A stretch of 64,000 nt of DNA, from the IMG/VR virus record IMGVR_UViG_3300009285_000003, positions 1 to 64,000 of that record. One strand, written 5' to 3'. Both the position numbers and the translations under genes were made by a program. Below are positions 1-64,000 of the stretch, one piece after another. The notes below the pieces were generated by a model that had not been told where the DNA came from, made no database searches, and saw only the letters and a list, made by a program, of their open reading frames with translations. Position 1 is the first letter of the stretch; the number at the start of each line of letters is the position of its first letter. The stretch is from a virus.

Positions 1-72
1 AACGCCACAGTTCCCACTGTTGTAAAAAATATACTTGTTGCTGGAGGTTACAACGTTACTGTTGTAAGCTAG
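1..72 (+). CDS. C-terminal end of an ORF entering the window (...NILVAGGYNVTVVS*), function unknown
   Basis: Frame 1 is open from base 1 to TAG 70-72. The next ATG follows 1 nt later. Confidence 0.4.
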   Translation, partial: NATVPTVVKNILVAGGYNVTVVS

Positions 73-73
73 T

Positions 74-256
74 ATGAATCTGGACCACAAATGCTTCAAG
101 GAAAGGTCTCCTAAAGTTAAAGGTATACTACTTAAGAATAAGGGTGTTCTAGTATTTACTGGAGATACTATCTGCACTAGTTGTGAAAGTGCTAATGAAG
201 TAGAAGTTTACATAGAACCAAGTTATTGTCCATATTGTGGAGAAAGATTGATCTAG
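74..256 (+). CDS. small zinc-ribbon protein
   Basis: ORF track, 60 aa. It has two Cys pairs (CTSC ... CPYC). Confidence 0.55.
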   Translation: MNLDHKCFKERSPKVKGILLKNKGVLVFTGDTICTSCESANEVEVYIEPSYCPYCGERLI

Positions 257-3200
257 TGACAAAGCCATTTCTCTCACTTGCAGTTATTGCCAGGAATGCA
301 GAAGAAACTATCTATGCCATGTTGGAATCTGCTTATAGATATGTGGATGAGATAGTCATTGTATGGGGAGGACAGAACACAGATAAAACAGAAGATGAAG
401 CATTAAGATGGGCAGATGACCATTCAGATTACACCTCTCTTATCTTTACCCAATTCAATGAGCATATCGGAGAAGATGGTGGACTGGAGCATTTCGGAGA
501 AGCTAGGAACTACTCTTTCTCTCTTACTTCTGGGGAATGGATTATGTTCCTCGATACTGACGACACCCTTGTAGGTGGAGACCACATTAAAGAACTGCTG
601 GAAACTACTGAAGATGTTGTAGATGCTTGGGTAGTCCCCTACGACTACGCCAGGGATGAATTTGACAACCGAGTCATCTACCAGGAAAAAGAGCGCATCT
701 TCCGACGCCGATCCTGGGAGGAGGGAGCCAGGTGGACCTACCGAGCCCATGAGGTGTATCGTTGGCAGTGGCCTAATCCAAGAAAACTCCAGTGTGGCAG
801 GTCCTCAAGTTTCTACGGAGAATCTCTGGTCGTTAAACACGACCCTAACCATAGAGACGACCGCTCTCCTAGAAACAGGCATCTTCTTCGTATGTCTATG
901 AAGGACCCAAATATTCTCTATGACTCCAGGACCTGGATGGAGTTCGGTCGGTACTACCTTTTGGGCAGAGAGCCTTTCCTGAAGAGAGCCCTTCCTTATT
1001 TCAAGAGAGCCTTAGAGTTCGACCTGAGTCCTGAGGACAGGTACTTTGTCCTTCACGGCATTGCCGATGTCTATAAGCATATAGGGCGATTCCGAGAAGC
1101 CAGGCGATTCTACTTGGAGTGCCTCTTCTTTCCTCACTGGAAAGACGCTTACCTCGGTCTGGCGGAGTGTGACCTGTCTCTACAGGCTCCACAAGCTACT
1201 CTCTACTGGTTAGAAATAGCTTCTCACCTGCAGCCTAGAGATTCTCGTATGGCCTATTCACCGTTGAAGTACGAGTATGATTACTACCGGCTTAAGGGAT
1301 TGGCCTACTTACAAATGGAGGACCTTGACAATGCCTACCCCAATCTCTCTAAAGCATCTGAAATTCTGCCAAGTCAAGATAAGCTAGCTGAGTTGCATCA
1401 GACTCTTATTGACATTAAGGTACAGCAGAATGTTAGGGAGATGATTGATGCTCTAATGACATTGGGGACGATCAAGTTCTCAGACTACCCGCCTTATGTG
1501 ATGGAACGTAGGTCGGTTAGAGATCATGTGAATCAACCCATACATGACAGTTTTGTTAAGGATGGAGTCAATACAATCATTTTCTGTGGGGCAGTAGCAG
1601 AGCCCTGGTCGCCCAACTCACTCAATCAGGGAGGGATAGGAGGTAGCGAAACTGCAGTCATATACCTTGCGCAAAAGCTCGCCAAGGACGGCAAGAAGGT
1701 GGTTGTTTACACTGACCCTCAAGTGGATGAGGGAATCTTCTGGAAGAACGCTGGCTTCTTTGACTACCGAAGATTCCGACCAGACATCAAGTGCAAAAAC
1801 TTCATCTCCTGGAGGCGAGCCCCTATGTTCGCCCCTGGACTTGATACCGAACAACGGATATTATGGAATCACGACATTAACTTAGGAGCGAGGACACAAG
1901 GACTTGAAGAAGCTGCTGAACAGTTTGACAGGATTGTTGGGGTTTCACCGTGGCACGAAGAGTACCTCAGGACTCTCTACCCGAGACTTGGAGAACATAT
2001 ATACAATGTTCCAAACGGCATTGATTTGGGCAGGTTTACGGGAGCGGTTGAAAGAGACCCCCACAAGTTCATCTATACCTCTTGCCCAAAGCGAGGACTC
2101 TACGAGTTGCTCGAAATGTGGCCATACATCAGACAGTACGAAGACGACAGACTCCATGTCTTCTACGGATTCCAGGGTGCTGAGTTCGGCGACAAGGGAC
2201 TCCCTCCTGAGGCTAGTGAATACACAGAAGCTATCCGACAACGACTACGAACTACTACAGGGGTGGTTGAAAGAGGACGAATTGGCCAGAAAGAACTTGC
2301 ACAAGAATTCCTTAGTGCCAACATGTGGCTGTATCCAACTTCATTCGCTGAGTCATGTTGTTGCGTTGGAAGTACCTTAGTAGATCTACCAAGAGACTAC
2401 CAAAAGTACCCCATGGGAATACCTATAGAAGAATTAGTGGGTAAGTCTAACTTTCCAGTGTGGTCTTATGACAACGCAACTGGGGTATTCAAACTCTGTA
2501 AAGTAGAGTGGGTTAGGAAAACTGGAGAAAATGTTCCTGTAATTAGAATTAACTTCAGAGGCCACGGTAGACCACTACGAGTTACTCCAGAACACCGTAT
2601 ACTAACCTACAATCGAGGATGGGTATCAGCAAAAGATCTAGTACCAGGAGAACGAATTGTTTCATTAGGTAAGAGACTTTCAGTTGAAGTTGGTACGGGA
2701 GAAGGCCCCTGGAAACAGGAGCATAGACTATTAGCCGAATGGAAGTTTGGAGGCATTCCACTAGGAGATCATGTAGATCATATTGATGGTAATGCGTTTA
2801 ATAACTCACCAGAAAACGTTCAGATTTTAGATCCTTCTACTCATGCCAAAAAAAGCCTTGGTAGTTATGGTGATAGACGACCAATCCACTCATCCAAATT
2901 AGTAACAAGAGCAGAGAACTTCAAAAACTGGCTCTACCAAAATCAAGAAGAGGTGAAATTACTTCGATCTAAAGCGGGGCACGCTTTGTGGGACAACATG
3001 ACTCTGGAGCAGCGAGAAAAGTTTAGTAGAATGCGCTCTAGGAAACGTAATACAAAAGAGCCTATATTTAGAGATTGTGTAACTTGTAAAATCAAATTCA
3101 GGATACCAGAATCTCGTATAGAAACTGCCAAGTACTGTTCTAAAGTGTGTAGGAACATTGGACATAGGAAAAGTGTTCAGCAGTCTAATCATGTTGTAGA

Positions 3201-3558
3201 ATCGATAGTTCCAGATGGTACTGAAGATGTCTACAATATGGAAGTGAATGGCTTGCATAACTTTGTTGCAGAAGGGGTAGTGATACACAATTGCATTGGT
3301 GCAATAGAGGCACAGGCAGCAGGGTGTCTACCAATTACTTCCCATCTTGGTGGTCTGATTTCGGTAGTATCCCCAGAGATAGTAACTATCCCAGGGTCGA
3401 ATACCTCTATGGAATACCAACAGAAATTCCTCTCGATGGTAGCTTACTACAGGGACCATCCGGAAGAAGCGGATATTCTAAGAAGCAAGTTGAAGACATT
3501 TGCTCGCAGATTCTCCTGGGGAGAAGCATACGCAAAGTGGAAGAGGATACTTAAGTAA
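226..3558 (+). CDS. multidomain glycosyltransferase (GT2-like N-domain, TPR-like middle, GT4/GT1-like C-domain) interrupted by an intein
   Basis: ORF track, 1110 aa. The N-terminus (LSLAVIARNAEETI...GEWIMFLDTDD) looks like a GT-A/GT2 fold with DxD. The C-terminus (GGIGGSETAVIYLA ... IGAIEAQAAGCLPI) looks like a GT-B/GT4 fold. The true start is probably GTG 256, overlapping the TAG of the previous gene. Confidence 0.85.
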   Translation: MSILWRKIDLVTKPFLSLAVIARNAEETIYAMLESAYRYVDEIVIVWGGQNTDKTEDEALRWADDHSDYTSLIFTQFNEHIGEDGGLEHFGEARNYSFSLTSGEWIMFLDTDDTLVGGDHIKELLETTEDVVDAWVVPYDYARDEFDNRVIYQEKERIFRRRSWEEGARWTYRAHEVYRWQWPNPRKLQCGRSSSFYGESLVVKHDPNHRDDRSPRNRHLLRMSMKDPNILYDSRTWMEFGRYYLLGREPFLKRALPYFKRALEFDLSPEDRYFVLHGIADVYKHIGRFREARRFYLECLFFPHWKDAYLGLAECDLSLQAPQATLYWLEIASHLQPRDSRMAYSPLKYEYDYYRLKGLAYLQMEDLDNAYPNLSKASEILPSQDKLAELHQTLIDIKVQQNVREMIDALMTLGTIKFSDYPPYVMERRSVRDHVNQPIHDSFVKDGVNTIIFCGAVAEPWSPNSLNQGGIGGSETAVIYLAQKLAKDGKKVVVYTDPQVDEGIFWKNAGFFDYRRFRPDIKCKNFISWRRAPMFAPGLDTEQRILWNHDINLGARTQGLEEAAEQFDRIVGVSPWHEEYLRTLYPRLGEHIYNVPNGIDLGRFTGAVERDPHKFIYTSCPKRGLYELLEMWPYIRQYEDDRLHVFYGFQGAEFGDKGLPPEASEYTEAIRQRLRTTTGVVERGRIGQKELAQEFLSANMWLYPTSFAESCCCVGSTLVDLPRDYQKYPMGIPIEELVGKSNFPVWSYDNATGVFKLCKVEWVRKTGENVPVIRINFRGHGRPLRVTPEHRILTYNRGWVSAKDLVPGERIVSLGKRLSVEVGTGEGPWKQEHRLLAEWKFGGIPLGDHVDHIDGNAFNNSPENVQILDPSTHAKKSLGSYGDRRPIHSSKLVTRAENFKNWLYQNQEEVKLLRSKAGHALWDNMTLEQREKFSRMRSRKRNTKEPIFRDCVTCKIKFRIPESRIETAKYCSKVCRNIGHRKSVQQSNHVVESIVPDGTEDVYNMEVNGLHNFVAEGVVIHNCIGAIEAQAAGCLPITSHLGGLISVVSPEIVTIPGSNTSMEYQQKFLSMVAYYRDHPEEADILRSKLKTFARRFSWGEAYAKWKRILK
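2359..3291 (+). mobile_element. intein with HNH-type homing endonuclease domain, inserted in the GT4 catalytic E-x7-EA motif
   Basis: N-terminal block C-CVGSTLV, block B VTPEHRIL, HNH motif HVDHIDGNAFNNSPENVQIL...H, and C-terminal block NFVAEGVVIHN followed by +1 Cys. Removing it restores ...SFAESC|CIGAIEAQAAG. The N boundary is uncertain by one codon (2359 or 2362). Confidence 0.8.
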
Positions 3559-3666
3559 ATGACTACAGAAAATATACTATTCTATGTTGTTGGCTGGGTA
3601 ATAGGCACAATAGTAGCTAATGTTACTTGTGTCTGGTGGTTGAGTAGAAAGGAAAGGTTTAAGTGA
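3559..3666 (+). CDS. small hydrophobic (membrane) peptide, 35 aa
   Basis: ATG directly follows the TAA of the GT gene. The sequence is MTTENILFYVVGWVIGTIVANVTCVWWLSRKERFK. Its stop overlaps the next GTG (GTGA). It is below the ORF-track length cutoff. Confidence 0.4.
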   Translation: MTTENILFYVVGWVIGTIVANVTCVWWLSRKERFK

Positions 3667-3758
3667 TTGATATTGGTGGGTGGATTTTCCTGTCTGTAGT
3701 TCTGGTTTGTGCTTTATTCCTGTTAGTACTCAACATCTGGGAGGCTACACATCAGTGA
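3663..3758 (+). CDS. small hydrophobic (membrane) peptide, 31 aa
   Basis: GTG start. The sequence is VIDIGGWIFLSVVLVCALFLLVLNIWEATHQ. GTGA overlaps occur at both ends. Confidence 0.35.
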   Translation: MIDIGGWIFLSVVLVCALFLLVLNIWEATHQ

Positions 3759-4762
3759 AGATTTTTGTTCTGTTGCCATTAGGTGGTAAAAGTCCTATTG
3801 TGAACAGTGCTGATCCCATAGAACACCATCTAGCTCATCTGATCGCTGGGTTAAAGTACCTGGGGCACAGAGTTAACTTTGGGGTGGTACCAGACAGGAA
3901 GATTTACGATGTAGCCCTAGCAGTAGAGTACAGCCCTTATCTAAAGCTAGTTCGGGCAGGTAAGTACTTCACTGATCTGTACTCTGCTTCTAGGGCTGTA
4001 CCAGAGAATGATGGTGTCTTCTTTCGCTCCTACTACCATCAATATCTTATCAGGAAACACTCCAATATAGAACTGGAGAAGTGCTTCATTGTTGGACAGG
4101 TGGTACGTGGAGTAGGGGAGCAAAAGAGGGATGCTGACCGTGGTACCTCTGATACCAATGCCCCCCCTATCTTTACCTGGCCTATTGATCCTACCTGGGG
4201 GCTGTATCACTTACTTCGTTTGTGGCCTCAGATCAAGGAGAGGATGCCCAGTACCCTTCTGTACATCCCTAATGACCCAAGGCCCATACTAACTTCGGTC
4301 AAATTGGATGCCAATATTAGAGGTATACAGGCAGCTTACTCCCTAAAGTGGCTGGAAAACTGGGAGTGTTCGGGCACTCCTACTAATTCAGTTTTTGCCT
4401 ACACCTACGATCCAATGGTCCCTCTAGATATGTTTGGAGTCTCAGTTGGTGAGGCTTTAGTACTGGGTAACAGAACAATAGTACCTGCTAATACCGCCCT
4501 AAGTGAAGTTTGGGGCAAGCGTGGCGCTTTAGTTCTACCCTCTCCTCCCCTTGACCTACCCAATAGCTTTGAGGATAATCTGTGGCTTTCCGCCATTGAA
4601 GACGTACTGGATAAACCGGCACCTGAACCTCAGGGTCTCGACGATTATAGCTGGTACAATGTAGTTAGTAGATACGTCCAGGCATTTGAGGGAAATGAAG
4701 TCGAATTTGGTAGGCCAGGAGTGACCCTTATTGGTAATGCCAGTTCCGCCACAACTACCTAG
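3755..4762 (+). CDS. GT4-like glycosyltransferase
   Basis: The ORF track gives 3680-4762. I prefer GTG 3755 (VKIFVLLPLGGKS, a typical GT-B N-terminus). The C-half reads ...MFGVSVGEALVLGNRTIVPANTALSEV. Confidence 0.6.
   Translation: MKIFVLLPLGGKSPIVNSADPIEHHLAHLIAGLKYLGHRVNFGVVPDRKIYDVALAVEYSPYLKLVRAGKYFTDLYSASRAVPENDGVFFRSYYHQYLIRKHSNIELEKCFIVGQVVRGVGEQKRDADRGTSDTNAPPIFTWPIDPTWGLYHLLRLWPQIKERMPSTLLYIPNDPRPILTSVKLDANIRGIQAAYSLKWLENWECSGTPTNSVFAYTYDPMVPLDMFGVSVGEALVLGNRTIVPANTALSEVWGKRGALVLPSPPLDLPNSFEDNLWLSAIEDVLDKPAPEPQGLDDYSWYNVVSRYVQAFEGNEVEFGRPGVTLIGNASSATTT
4117..4167 (-). repeat. dispersed element copy 1 (core GGTCAGCATCCCTC on the minus strand)
   Basis: The plus strand reads GAGGGATGCTGACC at 4126-4139. 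The copy is antisense to the GT4-like gene. Flanks match copies 2 and 5. Confidence 0.8.
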
Positions 4763-4890
4763 ACCTTCAGGTATTATCCTACCAAGTGAGGAAGAAGATC
4801 CTCATGTGGATATGTGGCGAGAATATCGATCAGACGACAGGACCTTCCAGGACGTGCTAAATGACTTAGTGCTGCCAGAGGAGGAAACTG

Positions 4891-5763
4891 TTGGCAACGA
4901 CCTCGTTTGAAACCCTTCTTTATGAAATAGCCACTGCGATCAATGACCTCATCCCTGGTCTGAGAGCTAATGACGTAGCTCTTTCTGGACAGTGTTCTAC
5001 TGCTGGTACAGTGAACTCGGCTATTGATACCAATAACCGCTTTGAAACTGCAGCTATGTTGAAGAACACAATCTTCCGAGTGCAAGACTCTACCTCGGAT
5101 ACTACTAATGGACAAGTCTCAGAGGTTAGCAGCTTTGACCCAGACTCACATATCATCTCCCTCAAGGCTGCCTTGAGTGCTGCTACGGATACTGCTACCA
5201 AGTACCAACTATTTCGCCACTTCCCTCCTACTGTCTATAAGAACGCCCTCAATGAAGCTATAGAGTGGGCCTGGCCAGCTATCTACAACCCCGTCCGTAA
5301 TGAATCCCTTACATTCACCCCTGGGACCTACTACCAGACTTTACCCACGTCTGTCTGGAGTGTCAGTAAGGTAGAAGTACAAGCCAACTTAGGTAACTCT
5401 ACTTATCCTTTTGAGGACATCACAGGAGACACAAAGGTGGACTGGGCTGGAGAGACAGGGAGGCTATATCACTATGGATACTACCCTGCAGGGGCGAGTT
5501 TCCGAATTACTGGAATTGGTAGGCTAACCTCAGTTTCTACTGATGCTAGCACTATTGAGGTATCAGCCAGTCGTGTTCTTCCTCTGAAGCTCTATGCCAT
5601 TCACTATATGTTTAGTCAGATGGGCAACCCTGGTATGGGAGTTAACTCTGCGGATGCTATGGCACAGGCTGATAAGTACCTTATGAAGGCCGAACGAGCC
5701 CTCGTAGCCAAGAAGATGACCTGGCCGCGTTCTGCGAGGATGCCCAGTACCCTCTACTTGTAA
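4891..5763 (+). CDS. hypothetical virion/tail-associated protein
   Basis: ORF track, 290 aa. TTG start preceded by GAGGAGGAA. It lies directly upstream of tail genes and its stop overlaps the next ATG (TAATG). Confidence 0.55.
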   Translation: MATTSFETLLYEIATAINDLIPGLRANDVALSGQCSTAGTVNSAIDTNNRFETAAMLKNTIFRVQDSTSDTTNGQVSEVSSFDPDSHIISLKAALSAATDTATKYQLFRHFPPTVYKNALNEAIEWAWPAIYNPVRNESLTFTPGTYYQTLPTSVWSVSKVEVQANLGNSTYPFEDITGDTKVDWAGETGRLYHYGYYPAGASFRITGIGRLTSVSTDASTIEVSASRVLPLKLYAIHYMFSQMGNPGMGVNSADAMAQADKYLMKAERALVAKKMTWPRSARMPSTLYL

Positions 5764-7706
5764 TGGCAATAGCAGTTGATTACATCACTATTGGCGGCTA
5801 CACCTTTAAGGTCCCAGAAAAGAACCTTCGTAAAGACGACATTACCTATCGGCCTCGTTCCGCAGCTATCTCCCGACAGGACCTGAACTTCTCAAGACCA
5901 GAGCCCTATGACGTACTGGAACAGCATGACTGGTCCGGGGGCGGTGGTAAGCAGCGGATGAACCTGGATGATCCAGAGGACGATCGTTACTTCACTGCTA
6001 AGAATATGGATATGTCTATTCCTGGGGTAGCCTTCCCCTCTCAAGCCCCAGTGGCCTTTAAGACAACTGCCGGAGCGGCCCTGGGCGCTTTGATAACTCA
6101 CTGGATTGTGTACAAGGGAAACCTCTTTGCCTTTGGTGGAACTACAGGATATTTCTGGGATACGACTGGTGGTACTCTGCCTAATGTTATGACTCTCACC
6201 GGCCCAACAGTTACAACACTAGCTTTTCCAGCAGCAGTGACTGATGTGGTTGTCTATGGTGGTACCCTCTTTGTAGCTATGGGAGAGTCCAATGCTTTTG
6301 TTTATACTACTGACTCTACACCTACGGCCTATACGGATTGGGTAGCAGCTACAGGAGCAGGAAACAACCTCTATGCCAAATACTGGACTGTTCTCAACAA
6401 TACCCTATACAAGGCCATCAACAAGACCGGATCATCTACCTTCTGCGGAATCCATAGCACTACAGATGTAGTTAACTCCTTTACCTGGAGTGCTACGGTC
6501 TCAGCAGGAGTGGGTAATAACAGCTACAACATCACCAACCTGATCTCCTATGAGGGCTCTCTCCTGGTCATGAAGGAGAACGGCATCTTCGAGATCGATA
6601 CCAACGGCACCCTCTACTCAGTGGCTGAGGAGCTTGATAGTTTCCCGGTATCCACCAACGGTGCAGTTTGTGTACAACATGGTGGCATAGTGTTCTTCAA
6701 GCTACGAGAGGGGCTTTCTGCTTGGGCAGGGTCCTCGATCCTGGGAGTATCCACCAGGACGGGTCTGCAACTGGTAGGTCCAGACTCCATATCAGATATG
6801 AACGCAGACGATGCGGGGACTCCTCTGTACGCCTGCTCTGCGCCTCCCTGGCTCTTTCTGACCAAGTTGGGCAAGGGGGGCAACTACTACGTGGTGAAGG
6901 CCCAGCCAGAAGGCAATGGACGAGGGTTCCACCCCTGGCTATTCAATAGCACCACTGCCTTGGGGGGCATCTTCTACTTTGCTCGTAGCACTGCTAACCC
7001 CCTACTTTGCTATGGTTCTGGCACTACTGGCAACTACGTCATTATGCCCAGGTACACCGATAACCCTCAGGATGACTCTAGCTGCACCTTCCAAGTAACT
7101 AGCTGCGAAGTGACTACCTGTCGCTTTCCCATGGGACCCCTAGCCTATGATAAGAAACAAGCAGCCTTTGAGGTGTGGGTGGGTAACTGCGACAGTGCAA
7201 CAAGAAAGATCAGTGTCTACTACGGACTGAATGGAGGAGCTACAACTACCTTCTTGGGTGATATAACCTCCAATGGCATTATTACTATTCCATTCCCTAC
7301 TGGAGCTAACACTGTAGAAGCCAGAGAAATACAGTATCGTTTAGTGCCTATTTCTAGCTCCGCTACTACTGTACCTCTAATCTACTCCTGGAAGCCTATC
7401 ACTAAGCTAAAGTACCCTGCACTCTGGCAGTGGTTGATCGATGTCCCGGCTAAACCGGATATTGACCCACAGCACAGAATTGGAGCCGTGTTGGACGTTG
7501 AGAAGGCCCTGGAGGCCCTTAGGGATGCCAATGAGGTCATCAAGTTCACTGACCACTATGGGCGCGAGTGGGATGTCACCTTCGAGCGGTTCTCCAAACA
7601 GGGAGATACCCAGCAAGCCGGAGGCCCACTCAAGCCCAATGAGCCTGCATCCTGGTTCCAGGTACAACTGGAGCAGTGGATAGGGACGAGTCCTGTAGAT
7701 GCGTAA
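5763..7706 (+). CDS. putative tail tubular/nozzle-like structural protein
   Basis: ORF track, 647 aa, translationally coupled on both sides. The N-terminal ...HDWSGGGGKQ resembles podovirus tail tubular B proteins. The assignment rests mainly on position. Confidence 0.5.
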   Translation: MAIAVDYITIGGYTFKVPEKNLRKDDITYRPRSAAISRQDLNFSRPEPYDVLEQHDWSGGGGKQRMNLDDPEDDRYFTAKNMDMSIPGVAFPSQAPVAFKTTAGAALGALITHWIVYKGNLFAFGGTTGYFWDTTGGTLPNVMTLTGPTVTTLAFPAAVTDVVVYGGTLFVAMGESNAFVYTTDSTPTAYTDWVAATGAGNNLYAKYWTVLNNTLYKAINKTGSSTFCGIHSTTDVVNSFTWSATVSAGVGNNSYNITNLISYEGSLLVMKENGIFEIDTNGTLYSVAEELDSFPVSTNGAVCVQHGGIVFFKLREGLSAWAGSSILGVSTRTGLQLVGPDSISDMNADDAGTPLYACSAPPWLFLTKLGKGGNYYVVKAQPEGNGRGFHPWLFNSTTALGGIFYFARSTANPLLCYGSGTTGNYVIMPRYTDNPQDDSSCTFQVTSCEVTTCRFPMGPLAYDKKQAAFEVWVGNCDSATRKISVYYGLNGGATTTFLGDITSNGIITIPFPTGANTVEAREIQYRLVPISSSATTVPLIYSWKPITKLKYPALWQWLIDVPAKPDIDPQHRIGAVLDVEKALEALRDANEVIKFTDHYGREWDVTFERFSKQGDTQQAGGPLKPNEPASWFQVQLEQWIGTSPVDA

Positions 7707-10700
7707 GGGAGTAGATCTTCTTTCTATGCTCCAGGGTGGGAACTACGCAAGGGCCTCTCAGCAGGCCATACAAGCCAATAATATAGAGTTGCGACTGGAG
7801 GCGGCGGAGACCGAAATATATTCTCAGGACCTAAGGCTATCCTCTCAAGAACAACGAAGATACTGGAGGACAGCCAGGATAAACCAGCTATTGGTCCGAA
7901 CAGCTAATATAGCCAATCTTGCTGTTACTAATGCCAAGATAAATGATGCTTCTATAGATAAGCTCACTGCAGGCACTTTGACAGTGGAGGCCGCTTTTGG
8001 CACGGGTGGAGTAATAAAGTCAGGCCAGACTGCGTATGATACTGGCACTGGGTTTTGGATAGAGCACAATACTGGAACTCCCAGATTTTCTATAGGAAAT
8101 AGTGCAGCCAACAAACTTATTTGGGATGGGATAACCCTGGCAGTTACTGGAACTATAACTACCACGGCTGGGACAATAGGTGGATGGACTATTGACTCTA
8201 CCTCTATCCGTAATTCAGCATCTACAGTAATGTTGCGAGGTGCGGGTAACTTAGCATTTGGGACGACGCCACCAACTTCCCCTACGGTTGGTACTGGACT
8301 CTTTATAGATAATACCGGAATTTTTGGCCTTAGTGCTAACACTCAAAACTTCTACCTACAGGCTAGTGACGGCAAGGCATACTTTGCAGGGGGTGCAGCA
8401 ATTCTAGACAGCACTGGAATTACAGTAACTGCACCTGCAGTCCTTACCACAACAGGAAATGCTTCTTTCATAGGCAACTTCACTGCTAACGGTATTATTA
8501 AATTTACTAATAGTGCTGGTGTTAGAATTGGTAGTACAGATGATCCAACTGTACCACTAGATGTAGTGGGAGCAGCACTGTTTTCCAGTACTGTTGGAGT
8601 TACAGGAATTGCTACCTTTACAGTAGCTCCTATTGTGTCCTCACTAACAGCAGGCAGGGTTGTGTTTGTGGGGTCCAGTGAAGAGCTAGTAGATGATGCT
8701 GATTTTACCTTTTCTGGATCAACTTTAACCGTAACTAATCTGGATGTTCCTGGTCAGTCTACCTTCTACCCAGCCCCTGAAATGCAGCATGCTGTATCTA
8801 CTGAGTTCTCAGAGACCAGTGGAGTACCGCCTACCCAAGCCTGGTTTACCGCATTAGCAGTATCGGGAATAGATGGATTTGCTGTACCGCTACACAACCT
8901 GGCAGAAACAGGTGTTAACCCTTATGCTGACACAATTATCACTAGAGCCCTCACTGCTGGACTTTGGGTGTGCGGATACTACCGACCAGTAGAAAATCTC
9001 TTAACTGGATACAATGCTTTAACTGCGGCCAGTAAGGCTGCACTAAAGTTTCTAGTCCTTGATGTAGAGGACGTTGGACACCCGGTAACAGCAGCAATGG
9101 TAACAGCAGCAGAAGCCGTAAAGCCAACCTGGATCTACACAAACTGGGGCATGTTCGGGGATGTTATGGGGTATGGTGCCACTGGTTGGAATAGAGTCAA
9201 GCTATGGATGCGAGACCTCTATACAGTACCAGCTACATCTACCACCCCAGTACCTCTCGATATGTATACTGCTGCTAGCGGAAAGACTTGGGAATCCTGG
9301 CCTACTCTTATGCCAGCGGATTGGAGGGTTCGGCAGGCTGTACAATGGGCCGATCCCCTTACCTTTACAGAAGGTGCAGAAAGCTACGCTTGTACGTACA
9401 ATGTGTTTAACTCTGTATCAGTAGGAATTAGCACTGCTGGTACAGTGCTAGCACATGACCATAGTGGAGTATCTGCTGGGGGAAACTACCTTTATAATAG
9501 TGAGTCTCTCACTGACTTCAAATTGAGCTACAGTAGTGGTACTAAGCATCTTCTCTTTGGTACTATAGATGCTGCTCATACTAGTGGTACCGAAGGTTTG
9601 GATATTAGCTTTAACTATGGTGGAGGAGGTGCTGCAATAGCTACCATAGAGACTGCTAAATATGGTACTGGATACCGAGATCTGGTATTGAGAGCATTAA
9701 CTTTAACTCTTAATGCTGGGACATCTGGCACTGGAACAGAATTAGTGGTTGATTCTACTAACTCGACTTTCAAGACCAACATAAAGGCAAGTTATATAGC
9801 AGGATCAAAGAGTCTTCTTTTTGGCACCATAGACTCTGTCCATACTACTGGTACCGAGGGGTTGGATATACTCTATGACTTTGCTACTAATAGTGCAATC
9901 ATAGAAACTGCTAAATATGGTACAGCCTATCGTCATCTGGTATTTAATTCGTTAGATACAGTGTTTAATTCGGGTACTAGTGGCACAGGTGGAATCCTTA
10001 AGATTGACCAAACTGGGATTCACTTTAGAGCACAGGCAGAAACTAACTATACTACACTTGCTAGATCATCTGATGCCGCTGGTACTATTACATTTCCTTC
10101 TGCTGGTGGGACAGTAGTCCTTCTGGATGCTACTCAAACCCTGGTTGCGAAGACGCTGACGACACCGACGATCGCGGCGATACCGAACAACCTGCGCATC
10201 GGCTCCGCCGTGGCCCCGACCGTCGCGCTCGACGTGACCGGCGCTGCGCTCATCTCCTCGACGCTCGGGGTCACGGGCACTACATCTCTCGGCGTCCTTT
10301 CAGCCGGTACTATTGCAGGCTCTACCGGCTCCTTTACAAGCTCTATAAAGTCAAGTAGTCCTACTGCTGGCATCGGTTACGCCACGGGCGCGGGCGGGAC
10401 CGTTACGCAGGGATCTGGTTCCGGCAAGGCAACCGGGGTCACGCTCAACAAGATCTGCGGCATCATTACGATGAACAATGCCTCGCTGGCCGTGAATGCG
10501 ATTGTCTCGTTCACGTTCACAAACTCGGCAATCGCAGCGGGGGACGTGCTGATCCTGAACCACTACACCACGGGACGCGTAGGCTCCTACGGCCTGAACG
10601 CGAGCGGCATGACCGCTGGATCATGCCAGATCAATGTCATGAATCTTGGCCACGTGGACGCGCTTGCCGAGGCAATCCAGATAGCTTTCGTTGTGATAAA

Positions 10701-10716
10701 GGGAGTGACCTCGTGA
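7699..10716 (+). CDS. tail fibre protein
   Basis: ORF track, 1005 aa, rich in T/G/S/A with repeated fibre-like motifs. It contains a tandem ~85-aa duplication. The C-terminal tip domain reads ...GIGYATGAGGTVTQGSGSGKATGVTLNKICGIITMN... Confidence 0.8.
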   Translation: MRKGVDLLSMLQGGNYARASQQAIQANNIELRLEAAETEIYSQDLRLSSQEQRRYWRTARINQLLVRTANIANLAVTNAKINDASIDKLTAGTLTVEAAFGTGGVIKSGQTAYDTGTGFWIEHNTGTPRFSIGNSAANKLIWDGITLAVTGTITTTAGTIGGWTIDSTSIRNSASTVMLRGAGNLAFGTTPPTSPTVGTGLFIDNTGIFGLSANTQNFYLQASDGKAYFAGGAAILDSTGITVTAPAVLTTTGNASFIGNFTANGIIKFTNSAGVRIGSTDDPTVPLDVVGAALFSSTVGVTGIATFTVAPIVSSLTAGRVVFVGSSEELVDDADFTFSGSTLTVTNLDVPGQSTFYPAPEMQHAVSTEFSETSGVPPTQAWFTALAVSGIDGFAVPLHNLAETGVNPYADTIITRALTAGLWVCGYYRPVENLLTGYNALTAASKAALKFLVLDVEDVGHPVTAAMVTAAEAVKPTWIYTNWGMFGDVMGYGATGWNRVKLWMRDLYTVPATSTTPVPLDMYTAASGKTWESWPTLMPADWRVRQAVQWADPLTFTEGAESYACTYNVFNSVSVGISTAGTVLAHDHSGVSAGGNYLYNSESLTDFKLSYSSGTKHLLFGTIDAAHTSGTEGLDISFNYGGGGAAIATIETAKYGTGYRDLVLRALTLTLNAGTSGTGTELVVDSTNSTFKTNIKASYIAGSKSLLFGTIDSVHTTGTEGLDILYDFATNSAIIETAKYGTAYRHLVFNSLDTVFNSGTSGTGGILKIDQTGIHFRAQAETNYTTLARSSDAAGTITFPSAGGTVVLLDATQTLVAKTLTTPTIAAIPNNLRIGSAVAPTVALDVTGAALISSTLGVTGTTSLGVLSAGTIAGSTGSFTSSIKSSSPTAGIGYATGAGGTVTQGSGSGKATGVTLNKICGIITMNNASLAVNAIVSFTFTNSAIAAGDVLILNHYTTGRVGSYGLNASGMTAGSCQINVMNLGHVDALAEAIQIAFVVIKGVTS
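8860..9411 (+). other. GH25-like glycoside hydrolase domain embedded in the tail fibre
   Basis: SGIDGFAVP...LWVCGYYRP...FLVLDVED...PTWIYTNWGMF...VQWAD...YNVFN aligns by eye with the endolysin (ALDISAWQ...LEIATYSWP...FMALDIEA...PIIYTNLSSW...WQYW...DIFN). Confidence 0.45.
9521..10020 (+). repeat. tandem duplication of an ~85-aa module within the tail fibre
   Basis: SYSSGTKHLLFGTIDAAHTSGTEGLDISF...IETAKYGTGYRDLV...GTSGTG is followed by SYIAGSKSLLFGTIDSVHTTGTEGLDILY...IETAKYGTAYRHLV...GTSGTG. Confidence 0.6.
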
Positions 10717-10770
10717 CAATAGATAAGGAGAGACTGATGGCACGCAACCTGGCGAAGGACAGTTGTATAG

Positions 10771-10887
10771 ATGGCAGTTAGAAGTGCAGCAACTTTTGAC
10801 ATCTGGCTCAAGAACTCGGCTAATGAGCGGTATCCTTTGTGTAGAGGTACCATTACGTTCCTGTTGAACCAGGTAACAATCGCCTAA
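10771..10887 (+). pseudogene. 38-aa remnant homologous to the C-terminus of the minus-strand gene 14071-14439
   Basis: MAVRSAATFDIWLKNSANERYPLCRGTITFLLNQVTIA compares with ...YDFDIWMKNAADERYPLCRGTLTFLLNQVTIV. Confidence 0.5.
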
Positions 10888-10906
10888 GGAGGAAGAAAGA
10901 AAAGAG

Positions 10907-11164
10907 ATGGCTAAGAATCTTAGCAAGCCGAAAACCATAGAAGAAGCCCCCATAATTTACCCCATTTCTCAGGAGCACAAGCAGGTCTTGGCCCAATTTA
11001 CTCAGGAGAGAAATCAGGCTGTAGAACAGGCTACACTCCTAAGTAAAGCGTGGAGGGGGCTTATGTCAGAACTGGCAGAAATTTATGGGTTCCCCTTCAA
11101 TTCTAAGACCACGTTCCACCTGTCAGATGAGGGACTACAGGTAATACAACCTACAGAGGAGTAA
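10907..11164 (+). CDS. hypothetical protein
   Basis: ORF track, 85 aa. RBS GGAGGAAG lies upstream. Confidence 0.6.
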   Translation: MAKNLSKPKTIEEAPIIYPISQEHKQVLAQFTQERNQAVEQATLLSKAWRGLMSELAEIYGFPFNSKTTFHLSDEGLQVIQPTEE

Positions 11165-11167
11165 GCT

Positions 11168-11425
11168 ATGCCACTGGGAGAAACCACTTTATACCTCACC
11201 GACGATGAGATCCTCTTGGTCCGACGTATGCTTAACCAGGAGCTTCTTAAGGATGAGAAGGTAGCCAATGCTATCACCCTCCTCACCACAAATCAGATAT
11301 CTATGAGTAATAGACTCACCAAAGTAGAACGAATGGCCTGGATTGCTATTGGAGCAATTGGTGCGCTTATTACAGGACTACCGGCAATTGAATATATAGT
11401 GACGAGGTTTGGGAATGGCTATTAA
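11168..11425 (+). CDS. possible holin-like protein (one C-terminal TM segment)
   Basis: ORF track, 85 aa. The hydrophobic stretch MAWIAIGAIGALITGLPAI is present. It sits directly upstream of the endolysin. Confidence 0.4.
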   Translation: MPLGETTLYLTDDEILLVRRMLNQELLKDEKVANAITLLTTNQISMSNRLTKVERMAWIAIGAIGALITGLPAIEYIVTRFGNGY

Positions 11426-12290
11426 GGCCCTTGATATATCTGCCTGGCAGAAATGTCCCCCTGGGGTGTGGTTTGACACTTTGAAAGCTGATGGGTATGA
11501 ACTGGTCATCTGTTCTGCTTATGGTTCTGGTCCTACTGGGACAGGTCCTAATCCATGGCTAAAAGATGTGTTCCGTTCAGCTAAGACATCTGGATTGGAA
11601 ATAGCTACTTACTCCTGGCCCTCTTCTGCAGTAGATTCGGCACTGAGGAACTGCGGAGAATACCTCAGTGACCTCCTCTTTATGGCTCTAGATATAGAGG
11701 CCCATGCTGGAGTAACGGAGGCCAATGTTAATACAGTGGAAGACACTGGAATACAGCCCATCATTTATACTAACTTGTCCTCCTGGACTACCATTATGCT
11801 CAACACTAGTCGTTTCTCTCACCTTCCCCTGTGGGATGCTGGAGGCAGGCTTCCATCCTACCCACCCTCTGATGAGATGCAATGGTTTGTGCCCTATGGA
11901 GGCTGGGAGAAGCGTGTAGGTTGGCAATACTGGCTCGATGTACCCTATAAGGGGGTACAGGTAGACCAGGATATATTCAATACAGATTTCATCGAGGGAT
12001 TGACAATGAACGAGGAACGTGTTAGGGAAATTGTGGATCAAGCATTGGAGGAGGCCAATGCCAAGCATTACGCAGAGGATCACCAGTACTTACGTCCATC
12101 AACCGCTCTTGGCAGACTCATGGTCGAGAAGGGCCGCTACTCCAATGAGGACATCAAGAAGCTGGTCCGGAAGCTCTACAACCAGGGCGTAGTGAAGTTT
12201 CTGGATGGCTGGAGTATCCCCTGGACTCGCCCTACTCCCAAGCCTGGACGTGGGGGGGTTGTGTTTGAGGATGAAGAGGACGTAGACTAA
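11415..12290 (+). CDS. endolysin, GH25-like muramidase
   Basis: The ORF track gives 11409-12290. ATG 11415 has RBS GACGAGG upstream. Motifs seen are ALDISAWQ, LDIE and WQYW...VDQDIF. Confidence 0.7.
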   Translation: MAIKALDISAWQKCPPGVWFDTLKADGYELVICSAYGSGPTGTGPNPWLKDVFRSAKTSGLEIATYSWPSSAVDSALRNCGEYLSDLLFMALDIEAHAGVTEANVNTVEDTGIQPIIYTNLSSWTTIMLNTSRFSHLPLWDAGGRLPSYPPSDEMQWFVPYGGWEKRVGWQYWLDVPYKGVQVDQDIFNTDFIEGLTMNEERVREIVDQALEEANAKHYAEDHQYLRPSTALGRLMVEKGRYSNEDIKKLVRKLYNQGVVKFLDGWSIPWTRPTPKPGRGGVVFEDEEDVD

Positions 12291-12330
12291 GAGTAGGTAG
12301 AGTAGCAAACTACAAGAGAAAGAGGTCTTA

Positions 12331-13068
12331 GTGAAAGAACTATGGACTCCTCCCGACTATTCTGAGAGCATACAAGTTAATGAACCAACTCTGATACTCA
12401 CTGATACACACCTCCCCTATGCAGACTATGAATGGATTGGACGGACACTTCGAGTAGCGAAGAGGCTTAAGGTCAAGGATGTGGTACTTGGGGGGGATGT
12501 AGTTGACGGTAACGCCTATTCCAGATGGGGTAACAATGGTAAAGAAGGGTTAGAACACGAGCGACGGGCCTGGTACGATGAACTTCATCCTCAGCTTTCA
12601 AAGAGTGGAATCAAGCACAACTATTGGATACTTGGAAACCATGAGGACCGATTTGCTCGGGCAGTGGACTACCGAACCGACACGGGAGACCTTATTCGAG
12701 CCATGTTTGAGATGAAGAATACCACAATTTCCGATTATCACTGGTGCTACGTCTACGATGTCTATGTCTGTCACCCCAAGGGTGCTGGTGAAAAGGAGCA
12801 CCTGAAGATAGCCGAGCAGGTGAACACACATGTCGTTTGTGGCCACTCTCACCACTGGTATATGTCCCAGACTAACAGCGGCAAGCACATGGCCTTTCAA
12901 ATTGGTTGGTGTGGGGATGAGAACAAGCTGCGTTACTACATGACAGATGCACCCCATGGTAGTAAGAGATACGTCCAGGGTGCTATGATTGTCTTGCAGA
13001 AGCGGGGTAAGACAGTATTCCTCCCCATGGTTGCTGGAGGAATTGAACCTGAGGTATATCTTGACTGA
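12331..13068 (+). CDS. calcineurin-like metallophosphoesterase
   Basis: ORF track, 245 aa. Motifs seen are DTHLPY, GGDVVDG, GNHE and GHSHH. Confidence 0.8.
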   Translation: MKELWTPPDYSESIQVNEPTLILTDTHLPYADYEWIGRTLRVAKRLKVKDVVLGGDVVDGNAYSRWGNNGKEGLEHERRAWYDELHPQLSKSGIKHNYWILGNHEDRFARAVDYRTDTGDLIRAMFEMKNTTISDYHWCYVYDVYVCHPKGAGEKEHLKIAEQVNTHVVCGHSHHWYMSQTNSGKHMAFQIGWCGDENKLRYYMTDAPHGSKRYVQGAMIVLQKRGKTVFLPMVAGGIEPEVYLD

Positions 13069-13246
13069 GTGCCCAATCTGTAAGAACTACGAAATGGCTC
13101 TTGAGGATTGGAGGCAGACAAGAGAGGTAGAATGGGACCGATGGATGAAAGAAATGCTGTCTTACCCTCGTACACCGTATGAGGTAAAAGGGTTCGCCCA
13201 ACCCCTTAAACCATTGAAACCAACTTGTATGAGGTGTGACAAATGA
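13061..13246 (+). CDS. small Cys-containing protein
   Basis: This is the ORF-track frame 12989-13246. A TTG 13061 start after GAGG avoids an 80-nt overlap. It contains CPIC...CMRC. Confidence 0.45.
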   Translation: MTECPICKNYEMALEDWRQTREVEWDRWMKEMLSYPRTPYEVKGFAQPLKPLKPTCMRCDK

Positions 13247-13419
13247 AGAAGTTCTGGCGCTCGAAAACTTTCTGGCTGAACCTATCCGCCTTGCCGGTCA
13301 CAGCCCTACTGGTCCCCTGGCTAGGCAGTGAACTGGCTATGAAGATTAGTCTTACAGTGACCACTGTGGCAAACCTGGTATTACGACTGTTCTATACGAA
13401 TGAAGCTGTGACTGTATGA
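13243..13419 (+). CDS. small membrane protein, 58 aa
   Basis: ATGA overlaps occur at both ends. The sequence runs MKKFWRSKTFWLNLSALPVTALLVPW... Confidence 0.45.
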   Translation: MKKFWRSKTFWLNLSALPVTALLVPWLGSELAMKISLTVTTVANLVLRLFYTNEAVTV

Positions 13420-13784
13420 AGAAGTGGTTCCTCGATAATGTGCTGGGGAGGTTCCTGGCTACCTTCTTTGTTACCGTTGTAGTGATTGGGGGTACAGTTG
13501 TGGCTACTAGAATGATGGATACTAACAAGGAAGAGTCGGTACCTCAGATAGCCCCCATTGGTTACACCCTCTACAACGCAAGTACCAACACCCTTATCGA
13601 TGTACAGCCCTGCCCTCACTCCTGGAGCCTGGCCCCTAATATATACTCCACTGATCAATGGATGCCAGAGTTCGGGTATAAGTTTGACTTTGGATTTTGG
13701 GTAGCTACTTCGGGTGGAATTCTAGTAGAACTTAAGCCTAAGGGCTATACACCCGGACCAGAATGTGGAGCAGCTTACCAATGA
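13416..13784 (+). CDS. hypothetical protein with N-terminal TM segment
   Basis: ORF track, 122 aa. The hydrophobic stretch FLATFFVTVVVIGGTVVA is present. Confidence 0.6.
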   Translation: MKKWFLDNVLGRFLATFFVTVVVIGGTVVATRMMDTNKEESVPQIAPIGYTLYNASTNTLIDVQPCPHSWSLAPNIYSTDQWMPEFGYKFDFGFWVATSGGILVELKPKGYTPGPECGAAYQ

Positions 13785-14068
13785 GTAATCTAGTAGAAGA
13801 CGTGAAGTTCCTCTATGATGAAATACTACTTAATCGCCTGATACCAGAATTTCACATGGACCACCTGTTTGCAGAGAAGCTCGGTATAACTGTTGAGGAG
13901 TTTCGAGCCAGGATAAATGCAGAGTGGGATGAGGACGAGTTGGTATCAGAGGTTCCAATGGTCAGCATCCCTCTTGATGACCCCTATTTCACTACTCCCT
14001 CAGACACACCTTTTCCCACTGAAAGAGAGAAGGAACTAATGAGAAAGATGTGGGGTCTTGGATGGTGA
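13781..14068 (+). CDS. hypothetical protein (contains element copy 2 in frame)
   Basis: The ORF track gives 13763-14068. ATG 13781 makes an ATGA overlap with the upstream stop. Confidence 0.6.
   Translation: MSNLVEDVKFLYDEILLNRLIPEFHMDHLFAEKLGITVEEFRARINAEWDEDELVSEVPMVSIPLDDPYFTTPSDTPFPTEREKELMRKMWGLGW
13926..13975 (+). repeat. dispersed element copy 2
   Basis: GGTCAGCATCCCTC lies at 13960-13973. The 5' flank GTTGGTATCAGAGGTTCCAAT matches copy 1. Confidence 0.8.
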
Positions 14069-14070
14069 GC

Positions 14071-14439
14071 CTAAACTATCGTAACTTGGTTTAGCAAAAA
14101 GGTTAACGTTCCACGACAAAGAGGATACCGCTCATCAGCAGCATTCTTCATCCAGATGTCAAAGTCATAAATAGTCTTTACTGTAAGAGAAGATGTAGCG
14201 CTAGCAGGGATGGTTAGTGTAGCTATTCCTCCGGCAGCATTCGTAATAGAGATGCCCCCTACCCCGCCGGAATCATAGGTTAAGGCTCCGGTCGTTCCTT
14301 GAGGATTAGCTTCAAAGTACACTGTAGCTCCTGTTAGGCTTTGTGCTGCACCTCCTGTCTTAACAGGGATACGAATAACTACGGTTGTACCAATTACTCG
14401 TTCTATCTCTACAAAAGGAACTTGGCCTTGAGTACTCAT
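14071..14439 (-). CDS. hypothetical protein (possible fibre-associated/structural)
   Basis: ORF track, 122 aa. It is the last gene of an ATGA-coupled minus-strand cassette. A paralog remnant lies next to the fibre gene. Confidence 0.6.
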   Translation of the reverse strand: MSTQGQVPFVEIERVIGTTVVIRIPVKTGGAAQSLTGATVYFEANPQGTTGALTYDSGGVGGISITNAAGGIATLTIPASATSSLTVKTIYDFDIWMKNAADERYPLCRGTLTFLLNQVTIV

Positions 14440-14612
14440 ACTTCATACACCTTAGCTTCTGGATTACTAGTCAAGTATACCTTGGCAAGTGGGGGAGAAA
14501 TCAGGTACCCCTGGGCTCCATCGGCCCAGTCTTTAACAGATGAAGCATGAAGCCACATTGCATAGAGGGTAACAGTACTAGAAATGAAGGGCAGTGTTAT
14601 AGTCTGAGTCAT
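14436..14612 (-). CDS. hypothetical small protein, 58 aa
   Basis: MTQTITLPFISSTVTLYAMW... has ATGA overlaps at both ends. It is below the ORF-track cutoff. Confidence 0.45.
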   Translation of the reverse strand: MTQTITLPFISSTVTLYAMWLHASSVKDWADGAQGYLISPPLAKVYLTSNPEAKVYEV

Positions 14613-14998
14613 AGGGCAAATAACCCACTTGCATGTATGGTCACAGTAATATCTGTCCCATCAGGAGTTATTGGCATGCCTGTAATTCCAGTGTCATAAT
14701 ATGCGAGAAGATTATCACTTGTCACATCGTAAAGAATGACTGCCTCTGAGACATCTCCAGTAACACTGGGAAAAGTTGCATTATCTACATCTAGTACTCC
14801 AAGAAGAATGGTTGGGGTAGTTAAGGTACCGGAAACAGCAACACGTGCTGCAACAGGTAAGTCAGATAGTACAGAATGAGATGCAGAATAGGTATAGTCA
14901 GCAGTATCTACTAAGTATAAGACTAGGGTATCTGTATTTAGGTCTATTTCTTTATTTGCTATGGCTTGTTTAGCTAGAGGGTAGATTAGATTACTCAA
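14609..14998 (-). CDS. hypothetical protein
   Basis: ORF track, 129 aa. Confidence 0.6.
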   Translation of the reverse strand: MSNLIYPLAKQAIANKEIDLNTDTLVLYLVDTADYTYSASHSVLSDLPVAARVAVSGTLTTPTILLGVLDVDNATFPSVTGDVSEAVILYDVTSDNLLAYYDTGITGMPITPDGTDITVTIHASGLFAL

Positions 14999-15257
14999 GA
15001 ACTGCGGCCTCTTCTACTCCAACAATCGTCTTCCCTAGCACCTGCACCCCGTGCTTCCACCCCACCGCTGGGTCTAACGCCGTTACCCCAAAGGCTACCG
15101 TCACATCAGCCGCACCGGGGCTCGTGTGTGTGAAACACACATCGCCAACCCGCCAGCGCTGGACGACGGTGTCCGGCTCGGTGCCGAGGTAGAGTAGCTG
15201 GTCAACCGTGCCATCGGTGAACGCCTTGTCTGCAAGCTCAATCTTCGTCAACGCCAT
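14991..15257 (-). CDS. hypothetical protein encoded in a G+C-rich patch
   Basis: ORF track, 88 aa. Composition switches abruptly at about 14995 and about 15350. Confidence 0.55.
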   Translation of the reverse strand: MALTKIELADKAFTDGTVDQLLYLGTEPDTVVQRWRVGDVCFTHTSPGAADVTVAFGVTALDPAVGWKHGVQVLGKTIVGVEEAAVLE

Positions 15258-15373
15258 CGTCTAGGCCCTCATCAAGTTTGCTGGGAACTCGCCGCCGTTC
15301 GCGTAGACTGTGAGACTCACTGACACGGGGAACATCTCGGGGCGGACGATTTAACCTCAGTAAAGTTCTATGA

Positions 15374-15583
15374 TTAGTATACTTCACTGCGGAAACAGGA
15401 CTTAGCTAAGGTACATTCTTGTCGAAACTCATTAGTACAATCACGACAGAACTCCTCCAGGATGAACTCCTCAGTAAGTGGAAGTTGTGGCGTCCCAAGA
15501 GTGTTCAACCAGTTCTGGAAGTGCCCTGTCCAATCCTGGAACTCCTTTATAGTCGTGCATCGGAGGTATTCCGGTTTTTTCAC
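15374..15583 (-). CDS. hypothetical Cys-rich small protein
   Basis: ORF track, 69 aa, GTG start. It overlaps the 3' end of 15471-15875 by 113 nt in another frame. Confidence 0.4.
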   Translation of the reverse strand: MKKPEYLRCTTIKEFQDWTGHFQNWLNTLGTPQLPLTEEFILEEFCRDCTNEFRQECTLAKSCFRSEVY

Positions 15584-15875
15584 CTACTAGTCTTGCAGCT
15601 TGCCTGATCTGATACTTTCGTTTTCCACTGGCCAGGAAGAGGTCCGCAACTTTCTCAGAGGTAGTCCTAAGCTCTGCCGCAGCTTTGAGGGCTGGGTATG
15701 GGTCAAAGTCAGCCTCTTCAAACGCTCCGAAACTACCTGTTTGTATAGCTCGTTGTGTAATTGCAAGATACTTCATCCCTTTATCATTGAGTTTATCAAC
15801 TATAGTATAAGCTGGATCTCCTTCTAACACAAGCCATCTACGACCTGTTTCATCCTCAGTTATCATTACTACCAC
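15471..15875 (-). CDS. hypothetical protein (possible HTH)
   Basis: ORF track, 134 aa. Confidence 0.55.
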   Translation of the reverse strand: MVVMITEDETGRRWLVLEGDPAYTIVDKLNDKGMKYLAITQRAIQTGSFGAFEEADFDPYPALKAAAELRTTSEKVADLFLASGKRKYQIRQAARLVGEKTGIPPMHDYKGVPGLDRALPELVEHSWDATTSTY

Positions 15876-16686
15876 CCCTCACGATGTCGTAGATATATTG
15901 AGCTGTTTTCTTACCCACTCCCTTAACTTCCATTAACTCCTTCACTGACGCTCTAGTAACATCTTCAATAGTGTGAAACTTACGCAGAAGCTTAGCTGCT
16001 AAGTCAGGCCCAACAGTAGGAATTCCCGTTAGGACCTGTTCTGGTATGGTCAGGGGCTCCAAAGACGGCTGAGTGGGTCGGTAGGGCCGCCGTAGGGAAT
16101 CGTGCCTGTCATTACCCAGGTAGTAGTAGATGTCCTTGATACGTTTGGGGGTGTCCTTGAGCGAGGGGGAGAAAATTAGCAACGCTCCAGCTAGCTGAAG
16201 TGTCACTAAATAGTCCCCAATTGCAGAGTATTTCCACCTGGTTCCGACTGTGTACCAGTCGCTGATGATGTTCACCTGGTCGTTGTAGACTTCTAATTGA
16301 CCCTCGATGAGAATGAAGACTAGACGGTTGGGAGGCAGATACTCTATCTCTTCTCCTGGGTCCACAAAGATTACTTGCCCTTTACCCAACTGTTCTGTGA
16401 TGGAGAACTTCTCTGCCTGAAACTTAACTATAAGTTGAGGAGGAGCCATCAATCTCCTCATCTGCTCAGCTAGTTCTCCACTCTGTATCTTCTGAAGCAG
16501 ATTAGAGTAGGTCATCCTCTCAATGAGGACCTCAATCTCTTCTCCTGTAGTACTGTCCTTCCTGGTAAAGCGATAGTCCCCTGTTTCCATAAGTTTTCGC
16601 TCTGCCTGAACATTCTCAGCCAGAAGACCGGCATAGATAGCTAAGGGCTCTCGCTCATCTACTTCAATTGGAGAAAGGACAGTCAT
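15856..16686 (-). CDS. ERCC4/XPF-Mus81-type nuclease with C-terminal (HhH)2 domain
   Basis: ORF track, 276 aa. The nuclease motif is GDYRF...VLIERMTYSNLLQKIQSGELAEQ (GDx..ERKxxxD-like). The C-terminus reads GIPTVGPDLAAKLL...VKGVGKKTAQYI. Confidence 0.65.
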   Translation of the reverse strand: MTVLSPIEVDEREPLAIYAGLLAENVQAERKLMETGDYRFTRKDSTTGEEIEVLIERMTYSNLLQKIQSGELAEQMRRLMAPPQLIVKFQAEKFSITEQLGKGQVIFVDPGEEIEYLPPNRLVFILIEGQLEVYNDQVNIISDWYTVGTRWKYSAIGDYLVTLQLAGALLIFSPSLKDTPKRIKDIYYYLGNDRHDSLRRPYRPTQPSLEPLTIPEQVLTGIPTVGPDLAAKLLRKFHTIEDVTRASVKELMEVKGVGKKTAQYIYDIVRGGSNDN

Positions 16687-17056
16687 TGCTCTCTAACCAC
16701 TCCAGGAAATCTCCAAGGGATTTAAACGTACAATCTGCCAGAGTATAGAACTGACTCTCCACCCAACCAATTACCACTACCCAAGCACAAGTACTAAGGG
16801 CATATCCATATTCGACATGTCTTCCTCCCCTACTTTTAGTATTTGGCTCTTCTGTAAAGAATACACATACATCTGCTTCTCGTATACGCTCCATATCTTC
16901 CTGGGCACAATCTTCCCATTTAGATCGATAGTCAGAATCTGGAATGGCTGTCCACAACCAACTACTAACTACCTCATGTCCTAAAGACCTAAGAGTTTCA
17001 GCGTGCCTTCGTAGTTCCCTTCTACGTTGAAAGTCAGCCCCTAGATAAATCTTCAT
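16664..17056 (-). CDS. nucleoside 2-deoxyribosyltransferase-like protein
   Basis: ORF track, 130 aa. MKIYLGADF...ADVCVFF...GGRHVEYGYAL resembles the family. The call is tentative. Confidence 0.45.
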   Translation of the reverse strand: MKIYLGADFQRRRELRRHAETLRSLGHEVVSSWLWTAIPDSDYRSKWEDCAQEDMERIREADVCVFFTEEPNTKSRGGRHVEYGYALSTCAWVVVIGWVESQFYTLADCTFKSLGDFLEWLESNDCPFSN

Positions 17057-17223
17057 GTATTAGGGTACTCCTCGTAGTGCTCATCATCATAGTAATCAAG
17101 GACTTCATCATAGGTAAGCCCCCGTACCTCTATTAAGTCCAGGCAGTGCCCACAAACATATACCTCATTTCCGATGTTGGCAACTGCCGGAGCCGGGCAA
17201 AATTGGCAATCCCTTTCATTCAT
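17053..17223 (-). CDS. small zinc-ribbon protein, 56 aa
   Basis: MNERDCQFCPAP...VCGHCLD. Its stop overlaps the downstream ATG (ATGA). Confidence 0.5.
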   Translation of the reverse strand: MNERDCQFCPAPAVANIGNEVYVCGHCLDLIEVRGLTYDEVLDYYDDEHYEEYPNT

Positions 17224-17372
17224 ACTTGCAGTCCTCCGTTGAGTGTGGTAAGATCGTCATGAGGGATGCTGACCGTTGGTGCCGACGATACCTCACAGTC
17301 GGGAAAGGAGACTCTTTTTAGAGTCTCTTTTTCATCTCCCTCCCCATCCTCCCGAACCAACTGGACAGCCAT
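17220..17372 (-). CDS. possible 50-aa ORF carrying element copy 3 in frame
   Basis: MAVQLVREDGEGDEKETLKRVSFPDCEVSSAPTVSIPHDDLTTLNGGLQV. Its stop overlaps the ATG of 17053-17223 (ATGA). The RBS is weak. Confidence 0.3.
   Translation of the reverse strand: MAVQLVREDGEGDEKETLKRVSFPDCEVSSAPTVSIPHDDLTTLNGGLQV
17261..17298 (-). repeat. dispersed element copy 3
   Basis: The plus strand reads GAGGGATGCTGACC at 17261-17274. The minus-strand flank CTGTGAGGTATCGTCGGCACCAAC matches copies 4, 5 and 6. Confidence 0.8.
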
Positions 17373-17465
17373 CCCCTGCAAAATGCTCTCTCAGTACCAT
17401 ATCTGACTCTCCTTCCAAGCTAGGGCCACCAGAAAAACAACAACAGCAACAACAAGAAGGTCCAT

Positions 17466-17714
17466 TTAATCTTCCTTTCCATATGCCTCAGGATGGATTA
17501 GGTATCCTAGTATCTTAGCTGCTTCTTCCGCACTATTTCTATCTCTGAAGTAAGCTAAAGGGATTCCTGCCCATCTGCCATCTACTACCTTGTTAAGGTA
17601 CAGAGCAAAACTCACTCGGGAGGGAAGCCTGCTGATGTTGATAGAAAATACATCCTTTCCATCTTGCTCCAGTCCCCAGCCTGCATACTCAAACTTACCC
17701 TCTGTGTAAATCAT
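17466..17714 (-). CDS. hypothetical protein
   Basis: ORF track, 82 aa. Confidence 0.6.
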   Translation of the reverse strand: MIYTEGKFEYAGWGLEQDGKDVFSINISRLPSRVSFALYLNKVVDGRWAGIPLAYFRDRNSAEEAAKILGYLIHPEAYGKED

Positions 17715-18055
17715 TCTGCCGCCTCTGCACTCCTGAATTCTCCCCTATGCCACTTAAGCTCACTCTGATGTATCTCATACAACAGATTCACCACTTCCCA
17801 AAGTTTGTCTACCTCCTCTGCTACTGCTTCAATGGACTTGCCGATGCCCTCTGCTGTTAGAACTACTGGCTGTAGTATCGGAGTAGCTTCTGGAATATCT
17901 GGGTCATATCCAGTACCTTCACAAAAAGCACACTCAGCATAGTGGTTCATGTCTGGGTCATATGGATGAGTTACCAAATACTCTCCAGTACCACCGCACC
18001 CTTCACACCTCCAACTCATGCCTGTACCATCAAATCCGTATACACCTTTATCCAT
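17711..18055 (-). CDS. protein with DnaJ-type CxxCxGxG zinc finger
   Basis: ORF track, 114 aa. It contains CEGCGGTG and CAFCEGTG. Confidence 0.6.
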   Translation of the reverse strand: MDKGVYGFDGTGMSWRCEGCGGTGEYLVTHPYDPDMNHYAECAFCEGTGYDPDIPEATPILQPVVLTAEGIGKSIEAVAEEVDKLWEVVNLLYEIHQSELKWHRGEFRSAEAAE

Positions 18056-18786
18056 TCCTTAGGGTAGTCCTTGGGGAAACTCAGCACCTTCAACTTCTCA
18101 AAGGTGGGGTCCCACATAGTCCTGCCATTGAGGGTCTTGTCATACGCATTCCGCTCAATAACAACTCCCATCCGATTCTCCATGCCATTAGCAGTCATGC
18201 GAGTATCACTCACTGCCTGAAGAATCCATTGAGTATAGTGGCCATTGCTGTTAAACCCAGCAGCCTTGTAGACTCCCTCTTCTTTCTTGCTCCTACCTGA
18301 CCAGACATCGCGAGCCTGATTGGTCATGATGAAGTTGACTCCACTGACATTGATCTTCTTAAGCAGGGTCTTCATTCTAGCATTAGCAGCAACATACTTC
18401 TGAGCCAGTGTCTCAGCATCCTCGGGTACCATGGCGGTCGTCCATGTTTCCCAAATAGAAGATGCTCCATCCCACACCAGTGTCCCCTGCCCCTCTCGAA
18501 TAGCTGCTTTGGAAATCTCCTCCAGTTTATTCACCATGGCCATGGCAACTCCCTGATTTAGGTCTATGTCTACAGGTAGGTTGAAGTCTACATACTTGAT
18601 CTCCTCGTTAGCTTTTCCCATCTGTTCTACTAGGTGGTCAATGGGTTGGTCTGCATTAACATAGAACAGTGGTTTAGGACAGGTCATACAAAGCCTACTT
18701 TTACCCAGTTTAGGAGGACCCCACACATTGATACCAAAGGTCTTGTTCTGACGGGGAGTAAAAGTCTCCCATACAAATTCACTCAT
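18016..18786 (-). CDS. AAA_24/Sak4-like ATPase
   Basis: ORF track, 256 aa. The Walker A motif is GPPKLGKS. It sits in a recombination/replication module. Confidence 0.65.
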   Translation of the reverse strand: MSEFVWETFTPRQNKTFGINVWGPPKLGKSRLCMTCPKPLFYVNADQPIDHLVEQMGKANEEIKYVDFNLPVDIDLNQGVAMAMVNKLEEISKAAIREGQGTLVWDGASSIWETWTTAMVPEDAETLAQKYVAANARMKTLLKKINVSGVNFIMTNQARDVWSGRSKKEEGVYKAAGFNSNGHYTQWILQAVSDTRMTANGMENRMGVVIERNAYDKTLNGRTMWDPTFEKLKVLSFPKDYPKEWIKVYTDLMVQA

Positions 18787-18964
18787 CGTCTACTTCTTCT
18801 CCGACTGCTATGAGTACTCTATACGCAATGTCCTCCACCTCACAGGCAACACAAGGACCCCCCTCTGTAACAGACTTATAGGTATGATGGTGGAGAAGGT
18901 CATAAATCCTACGAACCTCCTGGATGACTTGAACTATGGTATATCCAGAAGCTACCTCACTCAT
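18779..18964 (-). CDS. hypothetical protein
   Basis: ORF track, 61 aa. Confidence 0.55.
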   Translation of the reverse strand: MSEVASGYTIVQVIQEVRRIYDLLHHHTYKSVTEGGPCVACEVEDIAYRVLIAVGEEVDDE

Positions 18965-19805
18965 TTTCAGTACTCCTATCTACTTCTTCACAAGCGTTTC
19001 TGAAATCACAGTAATTACACTGCCAATCACTACCAGGAGTAAACTCCTTCTGCGCCGGAGTACCCGTATCAGCCAATCTAATCAACCACTCTCCTCGCTG
19101 CTTATAGAACTCCACTGTCTCCAAATTCAGGGGCACCCATTCCTCATAGAGATCAGTGGGCATTTTCTCCCACCGCTCAATCTCATCCACCAGGTCCGCA
19201 CCAGGTAGTATCTTACTGGCTGCAGAGTGTAGTTTCTTGAGTTTGATAGTCCGCTGTTTCTTAGCTTCTGATGGATCCTTACAGAAAACTTCTATTAGTG
19301 TCCCTTCAGAACCCATCACTGCAGCTTGAAACATACATTGTACCCAATAGTTGTAAGCTGCTTCTCTAACCCCTTCAGTAGCAATATCCACAAACTTACT
19401 GGCAGAGAGATACTTCAACTCCACTGGGAAGCGGTGAGCTAGCCTACTACCATTAGACACGTTAGCCACTCTGTCTGGGTTGACTACCACTACCCCCTCG
19501 TAGGTGTAAGAGGGGGTCCTGAGCAGAAAGATCCCGGTATCCTCGTCTTCTAGTAGGGGAGCAACTGCGGCCTCGTTGAAATGTCCCTGGTTTCTGGCAT
19601 ATACCCCATGCTCATTAGGAGGATTAGTTACCTCCTGACCAATCATAGTAAACCACTGCTTCCTCATACAGTCAGTAATCTGGCTGGAATGAGGGCGGCT
19701 GAGGCCCAGAGACGCTTGTCTCTGAGCCTCAACCTTTGCTAGATTCTTGAAGAAGATAGACCTGAGTCGAATGCCGTTAATTGGCTGACTGATAGGTTCC
19801 ATCAT
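18957..19805 (-). CDS. PD-(D/E)XK nuclease, Cas4/RecB-like with Cys cluster
   Basis: ORF track, 282 aa. An N-terminal Cys (ITDCMRK) pairs with the C-terminal CNYCDFRNAC (CX2CX5C). Confidence 0.65.
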   Translation of the reverse strand: MMEPISQPINGIRLRSIFFKNLAKVEAQRQASLGLSRPHSSQITDCMRKQWFTMIGQEVTNPPNEHGVYARNQGHFNEAAVAPLLEDEDTGIFLLRTPSYTYEGVVVVNPDRVANVSNGSRLAHRFPVELKYLSASKFVDIATEGVREAAYNYWVQCMFQAAVMGSEGTLIEVFCKDPSEAKKQRTIKLKKLHSAASKILPGADLVDEIERWEKMPTDLYEEWVPLNLETVEFYKQRGEWLIRLADTGTPAQKEFTPGSDWQCNYCDFRNACEEVDRSTENE

Positions 19806-20538
19806 CTCCCAGCTTTAGCTTCCCCTCGGAGAGAAGTCGCTCAACGGTGGAGCCATCGTTGATGCCGGTAAGAATCTCCTCCTTCATCAGTCCTGGTACT
19901 GCAGTCACTCGTCGGAGAGCATCCTGCGGAGACGTTGCTAACGTTCCAACAAACACCCCAACCAGAGCACTGTCTAAGTCAGCCTCTGTTAAGGGAGTAG
20001 AGGCGGCAATCGTAGCCGGGGTGACAGCAGAAATTGCACTACCATCTCTAGCCTTGCGCTGCCAAATGGGCATAGCCTGATCTGCCGGATGGACGTACCC
20101 ATTGGCGAGGTGCTTAATAGGCACGAAGTACCGTTTCTCCACTGCCGAGCCGTCTTCTCTCTTGAGTCCACCGTACGTGATGGAGCGACGCTCAATCTCA
20201 AAGATTTGTCCCCGGCCTACTGCTGGGTCGTTATTCGCCACAAAGCCCAGGTCGTGAAACCCCTGAAGCACATTGCCATTGGGGGTACCCTTACCCTGGA
20301 CCACCCCACGCTTATCCGTCACCTTCACCCGGTCAACCAGGGGGATCTCCTGACCAAACTCATCAAGGTTGCGGACACTAAGTAACTGCCACTCCCGAGT
20401 AATCACATAGGCTTCCGGTACGACATTACCGTCTCGGTCCGTAGCAGGTTCGTAACCAGCCTTGACCAAACGAGCGACAATCCGCATAGGCTGCTCGGTC
20501 GTCATGGCCTCGGTCAAGTTAATGTTCAAATCAACCAT
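19777..20538 (-). CDS. putative ssDNA-binding protein (DUF2815-like by position)
   Basis: The ORF track gives 19777-20556. ATG 20538 is preceded by GAGGAG. It lies between the nuclease and ATPase genes. Function is inferred from module order only. Confidence 0.4.
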   Translation of the reverse strand: MVDLNINLTEAMTTEQPMRIVARLVKAGYEPATDRDGNVVPEAYVITREWQLLSVRNLDEFGQEIPLVDRVKVTDKRGVVQGKGTPNGNVLQGFHDLGFVANNDPAVGRGQIFEIERRSITYGGLKREDGSAVEKRYFVPIKHLANGYVHPADQAMPIWQRKARDGSAISAVTPATIAASTPLTEADLDSALVGVFVGTLATSPQDALRRVTAVPGLMKEEILTGINDGSTVERLLSEGKLKLGDDGTYQSAN

Positions 20539-20785
20539 TGTACTCTTTCTCCTCATTTGTTCTTACGAACTTGGTTAGCCTTGGCTCTCGTTGTATCTTC
20601 TGTTCTTTTGTTGTAGGTTCTCTCCTTACTTGTATCAACTCAAACTCCCTGTCACACTGTAGACACGTAAACCCGTCCTTAATATATGGTAAATACTCAT
20701 CCCTCTCCAGTATCAGGTTCCCCTGACACCGGGGACACTTTATGACTGTCATCCCTCTGAACACCTCGGGTAAGATTGTGGACAT
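20531..20785 (-). CDS. zinc-ribbon protein
   Basis: ORF track, 84 aa. It contains CPRC...CLQC. It overlaps the 3' end of the upstream ORF. Confidence 0.5.
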   Translation of the reverse strand: MSTILPEVFRGMTVIKCPRCQGNLILERDEYLPYIKDGFTCLQCDREFELIQVRREPTTKEQKIQREPRLTKFVRTNEEKEYNG

Positions 20786-21038
20786 GCTCTGCTAAATTGG
20801 CCATAAGAGGAACTTTAGCCACCTGTACCAATTCCGCAGCTTCCAGGAAGAGGTCTTCAATTTCCTCATAGCACTCAGGGGCTAGATGAAGAATCTCAAC
20901 TCTAAGTGCCAATAGTTGAGAAGCTAGGGAATCTATAGCAACTTCAAGGCTGTAGTAGTCCCTAACCCTAGAATCAGCTACAGGAGGAATCCCTACAATA
21001 GAACTCTCCGCAGAAAGCTCTTCTTCGTTTTCATTCAT
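20697..21038 (-). CDS. hypothetical acidic protein
   Basis: ORF track, 113 aa. Confidence 0.5.
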   Translation of the reverse strand: MNENEEELSAESSIVGIPPVADSRVRDYYSLEVAIDSLASQLLALRVEILHLAPECYEEIEDLFLEAAELVQVAKVPLMANLAEHVHNLTRGVQRDDSHKVSPVSGEPDTGEG

Positions 21039-21163
21039 TAAGCGACCCTTCCCTATTTATATCCTCTGTCTTCAAGGCAAGAAACACGTCTCCATTTTCG
21101 TCCTCAAAGGTTGTCCAAATATCCCCTAGCTCGAAAGTGTATTGTAACCACCGTGTACTTGTG

Positions 21164-21622
21164 TTACTCATCCGCATACTCCAGAAATATTGGTGTTATT
21201 CGTACGTTGTGTCCTGCATCCTCTGCTCCCTTACGACAGAGCCTGAAGTACCAGAACTTGTCCTTGGGTAGGAACCTCATATTCTTAACAGCCCCTAAGT
21301 AATTGGTTCCTTCTTTAGCTTCCTCCTGTAAAGATACTGACTTAATGGTTGCTGGAGTCATGAAAGTAATTGACTCCATGATTCTGTCTACTTCTTCTGG
21401 ATAGGCGGGAGGAGCAACGGACAGTTCTCCAACATCTACTGTCCACCGTACTTCACCTTCTCCCTCAGCCATCCATCCCCAAATAAGGTTGACCATACTA
21501 CCTTCTCTGTAATCAGGCGGTGGGATTATCCTCATCTCATGGACAGTATTGGTCCCACCGGGAGCCTTAACATAGACTCTATTGCCAGGTTCATTCCAGA
21601 CGAAGATAGGATGTTGCTTCAA
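21164..21622 (-). CDS. hypothetical protein
   Basis: ORF track, 152 aa. Confidence 0.6.
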   Translation of the reverse strand: MKQHPIFVWNEPGNRVYVKAPGGTNTVHEMRIIPPPDYREGSMVNLIWGWMAEGEGEVRWTVDVGELSVAPPAYPEEVDRIMESITFMTPATIKSVSLQEEAKEGTNYLGAVKNMRFLPKDKFWYFRLCRKGAEDAGHNVRITPIFLEYADE

Positions 21623-21846
21623 AGGTGGTTTTCTCTGATGTACTGCCAGACCAAATTGAAGTGCTCCCTAGTCTCACGTATGTTCTTCTTGCTATTGGTA
21701 GTTGCTGCCTCATTCATTGCCTTATGTGCTTCTTCCAAGTCTTCCCTAGTGTACCCCATGTAGTAGGGAGGAGGCGTTGTTGGCACATCTGCATCCCAGC
21801 CTCCGGGAGGGGGGGCGTCTGCAGCATCGATCAACTCGTACTTCAT
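21619..21846 (-). CDS. hypothetical protein
   Basis: ORF track, 75 aa. It has an ATGA overlap with the downstream gene. Confidence 0.6.
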   Translation of the reverse strand: MKYELIDAADAPPPGGWDADVPTTPPPYYMGYTREDLEEAHKAMNEAATTNSKKNIRETREHFNLVWQYIRENHL

Positions 21847-22022
21847 CTTACCACCTCCTCAGGTGTGTTGTCAACTGTGCCAATAAGAGGGCATCCACAC
21901 TGATCTGCCATAATACATCCTGTGCAGTAGTAGTATCCATCCCAACACGGGCCATCATCCTCCTGCCAAACCGCTGGCTCAAAGTTCTCCTGGCATCTAG
22001 GGCAAACTCTCTCACTCAACAA
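21843..22022 (-). CDS. possible Cys-rich zinc-binding protein, 59 aa (TTG start)
   Basis: LLSERVCPRCQENF...YYYCTGC...CGC. RBS AGGAGGGA lies upstream. Its stop overlaps ATG 21846. It has no ATG, so it is absent from the ORF track. Confidence 0.35.
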   Translation of the reverse strand: MLSERVCPRCQENFEPAVWQEDDGPCWDGYYYCTGCIMADQCGCPLIGTVDNTPEEVVR

Positions 22023-22085
22023 CTCTCCATCCCTCCTCTTTCAGATAGGAGTTCTTGTGTACTCCACACACTACAATTCTTACCA
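22011..22085 (-). pseudogene. 24-aa remnant paralogous to the C-terminus of 22145-22375
   Basis: MVRIVVCGVHKNSYLKEEGWRVVE compares with ...VIGVCGIHKNSLLRTGEWELLYD. Nucleotide similarity is visible. Confidence 0.3.
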
Positions 22086-22144
22086 TAGTCTGTCTCCAGG
22101 CTAAATTGTACTTTGGCCAGTACCAACATCTCCGACCACTTGCT

Positions 22145-22375
22145 TTAGTTGCTTCGCAGGTCATAGAGAAGCTCCCATTCTCCAGTCCTTAGAAGAGAGT
22201 TTTTGTGTATCCCACACACCCCAATTACCTCATCCTGATTCCCTTTAGTGTATATGCGATACTTACCCCTATAGAAACAGGGTCCAGTAAACCACCCCTT
22301 TATAGGTATGTGACAGTAGTCTAATACCTCGTGCAAGCCTTCTATACAAAACTTGCATCCTGTTTTCAAATTCAT
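22145..22375 (-). CDS. hypothetical Cys/His-containing protein
   Basis: ORF track, 76 aa. Confidence 0.6.
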   Translation of the reverse strand: MNLKTGCKFCIEGLHEVLDYCHIPIKGWFTGPCFYRGKYRIYTKGNQDEVIGVCGIHKNSLLRTGEWELLYDLRSN

Positions 22376-23835
22376 AATGGTCCTAATTCTCCTACTGCTT
22401 CAACGAAATATTTAGGGAACTTACCCCTCTTCACTTGCGACTGATAGAAATAGTATGCCCACCTATCGAGGATGTAGGAGATACAGAAGTCTGAAGCCGT
22501 CCTCATTCCCCTGCCATACATCTGAATAAGTGTACTACTAATTTCTGCATTCTCTATCGCCTTATTCTCTCTCCTTCGCTGGGCTACCCTGGGATCTCCC
22601 AGGTAGGGAATAGGCAGCTTAGCAATGATCTGAAACCTGAGTAGGTCTCCCGGTAGGTCTACCCCAGTAGTCATGCTGGGGGAAATGAGTACCTTACTAC
22701 CTAAGCTCTCCTTGAACTCTGCTAGTACTAACTCCCTATTAGTAGAGCTATGCCACATAAACCGATCCCTGAAGATGCTCCTCTTCAAAATCTCATCTCT
22801 AAGATGATAGGAAACGGTATGTACCAGCCCCTTCTCATTAGGATGATGTTTCCCAAGTATGAGATCAATGGCTCCAACCAACTGAGTCTTTGCATCCTCA
22901 CTCATGTTCCTCTGTACCTTCACTACTGGCCGAAAGAGTATTGGTCGTCTCCATGCCTCAAAGGTACTGGGTATCTCGACTACCCGGAAGTCTTTGAAGC
23001 CAAGCATATTGGCAGCAAACTCCGGATCGACGCTCGCACTTGATAGGATAACTCGATTGGCGCTGCTATGCAAGGGGTAGGACCAACTGGGCGTAACCCA
23101 CACCGGCTTGAACTCGAACTTCCTGGTATCTAATTGGTCAATAACCCAATTATCATCTGTAAGGGCCGCCTTAACGGCCTCTAGCCTACCCTTCATCTCC
23201 TTATAGGTCTCTTCATCCTGGTCTTCCTGTTCTACTACCTGTACCCCTGCTGCCCAGTTATGCCATCGTTCTGGGTCAGGGGAATACGGAAACTCCTCTG
23301 TGAACCATCGCTGATGCTTAGGTTCTAACTTGAAGTCCCACGTACCGAGCAGCGTCTTCTCCAGTTCATGTGCCTCATCCATAATGACAGTACGTATGTT
23401 CTTGAACAGCTTGCCATAGTACTTCTGTCGCACATAGAAGGCGTAGTTAGTTACTACAATGGGAGCAGTATAGGTTTGCTGTGCTTTGACGTAGTAGGGA
23501 CACTCTCCCATGTATTCACAGCCTCTACAAGCTCTTGCTTCACTGGCTACACCAGCATTTTGGTATCCTACTTCACAGAAGTAATTCTGCTTGCCCTTGA
23601 TGTCCAAAGAGTACCCTGGAAACTGACTTTTGTATTGCTGCTGTAGTTGTTTTGTTACACAGAGTATTACTGCTGGCAAACCCTGCTCTGCTATTGCGAA
23701 GTTGACCACTGATTTACCACTGCCCGTAGGACCTATGACTACTACACACTTCTCAGGTGCAGCTAGAACTTCCTCTATGGCATTGACTTGTCCTAGATAG
23801 AGATTGGGATAGAGAGTGGATACGGCTTTAGCCAC
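22372..23835 (-). CDS. SF2 DEAH helicase, XPD/DinG (Rad3)-like with putative Fe-S cysteine cluster
   Basis: ORF track, 487 aa, GTG start. Motifs seen are GPTGSGKS, DEAHEL and the Cys cluster CEVG...CRGCEYMGECPYY. Confidence 0.75.
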   Translation of the reverse strand: MAKAVSTLYPNLYLGQVNAIEEVLAAPEKCVVVIGPTGSGKSVVNFAIAEQGLPAVILCVTKQLQQQYKSQFPGYSLDIKGKQNYFCEVGYQNAGVASEARACRGCEYMGECPYYVKAQQTYTAPIVVTNYAFYVRQKYYGKLFKNIRTVIMDEAHELEKTLLGTWDFKLEPKHQRWFTEEFPYSPDPERWHNWAAGVQVVEQEDQDEETYKEMKGRLEAVKAALTDDNWVIDQLDTRKFEFKPVWVTPSWSYPLHSSANRVILSSASVDPEFAANMLGFKDFRVVEIPSTFEAWRRPILFRPVVKVQRNMSEDAKTQLVGAIDLILGKHHPNEKGLVHTVSYHLRDEILKRSIFRDRFMWHSSTNRELVLAEFKESLGSKVLISPSMTTGVDLPGDLLRFQIIAKLPIPYLGDPRVAQRRRENKAIENAEISSTLIQMYGRGMRTASDFCISYILDRWAYYFYQSQVKRGKFPKYFVEAVGELGPL

Positions 23836-23985
23836 TCATCCACCACCACCAATAGGTATACCATCGCTAACTACTTCAGGATGACGTGGTATAGCTTCCA
23901 TCCATACACCTTAGTAAGTCCTCTACCCTCTCCCCATTTCTCTCTACTGCTTCACGTAATTGGCTTTGTGCAGTTGTCATTACTC

Positions 23986-24561
23986 TTATTCATCTCCCCA
24001 CTCACTAATTCTCTGACTCAACGCATGATACTGTGGGTACATACCCAGAAAAGCCAGTGCTGATTGTACACTTCTCAACTGTATCGCCTTATTCTTACAC
24101 ACCTTAGTCCAAAAGGGATCTTGCACACTCTCTACAAACTCTTGCATGTAGCTTAGTTCTCTGGCTACTGCATCAGGATCTCCTACCTGTATGTATTCGT
24201 GGAGGGGGCCTTCAAATGCAGAGAGATGCTGGCGGAATTGGGTAATACGTTTAAGCTCCATGACACGTCCCAATGATGCCATTGTCCATCGAGCATATTG
24301 ATTGGCAGGGCTTCCAGCATCTCGCATACCATGTGCAAGTACCAATTCATAGACGGCGTGCCTAGCAAAGGAGGCAACATTTGTACCATATCTCAAATCT
24401 TCTCTATTCACCAGTACCTGTATTTGCTTCAACAGAGACTCAGGAAGTCTGAAGGCGACAACCTTGTCAAACTCTTCCTCATGACTTTCTGTCCACCAGT
24501 CATCCCTATCCGCCGCTTCTGGTAGAAGGTGGGTGTCAAATGGTCTAGTCTTCTTTGTCAA
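23986..24561 (-). CDS. hypothetical protein
   Basis: ORF track, 191 aa. Confidence 0.6.
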   Translation of the reverse strand: MTKKTRPFDTHLLPEAADRDDWWTESHEEEFDKVVAFRLPESLLKQIQVLVNREDLRYGTNVASFARHAVYELVLAHGMRDAGSPANQYARWTMASLGRVMELKRITQFRQHLSAFEGPLHEYIQVGDPDAVARELSYMQEFVESVQDPFWTKVCKNKAIQLRSVQSALAFLGMYPQYHALSQRISEWGDE

Positions 24562-24755
24562 GAGCTAGTTTCCTCCACTCGGTGTATTAGGGTAGCCCTA
24601 TAGTTATCCAGAGCTTTTTCCCAGTTCTCTGGAATGGTACCATCAAAGAACCACTCAAAAAATTGAGTTACCTCATCAACTATTCTTAACACCTCTGTTA
24701 GGTTTTTGTACTCCTCATCGTTCTCCGTCAGGATGACATTACCAACTCTCTTCAC
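24558..24755 (-). CDS. hypothetical protein
   Basis: ORF track, 65 aa. Confidence 0.6.
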   Translation of the reverse strand: MKRVGNVILTENDEEYKNLTEVLRIVDEVTQFFEWFFDGTIPENWEKALDNYRATLIHRVEETSS

Positions 24756-27700
24756 TTCAAATCACTCCAATACTTACCCACATGGACATTGACTTTCATT
24801 TCCAACCCCTCCGGTCTAATCTTTGGCTCTGTCATATGTTTCACCTGCTGAGGAATCCACTTCTCCACTACTCCTTCTGGAACCTCATACACTAGCTCAT
24901 CGTGAATCTGGAGTAGCAGGTGAGCCCCATATTCTTCTGCTATGGGGTCTAATTCTATCATGGCTGCTTTGGTTATGTCTGCATTTGAGTTATGTGTTAC
25001 CACCCCACCTACTGCAAATTGACCATATTCTGCGTCTAGTACATCATACATAGGAACAGCCTCTCCCATTTCACTAATTGATCTTACCCGCTGTGCTCTA
25101 CCGTAAAGGGTCCCCCATTCCTTCTTCGGAATAACCCTGTATAACTTTTCCTGTTTCAATGGATTTAGGAACCCTATCCTTTGAGCAAAGGTCCCCACAT
25201 CTCGCTTTGCAACTTGAACTACGGTCCTATCCTTTTCATAGACTCTAATTCGACTGAAGATTCCAAACAATAGAAGCGCCTCTTGAACATCTTGTGCCCA
25301 AATAAGCTTTTTAGACCCCTTGCCAAAGGTTAAAATGGGGCCATCTTGAGAAACTGTACCATCTCCATCAAACAACCCTCTCAAGTAGGAAGAAAGAAGA
25401 GTACTACTACCCCATACAAAATCTGGGATACGCTGTTTAATTCCTTCTTCCTTCAAAAGCTTAGCTAAGGTTGCTCTGGATAAGGTTAAAGAAAGAAGCC
25501 ACTTTCCGGCGGACGGCTTTTGAACTGTACGAATGGTTAGGTGTCCGAGTCGAGCAAGCCCTTCCAATAGACCAGGAAGTATTTCGGCCTCGTGCTCAGC
25601 AACCAGCCAGGTCAACCCAGTTTTCAAAACACTACCATCGGATGCCAGCCTCCCAAGTAGCTCTCCTAGCTTCTCCTCCTCTATATCATTTAGATCTACA
25701 CTTATGCCATTGTGTGCTCTGGGCTTTTGGGACACAGGTAACGTTCTACTAGAACTCCAGAAGGGTGGGGTACTCGTCAATCGGACTCGATCCTGTCCCT
25801 TGATCTCGATAGGTTTCTTCCAAGACTGGACTCCTTTATTGTTCAAAATCAAGAACCTGTGATCGGAAGAACATTGGATAACCTGTCCTCCATATAGCTC
25901 CACCCTTATTAGGGACTTCAATCCACTTGAAACCACTGAAGCTTTGGCCCAGCGTTCTCCATCCCAAATAGTAACTTGTTCTCCAACTAGAAAGGCTATT
26001 GGAATACAGCCTGACTCCTTAGTAAGGATTCTAGAAGATCCTTCTACACAGCCTTGGATAGGCATGTTCACCGCCTCACGAAGGGCCTTCTGATGAAGTG
26101 CTGTAGCCCCCGGAAGACGGAGCGCAGGAAACTGCCTGACTCTTCCGGCTGGTGGTAGGGTCCGCATAAATCCATTCTGTAGTGCGAACTGTCGTTCGTC
26201 TGCCATATGCCTATGGAGTACGGGGTACCCTTCTCGGTGTAGTCTAAGGATTGCTCCTGCCTCTTCCATAGAAAGCCCCGTCTTTTCACTGATTGTATAC
26301 TCCTCTGCTCCATAAGGGATACCAAAGTTAATCGCCTTGGCGAGTCGCTTACTGATTCCTAGTTTTTGCATGGTGTCTTCATGGATGCTCCAACCAGGAG
26401 TTTTGTATCCTTCTACCAGTGCTGGATCTCCAGAGGCATGAGCCATGATACGCATTTCAATCTGATTGTAGTCTGCTCCAACAAAGACATATCCCTCTCT
26501 AACTTGATACATCAACCTGAACATCTCAGGCACCTGTTGTAAATTGGGTCCAGTACAGGACAGCCTACCTGTTTCAGTATTGCACTGATTAAAGGTGGCG
26601 TGAATTACACCTTCCTCACTACTAAGGAAGGTGGATAGCTGCTTCTGCAACCCTCGCTCCATAAGCAAAACTGTAATAGCTGGGTCCAGGTGCTCCAGTT
26701 GCTTCAGTACAAATTCATCTATTGCTGGTCTACCCGTACCAGTAGACTTCAGTACTGGATACCCTTTCTTGTTGTAAAGATAATCTGACATTTGGTCGTA
26801 GGACCTCCGGTCGAAGTCCATCCCCAAAGATACCAGCACCCCCCCCAAATTGTCAAGTTGAGCTTGGACTACTCCTCGCAGCGCCTCTCTTCTAGTTGGA
26901 TCTACTTCAATACCTCTGTCTTTCATCTTCATGAGAATGGGTAGAAGGGGCATCTCAATGTCTGTATAAAGAGGAGACCACATCTCCCAGGATTCAAGCT
27001 GTGGCTTGAAGATGTTGAACAGTCTGAGTGTGTGGTCTACGTCCCCACATGACTTAAGAGCTAGTTGCTCTAGAGGTAGCTGAGTAACATCTACCTTATC
27101 TGTACCAAACAAGTCCTTAAAGGTAAGGTGTCTCTCTCCCAAAACAATCTTTGTTAGTTCTTCCAGGGATTGTCCTTTATAACTAAGCAACCAGGACATC
27201 ACGCGAGTGTCATGAGAGTAGGCATTGTAGTTCCCTATTGCACGAAGGTCGAAGGGGGCGTTGTGCCATATGACCTGGTAGCGCCCGGATAACTCTGCTA
27301 TCAGGCCCCTCACCTGGAACCTATCATTATCAGTCCTCAGTGGGATGTAGAGCCCCTTCTTCTCTCTGCCTGATATAGACAATCCCAGTAAAGTTATATC
27401 TTCCAGCCCAACAGTTTCTGTATCCAGAGCTATTGGCTCCCCCACATCAGGCAATACTCGTCTGAGAGAAGAGGAGTTCCACTCCAGATCCTCAATCTCT
27501 TCAGTGTAGTACTCTTGCTTCTGTCGCACTAATGCAACAGTACCTCTTAGTACTGATTGCTCTGGCTTCTTTCGTTTACCTTTCTTCTCACAGTCATCTG
27601 GCCAAATGTAGGCCCTTGCTCCTTCTGGAACAGAGCCAAAGTGTTCGATGTCTGTGAAGTAGACCTCTCCTTCTCCTCCATATTGAATGGAGTCTGCAAT

Positions 27701-27772
27701 AGGAAACGCCTTTTGTACTTCCTCAGTAAGTTGAAAACAATCGGGCTCATCTATGAGGACTACTACTTTCAC
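24752..27772 (-). CDS. polA: family A DNA polymerase (3'-5' exonuclease plus polymerase domains) interrupted by an intein
   Basis: ORF track, 1006 aa. Motifs seen are Exo I IALDTETVGL, motif A GADYNQIEMRI, motif B RLAKAINFGIPYG and motif C LLQIHDELVYEV. Confidence 0.9.
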   Translation of the reverse strand: MKVVVLIDEPDCFQLTEEVQKAFPIADSIQYGGEGEVYFTDIEHFGSVPEGARAYIWPDDCEKKGKRKKPEQSVLRGTVALVRQKQEYYTEEIEDLEWNSSSLRRVLPDVGEPIALDTETVGLEDITLLGLSISGREKKGLYIPLRTDNDRFQVRGLIAELSGRYQVIWHNAPFDLRAIGNYNAYSHDTRVMSWLLSYKGQSLEELTKIVLGERHLTFKDLFGTDKVDVTQLPLEQLALKSCGDVDHTLRLFNIFKPQLESWEMWSPLYTDIEMPLLPILMKMKDRGIEVDPTRREALRGVVQAQLDNLGGVLVSLGMDFDRRSYDQMSDYLYNKKGYPVLKSTGTGRPAIDEFVLKQLEHLDPAITVLLMERGLQKQLSTFLSSEEGVIHATFNQCNTETGRLSCTGPNLQQVPEMFRLMYQVREGYVFVGADYNQIEMRIMAHASGDPALVEGYKTPGWSIHEDTMQKLGISKRLAKAINFGIPYGAEEYTISEKTGLSMEEAGAILRLHREGYPVLHRHMADERQFALQNGFMRTLPPAGRVRQFPALRLPGATALHQKALREAVNMPIQGCVEGSSRILTKESGCIPIAFLVGEQVTIWDGERWAKASVVSSGLKSLIRVELYGGQVIQCSSDHRFLILNNKGVQSWKKPIEIKGQDRVRLTSTPPFWSSSRTLPVSQKPRAHNGISVDLNDIEEEKLGELLGRLASDGSVLKTGLTWLVAEHEAEILPGLLEGLARLGHLTIRTVQKPSAGKWLLSLTLSRATLAKLLKEEGIKQRIPDFVWGSSTLLSSYLRGLFDGDGTVSQDGPILTFGKGSKKLIWAQDVQEALLLFGIFSRIRVYEKDRTVVQVAKRDVGTFAQRIGFLNPLKQEKLYRVIPKKEWGTLYGRAQRVRSISEMGEAVPMYDVLDAEYGQFAVGGVVTHNSNADITKAAMIELDPIAEEYGAHLLLQIHDELVYEVPEGVVEKWIPQQVKHMTEPKIRPEGLEMKVNVHVGKYWSDLK
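24989..26050 (-). mobile_element. intein with LAGLIDADG homing endonuclease, inserted in ...NMPIQG|SNADITK
   Basis: aa 575-928. It starts CVEGSSRILT, has block B SSDHRFLIL and dodecapeptides LGELLGRLASDGSV and SYLRGLFDGDGTVS, and ends GGVVTHN followed by +1 Ser. Confidence 0.85.
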
Positions 27773-27960
27773 CTATTAGTCCACCATTCCTCCGTCTCAA
27801 TTGTGACAATCTCTTCATGGGTTTTCTCCACCACCTTATAGTACTTCTCAACACCTATCAGTGTGGGAGACCTATAACAATCATCACAACTAACAATGCG
27901 AACTTCAGCCTCTGGATCAAACATCTTTAACGACTGAATCAGGTCCTTAACTGTTGTCAT
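27769..27960 (-). CDS. hypothetical protein
   Basis: ORF track, 63 aa. Confidence 0.6.
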   Translation of the reverse strand: MTTVKDLIQSLKMFDPEAEVRIVSCDDCYRSPTLIGVEKYYKVVEKTHEEIVTIETEEWWTNR

Positions 27961-27975
27961 CTATCTACTAGCCTT

Positions 27976-28248
27976 CTAATCCCACATCATGGGAACCACC
28001 TTAGCCACCTCTGCAAACCACTCATAGTCCCATACGAAAGGCTTATCGTCGTCGTAGCCCTGAACTTGCTCATCCCATACCCTAATCAGACGTATGACCT
28101 CATCCATTTCTGGATGCTCTGCCATAAAAGACTTATTGTCAGTAGCATAGTCCTTCACATAGCACTTCATCTTTTTTGCTGTGTATTCATAGATGTCAGC
28201 ACAGGCGTCCCAACAAGGACGGTGTTTTAATAAGTACTTCAGCTTCAT
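27976..28248 (-). CDS. hypothetical protein
   Basis: ORF track, 90 aa. Confidence 0.6.
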   Translation of the reverse strand: MKLKYLLKHRPCWDACADIYEYTAKKMKCYVKDYATDNKSFMAEHPEMDEVIRLIRVWDEQVQGYDDDKPFVWDYEWFAEVAKVVPMMWD

Positions 28249-28772
28249 AGTTGTTTGGTATACTCCTTCACACTAACTAATACCCCTACCACATCAGGTA
28301 GCAAATCCATTCGTCCCCTCGCCAAAGCCGAAGGATGATACGTAGCTACCCAAGCCCTCCCATCCTTAAACCTCCACAGTCCATTCGCCTTGGCCACTGG
28401 CAGATTCGGAAAAACCTCACGGAAAGCGTAGGCCCCCAACAACACTACAACTTTGGGGTCTACTCTTGCAAGCTCCTCCTCAAAGTAAGGACGGCACGCA
28501 AGGCTCTCAGGAGGCAGTGGCTCCCTTCTTGTTGTGGTGATGTGTTTCACCCAGTTCGTAAGGTAAAGGGCCTCTCTTGCCAGTCCTGCGGTCTGCAATG
28601 CCAGGTTGAGCACCTGGCCTGCTCGTCCTATAAACGGTCGCCCCTCTCTTTGCTCATTCATGCCTGGATTCATGCCCACTAACACTATGTCAGCAGGAGT
28701 AGGACCTTCTCCAGTAACTGCGTTTTCGTAGAGTCCACCTAAGGAGCATAGATTACATTGAAACAGAGACAC
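28245..28772 (-). CDS. uracil-DNA glycosylase, family 4-like
   Basis: ORF track, 175 aa. It contains IVLVGMNPGMNEQREGRPFIGRAGQVLN. Confidence 0.75.
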   Translation of the reverse strand: MSLFQCNLCSLGGLYENAVTGEGPTPADIVLVGMNPGMNEQREGRPFIGRAGQVLNLALQTAGLAREALYLTNWVKHITTTRREPLPPESLACRPYFEEELARVDPKVVVLLGAYAFREVFPNLPVAKANGLWRFKDGRAWVATYHPSALARGRMDLLPDVVGVLVSVKEYTKQL

Positions 28773-28798
28773 TTCTTAGTCCCACATCAGAGGAAAGG

Positions 28799-29134
28799 TC
28801 ACTGGGGCACCAGTTCGTCAACGGCGGCCCTGATCGCAACCACCATGGCCGCGTCGAGATCACCATGGATCACACGATCCGCAATGCGCCGCAACTTCTC
28901 CGGTGGCTCTCGTCCAGCCGTCGCCAAGACGATGATCGGCTTGTCCAGCAGAATGGCGATGGCGAGTTGGATCGCGGGCCATGGGTCATCCTCAAAGTCG
29001 CCCATGTTGGGGTGCCAGAGGCTCACGAAAGCCTCTGTCCCAATGATTAGGCTGATGGTGTCACGCAGGGCTTCGGTGAATGTGCGATCTTTCATCTCAT
29101 CCTCGTGGCCCGAGTTATCCATCTCATCTGTCAT
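28799..29134 (-). CDS. hypothetical protein encoded in a G+C-rich patch
   Basis: ORF track, 111 aa. G/C dominates third codon positions, unlike its neighbours. Confidence 0.55.
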   Translation of the reverse strand: MTDEMDNSGHEDEMKDRTFTEALRDTISLIIGTEAFVSLWHPNMGDFEDDPWPAIQLAIAILLDKPIIVLATAGREPPEKLRRIADRVIHGDLDAAMVVAIRAAVDELVPQ

Positions 29135-29760
29135 ACTCGATAGTCCTTCATATAGGTCTCAATGCTTTTCTGGTAATCTGGGTCTTCATCCAACTTTGCT
29201 TCCTTACAAATCACCCACACCCTCTCACACACTGCCCTCTTCCATCCATCAGGAAGTGCATTGAAGTCAAAGTGGAAACTCTTAAGCATATTGTCCCTCC
29301 AGTGCATAGCCCCACTATCCAATTGATAGTCAGACCACCTATTAAATTGATCTGCTACTTGCTTATCAGTAAACTCTGGCGCTCTACTATCTCCAGCCCA
29401 TTGAGTTACTCCATTAAGGAAGTAAGCATCACAGGCTTCAATAATTGCAGCCCAAATAGCATCTGCTGTTGCTTGGTGAATAGGCGGTATTGTTGCTGCC
29501 ATACCTGGCTCACTTAACTCCTCAAGAACTCTGTCGAATGCAGATAATAGGGCTTCATCATATTCCTCCTGTGTCATCCATAAGGAGTCCATCATCCTGA
29601 CGTACAGATGATTCATTATTACTCCGAACCCGGAGCATTCCATTCTAGCACCTTCTCTTTGCCTCTTTGTGATACTCAGGAGATGCTCTACGAAAGAAGG
29701 GATCAATACTAGGGGAAGATTATCCCTGGCCAAGTATGTCTCCTGGTCTGCTCTGGGCAC
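29131..29760 (-). CDS. hypothetical protein
   Basis: ORF track, 209 aa, GTG start. The start is uncertain. Confidence 0.55.
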   Translation of the reverse strand: MPRADQETYLARDNLPLVLIPSFVEHLLSITKRQREGARMECSGFGVIMNHLYVRMMDSLWMTQEEYDEALLSAFDRVLEELSEPGMAATIPPIHQATADAIWAAIIEACDAYFLNGVTQWAGDSRAPEFTDKQVADQFNRWSDYQLDSGAMHWRDNMLKSFHFDFNALPDGWKRAVCERVWVICKEAKLDEDPDYQKSIETYMKDYRV

Positions 29761-29851
29761 ACAGTTCTGACATATCTCTCCGGATCTCCATCAGGTGTCT
29801 TCTCAGGACTCTTTACTGGCGTACGAACGGGTGCTGTAGTCTCAGCCATTT

Positions 29852-30034
29852 TTATACTCCCTTCCCATCTGTCTTTTCCATGACGTACTCATGTACCCAC
29901 TGAGGTATCGTACTTTTTATTGAAGGTGGTAAAGGACCAAATTGGTCTTCCTCCCACCGAACAAGTATTTCGACTAACATTTCTTCTACACTACTGTAGT
30001 CAAAAGAACCTCCTGACCACATAAACCTAGCCAT
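29852..30034 (-). CDS. hypothetical protein
   Basis: The ORF track gives 29852-30067. The internal ATG 30034 (MARFMWSGG...) fits the upstream ORF's stop. Confidence 0.5.
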   Translation of the reverse strand: MARFMWSGGSFDYSSVEEMLVEILVRWEEDQFGPLPPSIKSTIPQWVHEYVMEKTDGKGV

Positions 30035-30191
30035 TTTCGATCTCCTCTCGACTCTCTTCATAGGCATCTAGTATTCGTGGCCCGCCTTCCATTTTCTCAA
30101 AAGCCCACCAGAAATCTTTAACCACTTCTTCCATTGTTGAACATAGGCTATCCTCTAGCTCTATCTTTAGAGTTAACAATACTCTACTCAT
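30027..30191 (-). CDS. hypothetical small protein, 54 aa
   Basis: MSRVLLTLKIELEDSLCSTMEEVVKDFWWAFEKMEG... It has an ATGA overlap with the stop of 30188-30586. Confidence 0.4.
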   Translation of the reverse strand: MSRVLLTLKIELEDSLCSTMEEVVKDFWWAFEKMEGGPRILDAYEESREEIENG

Positions 30192-30586
30192 TTGTTTTCC
30201 TCTGCTATGTTGTACATATCCAGGTTCAACTTGTCAAAATTGCTCATTTGCTTATCTGTTACCGTAGGACCAATCGCTTCTAGAAAGTCGTTGAGGCCCT
30301 CTTCCATAAGTACCAAATCAGTAAATGCCTGTGCCAACTTCACTCTGAACTCTCTTCCCCCTTCACCAAATGTCTGAGGAGTGAAGTGTTTATGCAGGGT
30401 GAATAACTGTCTCCTGTTCACTGTTAATGGTGAAGTGAGTAGGCTTTTGTCTAGCAGTGCTCTGAAGTGAGTATAGAGAAGACGCACTAAATCTACAACT
30501 GGAGCAGCAGTGTCTTCATCCATATCATCATGGCCTAATAGGTCTAGGAGTTTGTTACATTCTGTTAATGTTATTTCAATTTTCAT
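30188..30586 (-). CDS. hypothetical protein
   Basis: The ORF track gives 30188-30658. ATG 30586 (MKIEITLTE) is preceded by GGAGAGGA. Confidence 0.55.
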   Translation of the reverse strand: MKIEITLTECNKLLDLLGHDDMDEDTAAPVVDLVRLLYTHFRALLDKSLLTSPLTVNRRQLFTLHKHFTPQTFGEGGREFRVKLAQAFTDLVLMEEGLNDFLEAIGPTVTDKQMSNFDKLNLDMYNIAEENK

Positions 30587-30673
30587 GATCTGATCTGTCC
30601 TCTCCGAATAGGCGGTCGTAGGCAACATTTGCTGCCTGCACCGCCGCAGAGTAAGCATAACATGCCTGACTGT

Positions 30674-33388
30674 TTAGCCACAACCCGTGGCTTCTCCGCA
30701 AGTGCCACAGACAAAACACGACCCAGAACGAGACATAATACCCCCACAGTTAGGACAGAGCATACCATGGGTAGTGGGAAGAGGGATGCTGACCGAAGGT
30801 GCCTCGTCCCTCACAGCCATGCCCCCCGTTGCCTTCCATATTCTGGTTGCCCACTCATCAAGTGCTTTTGTATCATCAACATACCCACCCATTGTCCACT
30901 CCGGTTTGAGAACATTGACGTTAGTGGAAACTGGCCAAGGTTCTCCAGGCTTGGGGATGTTCCACAGTGGGGCAAATAGAAACCTCTTCTCCATCCACTG
31001 GAAAATGTAATCCACTACTGACGTACAACTGGGGATGTTCTTATCTCCAGTAAACCCAGCAGGCTCAAACCTCTGTCCCTTGAGCTTCCGAGCAATATCG
31101 GCAAGGGGCACTCCATATTGTAGGGCCAGACTAACCATCACTGCAAAGCTGTCCATCAGCCCACCGAGTGTGCTGCCCTCCTTGGATATGGTAATAAATA
31201 GCTCTCCAGGTGTGCCATCAGGATAGAGCCCCACTGTAAAATATCCATCCTGACCCCCAATCTCGAACTTATGAAGGATGGCATCTCTGGTAGTTGGTAG
31301 CTTCTTACGAGTGCTACTGGGTACTGCAAGATATGAGGCTACTAGCTTATCCATTTCCTCTATCTCATCAGGGGTGTTCTCTTGTGGTCCTATGTACCTA
31401 GAGTCATCTGGTGAATCTACTCCCACAAAATCCCCTTCTATTAAGGTGCTCATTATCTGAGTAGTCTTGCTGTTATCTCTGTACACACTAATACTCTTCA
31501 ACCCTAGTTCCCACGCCCTAATGAACAACTCCCTTATCTGCTGAGGAGTAGTCTCTTCAGGCACATTGACTGTCTTAGAGATACCACCACTGAGATGAGG
31601 TTGTACTGCTGCCATCATAAGAAGGTGGTCTTCTATTGATACACGATTGCTGCCATCAGGGTTACCCATAGCAGTAGTAAATAGTGGGTTATAAAACCTT
31701 TCATCATAGGATAGAGAATTAGGCCAACATTCTGGAATGGTGGTCATACTGCCTCCACCTACTAAAGTCTTGACCTTATTAGGTGCATAGATAGGCTCAA
31801 TACCAGTACTATCACAATCCATCATGAAGCTAATAGTACCAGTAGGAGCAAGAAGTGTTAGTTGAGTGTTACGAATGAAACTTAGGTCTACAGCAAAGGG
31901 GCACACCTCAAAGGCTTCATTCCAGATACTACTTCTTGTGTAGTCCTCTAAGGAATCAAGGTGACGTTCCCAAACTCCTCTGGTGCCCCATTCTTCTAGG
32001 CCCTCGGCTGCCCCAAGCTTCACCCCCAGTTCAATACTAGTTGCATACGCCTGAGCATTCATAAGGGCTGTAATAGAAGCGGCTAAGTCTCTACCTTCTT
32101 CTGAACCATATGGCATCCCAGCCATGAACAACATTGTAGCAAGGTTTGTGTACCCCAGTCCCAACTCTCGATACCTATGAGCATTTTGTGCTATCTCCTC
32201 AGTAGGATAAGAGGACATATCCACCAGAATATCCATAGCCGTAATTAGAATATGGACAGTGTGCTTGAATCCCTCAATATCAAACTGCCCGTTCTTCCAG
32301 TACTTAGCCAAGTTAATTGAAGCTAGATTACAGGCAGTTTTATCCAGACTTAAGAACTCGCTGCAAGGATTTGATGCACGTATCTCTCCAGCCTTAGGGC
32401 GAGTGTGCATCCTGTTGATGGTGTCCTTAAACTGAATACCAGGATCACCACATTCCCAGGCTGCTTTTGCTATGAGGTTGAGCAAATTGGAAGCATTGTC
32501 TACAACCACCCCATCCCCCCATTTCTCAGAGGATGTTTGCCCTTCCTCTCTGTAAGTTAATCCCCATTCTCCACCTGCTATAGCGGCCTCCATGAAGTCA
32601 TCCCCCACCCTCACAGAGTTATTAGCATTCTGAAACTGGACAGAACTCCATGCTTCACCATTCAATCCGAGGTCATACCCTTCCCTTGCCAGCGCTTTCG
32701 CCTTTCTCTCTTCTTTGACTTTGCATTGGATGAACTCTCTGAGGTCTGGGTGGTCGTCATCAAGGATAACCATCTTCGCCGCACGCCGAGTCTTCCCACC
32801 CGACTTGACCGCACCAGCAATAGAGTCTGCTCCCCGCATAAAGGACACTGGCCCACTGGCTGTACCGCTGGTCGAAAGTGGCTCCATGCTTCCCCGCAAC
32901 TTAGACAGGTTAACTCCTGCGCCACTGCCTCCCTTGAAAATAAGGCCCTCATTACGATACCACTCCAGGATTGAATTGATGTTGTCTTCTACTGAGAGAA
33001 TGAAGCAAGCAGAACATTGGGGCTTTTCCTCCACTCCTACATTGAACCAGACTGGGCTATTAAAAGCTGCATGTTGGTTGAGAAGGAGGTATTCTAGCTC
33101 ATCAATGAAAATGAGTCCGTTATCCACGTCTTCATCTGTGTCAAAGTAGCGTAAGTCAAAATCTGCTATAGTGTCAGCTACTCTATGTACTAAATCCTCA
33201 ACATCAGTCTCCTCCCTTCTGAAGTACTTTGACGCAACGATATTAACTGCATCCTGGCTCCATGAAGCAGGTGCTCTAACTCCTTCCAACTTGAATCCAC
33301 TACCGGGAATCTCTGCTGTCCTTGTGACCCATCCAATAGATTCTGTAGGGTCCCAGTTTGTTGTAGTATAGTGACGGTTAAACTTCAT
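30674..33388 (-). CDS. nrdJ: ribonucleotide reductase, class II-like (single large chain with C-terminal zinc ribbon)
   Basis: ORF track, 904 aa. The active-site loop is SNPCSEF. The C-terminus reads CPNCGG...CFVCGTCG. No separate small-subunit gene is in the window. Confidence 0.75.
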   Translation of the reverse strand: MKFNRHYTTTNWDPTESIGWVTRTAEIPGSGFKLEGVRAPASWSQDAVNIVASKYFRREETDVEDLVHRVADTIADFDLRYFDTDEDVDNGLIFIDELEYLLLNQHAAFNSPVWFNVGVEEKPQCSACFILSVEDNINSILEWYRNEGLIFKGGSGAGVNLSKLRGSMEPLSTSGTASGPVSFMRGADSIAGAVKSGGKTRRAAKMVILDDDHPDLREFIQCKVKEERKAKALAREGYDLGLNGEAWSSVQFQNANNSVRVGDDFMEAAIAGGEWGLTYREEGQTSSEKWGDGVVVDNASNLLNLIAKAAWECGDPGIQFKDTINRMHTRPKAGEIRASNPCSEFLSLDKTACNLASINLAKYWKNGQFDIEGFKHTVHILITAMDILVDMSSYPTEEIAQNAHRYRELGLGYTNLATMLFMAGMPYGSEEGRDLAASITALMNAQAYATSIELGVKLGAAEGLEEWGTRGVWERHLDSLEDYTRSSIWNEAFEVCPFAVDLSFIRNTQLTLLAPTGTISFMMDCDSTGIEPIYAPNKVKTLVGGGSMTTIPECWPNSLSYDERFYNPLFTTAMGNPDGSNRVSIEDHLLMMAAVQPHLSGGISKTVNVPEETTPQQIRELFIRAWELGLKSISVYRDNSKTTQIMSTLIEGDFVGVDSPDDSRYIGPQENTPDEIEEMDKLVASYLAVPSSTRKKLPTTRDAILHKFEIGGQDGYFTVGLYPDGTPGELFITISKEGSTLGGLMDSFAVMVSLALQYGVPLADIARKLKGQRFEPAGFTGDKNIPSCTSVVDYIFQWMEKRFLFAPLWNIPKPGEPWPVSTNVNVLKPEWTMGGYVDDTKALDEWATRIWKATGGMAVRDEAPSVSIPLPTTHGMLCPNCGGIMSRSGSCFVCGTCGEATGCG
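30779..30827 (-). repeat. dispersed element copy 4 (inside the RNR C-terminal linker)
   Basis: The plus strand reads GAGGGATGCTGACC at 30781-30794. It is translated as ...GMAVRDEAPSVSIPLPT... Confidence 0.8.
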
Positions 33389-33509
33389 ACTTACTCCTCT
33401 CTTCTTGCCTCTCTGCTATCCAGACTTGTAGGAAAATACACCTTACGGAGGTAGGACTAAACGGGCCATCAACCTCCATTGTCCAGGCCACCCCAGAATT
33501 AACAAAATT

Positions 33510-33938
33510 CTAACCCTTCGGCCCCTCGGTTCTTTTCCAGGTCATCTGGTTTCTATCCATCCTCTTATCCAGGGCCTCCGGGAAATCTTTCAAGTAGTAC
33601 ACAAGGGACTCTAACATCCGCAAGACCTTTTCCTTGGCCCCTTTCTTGGTAGTGCCATATCCAGTAATACCTTGTTTCACAATTCTACCTGCCCAGTACC
33701 CATCTGAAAGCTCGACGAATGTTAGCTCCCCCTTCAGGTCAATTTCAATGCCGTGACCTACGTACTTCAATTCATTCTCCCTAAATCTACATACTCTGCT
33801 GAGATCTATCAAGGACATAGCAGTCCTTCCTACATATCCTTCTAGTTGCCAGGCCATGCCAGTATCAACCAGTTCCTGATAACAGTTAATAACCTCTTCT
33901 TCTGTAGCTTCATCGTTCCAAAGTGCTGACAGGTTCAC
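33510..33938 (-). CDS. hypothetical protein (C-half HicB-like by eye)
   Basis: ORF track, 142 aa. Confidence 0.55.
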   Translation of the reverse strand: MNLSALWNDEATEEEVINCYQELVDTGMAWQLEGYVGRTAMSLIDLSRVCRFRENELKYVGHGIEIDLKGELTFVELSDGYWAGRIVKQGITGYGTTKKGAKEKVLRMLESLVYYLKDFPEALDKRMDRNQMTWKRTEGPKG

Positions 33939-34140
33939 CCTTCTTCTCCTTTGGCCACTTAGCCGCTAAACCATACTTGCGGTACTTCTCCACACATTCC
34001 TGGCAGGCAAAGGCCACTCCTCTTCTACGGTCGTCCTTGCGAAGGGTAGATACAAAGTACACGGCCTTTCTATCTGGATGTCTACGACAGTTCTCTACCT
34101 CGAAAGGCCCAAGTACGGCACGGATGAAGATGGGATTCAT
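33910..34140 (-). CDS. hypothetical protein
   Basis: ORF track, 76 aa. Confidence 0.55.
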   Translation of the reverse strand: MNPIFIRAVLGPFEVENCRRHPDRKAVYFVSTLRKDDRRRGVAFACQECVEKYRKYGLAAKWPKEKKGEPVSTLER

Positions 34141-34490
34141 TGATTTCTTAGAGTATCCAACGTCCTAACAACGTCATCCAGTCCCATCCTTAGCAGAGCT
34201 TCCCTAACCTCCTCCCCAGTGCCTGCATAGGAGAACTGATCCCCAAACTCAATGTCTGTTTCCCCACGGAACACCCTGAAGATATAGTTATTGTGAAGTC
34301 CCCCAGCTGCTTCTGTCCCCCAGTTGATATTCCTTAGGGCTGCGGCAACCTTTTCTACCCCCCATTCAGCACCTGGGTCATCTCCATCCTCATAGCCAAA
34401 CTTCATAAAGGCTTCATACGGGTCTAGTTCTATGTTAAGTTTCACAGCGCCCACCCACCAACAAAAAGTCCTAAGAGAAACCCAATCCAC
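34137..34490 (-). CDS. hypothetical protein (start uncertain)
   Basis: ORF track, 117 aa. Alternative in-frame starts are GTG 34445 and a downstream ATG (MKFGYEDG). Confidence 0.5.
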   Translation of the reverse strand: MDWVSLRTFCWWVGAVKLNIELDPYEAFMKFGYEDGDDPGAEWGVEKVAAALRNINWGTEAAGGLHNNYIFRVFRGETDIEFGDQFSYAGTGEEVREALLRMGLDDVVRTLDTLRNQ

Positions 34491-34665
34491 ATTCCTAACA
34501 TGATACCAATACGGAGACCCCTATACCCCCAGGCAATCCAGAGTTTAGTTGCCTCTTCCTGTGTTATCGTCGCCACTTCCTCTTCCTTTCGGTTTCTTGT
34601 TGTTCTTCCCACTCTGTGGAAGTAGGGCCTTGAGTCCCTCTACGGTAAGTACCCATCTCTCTGGC

Positions 34666-35142
34666 TCAGGTCGATGGATGATTAACGGACAAAGAAATAT
34701 CCTCATCTACTACCTTCTGTAACTTGCCACTCTTGCTTATTCCATCTTCAACCAACCACTTGAACACTGTAGTATAAGGAACTACATACACCTCGACCGC
34801 TCTCTCTACCCTAGCAGCCAACTCCTCTGGCAGTCTGAGATAGAAGGTCCTTGTCATCTGTCCGGCCCAGTCCGACGCCCTCTCAAACTGCTCTATGTTC
34901 TCATCAAACCCTCTGAACCATACCCCCTGTCTAGCCATCTGTGCAAACTCATGGTCTATGCCAAGGTGTTTGAGTTCATCGTAGTCTAGGACTACATGCC
35001 TCAGCCTTTTAGGTAGACTGATTGCTATCCTCTTACCCTTACGTACTGAGAAGTCATAGACAGACTGAGCACTTAGTTGTGCTTCAATGATAGAAGCCAG
35101 AAACTGCCCTACTGAATTATTCAGGAAGCTGATGTATGCCAT
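34666..35142 (-). CDS. hypothetical protein
   Basis: ORF track, 158 aa. Confidence 0.6.
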   Translation of the reverse strand: MAYISFLNNSVGQFLASIIEAQLSAQSVYDFSVRKGKRIAISLPKRLRHVVLDYDELKHLGIDHEFAQMARQGVWFRGFDENIEQFERASDWAGQMTRTFYLRLPEELAARVERAVEVYVVPYTTVFKWLVEDGISKSGKLQKVVDEDISLSVNHPST

Positions 35143-35472
35143 CTACATATCTACATCGTCATACTGATGGTTGCCATAAGCCTCAGGATCAAATGGCTCC
35201 GATTCTTCCTGCTCCGATTCTTCCTGCATAGATATGATTATCTCCTCGAAGTCTATTTCCTCTACAGAGGAAGTTAATAAATCTCGGGTAAGACCCTCTG
35301 TATCATCAACATACTCTCTGTAAAACCATTTCCTAAAGAGGTCAGTTCCTTCCTCTGCCCCCCTATTACTGAACTGCCTTAGTTTTAACATGTCGTCTTT
35401 ATCATTAGATAGCCAGTTAAAGGTGTTCCAGGTTTCCCAGTTGCTCCATCCGTTATAACTCATTCGGCCCAA
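35143..35472 (-). CDS. hypothetical protein (Trp-rich N-terminus, acidic C-terminus)
   Basis: ORF track, 109 aa. It contains YNGWSNWETWNTFNW. Confidence 0.6.
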   Translation of the reverse strand: MGRMSYNGWSNWETWNTFNWLSNDKDDMLKLRQFSNRGAEEGTDLFRKWFYREYVDDTEGLTRDLLTSSVEEIDFEEIIISMQEESEQEESEPFDPEAYGNHQYDDVDM

Positions 35473-35668
35473 TCCTTAGCTTTCCATCTCTTACTACAGC
35501 AGCCATACACTTCTTACAGCTAACCGTGTCTTCACTCATAGTTAGCACCACTTTGTAAGGATTGTGCATACACAAGGGCACAATGAAGCTCTCTGTAGTT
35601 CCGTCTCCCTTTCTCAACTCCATCTGCTTAAGTAGATGGACTGTCCCAGTATACGTTGTGCCTGTCAT
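35453..35668 (-). CDS. hypothetical protein
   Basis: ORF track, 71 aa. Confidence 0.55.
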   Translation of the reverse strand: MTGTTYTGTVHLLKQMELRKGDGTTESFIVPLCMHNPYKVVLTMSEDTVSCKKCMAAVVRDGKLRIGPNEL

Positions 35669-35722
35669 TTTAGCTACTCCGCCAACGCCTTCGTCCTACT
35701 TCTTCTTTATCTATAAGTATGG

Positions 35723-35774
35723 TTACACCTTTTACTATGCTTGCTAGCAAGATAGTATATTCGTGTAATCTGTT
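35723..35774 (-). promoter_or_regulatory. 52-nt dyad-symmetric element, copy A (centre GCTTGCTAGCAAG)
   Basis: About 44 of 52 positions are identical to the reverse complement of 42199-42250. It lies in a 215-nt gap within the minus-strand block, upstream of 35453-35668. Confidence 0.4.
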
Positions 35775-35883
35775 TAACAAACCCTACCTTAACCTTCGTA
35801 TCTAAAAAGAGGCTTGCTAGCTAGCTTTTGCCATACTATAGTTTGTTGATCAACAATGTCACTATGGAAAACATTGCCACTAT

Positions 35884-36087
35884 TCAATTGATCTCTTGAG
35901 GTTCGTCGAAGAACCCGAAGCCGCCTTCTTCCTCATCTGGCTCTGTCACAGACCCGAAGGGCTCAAAAAAGCCGCAGTCGTAGCAGCAGTAGCCTATTAG
36001 TTCTCTCTCTGTGTCCTCTACTGGCTCCCAGACTGCATGAGTACACTTCCACCTACGCACTGCATTACTTGGGTATGTAGTTTTCAT
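35884..36087 (-). CDS. hypothetical Cys-containing protein
   Basis: ORF track, 67 aa. Confidence 0.55.
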   Translation of the reverse strand: MKTTYPSNAVRRWKCTHAVWEPVEDTERELIGYCCYDCGFFEPFGSVTEPDEEEGGFGFFDEPQEIN

Positions 36088-36156
36088 TTACCTGCCTCCA
36101 CTATTGCCCAAATAAGAAACACAACTACTCCTACTAGAGAAGTGTAGAAAATGAGG

Positions 36157-36495
36157 TCATTCTGCAATGTGATCTATACCATCATAGTGTTTCTGTATAG
36201 TAGCACAAGGTTTACAAGGATAGCTGTGTTCGGCACTGATAACAGCTATACAATCTGAATGCTTACACTCCCTCCAGCTTCCCTTATGCTGTACTGGCAG
36301 CTTCTCCCTAAGAATAGGAATTGCCTCCTCAAGTGAGGCAATAAAACCAGGTAAGTCCTCCCACATTACATAGGCCGTGACCCTACTACCCTTAGTAAAC
36401 TCTCCCTCTTCCATCATGGTGAACTCTGTAGCATGAGTATTCTCTAGTTGGTGGTGTACATCTACTCTCTTGACGTAGTGAACACTTGCATTCAT
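36157..36495 (-). CDS. hypothetical protein
   Basis: ORF track, 112 aa. Confidence 0.6.
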   Translation of the reverse strand: MNASVHYVKRVDVHHQLENTHATEFTMMEEGEFTKGSRVTAYVMWEDLPGFIASLEEAIPILREKLPVQHKGSWRECKHSDCIAVISAEHSYPCKPCATIQKHYDGIDHIAE

Positions 36496-36801
36496 TTATT
36501 TCTTCTCCTCTGTTTCAACCAATCTTCCGAACTTATCATAGACAGCATACACAAAACTAGCAGGTGATCGATATATCCTCACCAACTGATTCAGTGCCTC
36601 TGATACATAATGAGCTATTGCTAAGGAGTGAATAATAGTATCTACTTCAGCTAACACCTCCTGAGAAGCAGACACAATGCAGTATCTACCTCTATTATGA
36701 CACTCTTCCTTGTCTACCACAATGGCGTCTATCTGTTCCAGGACCTCTGTAGGCAGGGAATCAAGCAGATTAACCATGATGCTACCCCCTTTCCTACTCA
36801 A
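36496..36801 (-). CDS. hypothetical protein
   Basis: ORF track, 101 aa. Confidence 0.6.
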   Translation of the reverse strand: MSRKGGSIMVNLLDSLPTEVLEQIDAIVVDKEECHNRGRYCIVSASQEVLAEVDTIIHSLAIAHYVSEALNQLVRIYRSPASFVYAVYDKFGRLVETEEKK

Positions 36802-37191
36802 TTATGTCCCCTCTCCTTCAAACTGTAGTTTGGACAGAGGGGGTCTACTATAAAGATAGTCCTCCCCCGCCGTATCCACCTTTTCCACCAGCCTAAACAC
36901 GGCTACCTGGTTGTATGCCTTCAGTACCCACTCGCATATAGAGTCCAGTAGAAAATACAGATGAATAGAGGACTTATCTGTGAGGACGGTATAAGTAGCA
37001 TTAAGGTCCTTATATATCTCTCTATCATCGTTTTTCCACCCTCCAGCAGAATCTTGAACAGTATACCCACCAAAGTTATCTATAAACATCTCCTCTAGTC
37101 GTACTGTTCTCTTGTCCCTGGCTCGTGGGACTATTAGGGTGATTCTATACATCAATGCTCCCTTACCACATGAACTAGCATTACTATACAA
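36802..37191 (-). CDS. hypothetical protein
   Basis: ORF track, 129 aa. Confidence 0.6.
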   Translation of the reverse strand: MYSNASSCGKGALMYRITLIVPRARDKRTVRLEEMFIDNFGGYTVQDSAGGWKNDDREIYKDLNATYTVLTDKSSIHLYFLLDSICEWVLKAYNQVAVFRLVEKVDTAGEDYLYSRPPLSKLQFEGEGT

Positions 37192-37233
37192 GTACTAAAC
37201 CAGGATACCAATATGGCTGTTACAGCCGCCTCC

Positions 37234-37419
37234 TCAGGGGTCATCTCCACTCCACCTTATCCTGTATTCTGCGTAACACTCATCACTGCAGAATCTTGTT
37301 CTATGTACTCCTTTCACATGCTTCTCCGCTTCTGCAATAACTAACCCACTACAAAAGGCGCACGTTTGAGCGCAGGGCCACTCTCTATCACAGTCCTTAA
37401 GAAAGATATTAGTGTTCAC
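37234..37419 (-). CDS. small zinc-binding protein
   Basis: ORF track, 61 aa with several Cys/His residues. Confidence 0.55.
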   Translation of the reverse strand: MNTNIFLKDCDREWPCAQTCAFCSGLVIAEAEKHVKGVHRTRFCSDECYAEYRIRWSGDDP

Positions 37420-37640
37420 CCAAGTACCTCCTTGGCCTCGGACTCTCTGATAGCATCTTTGACCTCGCTGTCAATTTTGAACACATAGCCCTCATCTATA
37501 ATAGGATTGAGTTCTTGAAGCCTATCTTCATATAGCTCCGGGTCCCTGTCCACAAGATAGACTTGTAGGTGCTCATTGTATGAGCTGTAGTAGAATATAT
37601 TTTCTACTATGCCACTGTATGTTTCAATAACTATCTTCAC
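37416..37640 (-). CDS. hypothetical protein
   Basis: ORF track, 74 aa. Confidence 0.6.
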   Translation of the reverse strand: MKIVIETYSGIVENIFYYSSYNEHLQVYLVDRDPELYEDRLQELNPIIDEGYVFKIDSEVKDAIRESEAKEVLG

Positions 37641-37660
37641 CTCAATCCCTCCTCTAGAAA

Positions 37661-37876
37661 CTACTTACTGCCCAAAAGACTATCTCTGTCTACCGGGTCA
37701 TATCTGACGGATTTGACTACTAAATCAAGAAGCTCACCACAACCATTGCACTCTAGCTTCTGGTCTGCTCTGTCCCAGTAATCTCCCTTGTATGCAGAGA
37801 ACTCGTCCCAACAGGAAGGGCAAACTAACATCTCTCCATATGGCGGACTTGACAGTAATTCACTAGGCTTAGTCAT
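37661..37876 (-). CDS. zinc-ribbon protein
   Basis: ORF track, 71 aa. It contains CPSC...CNGC. Confidence 0.55.
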   Translation of the reverse strand: MTKPSELLSSPPYGEMLVCPSCWDEFSAYKGDYWDRADQKLECNGCGELLDLVVKSVRYDPVDRDSLLGSK

Positions 37877-37995
37877 TACTTGCCTCCTTTTCCTCTTGCG
37901 AACTTACTTGCACATAAAGCACAAGCCTTCTCTCCATACTTCAGAGCCACCCAATCCTTGGAGTCCCTAAGTGGGTGTCCGTTCTTGCACTTCAT
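37876..37995 (-). CDS. small zinc-binding protein, 39 aa
   Basis: MKCKNGHPLRDSKDWVALKYGEKACALCASKFARGKGGK. It has an ATGA overlap upstream and a TAATG overlap downstream. Confidence 0.4.
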   Translation of the reverse strand: MKCKNGHPLRDSKDWVALKYGEKACALCASKFARGKGGK

Positions 37996-38213
37996 ATCAA
38001 TCCTTCCCAGTTGTAGTGCTTCCTGCACGCCTTACACCAGCCTGTAGTGGTCAACTTTACCTTATGCTCAGGACACAAGGGAACCTTCTCCCAGAATGGA
38101 GCACAGTTCCAACAGAAGTCCCTCATAGTATGTTGTGCTATTCCTTCCTTGAGTCCAGGACAGTACACAATGAGAGCGTCTGGCTTAGTCAACTCTATTC
38201 CTCCTTTGAGCAC
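37992..38213 (-). CDS. Cys-rich small protein
   Basis: ORF track, 73 aa. Confidence 0.55.
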   Translation of the reverse strand: MLKGGIELTKPDALIVYCPGLKEGIAQHTMRDFCWNCAPFWEKVPLCPEHKVKLTTTGWCKACRKHYNWEGLI

Positions 38214-38742
38214 ACCAAATTACAGCCTGTAGTTTACTGGCAGGAATACCTACTTCTCTACTCAACCACCTAACAGCAAAGGCTATATCCTGGTACCTTT
38301 TATACGTCGGACACACTCTCTCTCCCCCATACCCTACTCGATACATCTGGCCATCTATGCACACACTAATAGGACTCCCAAGGATACTCAGATAGAAGTT
38401 ATATACCTTAGGACTCCTCTTAGAGTCTACTAGGTCGAAGAAGTTCTCCCCATCCTTAATTCTGTATGCCTTCTTGAGGGAGTTCTGTAAAATTCCTCTA
38501 GTATCTCTGTTCGCACATACATCCTCTGCTGCCTCAAGATTCTTACCCCATCGAAGTTGTGGGGATAGGACAGCTACAATAGCTGCTACTCTATCCCACG
38601 ACATTCCGTAGGAGTTAGCTCTATTAGAGCACCACTCTCTAGCAGCCTTATACCACTCCTCCCCCTCATTCCAGGTAGAGGCATTAGCAGTTTCTAGGAC
38701 AGTCCTAAAGTTGTCCTTGATGTCACTAATGGGTATCGACAT
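38185..38742 (-). CDS. hypothetical protein
   Basis: ORF track, 185 aa. Confidence 0.6.
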   Translation of the reverse strand: MSIPISDIKDNFRTVLETANASTWNEGEEWYKAAREWCSNRANSYGMSWDRVAAIVAVLSPQLRWGKNLEAAEDVCANRDTRGILQNSLKKAYRIKDGENFFDLVDSKRSPKVYNFYLSILGSPISVCIDGQMYRVGYGGERVCPTYKRYQDIAFAVRWLSREVGIPASKLQAVIWCAQRRNRVD

Positions 38743-38743
38743 C

Positions 38744-38941
38744 CTACTGATGGTGTCCTTTTGGTGACTGAATCCCTAGCCCCCACATATGGATTAGCTC
38801 TCGTTCCCCATTCATCTCATCGTGCAAGGCGGCTACTCCTCGCTCATCAAACTTCTTACCCCAGAACCTCCTCAGTGGGAAGAACCAGATTCCATACTGG
38901 ACAGTTTGTTGAGCAGTGACTGTTGGTAGATATTCTCCCAT
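38744..38941 (-). CDS. hypothetical protein
   Basis: ORF track, 65 aa. Confidence 0.5.
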   Translation of the reverse strand: MGEYLPTVTAQQTVQYGIWFFPLRRFWGKKFDERGVAALHDEMNGERELIHMWGLGIQSPKGHHQ

Positions 38942-38942
38942 G

Positions 38943-39161
38943 TTATTCCACCTTCCTTATCTTGCCGTCCTTCATAAGCACCCTGGCAAAACTGTTCCTC
39001 ACCTTATCAGGCTGCTTACTTACTACTCCAGTCAACCAGCCCTCAGCCTTGTACTCAGGACCAAAGAAACTGGTCTCGATGTAGTCCAGTTCTTCCCCAA
39101 TGCGTGACTTCAATTCCTTCTTTGTGTTGTAGGCAAACGCAATCATGTCATTGCCCTCCAT
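38943..39161 (-). CDS. hypothetical protein
   Basis: ORF track, 72 aa. Confidence 0.55.
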   Translation of the reverse strand: MEGNDMIAFAYNTKKELKSRIGEELDYIETSFFGPEYKAEGWLTGVVSKQPDKVRNSFARVLMKDGKIRKVE

Positions 39162-39442
39162 TGCACAACCAAATCTTCATCTGTAGCCACTACCAACATA
39201 CGAACAGGCAACTTTCTGCCTGCTTTTATAAGGACTTCAGTAGCTCTCCAAGCGGCACCTTCTGTAAGGTACTCCATACACGGAATTGGCTGTAGTGAGA
39301 TACCATAGATACTATCGCCCAGTTCTGCCGCTGGATAATCCCAAGTAAGCACAAAGAGTTTGAAGTTGAGCCTCTCTGCTTGAACGACTCCCTTTGTCTT
39401 CCATCCTCCTGACCTTATGTCTTCCACTTCAATTCTCTCCAT
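39143..39442 (-). CDS. hypothetical protein
   Basis: ORF track, 99 aa. Confidence 0.55.
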   Translation of the reverse strand: MERIEVEDIRSGGWKTKGVVQAERLNFKLFVLTWDYPAAELGDSIYGISLQPIPCMEYLTEGAAWRATEVLIKAGRKLPVRMLVVATDEDLVVQWRAMT

Positions 39443-39804
39443 CCTGCTCTAGGGTTACTCACCCCAACCTCTCTCAAGTGCTTCTCCCTGAGAGTAATGA
39501 CTGCCTGATGTGCCATAGGACTATGATGTCTGTTCATATAGCAGAACTGACACCTATCATCCTTGACCACTCCCTGACAGTCACACATGTTGATAGGAGT
39601 AGTCCTTGTTTCCACCACTACTCCATCCACCACAATGTCGTACTCTCTCCTATTCTTTGTGGCTCTCATTGAGCCACAGAAGTCACAGGGCTTAGGAATT
39701 GAAGAACCTTCAGTACGAACAGGGCAGTGGCACACTGTTCCCTGCATGGTGGATGTCCTTCGCAGCCCACACTGATTACAACGAGGTGGGTTGAAGTGAA
39801 TCAT
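39415..39804 (-). CDS. Cys-rich (multi zinc-ribbon) protein
   Basis: ORF track, 129 aa with many CxxC-like pairs. Confidence 0.55.
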   Translation of the reverse strand: MIHFNPPRCNQCGLRRTSTMQGTVCHCPVRTEGSSIPKPCDFCGSMRATKNRREYDIVVDGVVVETRTTPINMCDCQGVVKDDRCQFCYMNRHHSPMAHQAVITLREKHLREVGVSNPRAGWRELKWKT

Positions 39805-39986
39805 AGAGACTCCTGTAAGTCCTTCAAACCCTTTGTGTGGTCTTGCATCAGTTCATCCTCCTGGTAAGGTGAAAGTACATGCTGTCGTACATCACAGCTT
39901 CCCCATTCAGGAATTGCTGTGCCTTTGGCGAAGCAGACACTGATGCCCATCTGAACATCTGCCTTCTCTTCATAATTGGAATCCAA
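39801..39986 (-). CDS. hypothetical protein
   Basis: ORF track, 61 aa. Confidence 0.5.
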   Translation of the reverse strand: MDSNYEEKADVQMGISVCFAKGTAIPEWGSCDVRQHVLSPYQEDELMQDHTKGLKDLQESL

Positions 39987-40006
39987 GTGAACATCTGCCT
40001 CTCCTT

Positions 40007-40249
40007 CTAACTGTTCTCTAGTTGAGCAATGGCCTGCTCCCTTATGTATACGTATTCGTGGCTGAGGAAGTGTTCCATCACTTCCTCGGTATCCATTGGC
40101 TCACCACACCACGAACATCGAACAGGAGTGAATTGTTCTAGTGCAACGAATGCGCATTCTGGGCAGTCTACATAGGGCTCAGTCCTCTCTTGCTCATCAA
40201 TCTGAGCGAGTGCTGTCAGGACGATGTTTTCCTCATTATCTGTAGGCAC
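40007..40249 (-). CDS. zinc-ribbon protein, first gene of the minus-strand block
   Basis: ORF track, 80 aa. GTG start preceded by AAGGAGAG. It contains CPEC...CSWC. Confidence 0.6.
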   Translation of the reverse strand: MPTDNEENIVLTALAQIDEQERTEPYVDCPECAFVALEQFTPVRCSWCGEPMDTEEVMEHFLSHEYVYIREQAIAQLENS

Positions 40250-40633
40250 TGTCTGCTCTCCTTATGGGGTATGTAGCCGAGCCGCCCGGCCCAATTTCGA
40301 CCGGCCATGCCATGGTAGCACTGCCCGACCCGCCGCGTCAAATCCTACAGCCCAGGGCATCTCTCTTTAATGGCGCATTTAGCTGTAGTTTACATAACGT
40401 TGCTACACGCTCAAGCATCCTGTCAAATGTAAGCAGCTACTGACAGTAGCAACCTTTATTATTAAGCCCAGGGCCTGTCGGCGGTCGTATTTGTTGTAGG
40501 ATTTGGGGCAGGTTGAGCCGTTAGACCGGGGTTGCACAGACGGCTAGGTTCCTGCGAAGCTAGGGGCACGGCTCGGGCCATTGCCCGGCCGAATCTACCG
40601 ATGCGCCTCAGAGGCGCGGAAGGAACACGCACC

Positions 40634-40948
40634 ATGGCAACGTTCACACTGGAGGCTGGTAAGGGGTTCGGTGAAGGGAGTCTGACCATCATTCTGACGG
40701 CGGCAGACTACACCGTGAGCAAACTCCGCGAGGGGAAGATTCGCCGGGTGGTCATCAACGGGGAAGTTGTTGAGGCGGCAGAGCAAGCGGGTGGCAATCC
40801 CCAGTACGCCGCCATCGGGAATCAGCGGGTTATCAACGGCAACGGCAACGGCAAGCTAGGGGTTTGCTGGGTCAACGTCATTGCCCAGAATAGGCCGAAC
40901 CTGAACGCTGCCGAGCTACCCGGGGCGGTCACATCCCGCAAGGCGTAG
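40634..40948 (+). CDS. hypothetical protein in the G+C-rich cassette
   Basis: This is the frame of ORF-track 40532-40948. ATG 40634 is preceded by GGAAGGA. The sequence starts MATFTLEAGKGFGEG... Confidence 0.45.
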   Translation: MATFTLEAGKGFGEGSLTIILTAADYTVSKLREGKIRRVVINGEVVEAAEQAGGNPQYAAIGNQRVINGNGNGKLGVCWVNVIAQNRPNLNAAELPGAVTSRKA

Positions 40949-41019
40949 CAGGGAATCGGAAGGAGTCTGTACCCAACAACGCTACAGACTCCCTCCACAA
41001 TCCACATCGGAGGGAACCT

Positions 41020-41163
41020 ATGGGAATCACTCTGATAATCGCTAACGGCAAGTGTCACGAATGCGGCCGGGCCGTACCGCGTCCCGTGGTTTACTGTATG
41101 GCGTGCTGTGACCGATGGAATCCTCCTATCCCGCCGGAGGAAGGGAAGGGGCGGCCGGGATGA
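41020..41163 (+). CDS. 47-aa zinc-ribbon protein in the G+C-rich cassette
   Basis: MGITLIIANGKCHECGR...YCMACC. RBS GGAGGGA lies upstream. Its stop overlaps the next ATG (ATGA). Confidence 0.4.
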   Translation: MGITLIIANGKCHECGRAVPRPVVYCMACCDRWNPPIPPEEGKGRPG

Positions 41164-41429
41164 ATGCAACGCTTCTCAAGGATGCCGTTGTCGCTTCCCG
41201 CGTCGCTACGTGGTACTCCGTGCAGGTGCCGTGCGTCCGCGTTCACACTGATATGTCGAGTCGCCTGTATGGCACCGTGACAGAGCGCATGGGGCTAGCA
41301 GGCCGGTTTGAAACCCCTATCGGTGCAATGCTGGTAGCGGCAGAGCTATCGAAGCGCTGCGGGACTGCCATCGTCAAGCATCACGGCGACACGTTCGCCT
41401 ACTACGTCGTAGGGAGGTTGGTACAGTGA
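41160..41429 (+). CDS. hypothetical protein in the G+C-rich cassette
   Basis: This is the frame of ORF-track 41115-41429. ATG 41160 is coupled to the upstream stop. Confidence 0.45.
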   Translation: MNATLLKDAVVASRVATWYSVQVPCVRVHTDMSSRLYGTVTERMGLAGRFETPIGAMLVAAELSKRCGTAIVKHHGDTFAYYVVGRLVQ

Positions 41430-41716
41430 AGGCTCGACAGCATGTGTGGGTCACATCTCTTGTTCCCTCGCACCGTCTGACACGCGCTCTCATCAGTCTC
41501 ACTCGTGTACTCACGGAGAACGCATGGGGACGGTACAAATTGCCGTGCGTCTGTGCTGGCTGCATTGCACCGGGTGAGGGATTCAGGGAGCGCGCGCGGC
41601 AAGCTTCCCGCAGTCTCTGGCGTACAGAACGCTATCGGGTAAGGATGGCGCATCATCGGCGTACCGTGGGCATCGTTGCTCTACCCTTCCTCCACACGCC
41701 ACCACGCACCCCCTGA
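41426..41716 (+). CDS. questionable Arg-rich ORF in the G+C-rich cassette
   Basis: ORF track, 96 aa. GTG start overlaps the upstream stop. Its composition suggests it may be a G+C-driven chance ORF. Confidence 0.2.
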   Translation: MKARQHVWVTSLVPSHRLTRALISLTRVLTENAWGRYKLPCVCAGCIAPGEGFRERARQASRSLWRTERYRVRMAHHRRTVGIVALPFLHTPPRTP

Positions 41717-41738
41717 CCCCCTAGCTCCCCAGCGCTTG

Positions 41739-41770
41739 AACCCCTAGGCATCAATCGCTTAGGGGTTTGT
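41739..41770 (+). terminator. hairpin AACCCCTA-N13-TAGGGGTT followed by TGT (weak terminator candidate)
   Basis: It lies just after the G+C-rich cassette. The T-tract is short. Confidence 0.3.
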
Positions 41771-41910
41771 CCCACTGCTTACCAGGGGGGCTGACCAACC
41801 ATTCAATCAATTCTTCCAGGAGCACACCCCCCTAGCTCATTTGTCTGTTTGTTCAATCAGCCTCCTGTGAGCTAGCTCGCGCAATGGCTCGTGCGCCTAT
41901 GCGCCTACAC

Positions 41911-42000
41911 CGTAGCCTATAGCACGGCGCACCACCCGAGTCTGTAGCACCCGGCCCCCCCTGTAGGCTACCCCCCTATAGCTGTAGGGAGCCCTCACTT
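41911..42000. repeat. iteron-like CTGTAG-containing repeats at ~20-nt spacing
   Basis: CGTAGCCTATAGCACGG, then CTGTAGCACCCGGCCCCCC (41942), CTGTAGGCTACCCCCC (41961) and CTGTAGGGAGCCC (41982). Confidence 0.3.
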
Positions 42001-42039
42001 TTATTGTTGGGGTGTTATTGTACACCTACTCCAATTTTT

Positions 42040-42198
42040 CACTCAAATATGCCTCTAATTGTATATACAATTCTTTTCCCATCTAGGTGTATACAGGTAT
42101 ATACAAAATAGATAAGTACTTAAGGTAAAGTTACGTTGTTTTGAGGTGTGTACACCAATGAACAATATTTGTTATACAAGACTTGAATCTGGATGTAT
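42040..42198. promoter_or_regulatory. A+T-rich region with TGTATACA-type palindromes (candidate operator/origin region)
   Basis: AATTGTATATACAATT is a perfect 16-bp palindrome at 42057-42072. GTGTATACAGGTATATAC follows. Further right is the 9-bp inverted repeat TGTTATACA-N15-TGTATAACA. Confidence 0.3.
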
Positions 42199-42250
42199 AA
42201 CAGATTACACGAATATAGGGGCTTGCTAGCAAGCAGTATAAAAGGTGTAA
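42199..42250 (+). promoter_or_regulatory. 52-nt dyad-symmetric element, copy B (centre GCTTGCTAGCAAGC)
   Basis: It matches the reverse complement of 35723-35774. It lies about 70 nt upstream of the HNH gene start. Confidence 0.4.
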
Positions 42251-42322
42251 TCTCTTTAAGAACTACGTAGCAGTGTGTTATACTTAGAATATGGGTATTA
42301 CACAGTTGGAAAGGAGCTTCAA

Positions 42323-42928
42323 ATGGAGGCCAAAAAGTCTTGGATGAGTCAGACAAGGGGGTGGAGACCGATTTGGGTTTCCTATGCCGCCGCTCGAAAG
42401 CTGCAGATAGTAGTATGTGATCTATGTGGGGAGGATCAGAAAAAGGAATGTAATAACTGCTTTGATATTCTTCCTCTAGACCTATTCAATAAGGCTGTAG
42501 GTAGAAGTGGAGAGGTTTATTACGGAAGGAACTGTAGAAAGTGTATTTATAGTCTTAACCCAGGTAAGGCAAAAGACTCCAGTAAGAGGTGGAGAATGGC
42601 AAAAAAGGAGCTTGATCCTAGCCACTTCAGGAACACCACACAATTATATAGAGACAGGAATACCAGGTACATTGTGGAGTACCTCTTAAATCATCCGTGT
42701 GCTAGGTGTGGAGAGTCAGACGTTGAAGTACTTGAGTTTGATCATTTAGACCCCACTGAGAAGGAATATACCATAGCCCAATTGGTAGGGGGGGGAATGG
42801 GTCTGATAAAACTCCAAAAGGAGATGGCTAAATGCCAGGTTCTATGTTCTAATTGTCATAGGAAGAAGACCATTCAGGATAGAGGAGGCACCACTAGGAG
42901 CAAACTGCTAAATTCCCTTAACAATTAA
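42323..42928 (+). CDS. free-standing HNH endonuclease
   Basis: The ORF track gives 42275-42928. ATG 42323 is preceded by GGAAAGGAG. It contains CARCGESDVEVLEFDHLDP...CSNCHRKKT. Confidence 0.75.
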   Translation: MEAKKSWMSQTRGWRPIWVSYAAARKLQIVVCDLCGEDQKKECNNCFDILPLDLFNKAVGRSGEVYYGRNCRKCIYSLNPGKAKDSSKRWRMAKKELDPSHFRNTTQLYRDRNTRYIVEYLLNHPCARCGESDVEVLEFDHLDPTEKEYTIAQLVGGGMGLIKLQKEMAKCQVLCSNCHRKKTIQDRGGTTRSKLLNSLNN

Positions 42929-42977
42929 AGTCCACTATCATAGTTAGGTTATCAATTAAACTTTTGGGGTCTAAACT

Positions 42978-43175
42978 TTAACTTCTCCCGTTCCAGTCAC
43001 CAAAGTAGTCACAGGCGCTATTGCACTTCGGGTCGCCCTGATAGTGGATATGGATGGACCGAGCGCCAATTTGGTCAAAGGTGAAGTCGATGAGGAAATT
43101 GGCCCAGGCTGCTTTGAGGCCCCATCCTCGATAATCAATCCAGAAAGTGCGGATATAGTCAATCATAGGTTTCAT
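42978..43175 (-). CDS. hypothetical protein
   Basis: ORF track, 65 aa. Confidence 0.5.
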   Translation of the reverse strand: MKPMIDYIRTFWIDYRGWGLKAAWANFLIDFTFDQIGARSIHIHYQGDPKCNSACDYFGDWNGRS

Positions 43176-43368
43176 CTCCTAATATTTTGGATTGCCACTT
43201 ATTGAGCCTAATCATTGGGTCTATTGTCACCAATTCCCAGGGGCACAGCCACATACAGGTACAAAAATCCCTACCAGTCTCATTAAGGTCAGTAGTGTGA
43301 GTATAGGGCAAACACTTCGCCATACCTGAAAAGATGACTGAGCATCTACCCCTCCAGACGTATTCCAT
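43159..43368 (-). CDS. hypothetical Cys-rich protein
   Basis: ORF track, 69 aa. Confidence 0.45.
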   Translation of the reverse strand: MEYVWRGRCSVIFSGMAKCLPYTHTTDLNETGRDFCTCMWLCPWELVTIDPMIRLNKWQSKILGDETYD

Positions 43369-43552
43369 CGGAGGGCTCCTCGATTAGCACATAATGACAG
43401 GTTCTACAACTATAGGCCGTACGAGATTCCATGGATCCGTGTCCATTGGGACAACCGTGATCTTCATCTGGGTCTAGACTGGTATGTGCCTTATAGAGAG
43501 ATTTCCAGTTAGGTGTGCGGTAGGGAGTAAAGGAAGAATCAGCCTTACACAT
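43346..43552 (-). CDS. hypothetical Cys/His-rich protein
   Basis: ORF track, 68 aa. Confidence 0.45.
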   Translation of the reverse strand: MCKADSSFTPYRTPNWKSLYKAHTSLDPDEDHGCPNGHGSMESRTAYSCRTCHYVLIEEPSDGIRLEG

Positions 43553-43554
43553 AT

Positions 43555-43872
43555 TTATTCCTCCTCGAATAGTCCAGAATTATCCCGAATAACCTGCCTG
43601 AGTCCAACAGAGAAGGGCCTAACGAAATCCTCATCGTCGTCCCCTCCCTTTTCAAGTCTAGTATTTAAGCCGGTGAACCACAAAATGCCATGGATGATCT
43701 CGTGCAGAAGGGATTCCTGTTTCTTAGCCTCAGCAATGGTTTCGAGTAGGTGAATCTCCAGGTGGACGAAATCTATCTCTGCTACTCTGCCTGTATCCTC
43801 CAGGCAGAAGTCCTCCTTCACTGCAAAATCAAAGGGACCTATACGAACTATTGATGGAATTTTGATCTTCAT
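43555..43872 (-). CDS. putative small zinc metallopeptidase (HExxH)
   Basis: ORF track, 105 aa. The motif LLHEIIHGI is present. Confidence 0.5.
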   Translation of the reverse strand: MKIKIPSIVRIGPFDFAVKEDFCLEDTGRVAEIDFVHLEIHLLETIAEAKKQESLLHEIIHGILWFTGLNTRLEKGGDDDEDFVRPFSVGLRQVIRDNSGLFEEE

Positions 43873-43922
43873 ACTTGCAGTGTATACTTATCTCAGAGAT
43901 AAATCAACAGGAGGATAACGCC

Positions 43923-44612
43923 ATGACAACGGGTAAGGCGTATACGTTTCCAGGCGAACCTAATACGGACATGCTCCCAGTTCAGGATGGGGCAACTGCT
44001 ACGGCGGCAGTGCTTCGAGGTGGAGGCACGTCTACCACTCAGTTGACAACGGCTACAGCAGACAAGAACTTCTTCGGCTACTGGACCTCCAGCACGGCAA
44101 CCAGTGGTGATTCTCGGGGCATCTACTGGCGGCACTATATCAAGGGTGCTGGTGGGGCAGGTGAGGCCGGTCGGTTCTATACCACGGTCTCGGTTGCCGC
44201 TGGGTCTGGTGGCACGGTCAACGGCGCGCACATTTCCATCAGCTTTGCGACTGGCGGATCGGCTCCAGGCGCTTCCAATGCACTGAGGGCTACGTACGAT
44301 ATGGCAGCCTCGGTGGCTCCCGGTGGGACCCCGGCAGTTATTCAGGCGGACTCTAACTTTGGTGCCTCGGCTACAGTCCCGGCAACGATGGCTTTCTTCC
44401 ATCTGGACAACGTTGGTACTGCACCTACGACTAACGGTGTGCCGCTCTTGTTCAACATCCTGAACCCGGACACGACTACGTTCTTCACGGCGGCTGGGAC
44501 GGGTACGAACAGTGCCGGCGTTTCCACGGGCGGTGTGGCGAGCAAGGCGCTCAAGTGCTCTGTTGGTGGGACAGCCTACTGGCTACCGCTGTTTAGCTCC
44601 AACGCCAGTTAG
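43923..44612 (+). CDS. Thr/Ala/Gly-rich protein in a G+C-rich patch (possible virion protein)
   Basis: The ORF track gives 43875-44612. ATG 43923 is preceded by AGGAGGA. The C-terminus ...ALKCSVGGTAYWLPLFS looks structural. Confidence 0.55.
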   Translation: MTTGKAYTFPGEPNTDMLPVQDGATATAAVLRGGGTSTTQLTTATADKNFFGYWTSSTATSGDSRGIYWRHYIKGAGGAGEAGRFYTTVSVAAGSGGTVNGAHISISFATGGSAPGASNALRATYDMAASVAPGGTPAVIQADSNFGASATVPATMAFFHLDNVGTAPTTNGVPLLFNILNPDTTTFFTAAGTGTNSAGVSTGGVASKALKCSVGGTAYWLPLFSSNAS

Positions 44613-44623
44613 GAGTAAGGACA

Positions 44624-44773
44624 GTGGCTAAGACTCTTGAGGACGTAAAGGAAAAGGTGATCAAGCTCCTCTGGGACCTCCTGGAGGAGCTTGAGACCAT
44701 GGAAGACGCTTATCAGATGAAGGCCGAGGTTATGAAGTCGGTCATGTCATCGGTGAAGCAACTGGAAGAATAG
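44624..44773 (+). CDS. small coiled-coil protein, 49 aa
   Basis: GTG start preceded by AGGAGTAAGG. The sequence starts VAKTLEDVKEKVIKLLWDLLEELETMEDAYQ... Confidence 0.45.
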   Translation: MAKTLEDVKEKVIKLLWDLLEELETMEDAYQMKAEVMKSVMSSVKQLEE

Positions 44774-44838
44774 TAGGCATTTGGGGTACAATAGGGGTAG
44801 GGTAAGAACCTGCCCCTATTACTTTATGGGAGAAAGAA

Positions 44839-45162
44839 GTGGAACTCAGGGAATTCATTACAAATGGGATCAACGATCTCACCAAGCAGATTGTGGAGAC
44901 TCAGGACAAGCTGTCACAGTTGTTTGGTGGTCGGTTTGCTCTTGAGCAGATGTTGAACGCCCTCAATGATGGAGTATTTAATGGTAATCCAGAACACGAG
45001 ACTCCTGGCATTGAGATAGGAGACCTCATGCAGCGAATAGCTGCAGGGGAAGATATTCCAGATAATGTGACTTCTATACACAGAGGAAAGAGGAAGAAAG
45101 ATGGCAGCGAAGAAACCGGCGATGCCAATGAAGGGAATGATCCCGAAGGGGATGCCAACTAA
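44839..45162 (+). CDS. hypothetical protein
   Basis: ORF track, 107 aa, GTG start. Confidence 0.55.
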   Translation: MELREFITNGINDLTKQIVETQDKLSQLFGGRFALEQMLNALNDGVFNGNPEHETPGIEIGDLMQRIAAGEDIPDNVTSIHRGKRKKDGSEETGDANEGNDPEGDAN

Positions 45163-45214
45163 GGGGAAGTGCCCCAAGTGTGGTATGCCCATGGCTAAGT
45201 GTAAGTGTAAGTAG
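45101..45214 (+). CDS. possible 37-aa basic Cys-containing peptide
   Basis: MAAKKPAMPMKGMIPKGMPTKGKCPKCGMPMAKCKCK. RBS AGGAAG lies upstream. It overlaps the end of 44839-45162. Confidence 0.3.
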   Translation: MAAKKPAMPMKGMIPKGMPTKGKCPKCGMPMAKCKCK

Positions 45215-45215
45215 C

Positions 45216-45362
45216 ATGGAAGAGGATGTCATGTGTGGAGACTGTGGACATACTAATCATGGTCCTACGTGTAGTAAGTGCCTAGGAAACCCTTTCCAGA
45301 GCCACATTGCTAACCATACGTATGTGCCCTGGTATATTAGACTTGCTGAGATGGCTAAGTAA
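45216..45362 (+). CDS. small zinc-ribbon protein, 48 aa
   Basis: This is the ORF-track frame 45180-45362. ATG 45216 starts MEEDVMCGDCGHTNHGPTCSKC. Confidence 0.45.
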   Translation: MEEDVMCGDCGHTNHGPTCSKCLGNPFQSHIANHTYVPWYIRLAEMAK

Positions 45363-45374
45363 AGGAGAAAGAAG

Positions 45375-45545
45375 ATGGCAGCAGCTAAGAAGCCTACAAA
45401 GAACCCCCCAAAAAAGACTGCAGGTGGCGAACAGCAGTGGAAGGATCCAAACTGGATAGATCCCAATACCCTTAGGGACTATCCCCCCAAGAAAGACTTG
45501 AAACACTACGATCAAAATTTGAAACGTAAGAAGGGGCCTAAGTAA
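45375..45545 (+). CDS. small basic protein, 56 aa
   Basis: TAAAGGAGAAAGAAG precedes ATG. The sequence starts MAAAKKPTKNPPKKTAGG... Confidence 0.45.
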   Translation: MAAAKKPTKNPPKKTAGGEQQWKDPNWIDPNTLRDYPPKKDLKHYDQNLKRKKGPK

Positions 45546-45557
45546 AGGAGAAGGAAG

Positions 45558-45758
45558 ATGGCAGAAATTGGAGGGCAGATGAATAGTGCTAATGCAGCCT
45601 GCACAGATGAGGCGCATTGCATGGAGAAGCAGGTGGGACATAGTTACCTTGATCCCTGGACCAGGAAGTTCCTGCAGAAGTTCGAGCACTACAAGCCTCA
45701 TGGCAGTAAGTATCTTGACCCCAGGATGAATAGGCAGGCTGAGGTGAATGATAAGTAA
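45558..45758 (+). CDS. hypothetical protein
   Basis: ORF track, 66 aa. TAAAGGAGAAGGAAG precedes ATG. Confidence 0.55.
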   Translation: MAEIGGQMNSANAACTDEAHCMEKQVGHSYLDPWTRKFLQKFEHYKPHGSKYLDPRMNRQAEVNDK

Positions 45759-46009
45759 TGGACGAGGAGTTTGACGACTCGGAGTCGGTCACTCCTAAGC
45801 TAACTCTTACTTTTGAGACTGGTTTGGTAGTGAGTGACTTCAACACCCTGGTCAACGAGGCCGGTATCTATGAGGGGCTTGCTGTGCAGCTACTGGAGAT
45901 TGCTTATCGCTACAGGGCAGAGAATCAGAAGCTCAACCAGGATAGGAGCTTCTTTGACCGCGAGATGCGGGCTCGTGATACACTTGAGAGAGAAATCAAG
46001 AAGGAGTAA
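45758..46009 (+). CDS. hypothetical protein
   Basis: ORF track, 83 aa. It has a TAATG overlap. Confidence 0.6.
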   Translation: MDEEFDDSESVTPKLTLTFETGLVVSDFNTLVNEAGIYEGLAVQLLEIAYRYRAENQKLNQDRSFFDREMRARDTLEREIKKE

Positions 46010-46014
46010 CAGCT

Positions 46015-46215
46015 ATGGCTGGTGAAGAGACTGGTTACAGAAGTCAGGATACGGGGGATGTTCTTGCCAAGGTTCGCACGATTCTTTCGGGCAAGCCAGT
46101 GCGACAGAGCGCCATTGAGAACTCGGCTGGTGACAAGGGCTTTGAGAAGGCTGGGGTTAATAAGGGCGTGGGTAATCATCACAGTGGCAGTGCTAAGGTG
46201 ACAAAGGTTCGCTAG
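46015..46215 (+). CDS. hypothetical protein
   Basis: ORF track, 66 aa. Confidence 0.55.
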   Translation: MAGEETGYRSQDTGDVLAKVRTILSGKPVRQSAIENSAGDKGFEKAGVNKGVGNHHSGSAKVTKVR

Positions 46216-46383
46216 ATGGCTGGTAAGTCAAAGGCCCATCCAGGGTTCCAAGCTGTGCAGAGGAAAATAGCTGCTCAGCAAGGAGTTCCGGCTGAAAATG
46301 CTGGAGCTATTTTGGCTGCCTCAACACGTGGGGCTAGTCCAGCAGCTAAGGCCAAGAACCCAAGGCTAAAAAGAGTTAAGTAA
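46216..46383 (+). CDS. small basic protein, 55 aa
   Basis: ATG directly follows the TAG. The sequence is MAGKSKAHPGFQAVQRKIAAQQGVPAENAGAILAASTRGASPAAKAKNPRLKRVK. Confidence 0.5.
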   Translation: MAGKSKAHPGFQAVQRKIAAQQGVPAENAGAILAASTRGASPAAKAKNPRLKRVK

Positions 46384-46404
46384 CTCCCTGCGACCTGGGA
46401 AAGT

Positions 46405-46430
46405 GGCGCTCTGGTAGCGCCGCTTTTCTA
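46405..46430 (+). terminator. rho-independent terminator
   Basis: GGCGCT-CTGGT-AGCGCC is followed by GCTTTTCTATTT. It lies 22 nt after the stop at 46383. Confidence 0.6.
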
Positions 46431-46498
46431 TTTATAGCAAGTTTAGTGAGTTTACCCCAGTTTATGCTCCGAGGCTAATTTCTTCATAAGTGAGGACT

Positions 46499-46552
46499 GA
46501 GGGGCTGTGAGTGATCAGAGGCACTCAACGGTCAGCATCCCTCTTTTGCTCC
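46499..46552 (+). repeat. dispersed element copy 5 (intergenic, upstream of the packaging genes)
   Basis: GGTCAGCATCCCTC lies at 46530-46543. The full match is GAGGGGCTGTGAGTGATCAGAGGCACTCAACGGTCAGCATCCCTCTTTTGCTCC. Confidence 0.8.
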
Positions 46553-46569
46553 AATGATAAACTTATCTT

Positions 46570-46809
46570 ATGAAGACAGCAACCTTTTACTGCCAGGAGT
46601 GTTCTACTTCCCGTCCTATAACCAGCAATCCGATGCACACTCTTCTAACAGACGAAGCAACAGAGGCTCGGAGACTGGGGGGGAGACCTTTATCTGTTCG
46701 CTGTCCTGAATGCAGCATCACCACACAAATAGTCCTTAGCGAAGCTACAATCTTCCAGCTACGAAAGGAGTGGAAATGGAAGCAGAAGAATTCCTCCCTC
46801 CCGAACTAG
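46570..46809 (+). CDS. zinc-ribbon protein
   Basis: ORF track, 79 aa. It contains CQEC...CPEC. Confidence 0.55.
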   Translation: MKTATFYCQECSTSRPITSNPMHTLLTDEATEARRLGGRPLSVRCPECSITTQIVLSEATIFQLRKEWKWKQKNSSLPN

Positions 46810-47504
46810 CTGAAAATACCATAAACGACGAAACAGTCACAGACAAATTAGGCAATGTGCGACCTCGCTGCAAAGGCTTCGCCCGTAAAACTAACCTCCG
46901 CTGTCGTGGTTGGGTCTGGGGCCAAACCGACTTCTGCCGCTTTCACGGCGGTACGCTTGTAGAGAGTAAAGCTGAAGCAGAGCTAATTCCTACTCCCTCT
47001 CGTCCAGATACAAACTTCAAAGAGTTCTTCACAGTCCGATTTAAGAAGTATATGGGCGTAATGAAGACTCATCGTCGCTATGAAGTAGATGAGCAGATAG
47101 CTTCCCTACGAGCAGCAGGAGACTGGTACGAAGAAGTGCTATTTGCTATAGGTGCTCCTTCTGTCAAAGATATTGAGAACTATTACTCTATCAAAGAGCG
47201 TGAGGTAGCTCTTATAGAGCGTATGACAAATATTGAATCTAAGAGGGCTTTTGCTATTACCCAACAGACAATGAGAGAACTCCTATTAGCCTTTGTAGGA
47301 GTAGTGAAGAAGAACATCAAACGTAGAGATGAGCAAATAGCCCTTCTACAGGATGCTAGGGCGTTATTCTCTGCTGACCGCCTTCTTATGTCTCCCATGC
47401 CAGAGGACCCCATAGAAGCCCAGTTTCAGATGATTAACAACGAAGCAGATAACATCTTGGACTACTCCACACCTGCGCAAATGCCGGAGATCATTGAGGA
47501 ATGA
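46776..47504 (+). CDS. putative terminase small subunit
   Basis: The ORF track gives 46770-47504. ATG 46776 follows GAAAGGAG. The N-terminus reads CKGFARKTNLRCRGWVWGQTDFCRFHGG. It is directly upstream of, and coupled to, terL. The call is mainly positional. Confidence 0.4.
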   Translation: MEAEEFLPPELAENTINDETVTDKLGNVRPRCKGFARKTNLRCRGWVWGQTDFCRFHGGTLVESKAEAELIPTPSRPDTNFKEFFTVRFKKYMGVMKTHRRYEVDEQIASLRAAGDWYEEVLFAIGAPSVKDIENYYSIKEREVALIERMTNIESKRAFAITQQTMRELLLAFVGVVKKNIKRRDEQIALLQDARALFSADRLLMSPMPEDPIEAQFQMINNEADNILDYSTPAQMPEIIEE

Positions 47505-49177
47505 TAGAACCTAAAACCAAGTACCCCCGTCCGGTAGCAGACCTGGCGGATGAGATATTTGGTCGTGCTATCGAAGAAACCTCTTTTGCACAGGCTTTGG
47601 ACCACAAAAGGTTTCAACCCCCTACTAAAGAGGAGAAGCTTAGCTTTTGCCGCTTTATGGGGTACGTCCCTCAAGAGGAGTGGGAGGCTTTGGGGAGACC
47701 AACATTTCCTCATCCTCTCCACAAGGGTCAGATGGATATGTTGGAGTGTGACGACCGCTTCATCATAGTCGGTGGCGGACGCCGTGGAGGGAAGACCCAT
47801 GGTGTTGCACTAATTGTCCTGTGTATTTTGCATCTACGCCCATACTCGACCATCTACAACGTTGGTCCTACTAAACTGCTCTTCCAGAAGGTTTACTACA
47901 AATGCTTAGAACTTCTGGATTCTAAGGGCATCAGATACAAGTCCCGCAAAGATCCCTACTGGGAAATAGAGCTTGAGAACCACTCCCTTCTGACTTCCAG
48001 GACTCTGGAGGAGCCTGGTCAGATGGTAGGAGACGCCCTAGACTTTGTGATTATTGACGAGGCCGCACAGGGCAACCGATCAGTCTGGGACCGTCGCCTT
48101 ATCCCATCCCTAGCCGACAAGCGGGGTGGGGGCATACTCATTGGTTCCTACGAAGGCAATAACTGGTATACGGAAATGGCTCAGGAAGTAGAGATTAAAC
48201 GTGCCTCTGGACAGGAAATACCCTGGGAATCTTCCTGGAGTCACTTTGAGTTTGCCTCCTGGGACAACGTGGCTATCTTCCCACTAGGATTTGAGGATCC
48301 GGTATTTCAGGCTGCTCTTCACGACGCTCTTGACCCCAATGATTTCTGGGAACAGTTCGCGTCCAGGCCTAAAGCAAATTACAACTTGGTATTTCCAGAG
48401 TTTGAGCGCTTTGTTCACACTACTACTAGAATAGGGTTCAACAAAGATCTACCTGTCTATATTGGTATCGACCCTGCAGGCTCAGACGCCTATGCGGTCA
48501 TAGCCTTCCAGGTAATTAAGAACTGTCCTTGTTGGTCCTGGTACGGAATTCCAGATACACCAGAACAGGAGCATGTGTGGGTCATAGACGAATTCTACAA
48601 GCGTAATGCTATTACAGAGATGGTCATAGACGATATAAAAATGCGACCTTGGTTCCCCAACCTTTCCAAACTTGGCTATGGAATTGTGGACGTAACTGAG
48701 TGGCAGGGTAGCGCCTACCGTTGGGGCAGGTCTGGAGTCAAGATCTACGTGGTCCAGAAGACTACCAAAGACTTCATCAAGAATTCGCTGGACTACTATC
48801 GTACCTGGCTACGAGACCCTATTCGTTATAAGTTTGAAATCAATCGACTATTGGTGGCTTTTGCCGAAAAGCAGGGTATGGAGGTTGACGCTATTCCAGT
48901 AGAGGAATACCGCATTATGCGCTCTCAAGTAGAGCAAGAGGTTCCTAAGGACATTCTGGTACGATGTAATAGGGTACACATCGACCCAGTAATGTGTCCT
49001 AATACCGTTTATGAACATGTGAACTATCAGTATGCAGAGGGAAAGAGAGGCGGAATTCTCAACGCTCCTGAGAAGCCAATGAATGCTTTTAACCACGCAA
49101 TTGACGCCACGGTATACTATTTCTGGCAGGCACAGAAATACGGTAAGCGTCCTCCATCAAAAAGGTATATAGAGTAG
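47501..49177 (+). CDS. terL: terminase large subunit
   Basis: ORF track, 558 aa. Walker A is GGGRRGGKTH and Walker B is DFVIIDEAAQ. It has an ATGA overlap with the upstream gene. Confidence 0.8.
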   Translation: MIEPKTKYPRPVADLADEIFGRAIEETSFAQALDHKRFQPPTKEEKLSFCRFMGYVPQEEWEALGRPTFPHPLHKGQMDMLECDDRFIIVGGGRRGGKTHGVALIVLCILHLRPYSTIYNVGPTKLLFQKVYYKCLELLDSKGIRYKSRKDPYWEIELENHSLLTSRTLEEPGQMVGDALDFVIIDEAAQGNRSVWDRRLIPSLADKRGGGILIGSYEGNNWYTEMAQEVEIKRASGQEIPWESSWSHFEFASWDNVAIFPLGFEDPVFQAALHDALDPNDFWEQFASRPKANYNLVFPEFERFVHTTTRIGFNKDLPVYIGIDPAGSDAYAVIAFQVIKNCPCWSWYGIPDTPEQEHVWVIDEFYKRNAITEMVIDDIKMRPWFPNLSKLGYGIVDVTEWQGSAYRWGRSGVKIYVVQKTTKDFIKNSLDYYRTWLRDPIRYKFEINRLLVAFAEKQGMEVDAIPVEEYRIMRSQVEQEVPKDILVRCNRVHIDPVMCPNTVYEHVNYQYAEGKRGGILNAPEKPMNAFNHAIDATVYYFWQAQKYGKRPPSKRYIE

Positions 49178-49180
49178 AGT

Positions 49181-51118
49181 ATGGCAAAAGACATTACCGT
49201 TACCCCTCAGCCCGTTCGTACTACTGGTACAGATGAGGCCAACTCGTTAATCCGGTTGGCTGTTCGTTTGCACTCCAAGCTTAAGGAGCAGATGAAAGAT
49301 GATGAGGGGCTCTTCAACCAGGAGTATGAGGCCATACCCCGCAGGAAACATTATAAGCCTGTTAAGACGGTAACTGCCAAGGCTGCTGCACTCAACATTG
49401 CCAATGCTATCACCCACAAGCTTCCAGACATTATTTGCCACCCTCGCTCAGATGAGGACGCTGCTCAGGCTGATGCAGAGACTAATACAAACTTCTTGAT
49501 TACTCTATGGGGGTATATGCAATCAAACAAAAAGCGTCCGGTGCTACGAGATGCTGCCTTGTTTGGAATTGTACGTGGGGCATTCATCTTCAAAACCACT
49601 TTAGACCAGAAGGCTATCAAGGACCAACCTACCGAACCTACTTCCCCTACAACCAGAGAATCAGACCTGATTGATAACCCCTCTGTTATGGACCAGCTAA
49701 AAGAAGAAGAAATTCTTGCAATCATGGCAGAGAATATCCAGTATCGACTGGACAAAGAAGCCTACGATAACAGGATGAAAGCCTGGAAGGCTAAGTATGA
49801 TAATAAGGTACTTATCAGTGTTCAGGCTCGTGACCCCAAATTTGTGTATTGGGACCCTGTAGACGAGGACCCAGAGTGGGTAGTTGAAATCTATCCTCGT
49901 GCTTGGTATGACGTGAAGCGCCAGTGGAAGAACAAGTTAGGCGACTTCCGACCGTCAGGGACTTCTCCTCTCCCCGGATTCCAGGATTCAGAGACAGTCT
50001 GGTTCACTGAAATATGGAAAGAGGATAAGTACTGGCTTGGGGTATCCAACGATGCGTCTCATAATTTTGTCCCTGTGCAAGGCTGGACCAAACATAACTA
50101 TGGATTCATACCTTATGCCATTACTGGGGCACTTACTTCTCCCTTCCATGAACTGGAGAGACAGTATGAATCCATCTATGCAGGCTACCACGACCTGCTC
50201 AACTACGAATACCGCCTAAAGAATCAGGTAGCTGAGTATATTCAGAAGGTTACTCAGGCTAACATTGTGGCCAAGATGAACTCGCCCGAACCTATTGATG
50301 AGGCCCTGGAAACAGGAACTATCATCCAGCTTGGTCCACAGGATGAACTTTCGTATATGGAACCGGGTGGAGGCTCCTACCAAATACTCTCGGACATGGA
50401 AGAATCCATCAGAGGAGAGCTTTCTGGAAGGCTAATGGTACCAGAAGTCCTGCTTGGACGTACTCGCTCTCGTTCTGGGTATGGTACTCAGGTACAGGCA
50501 CAACTAGCCTCTCAGACCCTTCTGCCTTTTACTACGGGTCTGAGTCTGGCTATCCAGAAGGCTAATGAGCACATTCTTCGTCTGGTTGAGATGCTCCCAG
50601 GTAAGACTTATGTGTGGGGCAAGTGGAATGAATATGGTGAAGCCTTTGCATCCAAGTCTACGATTCGTGGTTTCTACCAGAATGAGGTTGAAGTCGGAAT
50701 TGAACTACCTTCTGAGAAGGCCCAGAACTCACAGAATGAAATCAACCTCTGGAAGGCTGGACTGAAGTCGAAGAGGGCAGCAGCTAAGGATGCTGGAGTG
50801 CGGAACCCTCGTAAGGAACAACTTCTCTGGATGGCTGAGCAGGTGCAGCAGAGTCCTCAATTCATTCAGGCTATGGGGTTGGTTGCAGCCAGAGAAATCT
50901 TCAAGATACCCTTCCCTGATGAAATTGCTGCAGCAGAGGGACAGGGGGGTGGTCAGGAAGAGGCTGGGCCTCCTGGTGGGGCAGTTATGCCAGGTCCTCC
51001 TGGACAACCTGGGCTTTACCCACAGGCTCCTCCTGGCTCTCCTCAGGAAGGGCAGATGATGCAGCAACAGGCTATGAATCAACAGGGTAGGCAGAAACAG
51101 CCTATGAGGAGAAGGTAA
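49181..51118 (+). CDS. putative portal protein with Gln/Pro/Met-rich basic C-terminal tail
   Basis: ORF track, 645 aa. It starts 3 nt after terL. The call rests on size and position; I recognised no motif by eye. Confidence 0.6.
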   Translation: MAKDITVTPQPVRTTGTDEANSLIRLAVRLHSKLKEQMKDDEGLFNQEYEAIPRRKHYKPVKTVTAKAAALNIANAITHKLPDIICHPRSDEDAAQADAETNTNFLITLWGYMQSNKKRPVLRDAALFGIVRGAFIFKTTLDQKAIKDQPTEPTSPTTRESDLIDNPSVMDQLKEEEILAIMAENIQYRLDKEAYDNRMKAWKAKYDNKVLISVQARDPKFVYWDPVDEDPEWVVEIYPRAWYDVKRQWKNKLGDFRPSGTSPLPGFQDSETVWFTEIWKEDKYWLGVSNDASHNFVPVQGWTKHNYGFIPYAITGALTSPFHELERQYESIYAGYHDLLNYEYRLKNQVAEYIQKVTQANIVAKMNSPEPIDEALETGTIIQLGPQDELSYMEPGGGSYQILSDMEESIRGELSGRLMVPEVLLGRTRSRSGYGTQVQAQLASQTLLPFTTGLSLAIQKANEHILRLVEMLPGKTYVWGKWNEYGEAFASKSTIRGFYQNEVEVGIELPSEKAQNSQNEINLWKAGLKSKRAAAKDAGVRNPRKEQLLWMAEQVQQSPQFIQAMGLVAAREIFKIPFPDEIAAAEGQGGGQEEAGPPGGAVMPGPPGQPGLYPQAPPGSPQEGQMMQQQAMNQQGRQKQPMRRR

Positions 51119-51303
51119 TGGCTAGACGAGGAAGGGGGAAGAGGTCCTTCCCCACCATCCAACTACTGGTTGACGATAAACTAACAGTACAGCCCTCTGT
51201 TAATCCTGGGACTTACCCAAAGGAAATACAGAGGATATTGGGCCAGGTACAGAAAGACACTGAATCCGTATTGAAGCACCTCAAGAGGGAGTTCAATCGT
51301 TAG
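51118..51303 (+). CDS. hypothetical small basic protein
   Basis: ORF track, 61 aa. It has a TAATG overlap with the portal stop. Confidence 0.5.
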   Translation: MARRGRGKRSFPTIQLLVDDKLTVQPSVNPGTYPKEIQRILGQVQKDTESVLKHLKREFNR

Positions 51304-51337
51304 CCTATAATTGAGGTAGTTAACAAGGAGAAACCTT

Positions 51338-53782
51338 ATGGCACTGAAGAAGCTAAGCACTCTTAGACCTACTACCTCAAGAATTACCCAGCCTGTTTCC
51401 AGGCCGGTTACTCGTCTTCCTATTGTCCAGCAGAATCCTTATGCTAGGTTGATTGGCCCTACTGCTACTCAGGCCCATCAGGGCGAACCAACCCCAGAGT
51501 CTAAAGATACACAGGAGGATACCTCAACTGCTGGAGATCCAACTGTAGAGCAACAGATGCAGACGGAGGAGTTGGAGTTTGGCTGGAAGAAGTTCATGGA
51601 AGAAAAGGGGTTCAACCAGGAGAAGTTGAACTCTGATGCTAAGAACGCTATCTTTGAAATGGAAAACCAACTTAAGGAAATTACCAACAAATACGAGCTT
51701 GGTAAAGTAGAACTCTCCAATGCAGACGCCGCCAACCTCCGTGACTATGAGGCCAAAATTGCTCAGATGAAGAATGACCTGGAGCTTGGTAAGGGGTCTT
51801 TACAGACCCAACTTGAACTCCAGAAGATGAACAATACACTCTCTGAGCGACTGGGGATGGCTGGCTATAAAGCTGACCTCATCAAGAGTAAGATGAATGC
51901 CGACGTGACCCGAGAGCTTGAAGGACTGGCTACAATGTCGGACTTCCAGCTTGGTAAGGGCGAGCTTGGACTTAATCAGCAACTTGGACAGAGCCAAACT
52001 GCTGCTGATTTAGCAGCTAATTTGGGCAGCCTTGGCGCACAAGAGCGCATGGGTAGTTCCGCAAATGCAGCTAATATGGCAATGCAGGGACGAGGAATTG
52101 CCTCTAATGAGCGTCTTGGAATGGCAGGACTTGGTGCTCAGATGGCCCAGAATCAAATGCAGCTTCAAGCGGATCGAGAGTCCGGATTGCTTGGGGGGGC
52201 TCTGGAATCTTCTAACCAACGTGCAATGGGTGAGCGAGGAAGACAGACAGATTTGACAGGGCAGGCCCTACAAGCCTACCAGGCGCTCGCGGCGGCCCAG
52301 AGTGGTCCCCCAGGGGGCTGGTTAAATTCATGGTTTGCAAATAGGGGTCAAGTTGCGCCAGAAGGGGCCGATACTGGCCTGGCTCAAAACCTCGGTCAGT
52401 ATGCTGCACAGTTAGGTGCTACTGGTCTTGGAGTGGACCCCAATACCTTCACTGATCAGATGATAGCTAACATCTACAACAAGGGTAATAGGGCGGAAGT
52501 TGGTAGTATGGATGATCTAATTGATGCCTCTACTGCGGGAGCGTATGAAGGACTACCTCAAGAGAGAGCCGAGTACGATGCTCGGACGGGAAGAATGATG
52601 CGCAATGCTGAGTACAATCGTGGCAAAGATGCAGCCTTCCAAAAGTCCCTTGCTACTAGTATTTACGGAAGTGGAGAGCCGGGAGGGCGAGTGGTTGGGG
52701 AAGCTACTACTCCTGGTATGCCTACTGGGTATCCAAACTTCATGAACAATGCTGACTATTACAAAAGTGCAGATGCTGCGGCTAACTGGGATCCTGGTGA
52801 GTATGGGTATGATATGCCTAATTTGCAGGACCCAAGTGCTCCTCCGGGACAGAGAAACATTCCTCCCCAATACCAAGAGATGAATATGCAACAGTTTCAA
52901 GATCAGCAAAGAAGGGTTAACCAATTTCCTACTGCTCCTCCTGGGACAAATCCAAATGTAAGAAGGGCTCCAGGGTATCCTCCTGCACGTAGGAGACCAG
53001 GTAGGGTATATAACAACGCTGGAATGGCTCCTAGAGGTGGGGTTGGAGTTATGGGATTTGGGGCTGACCAGGGTCCCACTGTTGACCGATCTAGGATGAA
53101 GCCACAACCATGGGAGAGTAATGAGGCTGTAGGTATTGTAGGACAACCTAGAATGGGGCGTCCTGATCAAGGCCCTATAAATCAAGGCTTTATGCAGGGA
53201 CGACCTGATAGAGGTCCTACATATCAAGGCAATGCGGAGATTCTACCTGGAGGCATGGGGCAGGCTCCTCAGCTAAATATGCAGGAACAACTACAGCAAC
53301 TTCCTGCAGAAATTGTAGGAGGAGCAGCAGCCGTACCAGGACAACCTAGAATGGGACTAGGCGAAAGTACTACTTGGGGCCAAGACCCTAATAAAGCCGA
53401 AACTGATAGAAGGATACTTGGAGATCAATTTGGCTCTGCAACAACTGGTCAAGAGTATACTCAGCCCCAAGGTCCTACTCCCTGGAATCAAAATATGCAG
53501 GCTAAGGAGTACCGGGGGCCACAGCGACAGGGTGGGCGTAGAGTAGGTAACTCAATTTTCTATGACAACTTTGATCAAGGACAGGGAGATGCGCGAGGAA
53601 CAACGGAGCAGTTTAGTACTCCTCCCTGGATGCAACAGAATAGAACACCTCCTCGTAGGCCACAACCTATGCAGCAGCAGAGGGGTAGACCGCAACCTAG
53701 ACCTATGCCTAGACAGCAACAGAGAGGCAGACCACAACAGCAATATCAACCTAGACAAAGGGGAGTATACCAGGGTATATAG
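51338..53782 (+). CDS. low-complexity virion/scaffold-like protein (coiled-coil N-half; Gln/Gly/Pro/Met/Arg-rich C-half)
   Basis: ORF track, 814 aa. RBS AAGGAGAAA lies upstream. Repeated motifs include ERLGMAG and GQPRMG. The C-terminus reads QQQRGRPQPRPMPRQQQRGRPQQQ. Confidence 0.6.
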   Translation: MALKKLSTLRPTTSRITQPVSRPVTRLPIVQQNPYARLIGPTATQAHQGEPTPESKDTQEDTSTAGDPTVEQQMQTEELEFGWKKFMEEKGFNQEKLNSDAKNAIFEMENQLKEITNKYELGKVELSNADAANLRDYEAKIAQMKNDLELGKGSLQTQLELQKMNNTLSERLGMAGYKADLIKSKMNADVTRELEGLATMSDFQLGKGELGLNQQLGQSQTAADLAANLGSLGAQERMGSSANAANMAMQGRGIASNERLGMAGLGAQMAQNQMQLQADRESGLLGGALESSNQRAMGERGRQTDLTGQALQAYQALAAAQSGPPGGWLNSWFANRGQVAPEGADTGLAQNLGQYAAQLGATGLGVDPNTFTDQMIANIYNKGNRAEVGSMDDLIDASTAGAYEGLPQERAEYDARTGRMMRNAEYNRGKDAAFQKSLATSIYGSGEPGGRVVGEATTPGMPTGYPNFMNNADYYKSADAAANWDPGEYGYDMPNLQDPSAPPGQRNIPPQYQEMNMQQFQDQQRRVNQFPTAPPGTNPNVRRAPGYPPARRRPGRVYNNAGMAPRGGVGVMGFGADQGPTVDRSRMKPQPWESNEAVGIVGQPRMGRPDQGPINQGFMQGRPDRGPTYQGNAEILPGGMGQAPQLNMQEQLQQLPAEIVGGAAAVPGQPRMGLGESTTWGQDPNKAETDRRILGDQFGSATTGQEYTQPQGPTPWNQNMQAKEYRGPQRQGGRRVGNSIFYDNFDQGQGDARGTTEQFSTPPWMQQNRTPPRRPQPMQQQRGRPQPRPMPRQQQRGRPQQQYQPRQRGVYQGI

Positions 53783-54841
53783 ATGAACCAGTACTACGAT
53801 CCATACGCTGAGAATGACCCCAACTACTGGGGGCCTGACTCTGGAGATCAGATGTCAGCATATGATCCTAACCAGAACTTCAATTATGGTCAGGATATGT
53901 TAGACTATGGGTTGCAGTATGGAGATTCTTATCAGCAAGACTATGGGTATGACCCTTACTCCTCTAGTGGATACAACCCCTATGCTAGTTCTGGGTATGA
54001 CCCATATTCGACCTCTGGCTATGATCCGTATAGCACTGAAGGAGGGTATACTGATCAGTATGACCCCTATGCTCAGGATATTGGGTATGATCCTTATAGT
54101 GACCAGCAAGACTACTACGATGACTTCTCTGATATTGGGTACACTTTCCACAATGATCCCAGTTTGATACCTGGCTTGCAAACTCAGATACAGGACTGGG
54201 AAGAGCAAGTTTCTAGTAATCCTTCTGACCAGACTAATCAGAGGTACTTACAAGCCTCTAGGCAGCATCTTCAGCAACTGCAGAATCCTACATATCAGGA
54301 CGATGGCTACAATCCTTATGGCGAAGACATGGGATATGATACCTACGGGTATAACCAGTTTGACCAGAACCAATGGGATCCAGGCTACTACAATAACCAG
54401 GACCCATACGGAGACTATGGAGAAGGGGACTATGGGCAAACCCCTGAGGAAGCTCCTCCTTCTACAGTTGAGAAGTTTGATTATGGGAACACAGACATCA
54501 ATAACTACAAGACTCCTGATTTTGTACCCCCCAAGAGCACTGCTCCTACTCAGGAGGAAACCTTAGCACAGGCCAAGTCTCAAACACTTCCTAGCATGGC
54601 AGCACCACCTAAACCTTCCTGGCTAGAACAGATTGAGAGTGGAGAAGCATACAAACCCTACCATTCTTTTGGTAATAACCCTACTCCCTACCTCTCTCAG
54701 GAGCAGTACAACACCATGGACCCATCTGAATACGAGGGCTATATGGCCCTTATTCCTCAGTGGCAACAGCAGGACTTTGCACTCAATATGCAGAAGTCAT
54801 GGGCTCCTGGGAGACAACGTAGATCAGCGTTTATGAGTTAA
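53783..54841 (+). CDS. Tyr/Asp/Pro/Gln-rich low-complexity protein
   Basis: ORF track, 352 aa. ATG directly follows the upstream TAG. Confidence 0.6.
   Translation: MNQYYDPYAENDPNYWGPDSGDQMSAYDPNQNFNYGQDMLDYGLQYGDSYQQDYGYDPYSSSGYNPYASSGYDPYSTSGYDPYSTEGGYTDQYDPYAQDIGYDPYSDQQDYYDDFSDIGYTFHNDPSLIPGLQTQIQDWEEQVSSNPSDQTNQRYLQASRQHLQQLQNPTYQDDGYNPYGEDMGYDTYGYNQFDQNQWDPGYYNNQDPYGDYGEGDYGQTPEEAPPSTVEKFDYGNTDINNYKTPDFVPPKSTAPTQEETLAQAKSQTLPSMAAPPKPSWLEQIESGEAYKPYHSFGNNPTPYLSQEQYNTMDPSEYEGYMALIPQWQQQDFALNMQKSWAPGRQRRSAFMS
53940..54110 (+). repeat. degenerate in-frame tandem repeats encoding (S)SGY(D/N)PY(S/A)
   Basis: YGYDPYSSSGYNPYASSGYDPYSTSGYDPYSTEGGYTDQYDPYAQDIGYDPYS. Confidence 0.6.
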
Positions 54842-54844
54842 CAG

Positions 54845-57800
54845 ATGGCAGTTAAAAAGAAGCCGCTATTTGGAGGGTTCAATCTAACTCCTATTGAGCT
54901 TCCTAAGACGAATGCACTTGGGCTGCCGTTGCCCATCAATCAGGCCACTATTCCTGCACTAGCTCCACCCAGAAAGAGGCCCAAGCGAGAGCGGGTAAAG
55001 ATTAGTAGAGGTAGAACTAGCAGGTCCCAACCTGCAAGGTCCCAACCTGCTAGGTTGGACACCACCCCTCCTCCTGTTCCTCCTGTAGTTACACCTGTAC
55101 CTAAGCCGGAGCCCATGAGGATACAGAGGCAAGAGAGCAACCCTCGAATTGCCAAGCAAGTGGGTAGAACCACCAATGACTACCGTTCTTCTGTAGTAAG
55201 GAATCTGAAGTACCAAACCGGAGATACTAAATTCACCACTACTGACTTGGGAGTAAGTTTACCTTCTACTAAGAGAGACAAACTTTCAAGGACAGAGGCA
55301 TTCTCCCCTGTAACCTGGGCTCAAAAGTTTCCTGAAGCTAATGCTGCAAATATAACTAACTTCCTGGCTATTCGTGGATACCCAGCTAGTAGTATTGCTG
55401 ATGCTGCCAAGTATATTGCAGGTCAAGGGCATCTAACTGCCTTTGAGAAATACACAATGGCTGAGCAGTGGTCTAAGTCAAAAGAATTTGCCGATCCAGA
55501 AGCTACCCAAGAGCAAGAGATAATCAATAACTCTCCCATAAAGTTCAACGATAGTAGGGCTACTAAATGGGTAGCTTCAGTATCTTCTATAGCAGCAGGT
55601 CCCACTGGTGGAATTAACTCTGCCGATATGCCAGACTTTCTGAGGATGGCGTTGGCTATTATCATGCAGGAATCAAATGGGGATGAAAAAAGTAGCAATG
55701 TTAATCCTGCCACTGGAGATGATTCCCACGGTCTACTCCAGATTAACTTGGCTGGAGGACAGGGAATCCAGGTATTAGAGTGGTTTAAGGGGGAAGCAGA
55801 CCCTCGTGCAGCAGCTATTGCTTGGCTGGAAGACCCTAATAACAACTTGTCCCTGGGTTTAGGCCCTATCGCTAAAGCCTATTTAGCTCTCAAAAAGCAG
55901 CCAGATGCGGACAAGATGTCCGACCAATCACGTCTAGCTTTTGTGCTGGCTAACTCAGGGCATCCTAGAGAAGATGGAAACATAGAAGCTATACCACTAA
56001 CTTCTCGTATTGCCTTTGCTACCTGGTACGAACGATTGGGCGCTCCAGTTGGAGATATTGCAACAAGGTCTTCTACTACTATTGATTATTCCTGGAAAGA
56101 TATACCTCAAACATTAGAGTTTGGGTCTAAGGAGCCACCTTACGAGAACAACCCAGAAGGCCACCTGGGCACCGACTGGGCCGTGCCTTGGAACACTCCT
56201 TTGGAGGCTGTTGTCCCTGGAATAGTCTCTGTGGCTGGTCCCAACGGTGGCTATGGAAATATGGTAGAAATTACCTTCAAGATGGGGGACAGCGAATACA
56301 AAATGCGGTATGCCCACTTGAACTCTATAGCAGTAGAGGTAGGTCAGGAAGTTACCGCAGGACAAAATATTGGTGCCTCTGGGAATACTGGTTATGTAGT
56401 TGGTACCGCAGACCCAGAACATCCTGGAGCACACCTTCATCTTGAATTGCGTAAAGATGGTGTTCCTACTGATCCTCTAGAGTTTCTCAATATGGGCACT
56501 ATTGAGTCTACTTCTATGCAGCCCACATTGTTAAATGATGTAGTAGATAACTGGTGGAATCGAGCCTTGAATGCAGCAACATTAGAGGCCGGTAAGCCTC
56601 CAGAAGCAGCTAGTCCAGCAGTTCTAGATGTTGCTGTAGGACTGGAGGAAGCTGCAGGAAGCCCAGGAGACATACCAAAAGAGTCTCAGTTCCTACTGGA
56701 TGTAGAAACCGAAGACCCTTACAAAATGGAGGAATATCGAAAACAACTTGGGAGTTTTGTAACACCTATCTCCGAAGAAGACATAGATAGAATCCTCACT
56801 GAAACTGTTAAGCGACCCATCACCCCTAAAGAGAGGGAGCAAATAAAGGCAACTATTCTTAATGGGGACGAAGAGTTAAGAACATACGCTTTCAATGCTT
56901 ATGATCTCTTCATTCGTAATAAGATCAGAGAGCAAATGGATTCTCCTGGAGAGTCTTTAGTTGGAGACTTTTTGGGAGAGACCAGCAACGTAGCGGAGGG
57001 ACTAGCAGCTACAGTTTTTGGCCCATATGCTCACTTTGGTACAGAGTTACGAAAAAAGGCTGGACTGCCTGATGTTGGAGCACTAAATCTACTACTTTCT
57101 ATTCCTGCTGTAATAGCTGCACCCCTAATAATGGGGGTCGCTCCTCTTGCTGCTCCTGTGGCAGGATTGGCCGGTTATGTAGTTCCACAGACAGTTGATA
57201 ACCCCTATCTCTTCGACCCAGAGAAATCCATCCCTGAAAACTGGGAGAGGAACAAGGAACAATACACAAAGGAAAACCTGGGAGAATTTGTTGATTGGGG
57301 ACCGCTTCATATCTCCCCTCAAACTATTTCCTATGAAATGTTCCACATAGAGAATGTTGTACCGGCTAAGTGGTTTGCTGCTCCTGCTCAAGCTATGATT
57401 TCCAAGACAAGGGGATTCGGAGAAAGGTTCCTCAGTGGGGGCCGTACTGCTACCTGGTATAAGAGACAGGCTGGTACGGAGACTTGGCAGAAACTCGGTA
57501 AGATTCTTGCCACCGTTTATCCTGATAGAGATCTGAGAAGCATACAAGGACATGAGGTTCTTGCTTTAATAGATGGTTCTGCCCCCAAAGAGCTTTTAGA
57601 TCTGGTTCCCCCTGGGTTGTTAGATGATGTTGCATCGATCATCATAAAACCCCCACGTCCTGGGGATAAGGACATAGCTATTCTTGCCAGGTCATTGGGG
57701 GTTTCTACTCCCCATTATTGGCACCCATTGGAACGAGCAGCAATTGGGAACGATCTGGATAATGTACTCTTTGACCTCGCTAAGAAGATGGACAATGTAC

Positions 57801-60800
57801 AGAAGTCCTATAAGGGGGGTGGACTTGGAGCAGGCTTAAAGGAAGAATTGGATAAGGCCAGAAGTAATGCAGTACTCAGGATAGCTAATACTGTATCCAG
57901 AGGTTCAATGGATGATGTAACTGAAGCCCAATTTAACTACATAAATGATTGGGTAGAGTCAAAACTAAGAAGCTCCTTAAAAGGAAGCCTAACCACTGCT
58001 GCTGAGTCAGGTGGCAAGGCAATTGTACTGCCAGGGGCCATGGGGCGAGCCACTGACATAATGGCAGCAGTTAAGCGACATACGGAAACAGTATGGGATG
58101 AAATCTGGTTGAAGCACAAGTCTAAGATTGCCCAGGAGAGAAACAAGGTAGTCCAGGGGATGACGGACTTAGGATGGAACATGTCTTTGAAGAAGGCATG
58201 GACTACTGCTATGGAACCCTTCAATGTCCACCACACCAGAATGATTCTTGGATTCCCTGGGTTCCCCATGGGAAACGTACTGGAGGCCCAGGTAAATAAT
58301 GCGGTCTATGCGGGCAAGAATGCCCTAAAGTTTGGTGCCACTGACCACACTGCTACAGATTCCCTTATTGAGTTAATCACCTCAGAAAACCTACTTCCTG
58401 ACCTGAAGGGCTTCCTGCCATCGGGTCTAATGATAGACCAATCCGCCGACCTGGTAAAAAGGAAAGCAGTTGCACAGGCTTACTATGACGCCCTTAAAAC
58501 TACTGGTAGGTATCAAGAACTGGCCAAATTATTGGAGGTTATTGCTAACCCCGACCTTGATACCAGTCAGAAAGTGTGGTTGAATCTAAAGCGTAGGAAG
58601 AAGGCGTTAAAAGAAGGAGATATAAAGGAAGCCCTGTTCCCCCAGAAGAGGGCTCCTTCTGAGACTGGGCTAATGGCTGTCCCAGAAGCACTGGAGGAAA
58701 AGGTAGCAAGTAGGAAGGGTGTTTTCAAGGAGCCGGGTATAAAATCTGGACTTGAAACAGTTTTCACCGGCATTGAACACGCAACTACTGCTTCTATTTG
58801 GCACAAGGTAAATGATGTATTTGGCAGGAGGCTCCGAGCAAGGTTCATCCTGGAGTCGTACCATAAGGAGTTGCGTAAGTTAGCTAAAGAAGGTTTGGTA
58901 GCTCCCTCTACTTTAAGAAGTCTTCTTCTACGAGAGGGCCTGGAGGAAATGCCTACAGGACTACCTAAGTGGGCTAAGAAGCAGTTAGCTGAATATGTTA
59001 GACAGAACGTTGGCAAAGTGGGAGCCGAAGACCTATTCCGAAATCTAGACAGCTTTGTTTCAGAGGGCAAAATACTCAAGAGTAAACTAAATGAGTACAT
59101 CAGCCAAAAAGCCCCCTACATGCCAGAGAAAGTGAAACAACGGTTCTACAGTTTCTCCAGAGCCAGAGGAACCATTACCAGAAAAGAGTTAGATGATTTC
59201 ATAGAGACGGAACTTCGACCTATGATGTCATCAGAACTCTTGGCACAGGATTTGTTCCTTATGCCTGAGTATGTCCAAGAAGCCAAGGTCATGGTAGACA
59301 CCTGGAACAAACGACTCGGTGAGCCTAAAACAGTTACAGAACTACTTGACTACGCAAAAGCGCTGGAAAAGTATGGAGACTGGATTGCTGATTTCCCTGG
59401 CCGGATAAACCGAGAGGGGGCCAGATATGCGGCGAGAGGAGACCGTGCTTCTGCTGAGCTTATGTGGACCGAACTTACTAAGCATGTGGATGATATAAAG
59501 CAATTAGCTACCACTCATCGGAATCTTCTAGAACAAGTAACTGGTGCCCTTAGAAAAGAGGAATTGCACCAGTACGCAAATCAGGTAGATCTTCAAGCAG
59601 AACTTTCGGCTAAGATTGCTGAATACTGGCGTTTAGATCGAGAAGCAATTGCTGGTTTAAAAGACAAGTATGGCCCAGAAGCCTTTAAGTATAGAGATGA
59701 GTGGGTAACAGCCAGATCTGCAGTTTGGGACCAGTTTGATGTAGAAATGAAGACCTGGAAGGGCAAAAGGGTTGACCCACTGGTCTATGCTAGAGAAGTA
59801 ATAGATGCACTAAAACGCCAAGCAGACCAGGATGGTAAGATGATTCCCACTCTTCGAGAACTCTACCGACAGGCAGAGAAGAGGGGGGTGCTTACTCCCA
59901 AGGAAACTATGGCATCTATCAATCAGAACTTTCCAGGCTTATATGACAGAATTTTCCCCAAGCGTAATCAGATGGAGAAGCTACTAATCACAGAAAACCT
60001 TGATCCTAATAATAAGGCTAAGTTAGCAGACGAATTGGGTAAAATGTGGCGAGGCGAGGGAGACCTGAGTGCCTACCATGCTATGGAAGATAGATTCCAG
60101 GGCACAAGAGATATTGGTACTGTGGCAGAGTCCCTTCATAGAAAGTACCGACCAAAGAGTATAGACGACACTCCGTTGGTAGATATTGCTTACACTGACC
60201 AGGGACGACTAACGGAAATTGGAATTGAGTTAAGGACCCTCTCTCCTAACAGCATTGAAGCCGAAATCTTTGATACTGTCACTAAGCTAGAAAAGAAGGC
60301 CAAGGGAGAGTACACAGTTAAACTTACCCAGGGCGACGTTGCTTACCTGAAGGCTCGTGGGGTAGATGTAACCACTCTTCCTGGATACAGGCCTGGACCT
60401 ACACTCTCTCAACCTGATCTGGATAGCATCAGATGGAAGTTAGGCTCTGGAGAACCGCTTGGATTACCTCCTACTGAAACAATTCCTACAGGACCATCTT
60501 TAACAGAGAGGCTAACTGGAACTCCTGGTGAACCGCCTCCTGCTACCATGGCAGAAACCATTCCAGCAGAAGCTGTTTTACCAGAAACGCCAACTTCTCC
60601 ATTGCCAGACAACTTTGTAGCTCTTCAAGGTAAAATCTCTAAAATAACCAACAAAGCAACTGGGGATCAATTAGACTCAATGGTTTCCAAATTTGAAGAC
60701 TATATATCTTCTTTAGCCCCTGATTCTATGGTAGATAATGTGGTAGGGGACTCAGCAGATGACTTGCAAAGGTCACTGGCGGATATAATTGATTCCGTGG

Positions 60801-63800
60801 AAGAGCGATTGGGTGATAGGTCAGATGCAGTACTGGAATCTAGACTTGAGACTCTAAACGACCTAAACGAAAGGTTAGATTCTGTCATATCTGACTTGTC
60901 TGATTTAACCCCTGAAACAGTAATGAGGACACCAGTCTCAGAACCGCTATATGTTGGGCCGGTTGCCAAAAGTTGGAAAGTGGAGAAAGACGGACAGATT
61001 ATCCAAGGTGGGTTCCCCACAAGACAAGAAGCTGTAGATTCTGTACGAGACCGGGGAAGTGGTTTTACAGTAAGGCCGGAGGAGTGGACTTCAGCACCCG
61101 AGCCTGCTCCGGCAGAAATTCCTAAAGTAGCAGTGGGGCCAGAGGTATCAGATGCAGCATACGGCTTAGAAGTACTCGCCCCAGACCCCCGTAGTCCCAA
61201 TCGAGGATGGAGAGTACAACAAAGAAACTCAGGAGAAGTAGCAGACGGATTTGCCAATGAGCAAGAAGCTCTTCAGTATATTGAGAATGTTCGAGGAACT
61301 GAGTCAGCAGTTTTCCCAGAAATTCCTCCTGTGGAGGTTATTGGTCCTCCGCCGAAACTCCCTGCTTCCAGAGAGGCAGCAGTGGGGCCAGAGGTATCAG
61401 ATGCAGCAACGGTCAGCATCCCTCCTCAAGAAGTACCTATTACCTGGCCTACAGAACCAGGTACCTCCCTCCTTGGTACTAAGTTAGCTAAAGTAGTCAG
61501 AACACGCCGTTCAGACTTACTCACTGCTATCAAAAAGATACAGAATACCATTTCTGATGAGAATATTACTAACTCTAAGATGTTCTTTGATGCTCCCTTA
61601 GAGCAGCTAAAAGTACCAACACTAGATGCTCCATTTGGAGAGAGGTTAGCGTACTTCATTCGACTGAAGCACGATAAAGAATTAGCCTCAGGACTGGAAC
61701 AAGCTGGAGACATACTAACCTTTAATAGGTTAAAGACTGTAGATGGTAAAGTAGATGAGTTCATGCAGGAGATGCACTCTGCTATAGAGCAGGTTACAAA
61801 ACAGCCTATCAGTGATCCAAAGTTAAAAGGAGAACTAAAAGCCTATGGAAATCGGCTAGCTGACATGCAAAATAAGTTAACCGATGCCGAACGTAACCAA
61901 CTCAGTACTATGAAACGAAAGGCGTTCAAGAACTCTCTTGAAAATGTATCTAGAGCTTACACTAACTACAGTGACGGATATGCCCTAGATATGGCCATGT
62001 CTAAGGTGTTCCCCTGGTGGCAGTATGCTTCTAGAGCGCCCTTGCGAACTGTGGAACTCTATACTAGAACTCCCTTCTTACTCAGAGGAACCCTGAAATT
62101 CTTGGAAACCGCAGAAGAAGGTGGGTATGTCCCAGTTCCAGGTAACTTGGGCTGGGCCTTTGCCCCTGCACAAGGTACACAGTTCTCCAGACCTTTCCAA
62201 ACTTTATCTAACCTTGTAAATCGTGGAATAGGATGGCCTAAGTATGGTGGAGTTTTAGGCCAGGCAGAACAGGTTGTAAATGCCTTCCAAGCAAGTGGGG
62301 CGTATTCTCCCATGATGAGTAACCTCATTAGTCTTGGGGCCGCAGCAAGTGATAGAGACTTAAAGTTGGGTATGGACTCATATTTCGGGTCTACAGCACT
62401 ACAGATGTTGGGAGATGGAGCTTCTGCCTTAACGAACCGAATACCAAGATTTGGGATTGCAAAACCCGCTGCAGATTTGTACAACGATGTGCTGGAGGTA
62501 TTAGGGGACCCATACGGCGAAATGAAAATACTCATGTATTACTCTCGCCGTGGGTACTCACCTTCTACAGTTGAAGCGGCCCTAACTCTTAATATGAATA
62601 TTATCGCTAGAGAAGATGGCTCTGGACGAGTAGATCCTAAGATACTGAGACAACAAGCAGAAGACTACAACCGAGAAGTGAACTTCTTTTTCGATATGTT
62701 CGGGAATGTGAAGTCAACTGACCCTGGTATCAAGGAGTTTAAGAAGACCCTTCAGGGGTATTTAGTCAAAGCCATTATGACTGATCCAACTCTTTACAAG
62801 GCATGGAAAGCTGGAAATATAAACCCCTTTACCATGAACCCTAAAGACATTCTAAAGATGTTACCTCCTGCTCTCAGACGTAGGGTAGAGGATCTACCCT
62901 ATGGGTATATTTACGATAATGCGAATTACTCCTCTGTGTTCAATGCTCCAAATACCAGAGAGCGACAACAGAACATGAATGCTTACTTCTACTGGGAACA
63001 GTTAGAACGAGACAGGATGCTTATAGAGCAATCATCTGATGATGCTGCTTTGGCTGCTGGGATAAAGTCTGCCGGAGGACAGGGGGGAATTGACCACCAA
63101 ACCTGGATGGATCAACGTAAGAGTCGTATGGAACAGTTCCGTGGTGCACAGGATGCCCAAAGAGAACGACTTGGAGTACCAGCAACCTCTGCGGAATGGG
63201 ACCGTTATAACGAGCAAAATGGTGGAACTAGAGAGGAGTTACACCCTATTCGTCGAGCTATAGATGACTATTACTCCATAGCTCCAAATGCAGTAACCAA
63301 GCAATATTACACCCCAGATGGTCAGGTAGACTGGGCAGCTATTCAAGATGACAGAGATGCACTAATAAACTCACTTCCAGAAGCTGAGGCCCAGGCAGTA
63401 CTTGATGAGATTCAGAAATACATGACACCTACAGAGAAAGATTTCATTAGGGCTATCAGACAATTTCAGGACTTCAACGAGTTACCCAGATATGAAATTC
63501 CCAAGGGGTTTCCCTTAAAAGAAGGAAGGGTAGAAGAATATCTGAATGATAGGGAGACCTATAGCAAAATTACCAAAAACTGGAAAGAGCATAATGGGGA
63601 ATGGAACAAGCTGTCCAAGGATGATCAAAGAGATCTTGTTGGTGGGTCAATCTTCTATGATAAATGGGGTAATGAAGTATCAGCAGATCAAGAGTGGGTT
63701 AAGGAAGTAAAGGTAAGAGGACTTCTCTTTAAGTGGAGGTCCTTTGATCCAATAACTGGAAACTGGAAGAACCTGCTTAATAACCCTCCAGATAGCTCAA

Positions 63801-63946
63801 GGGAGCGAAAAGCCTTCATTGGAGATGAACGTAATCAACTGTTCTATGATTGGTTCTGGAATAATCCTGTATACAAGCCTTATCTCCAGGACATAATTCC
63901 AGAGATAGATGAGGCTACTTCACTTCCAGGAATCAGCGTTAAGTAA
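54845..63946 (+). CDS. giant virion-associated protein with lytic transglycosylase and M23 peptidase domains (ejection/internal-virion type)
   Basis: ORF track, 3033 aa in a single uninterrupted frame. Confidence 0.8.
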   Translation: MAVKKKPLFGGFNLTPIELPKTNALGLPLPINQATIPALAPPRKRPKRERVKISRGRTSRSQPARSQPARLDTTPPPVPPVVTPVPKPEPMRIQRQESNPRIAKQVGRTTNDYRSSVVRNLKYQTGDTKFTTTDLGVSLPSTKRDKLSRTEAFSPVTWAQKFPEANAANITNFLAIRGYPASSIADAAKYIAGQGHLTAFEKYTMAEQWSKSKEFADPEATQEQEIINNSPIKFNDSRATKWVASVSSIAAGPTGGINSADMPDFLRMALAIIMQESNGDEKSSNVNPATGDDSHGLLQINLAGGQGIQVLEWFKGEADPRAAAIAWLEDPNNNLSLGLGPIAKAYLALKKQPDADKMSDQSRLAFVLANSGHPREDGNIEAIPLTSRIAFATWYERLGAPVGDIATRSSTTIDYSWKDIPQTLEFGSKEPPYENNPEGHLGTDWAVPWNTPLEAVVPGIVSVAGPNGGYGNMVEITFKMGDSEYKMRYAHLNSIAVEVGQEVTAGQNIGASGNTGYVVGTADPEHPGAHLHLELRKDGVPTDPLEFLNMGTIESTSMQPTLLNDVVDNWWNRALNAATLEAGKPPEAASPAVLDVAVGLEEAAGSPGDIPKESQFLLDVETEDPYKMEEYRKQLGSFVTPISEEDIDRILTETVKRPITPKEREQIKATILNGDEELRTYAFNAYDLFIRNKIREQMDSPGESLVGDFLGETSNVAEGLAATVFGPYAHFGTELRKKAGLPDVGALNLLLSIPAVIAAPLIMGVAPLAAPVAGLAGYVVPQTVDNPYLFDPEKSIPENWERNKEQYTKENLGEFVDWGPLHISPQTISYEMFHIENVVPAKWFAAPAQAMISKTRGFGERFLSGGRTATWYKRQAGTETWQKLGKILATVYPDRDLRSIQGHEVLALIDGSAPKELLDLVPPGLLDDVASIIIKPPRPGDKDIAILARSLGVSTPHYWHPLERAAIGNDLDNVLFDLAKKMDNVQKSYKGGGLGAGLKEELDKARSNAVLRIANTVSRGSMDDVTEAQFNYINDWVESKLRSSLKGSLTTAAESGGKAIVLPGAMGRATDIMAAVKRHTETVWDEIWLKHKSKIAQERNKVVQGMTDLGWNMSLKKAWTTAMEPFNVHHTRMILGFPGFPMGNVLEAQVNNAVYAGKNALKFGATDHTATDSLIELITSENLLPDLKGFLPSGLMIDQSADLVKRKAVAQAYYDALKTTGRYQELAKLLEVIANPDLDTSQKVWLNLKRRKKALKEGDIKEALFPQKRAPSETGLMAVPEALEEKVASRKGVFKEPGIKSGLETVFTGIEHATTASIWHKVNDVFGRRLRARFILESYHKELRKLAKEGLVAPSTLRSLLLREGLEEMPTGLPKWAKKQLAEYVRQNVGKVGAEDLFRNLDSFVSEGKILKSKLNEYISQKAPYMPEKVKQRFYSFSRARGTITRKELDDFIETELRPMMSSELLAQDLFLMPEYVQEAKVMVDTWNKRLGEPKTVTELLDYAKALEKYGDWIADFPGRINREGARYAARGDRASAELMWTELTKHVDDIKQLATTHRNLLEQVTGALRKEELHQYANQVDLQAELSAKIAEYWRLDREAIAGLKDKYGPEAFKYRDEWVTARSAVWDQFDVEMKTWKGKRVDPLVYAREVIDALKRQADQDGKMIPTLRELYRQAEKRGVLTPKETMASINQNFPGLYDRIFPKRNQMEKLLITENLDPNNKAKLADELGKMWRGEGDLSAYHAMEDRFQGTRDIGTVAESLHRKYRPKSIDDTPLVDIAYTDQGRLTEIGIELRTLSPNSIEAEIFDTVTKLEKKAKGEYTVKLTQGDVAYLKARGVDVTTLPGYRPGPTLSQPDLDSIRWKLGSGEPLGLPPTETIPTGPSLTERLTGTPGEPPPATMAETIPAEAVLPETPTSPLPDNFVALQGKISKITNKATGDQLDSMVSKFEDYISSLAPDSMVDNVVGDSADDLQRSLADIIDSVEERLGDRSDAVLESRLETLNDLNERLDSVISDLSDLTPETVMRTPVSEPLYVGPVAKSWKVEKDGQIIQGGFPTRQEAVDSVRDRGSGFTVRPEEWTSAPEPAPAEIPKVAVGPEVSDAAYGLEVLAPDPRSPNRGWRVQQRNSGEVADGFANEQEALQYIENVRGTESAVFPEIPPVEVIGPPPKLPASREAAVGPEVSDAATVSIPPQEVPITWPTEPGTSLLGTKLAKVVRTRRSDLLTAIKKIQNTISDENITNSKMFFDAPLEQLKVPTLDAPFGERLAYFIRLKHDKELASGLEQAGDILTFNRLKTVDGKVDEFMQEMHSAIEQVTKQPISDPKLKGELKAYGNRLADMQNKLTDAERNQLSTMKRKAFKNSLENVSRAYTNYSDGYALDMAMSKVFPWWQYASRAPLRTVELYTRTPFLLRGTLKFLETAEEGGYVPVPGNLGWAFAPAQGTQFSRPFQTLSNLVNRGIGWPKYGGVLGQAEQVVNAFQASGAYSPMMSNLISLGAAASDRDLKLGMDSYFGSTALQMLGDGASALTNRIPRFGIAKPAADLYNDVLEVLGDPYGEMKILMYYSRRGYSPSTVEAALTLNMNIIAREDGSGRVDPKILRQQAEDYNREVNFFFDMFGNVKSTDPGIKEFKKTLQGYLVKAIMTDPTLYKAWKAGNINPFTMNPKDILKMLPPALRRRVEDLPYGYIYDNANYSSVFNAPNTRERQQNMNAYFYWEQLERDRMLIEQSSDDAALAAGIKSAGGQGGIDHQTWMDQRKSRMEQFRGAQDAQRERLGVPATSAEWDRYNEQNGGTREELHPIRRAIDDYYSIAPNAVTKQYYTPDGQVDWAAIQDDRDALINSLPEAEAQAVLDEIQKYMTPTEKDFIRAIRQFQDFNELPRYEIPKGFPLKEGRVEEYLNDRETYSKITKNWKEHNGEWNKLSKDDQRDLVGGSIFYDKWGNEVSADQEWVKEVKVRGLLFKWRSFDPITGNWKNLLNNPPDSSRERKAFIGDERNQLFYDWFWNNPVYKPYLQDIIPEIDEATSLPGISVK
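55630..55900 (+). other. SLT-like lytic transglycosylase domain
   Basis: LALAIIMQESNGDEKS...HGLLQINL. Confidence 0.65.
56150..56480 (+). other. M23 (LytM-type) metallopeptidase domain
   Basis: HLGTDWAVP...GGYGNMVEI...YAHLNS...GASGNTG...GAHLHLELR. Confidence 0.7.
61382..61425 (+). repeat. dispersed element copy 6 (inside the giant gene)
   Basis: GGTCAGCATCCCTC lies at 61411-61424. It is translated as ...GPEVSDAATVSIPPQ... Confidence 0.8.
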
Positions 63947-63991
63947 CTATGTTAGAATCATATATAGAAAGGCAAAGGAGGAATTTGACCG

Positions 63992-64000
63992 ATGGCAGAA
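63992..64000 (+). CDS. start of the next ORF (partial, leaves the window)
   Basis: ATGGCAGAA is preceded by AAAGGAGGAATTTGACCG. Confidence 0.35.

Follow-up and report, generated by a model that had tools for sequence, protein, structure and literature searches.

The 14-mer GGTCAGCATCCCTC occurs six times, as exact matches, in the window, a 64,000-nt stretch of DNA from an uncultured groundwater phage. It is the invariant part of a longer element of about 33 to 45 nt, the nucleotides of which have been kept at the same gene positions in related phages. We tentatively put first the view that the six copies are oriented cis-sites for a phage-specific transcription factor, acting either like promoters or in the manner of stoperators and ops sites. 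Three copies are on the plus strand and three on the minus strand, spaced 3 to 16 kb apart around the genome (Table 1).

Table 1. Positions, strands and settings of the repeat copies in the window
Copy	Strand	14-mer (exact match)	Element	Setting	Translation
1	-	4126-4139	4123..4171	antisense within GT-B-like glycosyltransferase gene 3680-4762(+)	GEQKRDADRGTSDTNAPP (host-gene frame)
2	+	13960-13973	13926..13976	inside 13763-14068, last gene of the + (late) block	ELVSEVPMVSIPL
3	-	17261-17274	17258..17301	between genes; hairpin before, Zn-ribbon ORF after	
4	-	30781-30794	30778..30825	class II RNR gene 30674-33388	VRDEAPSVSIPLP
5	+	46530-46543	46494..46546	truly non-coding; best consensus match of all copies	
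6	+	61411-61424	61379..61427	3033-aa virion protein gene 54845-63946	AVGPEVSDAATVSIPP
7 (decayed)	+		61130..61160	giant virion gene	AVGPEVSDAAYGLEV

An earlier note on this DNA had reported the six exact copies, similarity over 20 to 35 nt upstream of them and a 3' extension common to copies 1 and 5. All of this holds: the coordinates and strands are correct, the upstream similarity is real, as matches to a profile built from the six copies span 44 to 53 nt, and CTCTTTTGCTCC is indeed shared by copies 1 and 5. None of 100 dinucleotide shuffles attained six copies (mean of 0.47 at ≤2 mismatches), and chance is most likely not the account of them. The same tolerance of two mismatches, applied to the window, added no 14-mer match to the six exact ones. 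At three, four and five mismatches, 5, 41 and 242 matches were counted, against 5.8, 46.7 and 258 in Markov simulations; the family is all-or-none, surrounded neither by a cloud of degenerate sites nor by a zone of avoidance. A generic repeat background, for which the earlier note proposed a k-mer check, does not exist, because no 14-mer outside the family exceeds two copies. In the complete contig (L164; 66,783 nt), the remaining 2.8 kb outside the window hold no further copy. The profile search added a single decayed half-copy: the nhmmer profile recovered all six copies (E = 7e-15 to 2e-10) and, beyond these, only a partial seventh one (match at 61130-61159, E = 0.012), whose 5' half is identical to that of copy 6 (30/30) and whose 14-mer is replaced by TACGGCTTA.

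The element begins, at a diffuse 5' edge, with a variable box, GGGGC..GGTATCAGAGGCACCAAC, continues through a spacer with indels of ±1 nt into the asymmetric core, and ends at a sharp 3' edge. The core is identical at 14/14 positions in the six copies, while the 5' halves differ by 20 to 40% and carry indels. The codons are identical across all copies, and the sense coding copies are all read in one frame.

The copies lie in unrelated contexts. Four or five of the six sites are within ORFs, despite the presence of other non-coding gaps in the genome. Copy 1 crosses, in an inter-domain loop, a real gene for a GT-B-type glycosyltransferase-like protein (homologues at E = 6e-36); a 1-nt deletion relative to the consensus (GTACC-AC) removes an otherwise in-frame TGA, leaving this gene open and the 14-mer intact. 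Copy 2 lies 95 nt upstream of the stop codon of a 101-aa gene whose coding score is typical of real genes; convergent genes come next, and no co-directional gene is found downstream. Copy 3 follows the hairpin GAGACTC-N6-GAGTCTC at 10 nt and precedes by 37 nt the ATG of the 56-aa Zn-ribbon ORF (17053-17223). A weakly coding ORF of 50 to 53 aa (17220-17381), whose stop overlaps this ATG (ATGA), may contain copy 3 in the same VSIP frame. Copy 4 falls in the flexible RNR linker that joins the TSCPD domain to the C-terminal Zn finger, 123 nt upstream of the next gene start. Copy 5, identical in the strain variants L115-L117, stands 60 nt past a G+C-rich hairpin with a T-run (about 46404-46436), called a terminator by eye and not listed by a consensus scan, and 26 nt before 46570, the first ORF of the packaging/structural block of about 34 kb. 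It is the sole conserved sequence in this interval, in which no sigma-70-like promoter was predicted. Copy 6 is about 30 nt upstream of the part encoding the conserved C-terminal domain, of about 850 aa, of the giant virion protein. Five of the six copies are co-oriented with local genes, copy 1 being the antisense exception. The earlier note had made the same count, and the count is right; as evidence it is weak. The bias is not significant, and a sense bias is also expected from coding constraint alone, the antisense strand having stops in two of the three frames.

Metagenomic relatives with about 70% nucleotide identity keep the element as DNA at the same RNR and giant-gene locations, where it forms an island of 83 to 89% identity within unalignable linkers. 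In contigs L138-L141, a copy is found at the same position of the RNR C-terminal linker as copy 4. The relatives' RNRs (67-72% amino acid and 69-70% nucleotide identity) carry GGGGCTAGAGGTATCAGAGGCACC-ACGGTCAGCACCCCTCT in this linker, and a 1-nt indel shifts the frame of the 14-mer, which is read as RSAPL there and as VSIP in the window. L138 and L141 share 77% of their nucleotides, yet the element is a perfect run of 44 nt between them; only two runs in the RNR gene are longer, and the linker, unalignable elsewhere, has no other. In another relative, L163, the giant gene is split in two and carries ACAGTGGGACCAGAGGTATCAGAGGCATCAACGGTCGGCACCCCTC at 7633-7678, in the same hypervariable region (nhmmer E = 4e-8) and 126 to 170 nt inside its gene; identity to the window is 83% over 58 nt, against 57 to 64% for the flanking coding DNA. 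In the window, and apparently in L163 as well, the giant gene has a full copy and a decayed one, a pattern that suggests turnover under selection for a site in that region. Furthermore, core position 9 is a T in the six window copies and a C in all copies of the relatives, a coherent shift of the consensus between related genomes that was seen at two site positions of the relatives only (RNR and giant gene), in contigs possibly from separate genomes.

The earlier note had proposed the comparison of orthologues, the decisive test, and had named ordinary conserved coding sequence as the outcome that would refute the finding. The latter fails, since the relatives keep the same nucleotides at the same sites, in another frame in the RNR, and not merely the residues. 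Retention at the same gene positions across about 30% nucleotide divergence, in different frames and with a lineage-wide change of one base, is unusually clean evidence that it is the nucleotides, rather than the peptide they encode, that are under selection. It indicates co-evolution with a trans-acting reader, and the orthologue data favour a nucleic-acid signal acting in cis; a neutral insert, or one that moved recently, is the less favoured view.

Such an insert was one of three roles that the earlier note had listed without ranking them. The copies would then be a selfish, in-frame mini-element, a mobile or duplicative segment of about 45 nt that survives where a Pro/Ser/Glu linker peptide is tolerated. 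The unrelated contexts, the location of the majority of copies in protein linkers, the same benign frame of every sense coding copy, the local duplication of the 5' half within the giant gene and the confinement of the family to one narrow phage clade would all agree with this. We consider it unlikely, however. The element has neither terminal inverted repeats nor a palindrome, and comes with no transposase or reverse transcriptase; target-site duplications were likewise not seen, as far as the diffuse 5' edge lets them be judged; among strains that are 99.3 to 100% identical, no presence/absence polymorphism was found, all variants carrying the copies; and the glycosyltransferase loop that holds copy 1 exceeds that of homologues by only about 7 aa instead of 15. 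Moreover, the RNR and giant-gene copies are older than the split from the ~70%-identical relatives and have a nearly intact core. Mobility would therefore have to be supplemented by purifying selection on resident copies, because the old cores were kept while the surrounding linkers became unalignable. The 5' halves have not been homogenised either, and this speaks against gene conversion as the source of the identical 14-mers. Rickettsia palindromic elements are likewise short repeats tolerated in frame in unrelated genes, at surface or linker positions, but they are 100 to 150 nt long, palindromic, numerous and decaying after insertion, whereas no palindrome is seen here and the old copies keep an invariant core.

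A second role is that of a recombination boundary, to which we add a shared linker cassette; the copies would be short conserved segments at the junctions of modules and would promote homologous exchange between related phages. This is very improbable, whether taken alone or together with a protein-level peptide motif. Some positions are suggestive: copy 6 adjoins the point where the relatives' giant gene splits in two, copy 4 stands between the RNR core and its Zn-finger tail and copy 5 between the early and the late modules, a recombinant patch dense in SNPs (45611-46098) is found about 400 nt away from copy 5, and the translated consensus, EVSEAPTVSIP, resembles a generic linker. None of this is specific, and mosaic breakpoints coincide with none of the copies; in addition, homologous recombination is poorly served by 45 nt of which one half has diverged. 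Identical codons, a non-coding copy (5), an antisense one (1) and the altered frame in the RNR of the relatives together exclude a peptide motif.

The third role, a promoter or RNA signal, survives in part: a cis-signal is favoured, a structured RNA is not. In the reading that we put first, one sequence-specific and lineage-specific factor would recognize all six DNA sites and co-evolve with them. The sequences establish the repeat family, the constraint on its nucleotides, its preservation in relatives and the base change across the lineage; a protein as the reader, and transcription as the process, we infer. The site would be bipartite and strand-oriented, with a tolerant 5' box (GGTATCAGAGGCAC), a spacer varying by ±1 nt and a strictly required 14-bp 3' box. 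Since the genome is tightly packed, most sites would, we propose, be accommodated within genes, where they would occupy flexible linkers and be translated in the most benign frame (…EVSEAPTVSIP…). Two modes of action can be envisaged. The copies might be promoters for a middle or late transcription machinery, which is suggested by the placement of copy 5 between the hairpin and the late block and of copies 3 and 4 at 37 and 123 nt upstream of gene starts. This promoter mode is the leading inference only. Copies 3, 4 and 5 are upstream of and co-directional with a gene; copies 1 and 2 are not, and copy 6 is intragenic. It was also observed, against the reading as a whole, that copy 2 has no co-directional gene downstream, that copy 1 is antisense and that the L163 copy is intragenic. 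Alternatively, they might be sites inside transcription units, at which a regulator would load onto RNA polymerase or block it, as at ops sites or stoperators. The ops/JUMPStart element, read by RfaH, has an oriented, invariant core of about 12 nt within a conserved element of about 39 nt; it lies in transcribed DNA heading, and occasionally within, very long operons and is read on the non-template strand of the DNA. That is a host system with a NusG paralogue as reader, whereas no such gene is seen here, nor is there any sequence similarity.

Among about 60 scanned proteins, no phage RNA polymerase, sigma factor, NusG-like protein or repressor was recognized, and neither PF00940 nor sigma-70 domains gave a match; the giant virion protein has no RNA polymerase motifs (DxDGD, T7-type). 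Pfam and PHROGs searches of the same set returned no repressor, integrase or ParABS system, divergent proteins being liable to escape them. Promoters for phage sigma factors or RNA polymerases (phiEco32/7-11 group; T7-type) are, like the present element, highly conserved and low in copy number, and they were found by pairwise similarity and not by motif statistics (PMC4331800). Both are co-directional with genes and lineage-specific, and one copy here heads the structural block. A weak match to the SU10-type adaptor family PF24175 stays below threshold in this phage (22.5 bits against a curated cut-off of 27). On the other side, a gene for a sigma factor or an RNA polymerase could not be detected, two copies are without a gene that they could drive, the element exceeds the phiEco32-type motif of about 12 nt in length, and it resembles no described phage promoter in sequence.

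The factor could instead act on the transcript, in which the element would be a linear RNA signal recognized by a protein or by a guide RNA. It could serve, for example, for processing or cleavage, for antitermination in the manner of nut/boxA, or for translational control of the downstream small Zn-ribbon ORFs. The sense orientation of five of the six copies, the single-stranded character of the core and its sharp 3' edge would fit; copies 3 and 5 are in 5' leaders, in which the stop codons of short upstream ORFs overlap the next start codon (ATGA); and a core without variation at any of its 14 positions is what pairing with a guide would demand. The CUCUU that follows the core in four copies faintly resembles boxA. 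We nevertheless regard an RNA-level signal as decidedly unlikely, since the copies share no conserved fold (RNAalifold, -1.3 kcal/mol with 0 compensatory pairs), single-copy fold z-scores range from -1.6 to +1.4 and are not significant, and copy 1 would be present in an antisense transcript only. Rfam returned nothing, even at E ≤ 10, and a search of the genome for a complementary partner of the 14-mer found none. Copy 3, for its part, cannot be a promoter-proximal antitermination signal, because it begins 10 nt past the hairpin, with no room for a promoter between them. A structured cis-regulatory RNA or ribozyme was rejected, there being no covariation, no stability signal and no Rfam family.

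Cleavage of the DNA itself offers another explanation, in which the copies would be sites for a phage-encoded, site-specific nicking or cutting endonuclease, through which packaged DNA would acquire localized single-strand interruptions. In favour are the length and asymmetry of the site, its all-or-none occurrence and its few copies dispersed at 3 to 16 kb; its intragenic placement would be irrelevant to such a function. The phage encodes a free-standing HNH endonuclease (42275-42928), but HNH genes are ubiquitous in phages. Nick sites of T5, phiKMV-like phages and phage tf are likewise few, dispersed, strictly conserved and asymmetric. They have consensus sequences of 9 to 19 nt (or 7 to 19 nt) and similar positions among relatives, and co-evolution with the nickase has been hypothesised for phage tf, which is comparable to the lineage change at position 9 here (PMC3517423). 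However, all sites are on one DNA strand in every described system, even in phage tf with its convergent blocks (PMC3517423), whereas here they are split three and three, and a bipartite site of 33 to 45 nt is far longer than the known consensus sequences. We judge nicking improbable.

A few well-studied phage groups are known to have short, dispersed repeats specific to their genomes, namely stoperators, SAS, Cluster O repeats and nick sites, several of them still without a known function; judged by its sequence, the repeat described here is of the same kind, and the groundwater phage that carries it is uncultured and unrelated to those groups. Stoperators number more than 20 per genome (about 30 in L5) and are mainly intergenic, whereas six sites, mostly within ORFs, are found here. 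Stoperators belong to temperate phages with an identified repressor, while neither repressor nor integrase was found in this phage; their individual sites vary at some positions, against six identical cores, and the conserved 5' box of 20 to 30 nt is an addition of the present element. The likenesses are that both are short (13 bp there, a 14-bp core here), asymmetric and dispersed genome-wide, that stoperators have mainly one orientation relative to transcription, to which the five co-oriented copies of six here may correspond, and that both have a genome-specific consensus that shifts across relatives alongside its reader, a putative one here (PMC6550527; PMC9283540). In Cluster A mycobacteriophages, the motifs of the L5 gp71-type likewise track their repressor (PMC6550527). 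The SAS/ESAS of Cluster K and the 17-bp repeats of Cluster O are also cluster-specific and without a known function; they do not occur in host genomes, and related phages keep them at the same genes. SAS are, in addition, asymmetric and one-oriented, with an optional upstream extension (ESAS), and about 20 of the 34 Cluster O repeats are within ORFs, 14 being between them (PMC3203893; PMC4351075). SAS, though, lie 3 to 7 bp from start codons and have an SD-like core, while the present element is mostly not associated with starts; the Cluster O repeats are palindromic and more than 30 in number, and the present element is not symmetric.

It is possible, if somewhat doubtful, that the copies are the cis half of an undescribed transcription-control system in a lytic, podovirus-like groundwater phage. 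An oriented DNA site of about 45 bp would then be read by a phage protein that has escaped recognition, such as a new sigma-like, RfaH-like or roadblock factor, and the phage would be compelled to lay this site across its own genes; the RNR, the glycosyltransferase and the giant virion protein would carry the same "forced" linker peptide, and the frame changes and site turnover would be evolutionary footprints of this arrangement. Were the reader protein found, it would provide a new sequence-specific DNA-protein pair with a specificity of about 14 bp and would explain how a compact phage genome overlays a regulatory code on coding sequence.

The family is limited to a narrow phage clade and is absent from more distant relatives under the pattern used. 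When 185,579 species genomes were scanned with GGCACN{4,5} followed by the 14-mer, a strict pattern that diverged host copies could escape, 7 single, unrelated matches resulted, on which ground a host-derived repeat (REP-like) or an uptake sequence was rejected. Together, the 14-mer and its 5' box make a specific metagenome marker for this phage clade.

The 14-mer core of the element, GGTCAGCATCCCTC, is found in six exact copies in the window, at the coordinates and on the strands first reported for it, and no additional match appears in the window when two mismatches are allowed. The count of six was reached by none of the shuffles. The earlier note had recognized that a generic repeat background would undo the finding; a k-mer census of the window reveals none, all 14-mers with more than two copies being members of the element family. 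The mismatch spectrum is bimodal, with six perfect sites and none at one or two mismatches, while the counts of sites with three or more mismatches equal the Markov expectation, meaning that the perfect sites are not surrounded by degenerate versions and that near-sites are not avoided either. The exact count against shuffles, the census and the mismatch spectrum thus rule out chance or a generic repeat background.

Positions of the six copies of the element and of the + and - gene blocks of the phage
Feature	Position	Strand	Context
Copy 1	4126	-	antisense, inter-domain loop of GT-B-like glycosyltransferase
Copy 2	13960	+	last gene of the + block
Copy 3	17261	-	after a hairpin, 37 nt before a Zn-ribbon ORF
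Copy 4	30781	-	flexible linker preceding the C-terminal Zn finger of RNR
Copy 5	46530	+	non-coding; 26 nt before the first late-block ORF
Copy 6	61411	+	hypervariable stretch of the giant gene
+ block	~46.5 kb through contig end to 14 kb	+	packaging, portal, capsid, glycosyltransferases, adaptor, tail, lysis, 3033-aa virion protein
Minus (-) block	~40 kb down to 14 kb	-	PolA with LAGLIDADG intein, helicase, class II RNR, UDG, nucleases

A profile HMM made from the six copies recovers all of them (E = 7e-15 to 2e-10; match length 44-53 nt), confirming that the similarity extends upstream of the 14-mer, as had been claimed. It also detects a single partial copy at 61130-61159 that is identical to copy 6 in its 5' half (30/30) and has lost the 14-mer. 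No further copy is present in the 2.8 kb that lie beyond the window in the complete 66,783-nt contig L164, which comes from groundwater metagenome SRR2177362. The consensus reads GGGGC-(3-7 nt)-GGTATCAGAGGCACCAAC-GGTCAGCATCCCTC-(T)T, with a conservation that climbs from 5' to 3' and ends sharply after CCCTC. The element looks bipartite, since ±1-nt indels fall between GAGG and GGTC.

The window comes from a tailed phage that is new. No isolate has a large terminase (TerL) more than 26% identical to its own, and no relatives of the phage were found in IMG/VR. An M23 peptidase domain (residues 417-560) is the only one detected in the 3033-aa virion protein (54845-63946), and the idea that this protein is a virion RNA polymerase was rejected, catalytic motifs being absent. 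Two inteins are present (226-3558 and 24752-27772): an HNH intein in a GT2-TPR-GT4 glycosyltransferase (about 2362-3291), absent from the orthologue on L163, a contig with a related giant virion gene, and a LAGLIDADG intein in DNA polymerase A (24752-27772). An intein homing site was rejected as a reading of the element, as the glycosyltransferase intein junction bears no resemblance to it. A free-standing HNH endonuclease gene (42275-42928; PHROG 2255, E = 5e-29) lies in the early region of mixed orientation.

The glycosyltransferase loop that holds copy 1 is about 7 amino acids longer than that of its homologues, and a 1-nt deletion in this copy removes a stop otherwise present in the host frame. 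Copy 3 is perhaps inside an ORF of 50-53 codons, of weak coding potential (0.04, compared to 0.1-0.36 for small genes). Copy 5 lies 60 nt past a G+C-rich hairpin followed by a T-run, a terminator by eye that is absent from the consensus terminator scan; no sigma-70-like promoter is predicted in the gap. The sense coding copies are all read in one common frame, giving the linker-like peptide …EVS(E/D)AP(T/S)VSIP…, while only one frame of three is free of stops on the antisense strand of the element. It was indeed correctly counted that five of the six copies point in the direction of transcription, but coding constraint alone predicts such a sense bias, so that the co-orientation is weak evidence.

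A short ORF runs through the element at both copy 3 and copy 5 and overlaps the Zn-ribbon ORF behind it (56 and 79 aa, respectively) by an ATGA stop/start (17220-17223 and 46570-46573); the Zn finger of RNR starts within 8 codons of copy 4. These proximities at copies 3, 4 and 5 may be coincidental or may reflect a link to translational coupling.

The earlier note had advocated a comparison of orthologues, and this comparison gave the decisive data: relatives keep the nucleotides of the element in the RNR linker, in another reading frame, and in the same region of the giant gene. A search with the class II ribonucleotide reductase (RNR) returned two proteins (P0009 and P0010; 67% identical), on contigs (L138-L141) from groundwater and other ENA assemblies that share the gene order of the window (DUF7417 - RNR - … - UDG). 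These contigs have GGGGCTAGAGGTATCAGAGGCACC-ACGGTCAGCACCCCTCT at the same point of the linker (nhmmer E = 9e-10), and a 1-nt indel there shifts the frame of the 14-mer, giving EVSEAP-RSAPL instead of the DEAPS-VSIPL of the window. Across the whole RNR gene the nucleotide identity to the window is 69-70%, and the linker surrounding the element is unalignable. Over the element, the two relative lineages (77% nucleotide identity) match each other perfectly for 44 nt; only two such runs in the gene are longer, both towards the N-terminus of the catalytic barrel domain.

The search with the giant protein found P0130, encoded on L163, which is 70-76% identical to the window in nucleotides where alignable. 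There the giant gene (976-10647) is split into genes of 2163 and 1046 aa, compared to a single 3033-aa ORF in the window, and the split falls in the same hypervariable region as copy 6. The L163 copy, ACAGTGGGACCAGAGGTATCAGAGGCATCAACGGTCGGCACCCCTC (E = 4e-8), has the 5' flank specific to copy 6 (CAGTGGG.CCAGAGG) and is 83% identical to it over 58 nt, whereas the adjacent coding DNA is only 57-64% identical. It is displaced by a few hundred nucleotides within the same hypervariable region, with a faint decayed trace at the equivalent of copy 6. This full copy with a decayed trace mirrors the full and decayed copies of the window, so that sites seem, from these sequences, to turn over locally in the giant gene.

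Wider searches delimit the family. The element and any obvious analogue of it are missing from contigs with a TerL at 39-44% identity (L118, L119 and L162) and from 20 IMG/VR contigs whose RNR is about 40% identical. Three longer element patterns have no match in IMG/VR, and the 14-mer alone has chance matches only; a triple match in an unrelated viral contig (IMGVR_UViG_3300022188_000023, 8440-8740) is a coincidence within a tandem repeat of 15-nt period, CAGGTNAGCNNCNCT, that apparently codes for pentapeptide repeats. Because JGI metagenomes and 185,579 GTDB reference genomes yielded nothing beyond pieces of this phage and isolated chance matches, the element, under the pattern used in these scans, is not a host repeat.

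Among near-identical strain variants no SNP falls in any copy, in a diversity too low to be informative. Nearly all SNPs of the strains L116 and L117 (99.3-99.7% identical) are inside a patch of about 500 nt (45611-46098), where L116 also has a 116-nt insertion (~45752-45760); this patch resembles a short recombinant or hypervariable stretch lying immediately upstream of the late block. L165, a 1.1-kb ENA contig, corresponds to window 3069-4087, is identical up to 4087 and then unrelated, breaking 35 nt from copy 1. As it may be a structural variant or an assembly chimera, it was left out of the evidence.

A recently mobile or neutral insert, the in-frame mini-element that had been offered as one role, is hard to reconcile with copies that are old yet intact, that lack transposon hallmarks and that show no presence/absence polymorphism. 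Another of the proposals, a recombination boundary, found no specific support. At the sequence level, the data require purifying selection on the nucleotides of the resident copies: the core is invariant while 5' halves and flanks diverge, the element is retained across lineages and reading frames, and indels rescue host ORFs leaving the core untouched. A peptide motif is excluded. Position 9 of the core is C in all relative copies and T in 6/6 window copies, and this lineage-wide switch suggests a co-evolving reader, a factor recognizing the element. Stoperator motifs follow their repressor likewise (PMC6550527), and co-evolution of a nickase with its cognate sites was hypothesized for phage tf (PMC3517423). 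If a co-evolving reader acts on a functional cis-site, relatives would be expected to have a uniform GGTCRGCACCCCTC core at the same six positions.

As to what is read, RNA structure gives no signal: RNAalifold yields -1.3 kcal/mol with no compensatory pairs, and folds of single copies (including apparent hairpins in copies 1, 2 and 5) and of 5' halves are no better than shuffles. Rfam has no hit at the gathering threshold over the whole window, nor at E <= 10 around copies 3 and 5, and ARAGORN found no tRNA or tmRNA. A linear signal at the RNA level is possible. Tentatively, the best single reading is a transcription-related DNA site, with a reader that would recognize it in an oriented manner and act in a promoter-like or elongation-control-like way; the absence of RNA structure, the bipartite form with a spacer of flexible length, the strand orientation and the fact that copies 3, 4 and 5 each precede a gene start argue for it. 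Against it, no RNA polymerase, sigma factor, NusG-like protein or repressor was recognized among the roughly 60 phage proteins scanned, copies 1 and 2 have no plausible gene to drive, and the L163 copy is inside its gene. Sigma-54, CRP/NtcA-like and ECF promoters were rejected for the 5' box by inspection of spacing and conservation, and a C-rich, rut-like composition downstream is inconsistent from copy to copy. Thus, the element is real and under selection, and its function is an unproven proposal.

The element is of the same kind as other dispersed repeats specific to a phage genome, but neither sequence nor defining features place it in any of the groups compared. It differs from stoperators, promoters of phage-encoded sigma factors or RNA polymerases, SAS/ESAS, Cluster O repeats and nick sites by its few, mostly intragenic copies, its 45-nt bipartite form and a conservation that is demonstrably frame-independent. 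Nick sites of a phage endonuclease, in particular, fail the one-strand rule, which holds in every described system (T5-like, phiKMV-like, tf; PMC3517423) and is broken here.

A second repeat family, separate from the 14-mer element, is found at 35700-35800 and 42190-42270; it consists of a sequence of about 60 nt in which ACAGATTACACGAATATA and AGTATAAAAGGTGTAA flank a perfect palindrome, GCTTGCTAGCAAGC. Both occurrences are in genuinely non-coding gaps, and the pair looks like promoter/operator regions serving early genes.

Follow-up and report, generated by a model that had tools for sequence, protein, structure and literature searches.

A ~32-nt asymmetric motif kept at fixed positions within and between genes of an uncultured groundwater phage

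Sites that are dispersed, syntenic and particular to each lineage, and that co-evolve with a protein of the phage, have been described before, as stoperators (PMC6550527) and as the nick sites of tf/LUZ24 (PMC3517423). By analogy, these appear to be the closest counterparts of the motif described here. The stoperators of Cluster A mycobacteriophages are repressor sites that block elongation; they are short and asymmetric, occur genome-wide on both strands following gene orientation, and are in some cases syntenic between relatives, with a consensus in each lineage that tracks the cognate protein (PMC6550527). The localized nick sites of T5, the phiKMV-like phages and tf have a consensus that differs by one base between lineages and is proposed to have evolved together with the nickase, and their function is unknown even in these model phages (PMC3517423).

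Our motif resembles the stoperators in its six exact, asymmetric, dispersed cores and in its three lineage-specific core variants, each common to the copies seen in its lineage. However, stoperators are 13 bp long and occur 20-30 times per genome, whereas the motif has 32 nt (with a 14-nt core) and six copies. Stoperators also belong to temperate phages in which the HTH repressor has been identified, while Pfam/PHROG scans of nearly all ORFs >80 aa found no repressor or lysogeny genes here. Unlike stoperators, three or four of our copies are translated, and their orientation bias is not significant. The likeness to nick sites lies in the few dispersed sites, the conserved consensus and the similar positions in relatives. 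In all known systems, on the other hand, the nick sites are on one strand and have a shorter consensus, while the present motif is divided between the strands.

Other repeated signals share some of these traits. T7-type promoters are ~20-30 nt long, highly conserved, asymmetric, lineage-specific and repeated, and in some cases sit within the 3' end of the gene that precedes them. The USS/DUS of Haemophilus and Neisseria are nucleotide-selected motifs inside genes that impose peptides in preferred frames; they are 9-12 nt long, number hundreds to thousands per bacterial genome and are linked with competence. This has no counterpart in a 67-kb phage with six copies. Lastly, Rickettsia palindromic elements (RPEs) are repeats that are translated in frame in unrelated proteins, at structurally permissive positions (PMC10969869).

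Six exact copies and their flanks

The phage is uncultured and comes from groundwater; its genome is a circular assembly of 66.8 kb, of which we analysed 64 kb (the window). No close cultured relative emerged when 10 kb were compared with GenBank phages by megablast, and the large terminase subunit (TerL) is only 22-26% identical to those of cultured phages. The 14-mer GGTCAGCATCCCTC is present in the window in six exact copies, numbered 1 to 6, at 4126(-), 13960(+), 17261(-), 30781(-), 46530(+) and 61411(+). According to shuffles, 0.47 copies are expected by chance even at up to two mismatches, and six were reached in 0/100 shuffles. The dispersed conserved element reported by the initial annotation is thus real, although the span given for it (13926-61425) leaves out copy 1. 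Variants with one or two mismatches are absent from the window, a search at three mismatches added matches at chance level only, and the 2.8 kb of the circular assembly beyond the window hold no seventh copy.

The 14-mer is the invariant 3' core of a longer, asymmetric motif (GGTATCAGAGGCACCAACGGTCAGCATCCCTC). Similarity on the 5' side of the core spans ~18-30 nt in most pairs of copies (p<=0.003 in 12/15 pairs), and similarity on the 3' side is confined to the pair of copies 1 and 5; we therefore delimit the element as GGTATCAGAGGCACCAAC plus the core, ~32 nt in all, or up to ~55 nt if weak flanks are counted. It is built in two parts, with a tolerant 5' half (GGTATCAGAGGCACC) and the invariant 14-nt core separated by a spacer of 2-4 nt. 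Since the core is all-or-none (6/6 exact) while the flanks are ~54% identical between copies, selection acts on the site, and the pattern is not that of inserted copies in decay.

The sites lie at fixed positions along the genome, roughly one per 3-16 kb, with three copies on each strand. Five of the six follow the orientation of their gene block, and copy 1 runs opposite to it; this bias is not significant (two-sided p about 0.22) and hence does not indicate any particular process.

Similarity in the flanks is mosaic. Copies 1 and 5 share an identical patch of 25 nt, copy 6 shares one of 31 nt with a half copy, and the flanks of copies 3, 4 and 5 have CTGTGAG in common. The half copy (61129..61159, +) is identical over its 31 nt to 61378-61408 and comprises the 5' half and the upstream flank, with the core absent; it is located one 83-residue domain repeat upstream of copy 6, in a repeat that has otherwise diverged. 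Such mosaic similarity indicates copying or gene conversion between sites, by which the copies could change in concert with no trans factor involved.

The copies show no conserved structure: RNAalifold gave -1.8 kcal/mol with 0 compensatory pairs and no covariation, and the fold z-scores of individual copies range from -1.46 to +0.63, with predicted structures that differ between copies and no hairpin. Some flanking stems had seemed by eye to co-vary (ATCA/TGAT, ATCGTC/GACGAT and GGGA/TCCC), but were ruled out by RNAalifold and shuffle z-scores. The whole window yielded no Rfam match at the gathering threshold and no tRNA or tmRNA, while scans for sigma-70 and intrinsic-terminator consensus sequences gave no more than the shuffle expectation and nothing at the sites. 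A likeness to sigma-54/ECF promoters, also noted by eye, was dropped because of wrong spacing and non-conserved positions.

Beyond this phage group, the motif is absent from IMG/VR, reference genomes (GTDB) and JGI contigs, where chance matches only were found. IMG/VR was scanned with a 16-mer and a two-part pattern, and the match there was one unrelated prophage sequence repeated six times. The 14-mer was likewise not found in the literature searched.

Host genes and reading frame

Three copies are securely coding on the sense strand. Copy 2 (13942..13973, +) is read in frame as ..LVSEVPMVSIPL.. in an ORF of 101 aa (13763-14068, +), the final gene of the + block, with its V at residue 67. Copy 4 (30781..30812, -), whose 5' half has diverged, is read in frame as ..RDEAPSVSIPL.. 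at residues 859-870 of a class II RNR (30674-33388, -; the V of the VSIP frame is residue 866), between the TSCPD domain and the Cys-rich C-terminal CxxC tail. Copy 6 (61393..61424, +) is read in frame as ..PEVSDAATVSIPP.. at residues 2183-2194 of a 3033-aa virion protein with an M23 peptidase domain (54845-63946, +; V at residue 2190), where it sits in a P/A/E-rich linker.

Copy 1 (4126..4156, -; 31 nt, the spacer being 1 nt shorter) is antisense within a GT-B glycosyltransferase gene (3755-4762, +), which reads its reverse complement as KRDADRGTSDT. This is the real gene at copy 1, and the antisense ORF track 3947-4210 that had been put forward there is not coding. Copy 5 (46511..46543, +; 33 nt, the spacer being 1 nt longer) is non-coding and lies upstream of the terminase genes, with a terminator-like hairpin (46404-46432) on one side and, on the other, a small ORF for a zinc-ribbon protein (46570). 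Copy 3 (17261..17292, -), found ~20 nt past the hairpin GAGACTCTAAAAAGAGTCTC and ~35 nt ahead of the point where a small zinc-ribbon gene (17223-17053, -) starts, is in frame in an ORF of 50-53 aa (17220-17381, -). That this ORF is coding, as had been thought possible, is doubtful: its codon score is 0.02, compared with 0.18-0.35 for real genes, giving no clear coding signal, and a terminator-like hairpin lies inside it.

The initial annotation held that the element is read in one frame, as VS..VSIP, in unrelated proteins. This describes copies 2, 4 and 6, but not the antisense copy 1, the non-coding copy 5 or an orthologue of copy 4 in contig L041, which is read as RSAPL; as no more than three copies are securely coding in the sense direction, p is 1/9 for their sharing a frame. 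Its further claim that the nucleic acid is under selection holds, and the peptide is not the target, in that orthologues keep the nucleotides while frame, strand or coding status differs. The motif is independent of translation, as seen at copies 1 and 5, in the frame-changed copy of L041 and in an orthologue of copy 2 that follows a stop codon (in contig L026). The VS..VSIP peptide is a by-product, and its translation is incidental.

These observations refute the idea that it is a peptide that is conserved, in the form of a short linear motif (..VS..VSIP..) that functions at the protein level. The peptides of copies 2, 4 and 6 and of the copy 6 orthologue are indeed similar, but the codons are identical in every copy, and antisense, non-coding and frame-shifted copies (the last with RSAPL as its core) keep the nucleotides; moreover, in one lineage a change to VGTP occurs in step with the antisense copy.

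As had been suggested, the embedded copies are in loops or linkers: copy 4 between the TSCPD domain and the Cys-rich tail, copy 6 in its P/A/E-rich linker, and copy 1 in an inter-domain loop between two Rossmann halves, where the AlphaFold model has pLDDT<50 at residues 121-133. A lineage-specific insertion of 12-17 residues was not borne out where the copy 1 host was aligned with distant GT-B homologues, since the segment is of equal length to their linker, at 0 to +4 residues. In a synonymous-site test, identical codons at copy 1 number 8/9 and 6/8, against gene-wide values of 57% and 44%, a marginal result. We also considered the motif as an intein homing site, but it has no resemblance to the intein-less glycosyltransferase allele or to the DNA polymerase junctions.

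The proposed parallel with RPEs, as in-frame insertions, does not extend to this motif. RPEs are palindromic, measure ~150 bp and are insertions that orthologues lack, and for RPE/MITE-like elements more widely ~100-150 bp with terminal inverted repeats or a palindromic hairpin would be expected, whereas the motif is non-palindromic and unstructured, has 32 nt, is present in orthologues and does not conserve a common frame. It is also length-neutral, unlike RPEs, in the one host aligned with distant homologues (that of copy 1).

Orthologous copies and concerted change

Orthologous copies are present in three further lineages, at the positions of copies 1, 2, 4 and 6, each an island of nucleotide identity amid DNA that otherwise aligns poorly. 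The host proteins of copies 1 and 6, which were compared between lineages, are 44-77% identical, so that copies sharing the same positions must be old and maintained; the recent spread once offered as an explanation is contradicted by this.

The L016 lineage (SRR25508616) has the window core unchanged, with an exact core in its copy 1 orthologue (L016:1047, -). Lineage B (ERZ13692958/ERZ13693047) comprises L014 and L018, two contigs of one phage (326-nt overlap, 100%), and carries GGTCGGCACCCCTC both at copy 6 (L014:7647-7678, read as TVGTPP) and at copy 1 (L018:422, -); the L014 copy is the stretch of top identity (84%) in the entire locus comparison. Lineage C, made up of L026 and L041 from the same sample (Hainich H43, ERZ1292632), carries GGTCAGCACCCCTC both at copy 2 (L026:944-975, an identity island) and at copy 4 (L041:2548-2578). 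The L026 copy begins 7 nt past the stop of the conserved upstream gene, and the host ORF of copy 2 is not conserved. In L041, a Hainich relative, the RNR copy has the canonical 5' half and a spacer 1 nt shorter, and its core is consequently read as RSAPL. The motif was not recognised in the 3.6-14.5 kb available of the distant relatives L011, L012 and L048 (TerL 40-44% identity), a result that holds for these stretches and not for the whole genomes.

Within lineages the core therefore changes in concert, as seen in lineages B and C with no more than two copies each. The variable core positions, two in number, show transitions only, and in different hosts the changes alter the protein (KRDADR to KRGADR, VSIP to VGTP).

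Synteny of this kind weighs against the reading of the motif as a small mobile element of RPE/MITE type, inserted in frame in unrelated genes and recently spread. Such an element would explain why the embedded copies lie in loops, and why the four sense-strand ORF copies (2, 3, 4 and 6) use one frame within the window; the common unit of ~45-55 nt, with its indels and mosaic flanks, also suggests descent by copying rather than convergence. However, the copies are orthologous across lineages whose hosts are 44-77% identical where compared, conservation is perfect in the core although the flanks have diverged, and the frame has changed in L041. The motif also has neither terminal inverted repeats nor a palindrome, brings no gain in length to the copy 1 host relative to distant homologues, and is missing from the IMG/VR, GTDB and JGI contigs beyond this phage group. 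We regard a mobile element as largely refuted and very improbable.

It is hardly credible that the sites are crossover points at which a site-specific recombinase of the shufflon or Gin/Cin type swaps gene ends. Five independent contigs (L027, L037, L039, L008 and L009) have the same order as the window across the sites, the partners would be unrelated essential genes, and no recombinase was found in Pfam/PHROG scans of nearly all ORFs >80 aa. An invariant core with variable arms and the inverted pairs formed by copies 2 and 3 and by copies 6 and 1 would suit such a system, as would the shared frame in the window, which would keep fusions in frame, although the frame in L041 differs.

Possible readers of the sites

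Because the sites occupy fixed places in and between genes and change in step, they are most likely recognition sites, not a mobile element or a peptide. We interpret the six copies as predicted cognate recognition sites of one phage-specific factor that reads their sequence, most likely a DNA-binding protein, and give this reading a probability of roughly 55%. The trans factor would be a regulator or a site-specific nickase. Sites within genes would be accommodated in loops or linkers, in whichever frame the protein tolerates and regardless of strand; a shift in the specificity of the factor would then shift all sites together and change residues in unrelated proteins.

The same Pfam/PHROG scans found no repressor-like HTH, RNA polymerase, integrase or ParAB in nearly all ORFs >80 aa; the genome also has small ORFs that carry no annotation. 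The 3033-aa protein contains no RNA polymerase either, as its matches in PDB, Pfam and PHROGs are confined to the M23 peptidase domain. T7-type promoters need a phage RNA polymerase, and none was detected here in any ORF; unlike such promoters, copies 1, 2 and 6 have no gene to drive, and only copies 3, 5 and perhaps 4 precede genes. The only annotated sequence-specific DNA enzyme outside inteins is a free-standing HNH endonuclease (42275..42928, +; phrog_2255, E=4.6e-29), which lies near the packaging genes. It is a speculative candidate for the trans-acting factor; further candidates would be the small zinc-ribbon proteins beside copies 3 and 5 and the early ORFs that lack annotation.

A phage nickase, such as this HNH endonuclease, might cut one strand at the core, in virions or during replication, which would make the copies localized single-strand nick sites. 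Repair from other copies would then homogenize the flanks, and the identical patches of 25 and 31 nt between paralogues fit break-induced conversion. In known nick systems the dispersed sites number from a few up to 14, occupy similar positions in related phages and have a conserved, lineage-specific consensus (PMC3517423), and the HNH gene is close to the packaging genes. Yet the sites of T5, the phiKMV-like phages and tf are all on one strand, as opposed to three on each here, their known consensus is 7-20 nt and not 32, and nothing ties the HNH gene to the motif. We consider nicking an unlikely explanation.

It is rather improbable that the motif acts in RNA, either read by an RNA-binding protein or nuclease, or through pairing of the single antisense copy, in the mRNA of the copy 1 host, with the five sense copies. 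The transcribed sense strand carries five of the six copies, and copies 3 and 5 lie in leaders, 25-35 nt ahead of gene starts; copies 2 and 6, however, are not near gene starts, and neither a conserved structure nor an Rfam family was found. Copies 1 and 5 would form a perfect 25-bp duplex, but the antisense orientation of copy 1 is kept in three lineages though no antisense transcript is evident. The variable core positions are transitions that G-U wobble could tolerate, an argument that rests on two positions only.

We think it quite unlikely that the copies form the cis-acting half of a system that spans the genome of a lytic phage and is new to science, with sites kept identical by short-patch copying. 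Such sites would carry strand-specific marks or nicks on both strands at fixed positions, or copy 1 would pair with the five sense copies, and they would have to be strong enough to overwrite protein sequence in essential genes such as those of the RNR, the glycosyltransferase and the giant virion protein.

The phage maintains a long nucleic-acid signal (14-32 nt) at fixed positions even where it has to pass through genes, in either orientation and in more than one frame. It is a clean natural case of overlapping protein and nucleic-acid constraints, in which the signal mutates in step across unrelated genes. For annotation, this means that a short peptide which unrelated phage proteins seem to conserve in common can be the shadow of a signal in the DNA. 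The motifs also act as lineage barcodes, and could be used to join fragmented metagenomic contigs of one phage. In a group without a cultured member, they offer a handle on a sequence-specific factor, be it a regulator, a nickase or a component of packaging or replication.

Genome organisation and repeats

The phage, an uncultured one from groundwater, has a circular assembly of 66.8 kb, of which the window covers 64 kb; it comes from SRR2177362 (PRJNA292723) and was found too in ERZ27254811 and ERZ28563639. We found no close cultured relative. Structural, lysis and glycosyltransferase genes form a plus-strand block running from 42 kb, via the wrap, to 14 kb, while replication and nucleotide metabolism genes form a minus-strand block (41.6 to 14.07 kb), a layout that the GC skew tracks. 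Annotated genes include those for TerL, a capsid protein and an M23-bearing 3033-aa virion protein; two glycosyltransferases (one with an HNH intein); DNA polymerase A with a LAGLIDADG intein; a class II ribonucleotide reductase (RNR) with a TSCPD domain; and a helicase, an ERCC4 nuclease, a UDG-like protein, a Cas4-like exonuclease and a free-standing HNH endonuclease. Pfam and PHROG scans of nearly all ORFs over 80 aa detected no integrase, repressor, recombinase or RNA polymerase.

The two inteins lie within 226-3558 and 24752-27772: the HNH-type intein occupies about 2361-3292 of a TPR/GT2/GT4 glycosyltransferase and is missing from the related contig L014, and the LAGLIDADG-type intein is in DNA polymerase A. 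A 57-nt inverted repeat (35723-35779 and 42194-42250, 84% complementary) contains the palindrome TTGCTAGCAAG; its two arms, each in intergenic sequence, bracket the 40-42 kb region, where GC content is high (58%) and GC skew reaches its minimum, and may represent divergent early promoters or an origin region. An 86-nt inverted repeat (10795-10880 and 14078-14163, 74% complementary) has one intergenic arm in the plus block and the other at the 3' end of the minus block's first gene. At 45081, 45355 and 45538, a 27-nt direct repeat including a ribosome-binding site and ATG (CTAAGTAAAGGAGAA.GAAGATGGCAG) marks the starts of small adjacent ORFs, and strain contig L009 carries an insertion of ~117 nt near 45752-45760. 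A tandem 24-nt repeat that codes for GYDPY-type units (53944-54031), conserved in L014, lies in a 352-aa Tyr/Asp/Pro-rich protein just upstream of the giant virion protein. Contigs L011 (53 kb) and L012 (57 kb), from two distant relatives, both start ~2.9 kb upstream of TerL, corresponding to about 44.6 kb in the window; in this phage group, the genome may physically end, or have a terminal repeat, at this common start.

A dispersed motif with an invariant core

The 14-mer core GGTCAGCATCCCTC has exactly six exact matches in the window, at 4126(-), 13960(+), 17261(-), 30781(-), 46530(+) and 61411(+) (copies 1 to 6). Shuffled versions of the window gave 0.47 matches at up to two mismatches, and none of 100 shuffles contained six. 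No variants with one or two mismatches occur in the window, and allowing three yields only chance-level extras. Alignment and anchored-extension tests showed that similarity runs on for ~18-30 nt 5' of the core in most copy pairs, and 3' of it for copies 1 and 5 only; the motif unit is therefore ~32 nt, consisting of GGTATCAGAGGCACCAAC and then the core. Copy 1 has a spacer 1 nt shorter, copy 5 one 1 nt longer, and copy 4 a diverged 5' half. Three copies lie on each strand.

The initial annotation read the copies as in-frame insertions encoding VS..VSIP, similar to Rickettsia palindromic elements. What it described in the sequence is accurate, and the ORF frame is indeed the VSIP frame in copies 2, 3, 4 and 6, with three corrections: the ORF at copy 3, which includes a hairpin, lacks a clear coding signal, copy 5 is a non-coding copy, and the open antisense frame at copy 1 is not a gene, the coding gene being on the other strand. 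The proposed permissive location holds. Profile search, an AlphaFold model (pTM 0.72) and Foldseek identify the host of copy 1 as a GT-B (GT4-like) glycosyltransferase, in which the element encodes residues ~122-134, between the last N-domain strand and the first C-domain strand; no other internal stretch longer than three residues has a pLDDT under 50. Copy 4 falls in the RNR after the TSCPD domain (708-801) and before the C-terminal CxxC tail, and copy 6 in a P/A/E-rich linker after a small repeated domain. Insertion itself fails: distant homologues of the copy 1 host have a linker of equal length (0 to +4 residues), so this segment is not an inserted block.

Downstream of copies 3 and 5, at a distance of 25-35 nt, are small CxxC...CxxC zinc-ribbon ORFs (17053-17223(-) and 46570-46809(+), respectively), and copy 4 is nine codons upstream of the RNR Cys-rich tail (30674-30760(-)). 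This proximity to zinc-ribbon coding sequence may be a coincidence or a real link with the motif.

The motif could possibly act at the RNA level, as five of the six copies are sense to transcription (an orientation bias that is not significant), copies 3 and 5 are in leaders, and transcripts of copies 1 and 5 would share 25 nt of perfect complementarity. However, such a role is without structural support: RNAalifold on 11 copies gave -1.8 kcal/mol with no compensatory pairs, single-copy folds (z-scores -1.5 to +0.6) differ from copy to copy, and an Rfam search of the window gave no match.

Orthologous copies in related phages

We compared four additional lineage samples. In lineage A' (L016/L017), the protein hosting copy 1 is 77% identical and its antisense copy keeps the exact core amid synonymous changes. 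Lineage B is a single phage (L014 and L018, 326-nt overlap at 100%), with copy 6 at the same position in the giant-protein region, where its 84% identity is the highest of the whole locus comparison, and copy 1 within the glycosyltransferase loop. Both carry the core GGTCGGCACCCCTC (A5G and T9C relative to the window) and match one another at 29 of 32 positions. Lineage C, represented by L026 and L041 from one Hainich sample, has GGTCAGCACCCCTC (T9C) in both copies. Its copy 4 orthologue is within the RNR linker; that of copy 2 is an island of 41/44 identity amid unalignable DNA, beginning 7 nt past the stop of a conserved upstream gene, and the window's copy 2 host ORF is not conserved.

These core variants replace D with G in the glycosyltransferase and SI with GT in the virion protein, two unrelated proteins. 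In the L041 RNR copy, the 5' half still reads VSEAP, while the core reads RSAPL because the spacer is 1 nt shorter; translation of the motif is therefore incidental. From these alignments, the copies are old and positionally conserved, leaving recent spread of the Rickettsia type unsupported, and all copies seen in a genome share a single core variant. At the observed 70-80% nucleotide identity, independent gain by two paralogues of one or two identical substitutions, with no further changes, would have an inferred probability of less than about 1e-3 in each lineage.

L014 (976-10647) has two ORFs, of 2163 and 1046 aa, in place of one giant virion protein, and the copy 6 orthologue lies ~140 nt past the start of the second; copy 6 may originally have been near a gene junction. 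A second island of nucleotide conservation is the 3' end of the GT-B gene (4680-4720, codons ~308-320 of gene 3755-4762): here the lineages agree at 94-97% of nucleotides, against 68-79% over the rest of the gene.

Possible role and known analogues

The all-or-none core, synteny, lineage-specific concerted change and independence of frame, strand and coding together point to cognate recognition sites that a trans-acting factor reads as nucleic acid. We give somewhat better than even odds (about 0.55) that the motif copies are sites for a phage-specific DNA-reading protein, with the coding sequence adapting to them. Mosaic identity between paralogues (25 nt for copies 1 and 5; 31 nt for copy 6 and a half copy that lacks the core, 249 nt upstream of it), along with flanks common to some of them (CTGTGAG or GGGGGGCAT), suggests that sites were copied or converted from one another. 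Such copying or conversion may contribute to the concerted change, and a copying origin stays alive. The mosaic identity does not support recent spread like that of the Rickettsia elements.

Two documented systems come closest: stoperators and localized nick sites. The former are scattered, asymmetric sites found on both strands, whose consensus is particular to each lineage and follows the repressor (PMC6550527), whereas repressor or lysogeny genes were not found in this phage and the 5/6 orientation bias is not significant. Nick sites in tf/LUZ24-like, phiKMV-like and T5-like phages occupy similar positions among relatives, with a consensus that varies by one base from lineage to lineage; they have been proposed to co-evolve with the nickase, and what they do is not known (PMC3517423). 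However, known nick systems are single-strand only, while our motif is split evenly between strands. Neither class is a secure fit for the motif, and we therefore commit only to the general mechanism, ranking a putative regulatory or roadblock role slightly above putative nicking.

The motif was absent outside this phage group in every collection scanned (IMG/VR, GTDB reference contigs and JGI contigs) and from the literature searched. By analogy, it is best classed with a known kind of element, the dispersed, co-evolving phage recognition sites, among which it would be unusual in being long, in having few copies, mostly intragenic and on either strand, and in demonstrably overriding protein sequence.

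Follow-up and report, generated by a model that had tools for sequence, protein, structure and literature searches.

A Six-Copy Asymmetric Element in an Uncultured Phage Is Probably a Recognition Site Controlling Gene Expression Rather Than a Folded RNA Terminator

In the genome of an uncultured phage, a short repeated sequence is located between a strong terminator and the genes of the packaging operon. This raises the question of how such a sequence might act: as a folded RNA signal heading the operon, or as a stretch of nucleotides that is recognized as such. We addressed this question in a window of 64 kb (the whole stretch of DNA that was analyzed), which belongs to a 66.8-kb phage genome assembled from groundwater metagenomes (ENA ERZ909573 / SRR2177362). 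Judging from its sequence and conservation, the element is probably a recognition or binding site that controls gene expression and not a folded RNA terminator.

Genome setting and distribution of the six copies

The genes are arranged in one block on each strand (Table 1), and the 2.8 kb outside the window, which encode the major capsid protein and its neighbors, bridge the window end to the window start. The glycosyltransferase 226-3558(+) presents an intein splicing domain and an HNH_3 domain, and the family A DNA polymerase 24752-27772(-) presents LAGLIDADG_3 and intein splicing domains; relatives with an 84% identical polymerase possess an intein-less protein of 652 aa. A 24-nt periodic coding repeat (GYDPY/GYNPY-type) was observed at 53944-54031, near the start of a 352-aa protein encoded downstream of an 814-aa protein. 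Finally, the 558-nt non-coding region 41717-42274, upstream of an HNH endonuclease gene (42275-42928), contains C-rich repeats (CCCCCCTAG-like) and AT-rich stretches and constitutes a candidate origin or genome terminus.

No DNA similarity to this region was detected in the GenBank phage collection, where the best TerL matches were ~23-26% identical. Two informative relatives were reached via protein clusters. The first, L132 (NCBI GCA_040960095.1), presents 82% nucleotide identity over 3.4 kb and covers copy 5 of the element; the second, L130 (ENA ERZ27254811), is a strain variant with 90% identity that covers copy 1 in a 1.1-kb comparison. We also examined 30 kb of one and 14.5 kb of another more distant relative, whose TerL proteins are 40-44% identical; the contigs of these distant relatives start ~2.9 kb upstream of TerL, at mutually equivalent positions. 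The near-identical contigs (L001-L003, L125, L126, L128, L131, L133 and L134, and the protein fragment P0134) presented zero substitutions near the copies and were uninformative, and a homologue of the giant virion protein (P0132) stops short of the region of copy 6.

Two of the near-identical contigs, L002 and L003, are otherwise >99.9% identical and carry ~32 substitutions within a strain-variable patch at 45755-46098, where L002 also carries a 117-nt insertion near position 45760. This suggests a recombination patch among co-occurring strains. Another contig, the 1.2-kb scaffold L131, consists of phage DNA 99.7% identical to window 17401-16667, which includes copy 3, joined at window position ~17401 to a bacterial-type S1-domain gene on the opposite strand (L131 positions 1-520). 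This scaffold is probably an assembly chimera and was set aside as a divergent-promoter context for copy 3; alternatively, the junction, ~100 nt upstream of copy 3, may be a genuine recombination junction.

Table 1. Coordinates of the gene blocks, the copies of the element and the features around copy 5 (window positions).
Feature	Position	Strand	Position of GGTCAGCATCCCTC	Context
Plus-strand gene block	~40264 through window end, on to 14068	+		Small genes, terminator, packaging genes, probable portal, 3033-aa M23-peptidase virion protein, capsid, intein-containing glycosyltransferase, endolysin
Minus-strand gene block	40249 down to 14071	-		Class II ribonucleotide reductase, intein-containing family A DNA polymerase, helicase, Sak4-like, Cas4/RecE-like exonuclease, ERCC4 nuclease
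Copy 1	4124-4167	-	4126	Antisense within ORF 3755-4762(+), in a hydrophilic loop
Copy 2	13931-13975	+	13960	In frame in the 101-aa ORF 13763-14068; ~95 nt before the convergent junction of the gene blocks
Copy 3	17259-17304	-	17261	Intergenic; 37 nt before the 56-aa zinc-ribbon gene 17053-17223
Copy 4	30779-30822	-	30781	Class II ribonucleotide reductase (30674-33388), in frame; linker preceding the Cys-rich C-terminal tail
Terminator	46396-46430	+		Intrinsic, closing the upstream small-gene operon; dG -22.7 kcal/mol, z -4.5, 0/200 shuffles as good
Candidate sigma70-like promoter	46451-46489	+		TTTACC-N19-TAATTT, then CTTCATAA; predicted from the L132 comparison and sequence reading
Copy 5	46499-46546	+	46530-46543	Intergenic
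Zinc-ribbon ORF	46570-46809	+		79 aa, CxxC...CxxC; directly downstream of copy 5
TerL	47501-49177	+		In the packaging genes
Half copy (left half)	61133-61160	+		Without the 14-mer; in a 31-nt duplicate
Copy 6	61382-61426	+	61411	3033-aa M23-peptidase virion protein, in frame; Pro-rich linker between domains (~aa 2190)

The claim that the locus holds one of six copies of a repeat was confirmed: the 14-mer GGTCAGCATCCCTC is present and exact in all six, against ~0.47 matches expected by chance even when up to two mismatches are allowed. It is the sole multi-copy 14-mer within the window, and the 2.8 kb of the genome outside the window hold no seventh copy. A profile built from the six copies recovered these copies and one left-half copy, and nothing else. 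The core of the element is ~32 nt long and consists of GGTATCAGAGGYACCAAC followed by GGTCAGCATCCCTC, of which the last 14 nt are invariant. Its alignment presents a gradient of conservation, from a variable G-rich or CTGTGAG part through the semi-conserved GGTATCAGAGGYACCAAC to the invariant 14-mer, and the flanks of the latter are ~60-70% alike among copies. One-base indels separate the left and right halves, such that the spacing varies by +/-1 (the distance from GGTATC to the 14-mer is 11, 12, 12, 11, 13 and 12 nt in the six copies). The 14-mer is asymmetric and non-palindromic, and its copies are dispersed over the 66.8 kb, three on the plus and three on the minus strand. Five of the six are co-oriented with genes, a bias that taken alone is not significant (two-sided p ~0.22, n=6). 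Some copies share further sequence: copies 1 and 5 have 24 nt in common at the 3' side, and CTGTGAG is common to copies 3, 4 and 5.

A second repeat family was observed in the same genome. It consists of a 53-nt sequence (AACAGATTACACGAATATA..CTTGCTAGCAAGCA..TAAAAGGTGTAA) found twice, at 42199-42251(+) and 35722-35774(-), which faces outward around a 6.4-kb block of small genes and contains the 12-bp palindrome CTTGCTAGCAAG. This pair looks like early promoter/operator regions.

Only copies 3 and 5 are intergenic. Each is located behind a hairpin (z -3.0 and -4.5, respectively) and ahead of a small zinc-ribbon gene that opens a module, and the two zinc-ribbon proteins are mutually unrelated; copy 3 lies 10 nt after its hairpin (17296-17345). 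The remaining four copies are intragenic and, because they are located in linker-like protein segments, they are likely to be tolerated. Copies 2, 4 and 6 are read in the same frame, in acidic or Pro-rich segments, and copy 1 is open in the antisense direction. This shared frame is weak evidence (p ~0.1) and becomes weaker once it is considered that the TGA in CTGTGAG closes one frame. A peptide repeat (xVSxxPxVSIP) was ruled out, as two copies are non-coding and synonymous positions are identical in all copies. Indeed, all four third-codon positions of GTC AGC ATC CCT are the same throughout, and the constraint therefore bears on nucleotides, not on the peptide. Within the giant virion-protein gene, an exact 31-nt direct duplication (61129-61159 = 61378-61408, 249 nt apart) encodes AVGPEVSDAA twice, and the invariant 14-mer follows the second copy only.

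Such a distribution might suggest a selfish or relic mini-insertion of ~45 nt, spread by recombination and merely tolerated, with copy 5 and its zinc-ribbon gene forming one cassette. The intragenic copies leave the host frame open in linker-like segments and the three sense copies share a frame, the pattern of similarity among copies is mosaic, half a copy is exactly duplicated, and copy 5 is missing together with the zinc-ribbon gene in the distant relatives; in-frame palindromic elements of Rickettsia offer a precedent (PMC10969869). However, even decay would be expected of a neutral relic, and here 14 nt are invariant across six copies that are old and otherwise diverged, and the relatives have kept 32-47 nt unchanged. 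Little weight attaches to the shared frame, as noted above, and we found no consistent terminal inverted repeats, target duplications, transposase or recombinase: ends of the form GAGGG...CCCTC are found only in copy 5, with partial versions at other positions in copies 2 and 4, and flanking duplications are absent. We regard this origin as improbable.

Conservation of copy 5 and the proposed hairpin

The position and context described for copy 5 by the sequence-only reading are accurate: it starts ~69-70 nt past the strong terminator and ends 18 nt before the ATG at 46570. Between the terminator and copy 5, TTTACC (46451-46456) and CTAATTTCTTCATAA (46475-46489) are identical in L132 and the spacer between them has diverged (19 nt, and 18 nt in L132). 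This is the probable signature of a weak sigma70-type promoter, with matches of 4/6 and 3/6 to the consensus and a spacer of 19 nt; a consensus scan flagged no sigma70-type site between the terminator and 46570. If this promoter is real, copy 5 would be located at about +12 to +59 of the late-operon leader. The 79-aa zinc-ribbon ORF downstream of it is without a Shine-Dalgarno sequence, overlaps the next gene by 34 nt, is uncalled in the gene tables of L001-L003 and L007, the four loci covering it, and is missing from the protein collection. It is nevertheless probably a real gene, because the protein is conserved in the 82% identical L132.

The layout of the locus is the same in L132, where a small basic-protein gene is followed by a terminator, the element, the zinc-ribbon ORF, a 247-aa gene and TerL. 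The 47 nt from 46500 to 46546 are identical and the remaining spacer has diverged; where the terminator is located upstream, L132 has another hairpin with a T-run instead. Among the runs of identity in the whole L132 comparison, that of 47 nt is tied for second longest and no other long run falls in non-coding DNA, which indicates that copy 5 is under purifying selection outside coding sequence. At its edges, G46499 is replaced by T and TTTT by TTTA. In L130, the 32-nt core of copy 1 (4125-4156, GGTATCAGAGGTACCACGGTCAGCATCCCTC) is without substitution, a run of identity that is only the sixth or seventh longest in the 1.1-kb comparison, and the surrounding ~220 nt are ~16% different; the upstream G-run has four changes, and the T run after CCCTC is gone through a 6-nt deletion. 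Based on these two comparisons, the selected unit appears to be the 32-nt sequence, extended on its 5' side in copy 5, without the U-tract or the G-rich arm. Moreover, recognition at the DNA level is favored because copy 1 is conserved even though it is antisense to its host gene.

Neither the element nor any analogous multi-copy word was detected in the distant relatives, over the 30 kb of one and the 14.5 kb of another that were analyzed, and the segment containing copy 5 and the zinc-ribbon ORF is missing between the terminator and a gene of 246 to 252 aa. The joint absence of the element and of the adjacent zinc-ribbon gene is the pattern expected of a site that co-evolves with its own factor.

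We then considered the proposed fold. The minimum free energy structure of 46499-46552 pairs GAGGGGCUG with CAGC-AU-CCCUC, exactly as had been named, and UUUU does follow the 3' arm. This hairpin (dG -19.3, z -1.0) is no more stable than chance, as 27/200 shuffles fold as well, and the 75-nt folds of the six copies are likewise within the range of shuffled sequences (z -0.3 to -1.3). RNAalifold run on the six copies yielded -0.67 kcal/mol, a trivial 4-bp GAGG:CCUC helix and 0 covarying pairs; adding the two orthologues yielded -1.15 kcal/mol, again with 0 covarying pairs. The helix proposed earlier pairs 66.7% of alignment cells without a compensatory change, which equals the same helix slid by three columns. 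The copies share no common fold.

The G-rich pieces reported upstream of copies 1, 2 and 4 are present, but they do not serve as a sign of structure conservation, given that the 3' arm is invariant and its 5' partner either varies or is missing. The constancy of the 14-mer therefore cannot be due to pairing, and the pattern is the reverse of that of a helix under selection. There is a mild enrichment in complementarity between the 60 nt upstream and the invariant arm (mean -12.7 kcal/mol versus -10.05 for the sense-strand background, p ~0.012). This signal is carried by copies 2, 4 and 5, the other three being ordinary, and copies 4 and 5 are not independent in this test because GGCTGTGAG is common to both. 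Nor did the U-tract hold as a conserved property: of the six copies, 1 and 5 are followed by TTTT and 2, 3, 4 and 6 are not, and the tract becomes TTTA in L132 and is lost with the deletion in copy 1 of L130. The search of Rfam yielded zero matches at the gathering threshold in the window and only chance-level matches in 46380-46600 (E 0.7 or higher, far below gathering scores). The hairpin and U-run are thus a local property of copy 5, at most a copy-specific attenuator, and not a conserved feature. The suggestion of a cis-acting control signal heading the packaging operon fared better than the structural argument made for it, as the position between terminator and late genes and the apparent purifying selection make such a signal plausible.

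A transcribed RNA element could also act through other means, as an antiterminator target, a processing site or a single-stranded RNA-binding site, in addition to a leader hairpin or attenuator. Five of the six copies have sense orientation within their transcripts, copy 5 would be in a 5' leader provided that the promoter ahead of it exists, L132 keeps both of its hairpin arms (8/9 pairs), and the enrichment in upstream complementarity points the same way. We nonetheless consider an RNA element unlikely: besides the results on folding, covariation, slid controls, arms, U-tract and Rfam, copy 1 is conserved despite being antisense to its gene, and cleavage or termination within the reductase and giant genes would be harmful.

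Candidate functions of the element

We searched for the element and for a cognate factor more widely. The 18-mer had no match in IMG/VR, and the bare 14-mer had single chance matches there, with the exception of one pentapeptide-repeat gene with three chance matches. JGI metagenomes yielded the same phage only, plus one chance match inside an unrelated gene, GTDB genomes yielded one chance match in a CinA-like gene, and a literature search for the 14-mer returned nothing. Essentially all ORFs were compared to Pfam and PHROGs, which revealed no RNA polymerase, sigma factor or HTH repressor and no integrase, recombinase, transposase, reverse transcriptase or partition genes; many of the small ORFs had no assignment. 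One 114-aa protein, 17711-18055(-), with two DnaJ-type CxxCxGxG zinc-finger motifs, presented a weak PHROG match to a Q-like antiterminator (E 7.6e-4) that is probably due to its cysteine motifs only.

Several specific candidates were rejected. A tRNA, a T-arm fragment and an attP site were discarded, since the search found no tRNA and the motif forms no T-arm. Comparison by eye with the sigma54, sigma70, ECF and IHF consensus sequences revealed misfits in both spacing and sequence. An N4-type hairpin promoter, with a stem of 6-7 bp and a 3-nt loop (GGTATC-AGA-GGTACC), is confined to copies 1 and 2. The giant protein does not qualify as a virion RNA polymerase: the M23 domain is the only one recognized in it, its PDB matches are M23 peptidases only and it is without DxDxD, a motif that was absent from 8/8 large unassigned proteins tested. 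Finally, an invertible segment or shufflon site was dismissed, as the search revealed no recombinase and essential genes would be scrambled if the copies recombined.

Our first choice, to which we assign a probability of roughly one in three (0.32), is that the element is a lineage-specific asymmetric cis element, i.e., an operator-type DNA site for a putative trans-acting factor that gates transcription. Copy 5 would lie in the leader of the packaging/structural operon, downstream of the terminator and of the probable weak sigma70-type promoter, and a factor bound there would gate the entry of RNA polymerase into the late genes, as an operator or a roadblock. The remaining copies would act alike on other modules of transcription, either at them or within them: behind the reductase, ahead of the module that begins at 17223, within the giant virion gene and where the late block ends. 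We infer all three steps of this scheme, namely the binding of a factor, recognition at the DNA rather than the RNA level and an effect on transcription. The factor is putative because none of the ORFs was recognized as encoding a repressor, an HTH protein, a sigma factor or an RNA polymerase. The reading as an operator is weakened by the fact that four of the six copies are intragenic, copy 6 being 2.5 kb into an essential-looking gene and copy 2 only 95 nt from the end of its block.

A close rival to the operator in the late-operon leader is a phage-specific promoter. In this case, the element would drive middle and late transcription from a start at or just after the invariant block, and would be read by the host RNA polymerase redirected by a putative phage factor or by a host alternative sigma factor. 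Copies 3 and 5 present the succession of terminator, element and first gene, and copy 4 is ~120 nt upstream of the next gene. Phage promoter families typically combine a sharply invariant core with an upstream part that is less conserved, sigma-type promoters tolerate a two-block layout whose spacing varies by +/-1, T7-group promoters are found in coding sequence too, and the consensus scan left the interval between terminator and 46570 free of any flagged sigma70-type site. On the other hand, T7-type promoters are intolerant of indels between their halves, and neither a sigma factor nor an RNA polymerase of the single-subunit or two-barrel type was found among the scanned ORFs; by inspection, the element matches none of the sigma70, sigma54 or ECF consensus sequences known to us. 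A separate conserved -35/-10-like pair is already present upstream of copy 5, and there is nothing sensible to be driven by copy 1, which is antisense, copy 2, which faces a convergent gene, or copy 6, which is 2.5 kb into a gene and without an internal start downstream. We view the promoter as possible, and rank it second to the operator-type site.

The third reading in our ranking is a site of DNA metabolism: a target for a nickase or endonuclease (e.g., the free-standing HNH 42275-42928), a recombination hotspot or a landmark for replication or packaging. The irregular dispersal of the three plus-strand and three minus-strand copies across coding and non-coding DNA and a conservation that is independent of gene orientation would fit such a role, and the gene products of the phage include HNH endonucleases, an ERCC4-type nuclease, a Cas4/RecE-like exonuclease and a Sak4-like annealing protein. 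The consensus sequences of known nick sites resemble the element in being short, exact and specific to a lineage (PMC3517423); every nicked phage that has been described, however, has its sites on one strand only (PMC3517423), against three on each strand here. Furthermore, the contig ends of independent assemblies are never located at the copies, no nuclease is linked to the site and both intergenic copies are found exactly at the boundaries of transcription units. A role in DNA metabolism thus appears doubtful, and it is followed in our ranking by the transcribed RNA element and then by the selfish insertion.

We gave the lowest weight, that of a long shot, to a nucleotide-constrained signal of a new kind that is embedded in coding sequence and read in trans. 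In one version, the antisense copy 1, carried on the late mRNA, may pair with the five sense copies, located on early, middle and late transcripts, in an RNA-RNA network, with at least 14 nt of perfect pairing and 24 nt with copy 5, and may coordinate the early-to-late switch. In another version, an operator system may be served by the small zinc-ribbon protein encoded just downstream of the site.

Whichever reading is correct, the element is the clearest handle on the organization of gene expression in this phage, because the lineage is nearly without annotated regulators. It marks probable module boundaries, and its 32-nt core could be used as bait to fish the cognate factor, with the zinc-ribbon proteins encoded next to the element as candidates. 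It also represents a regulatory-type DNA word that is kept letter-perfect in protein-coding linkers, including those of the reductase and of the 3033-aa virion protein. For annotation, these results call for caution, as a hairpin and U-run in one copy of a repeat need not be the conserved feature of the family.

Comparison with known systems

Copy 5 alone resembles an intrinsic terminator or leader attenuator, in that UUUU follows a GC-rich stem within what is probably a leader; the family as a whole does not have this property, the stability of the stem does not exceed chance and the relatives have not kept the U-run. The 23-bp promoters of the T7 group and their relatives are highly conserved, multi-copy and co-oriented with genes; they often follow a terminator directly and in some cases are located within coding sequence. 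The element is similarly a conserved multi-copy sequence of 20-45 nt that is co-oriented with genes, but it differs from these promoters in the lack of a phage RNA polymerase gene, in its variable internal spacing and in three copies without a gene to drive.

Localized nick sites share with the element an exact, lineage-specific consensus that is repeated a handful of times in coding and non-coding DNA (PMC3517423). In T5-like, phiKMV-like and tf/LUZ24-like phages, all nick sites of a phage are on one strand (PMC3517423) and the known consensus is 7-20 nt long, whereas the element has three copies per strand and is known from assembled contigs. The palindromic elements or intragenic MITEs of Rickettsia are also found in frame in unrelated genes, at protein-compatible positions, as well as between genes (PMC10969869). 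They are ~100-150 bp long, palindromic and present in tens of copies; the element is 32-47 nt long, has no consistent inverted ends and possesses a sharply invariant core under apparent selection.

A parallel in logic is provided by the operators and stoperators of Cluster A mycobacteriophages such as L5 and Bxb1. These phages carry 20-30 asymmetric stoperator sites, oriented with transcription and for the most part not associated with promoters (PMC6550527). Like them, the element is short and asymmetric, has an invariant core, is dispersed over the genome and is lineage-specific; it is also found near and away from promoters, with some copies in genes (PMC6550527, PMC9283540). The stoperators are predominantly oriented with transcription; of the copies here, 5/6 are, which is not significant with six sites. 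The differences are that there are six copies here rather than 20-30, that four of the six are in ORFs rather than mostly in short intergenic gaps, and that the temperate Cluster A phages possess an identified repressor together with an integrase or parABS, whereas Pfam and PHROGs revealed none of these here. On this comparison, membership among the stoperators fails on copy number, absent repressor and life style, and the likeness appears to be one of logic. As a class, the element probably belongs with the lineage-specific regulatory words of phages.
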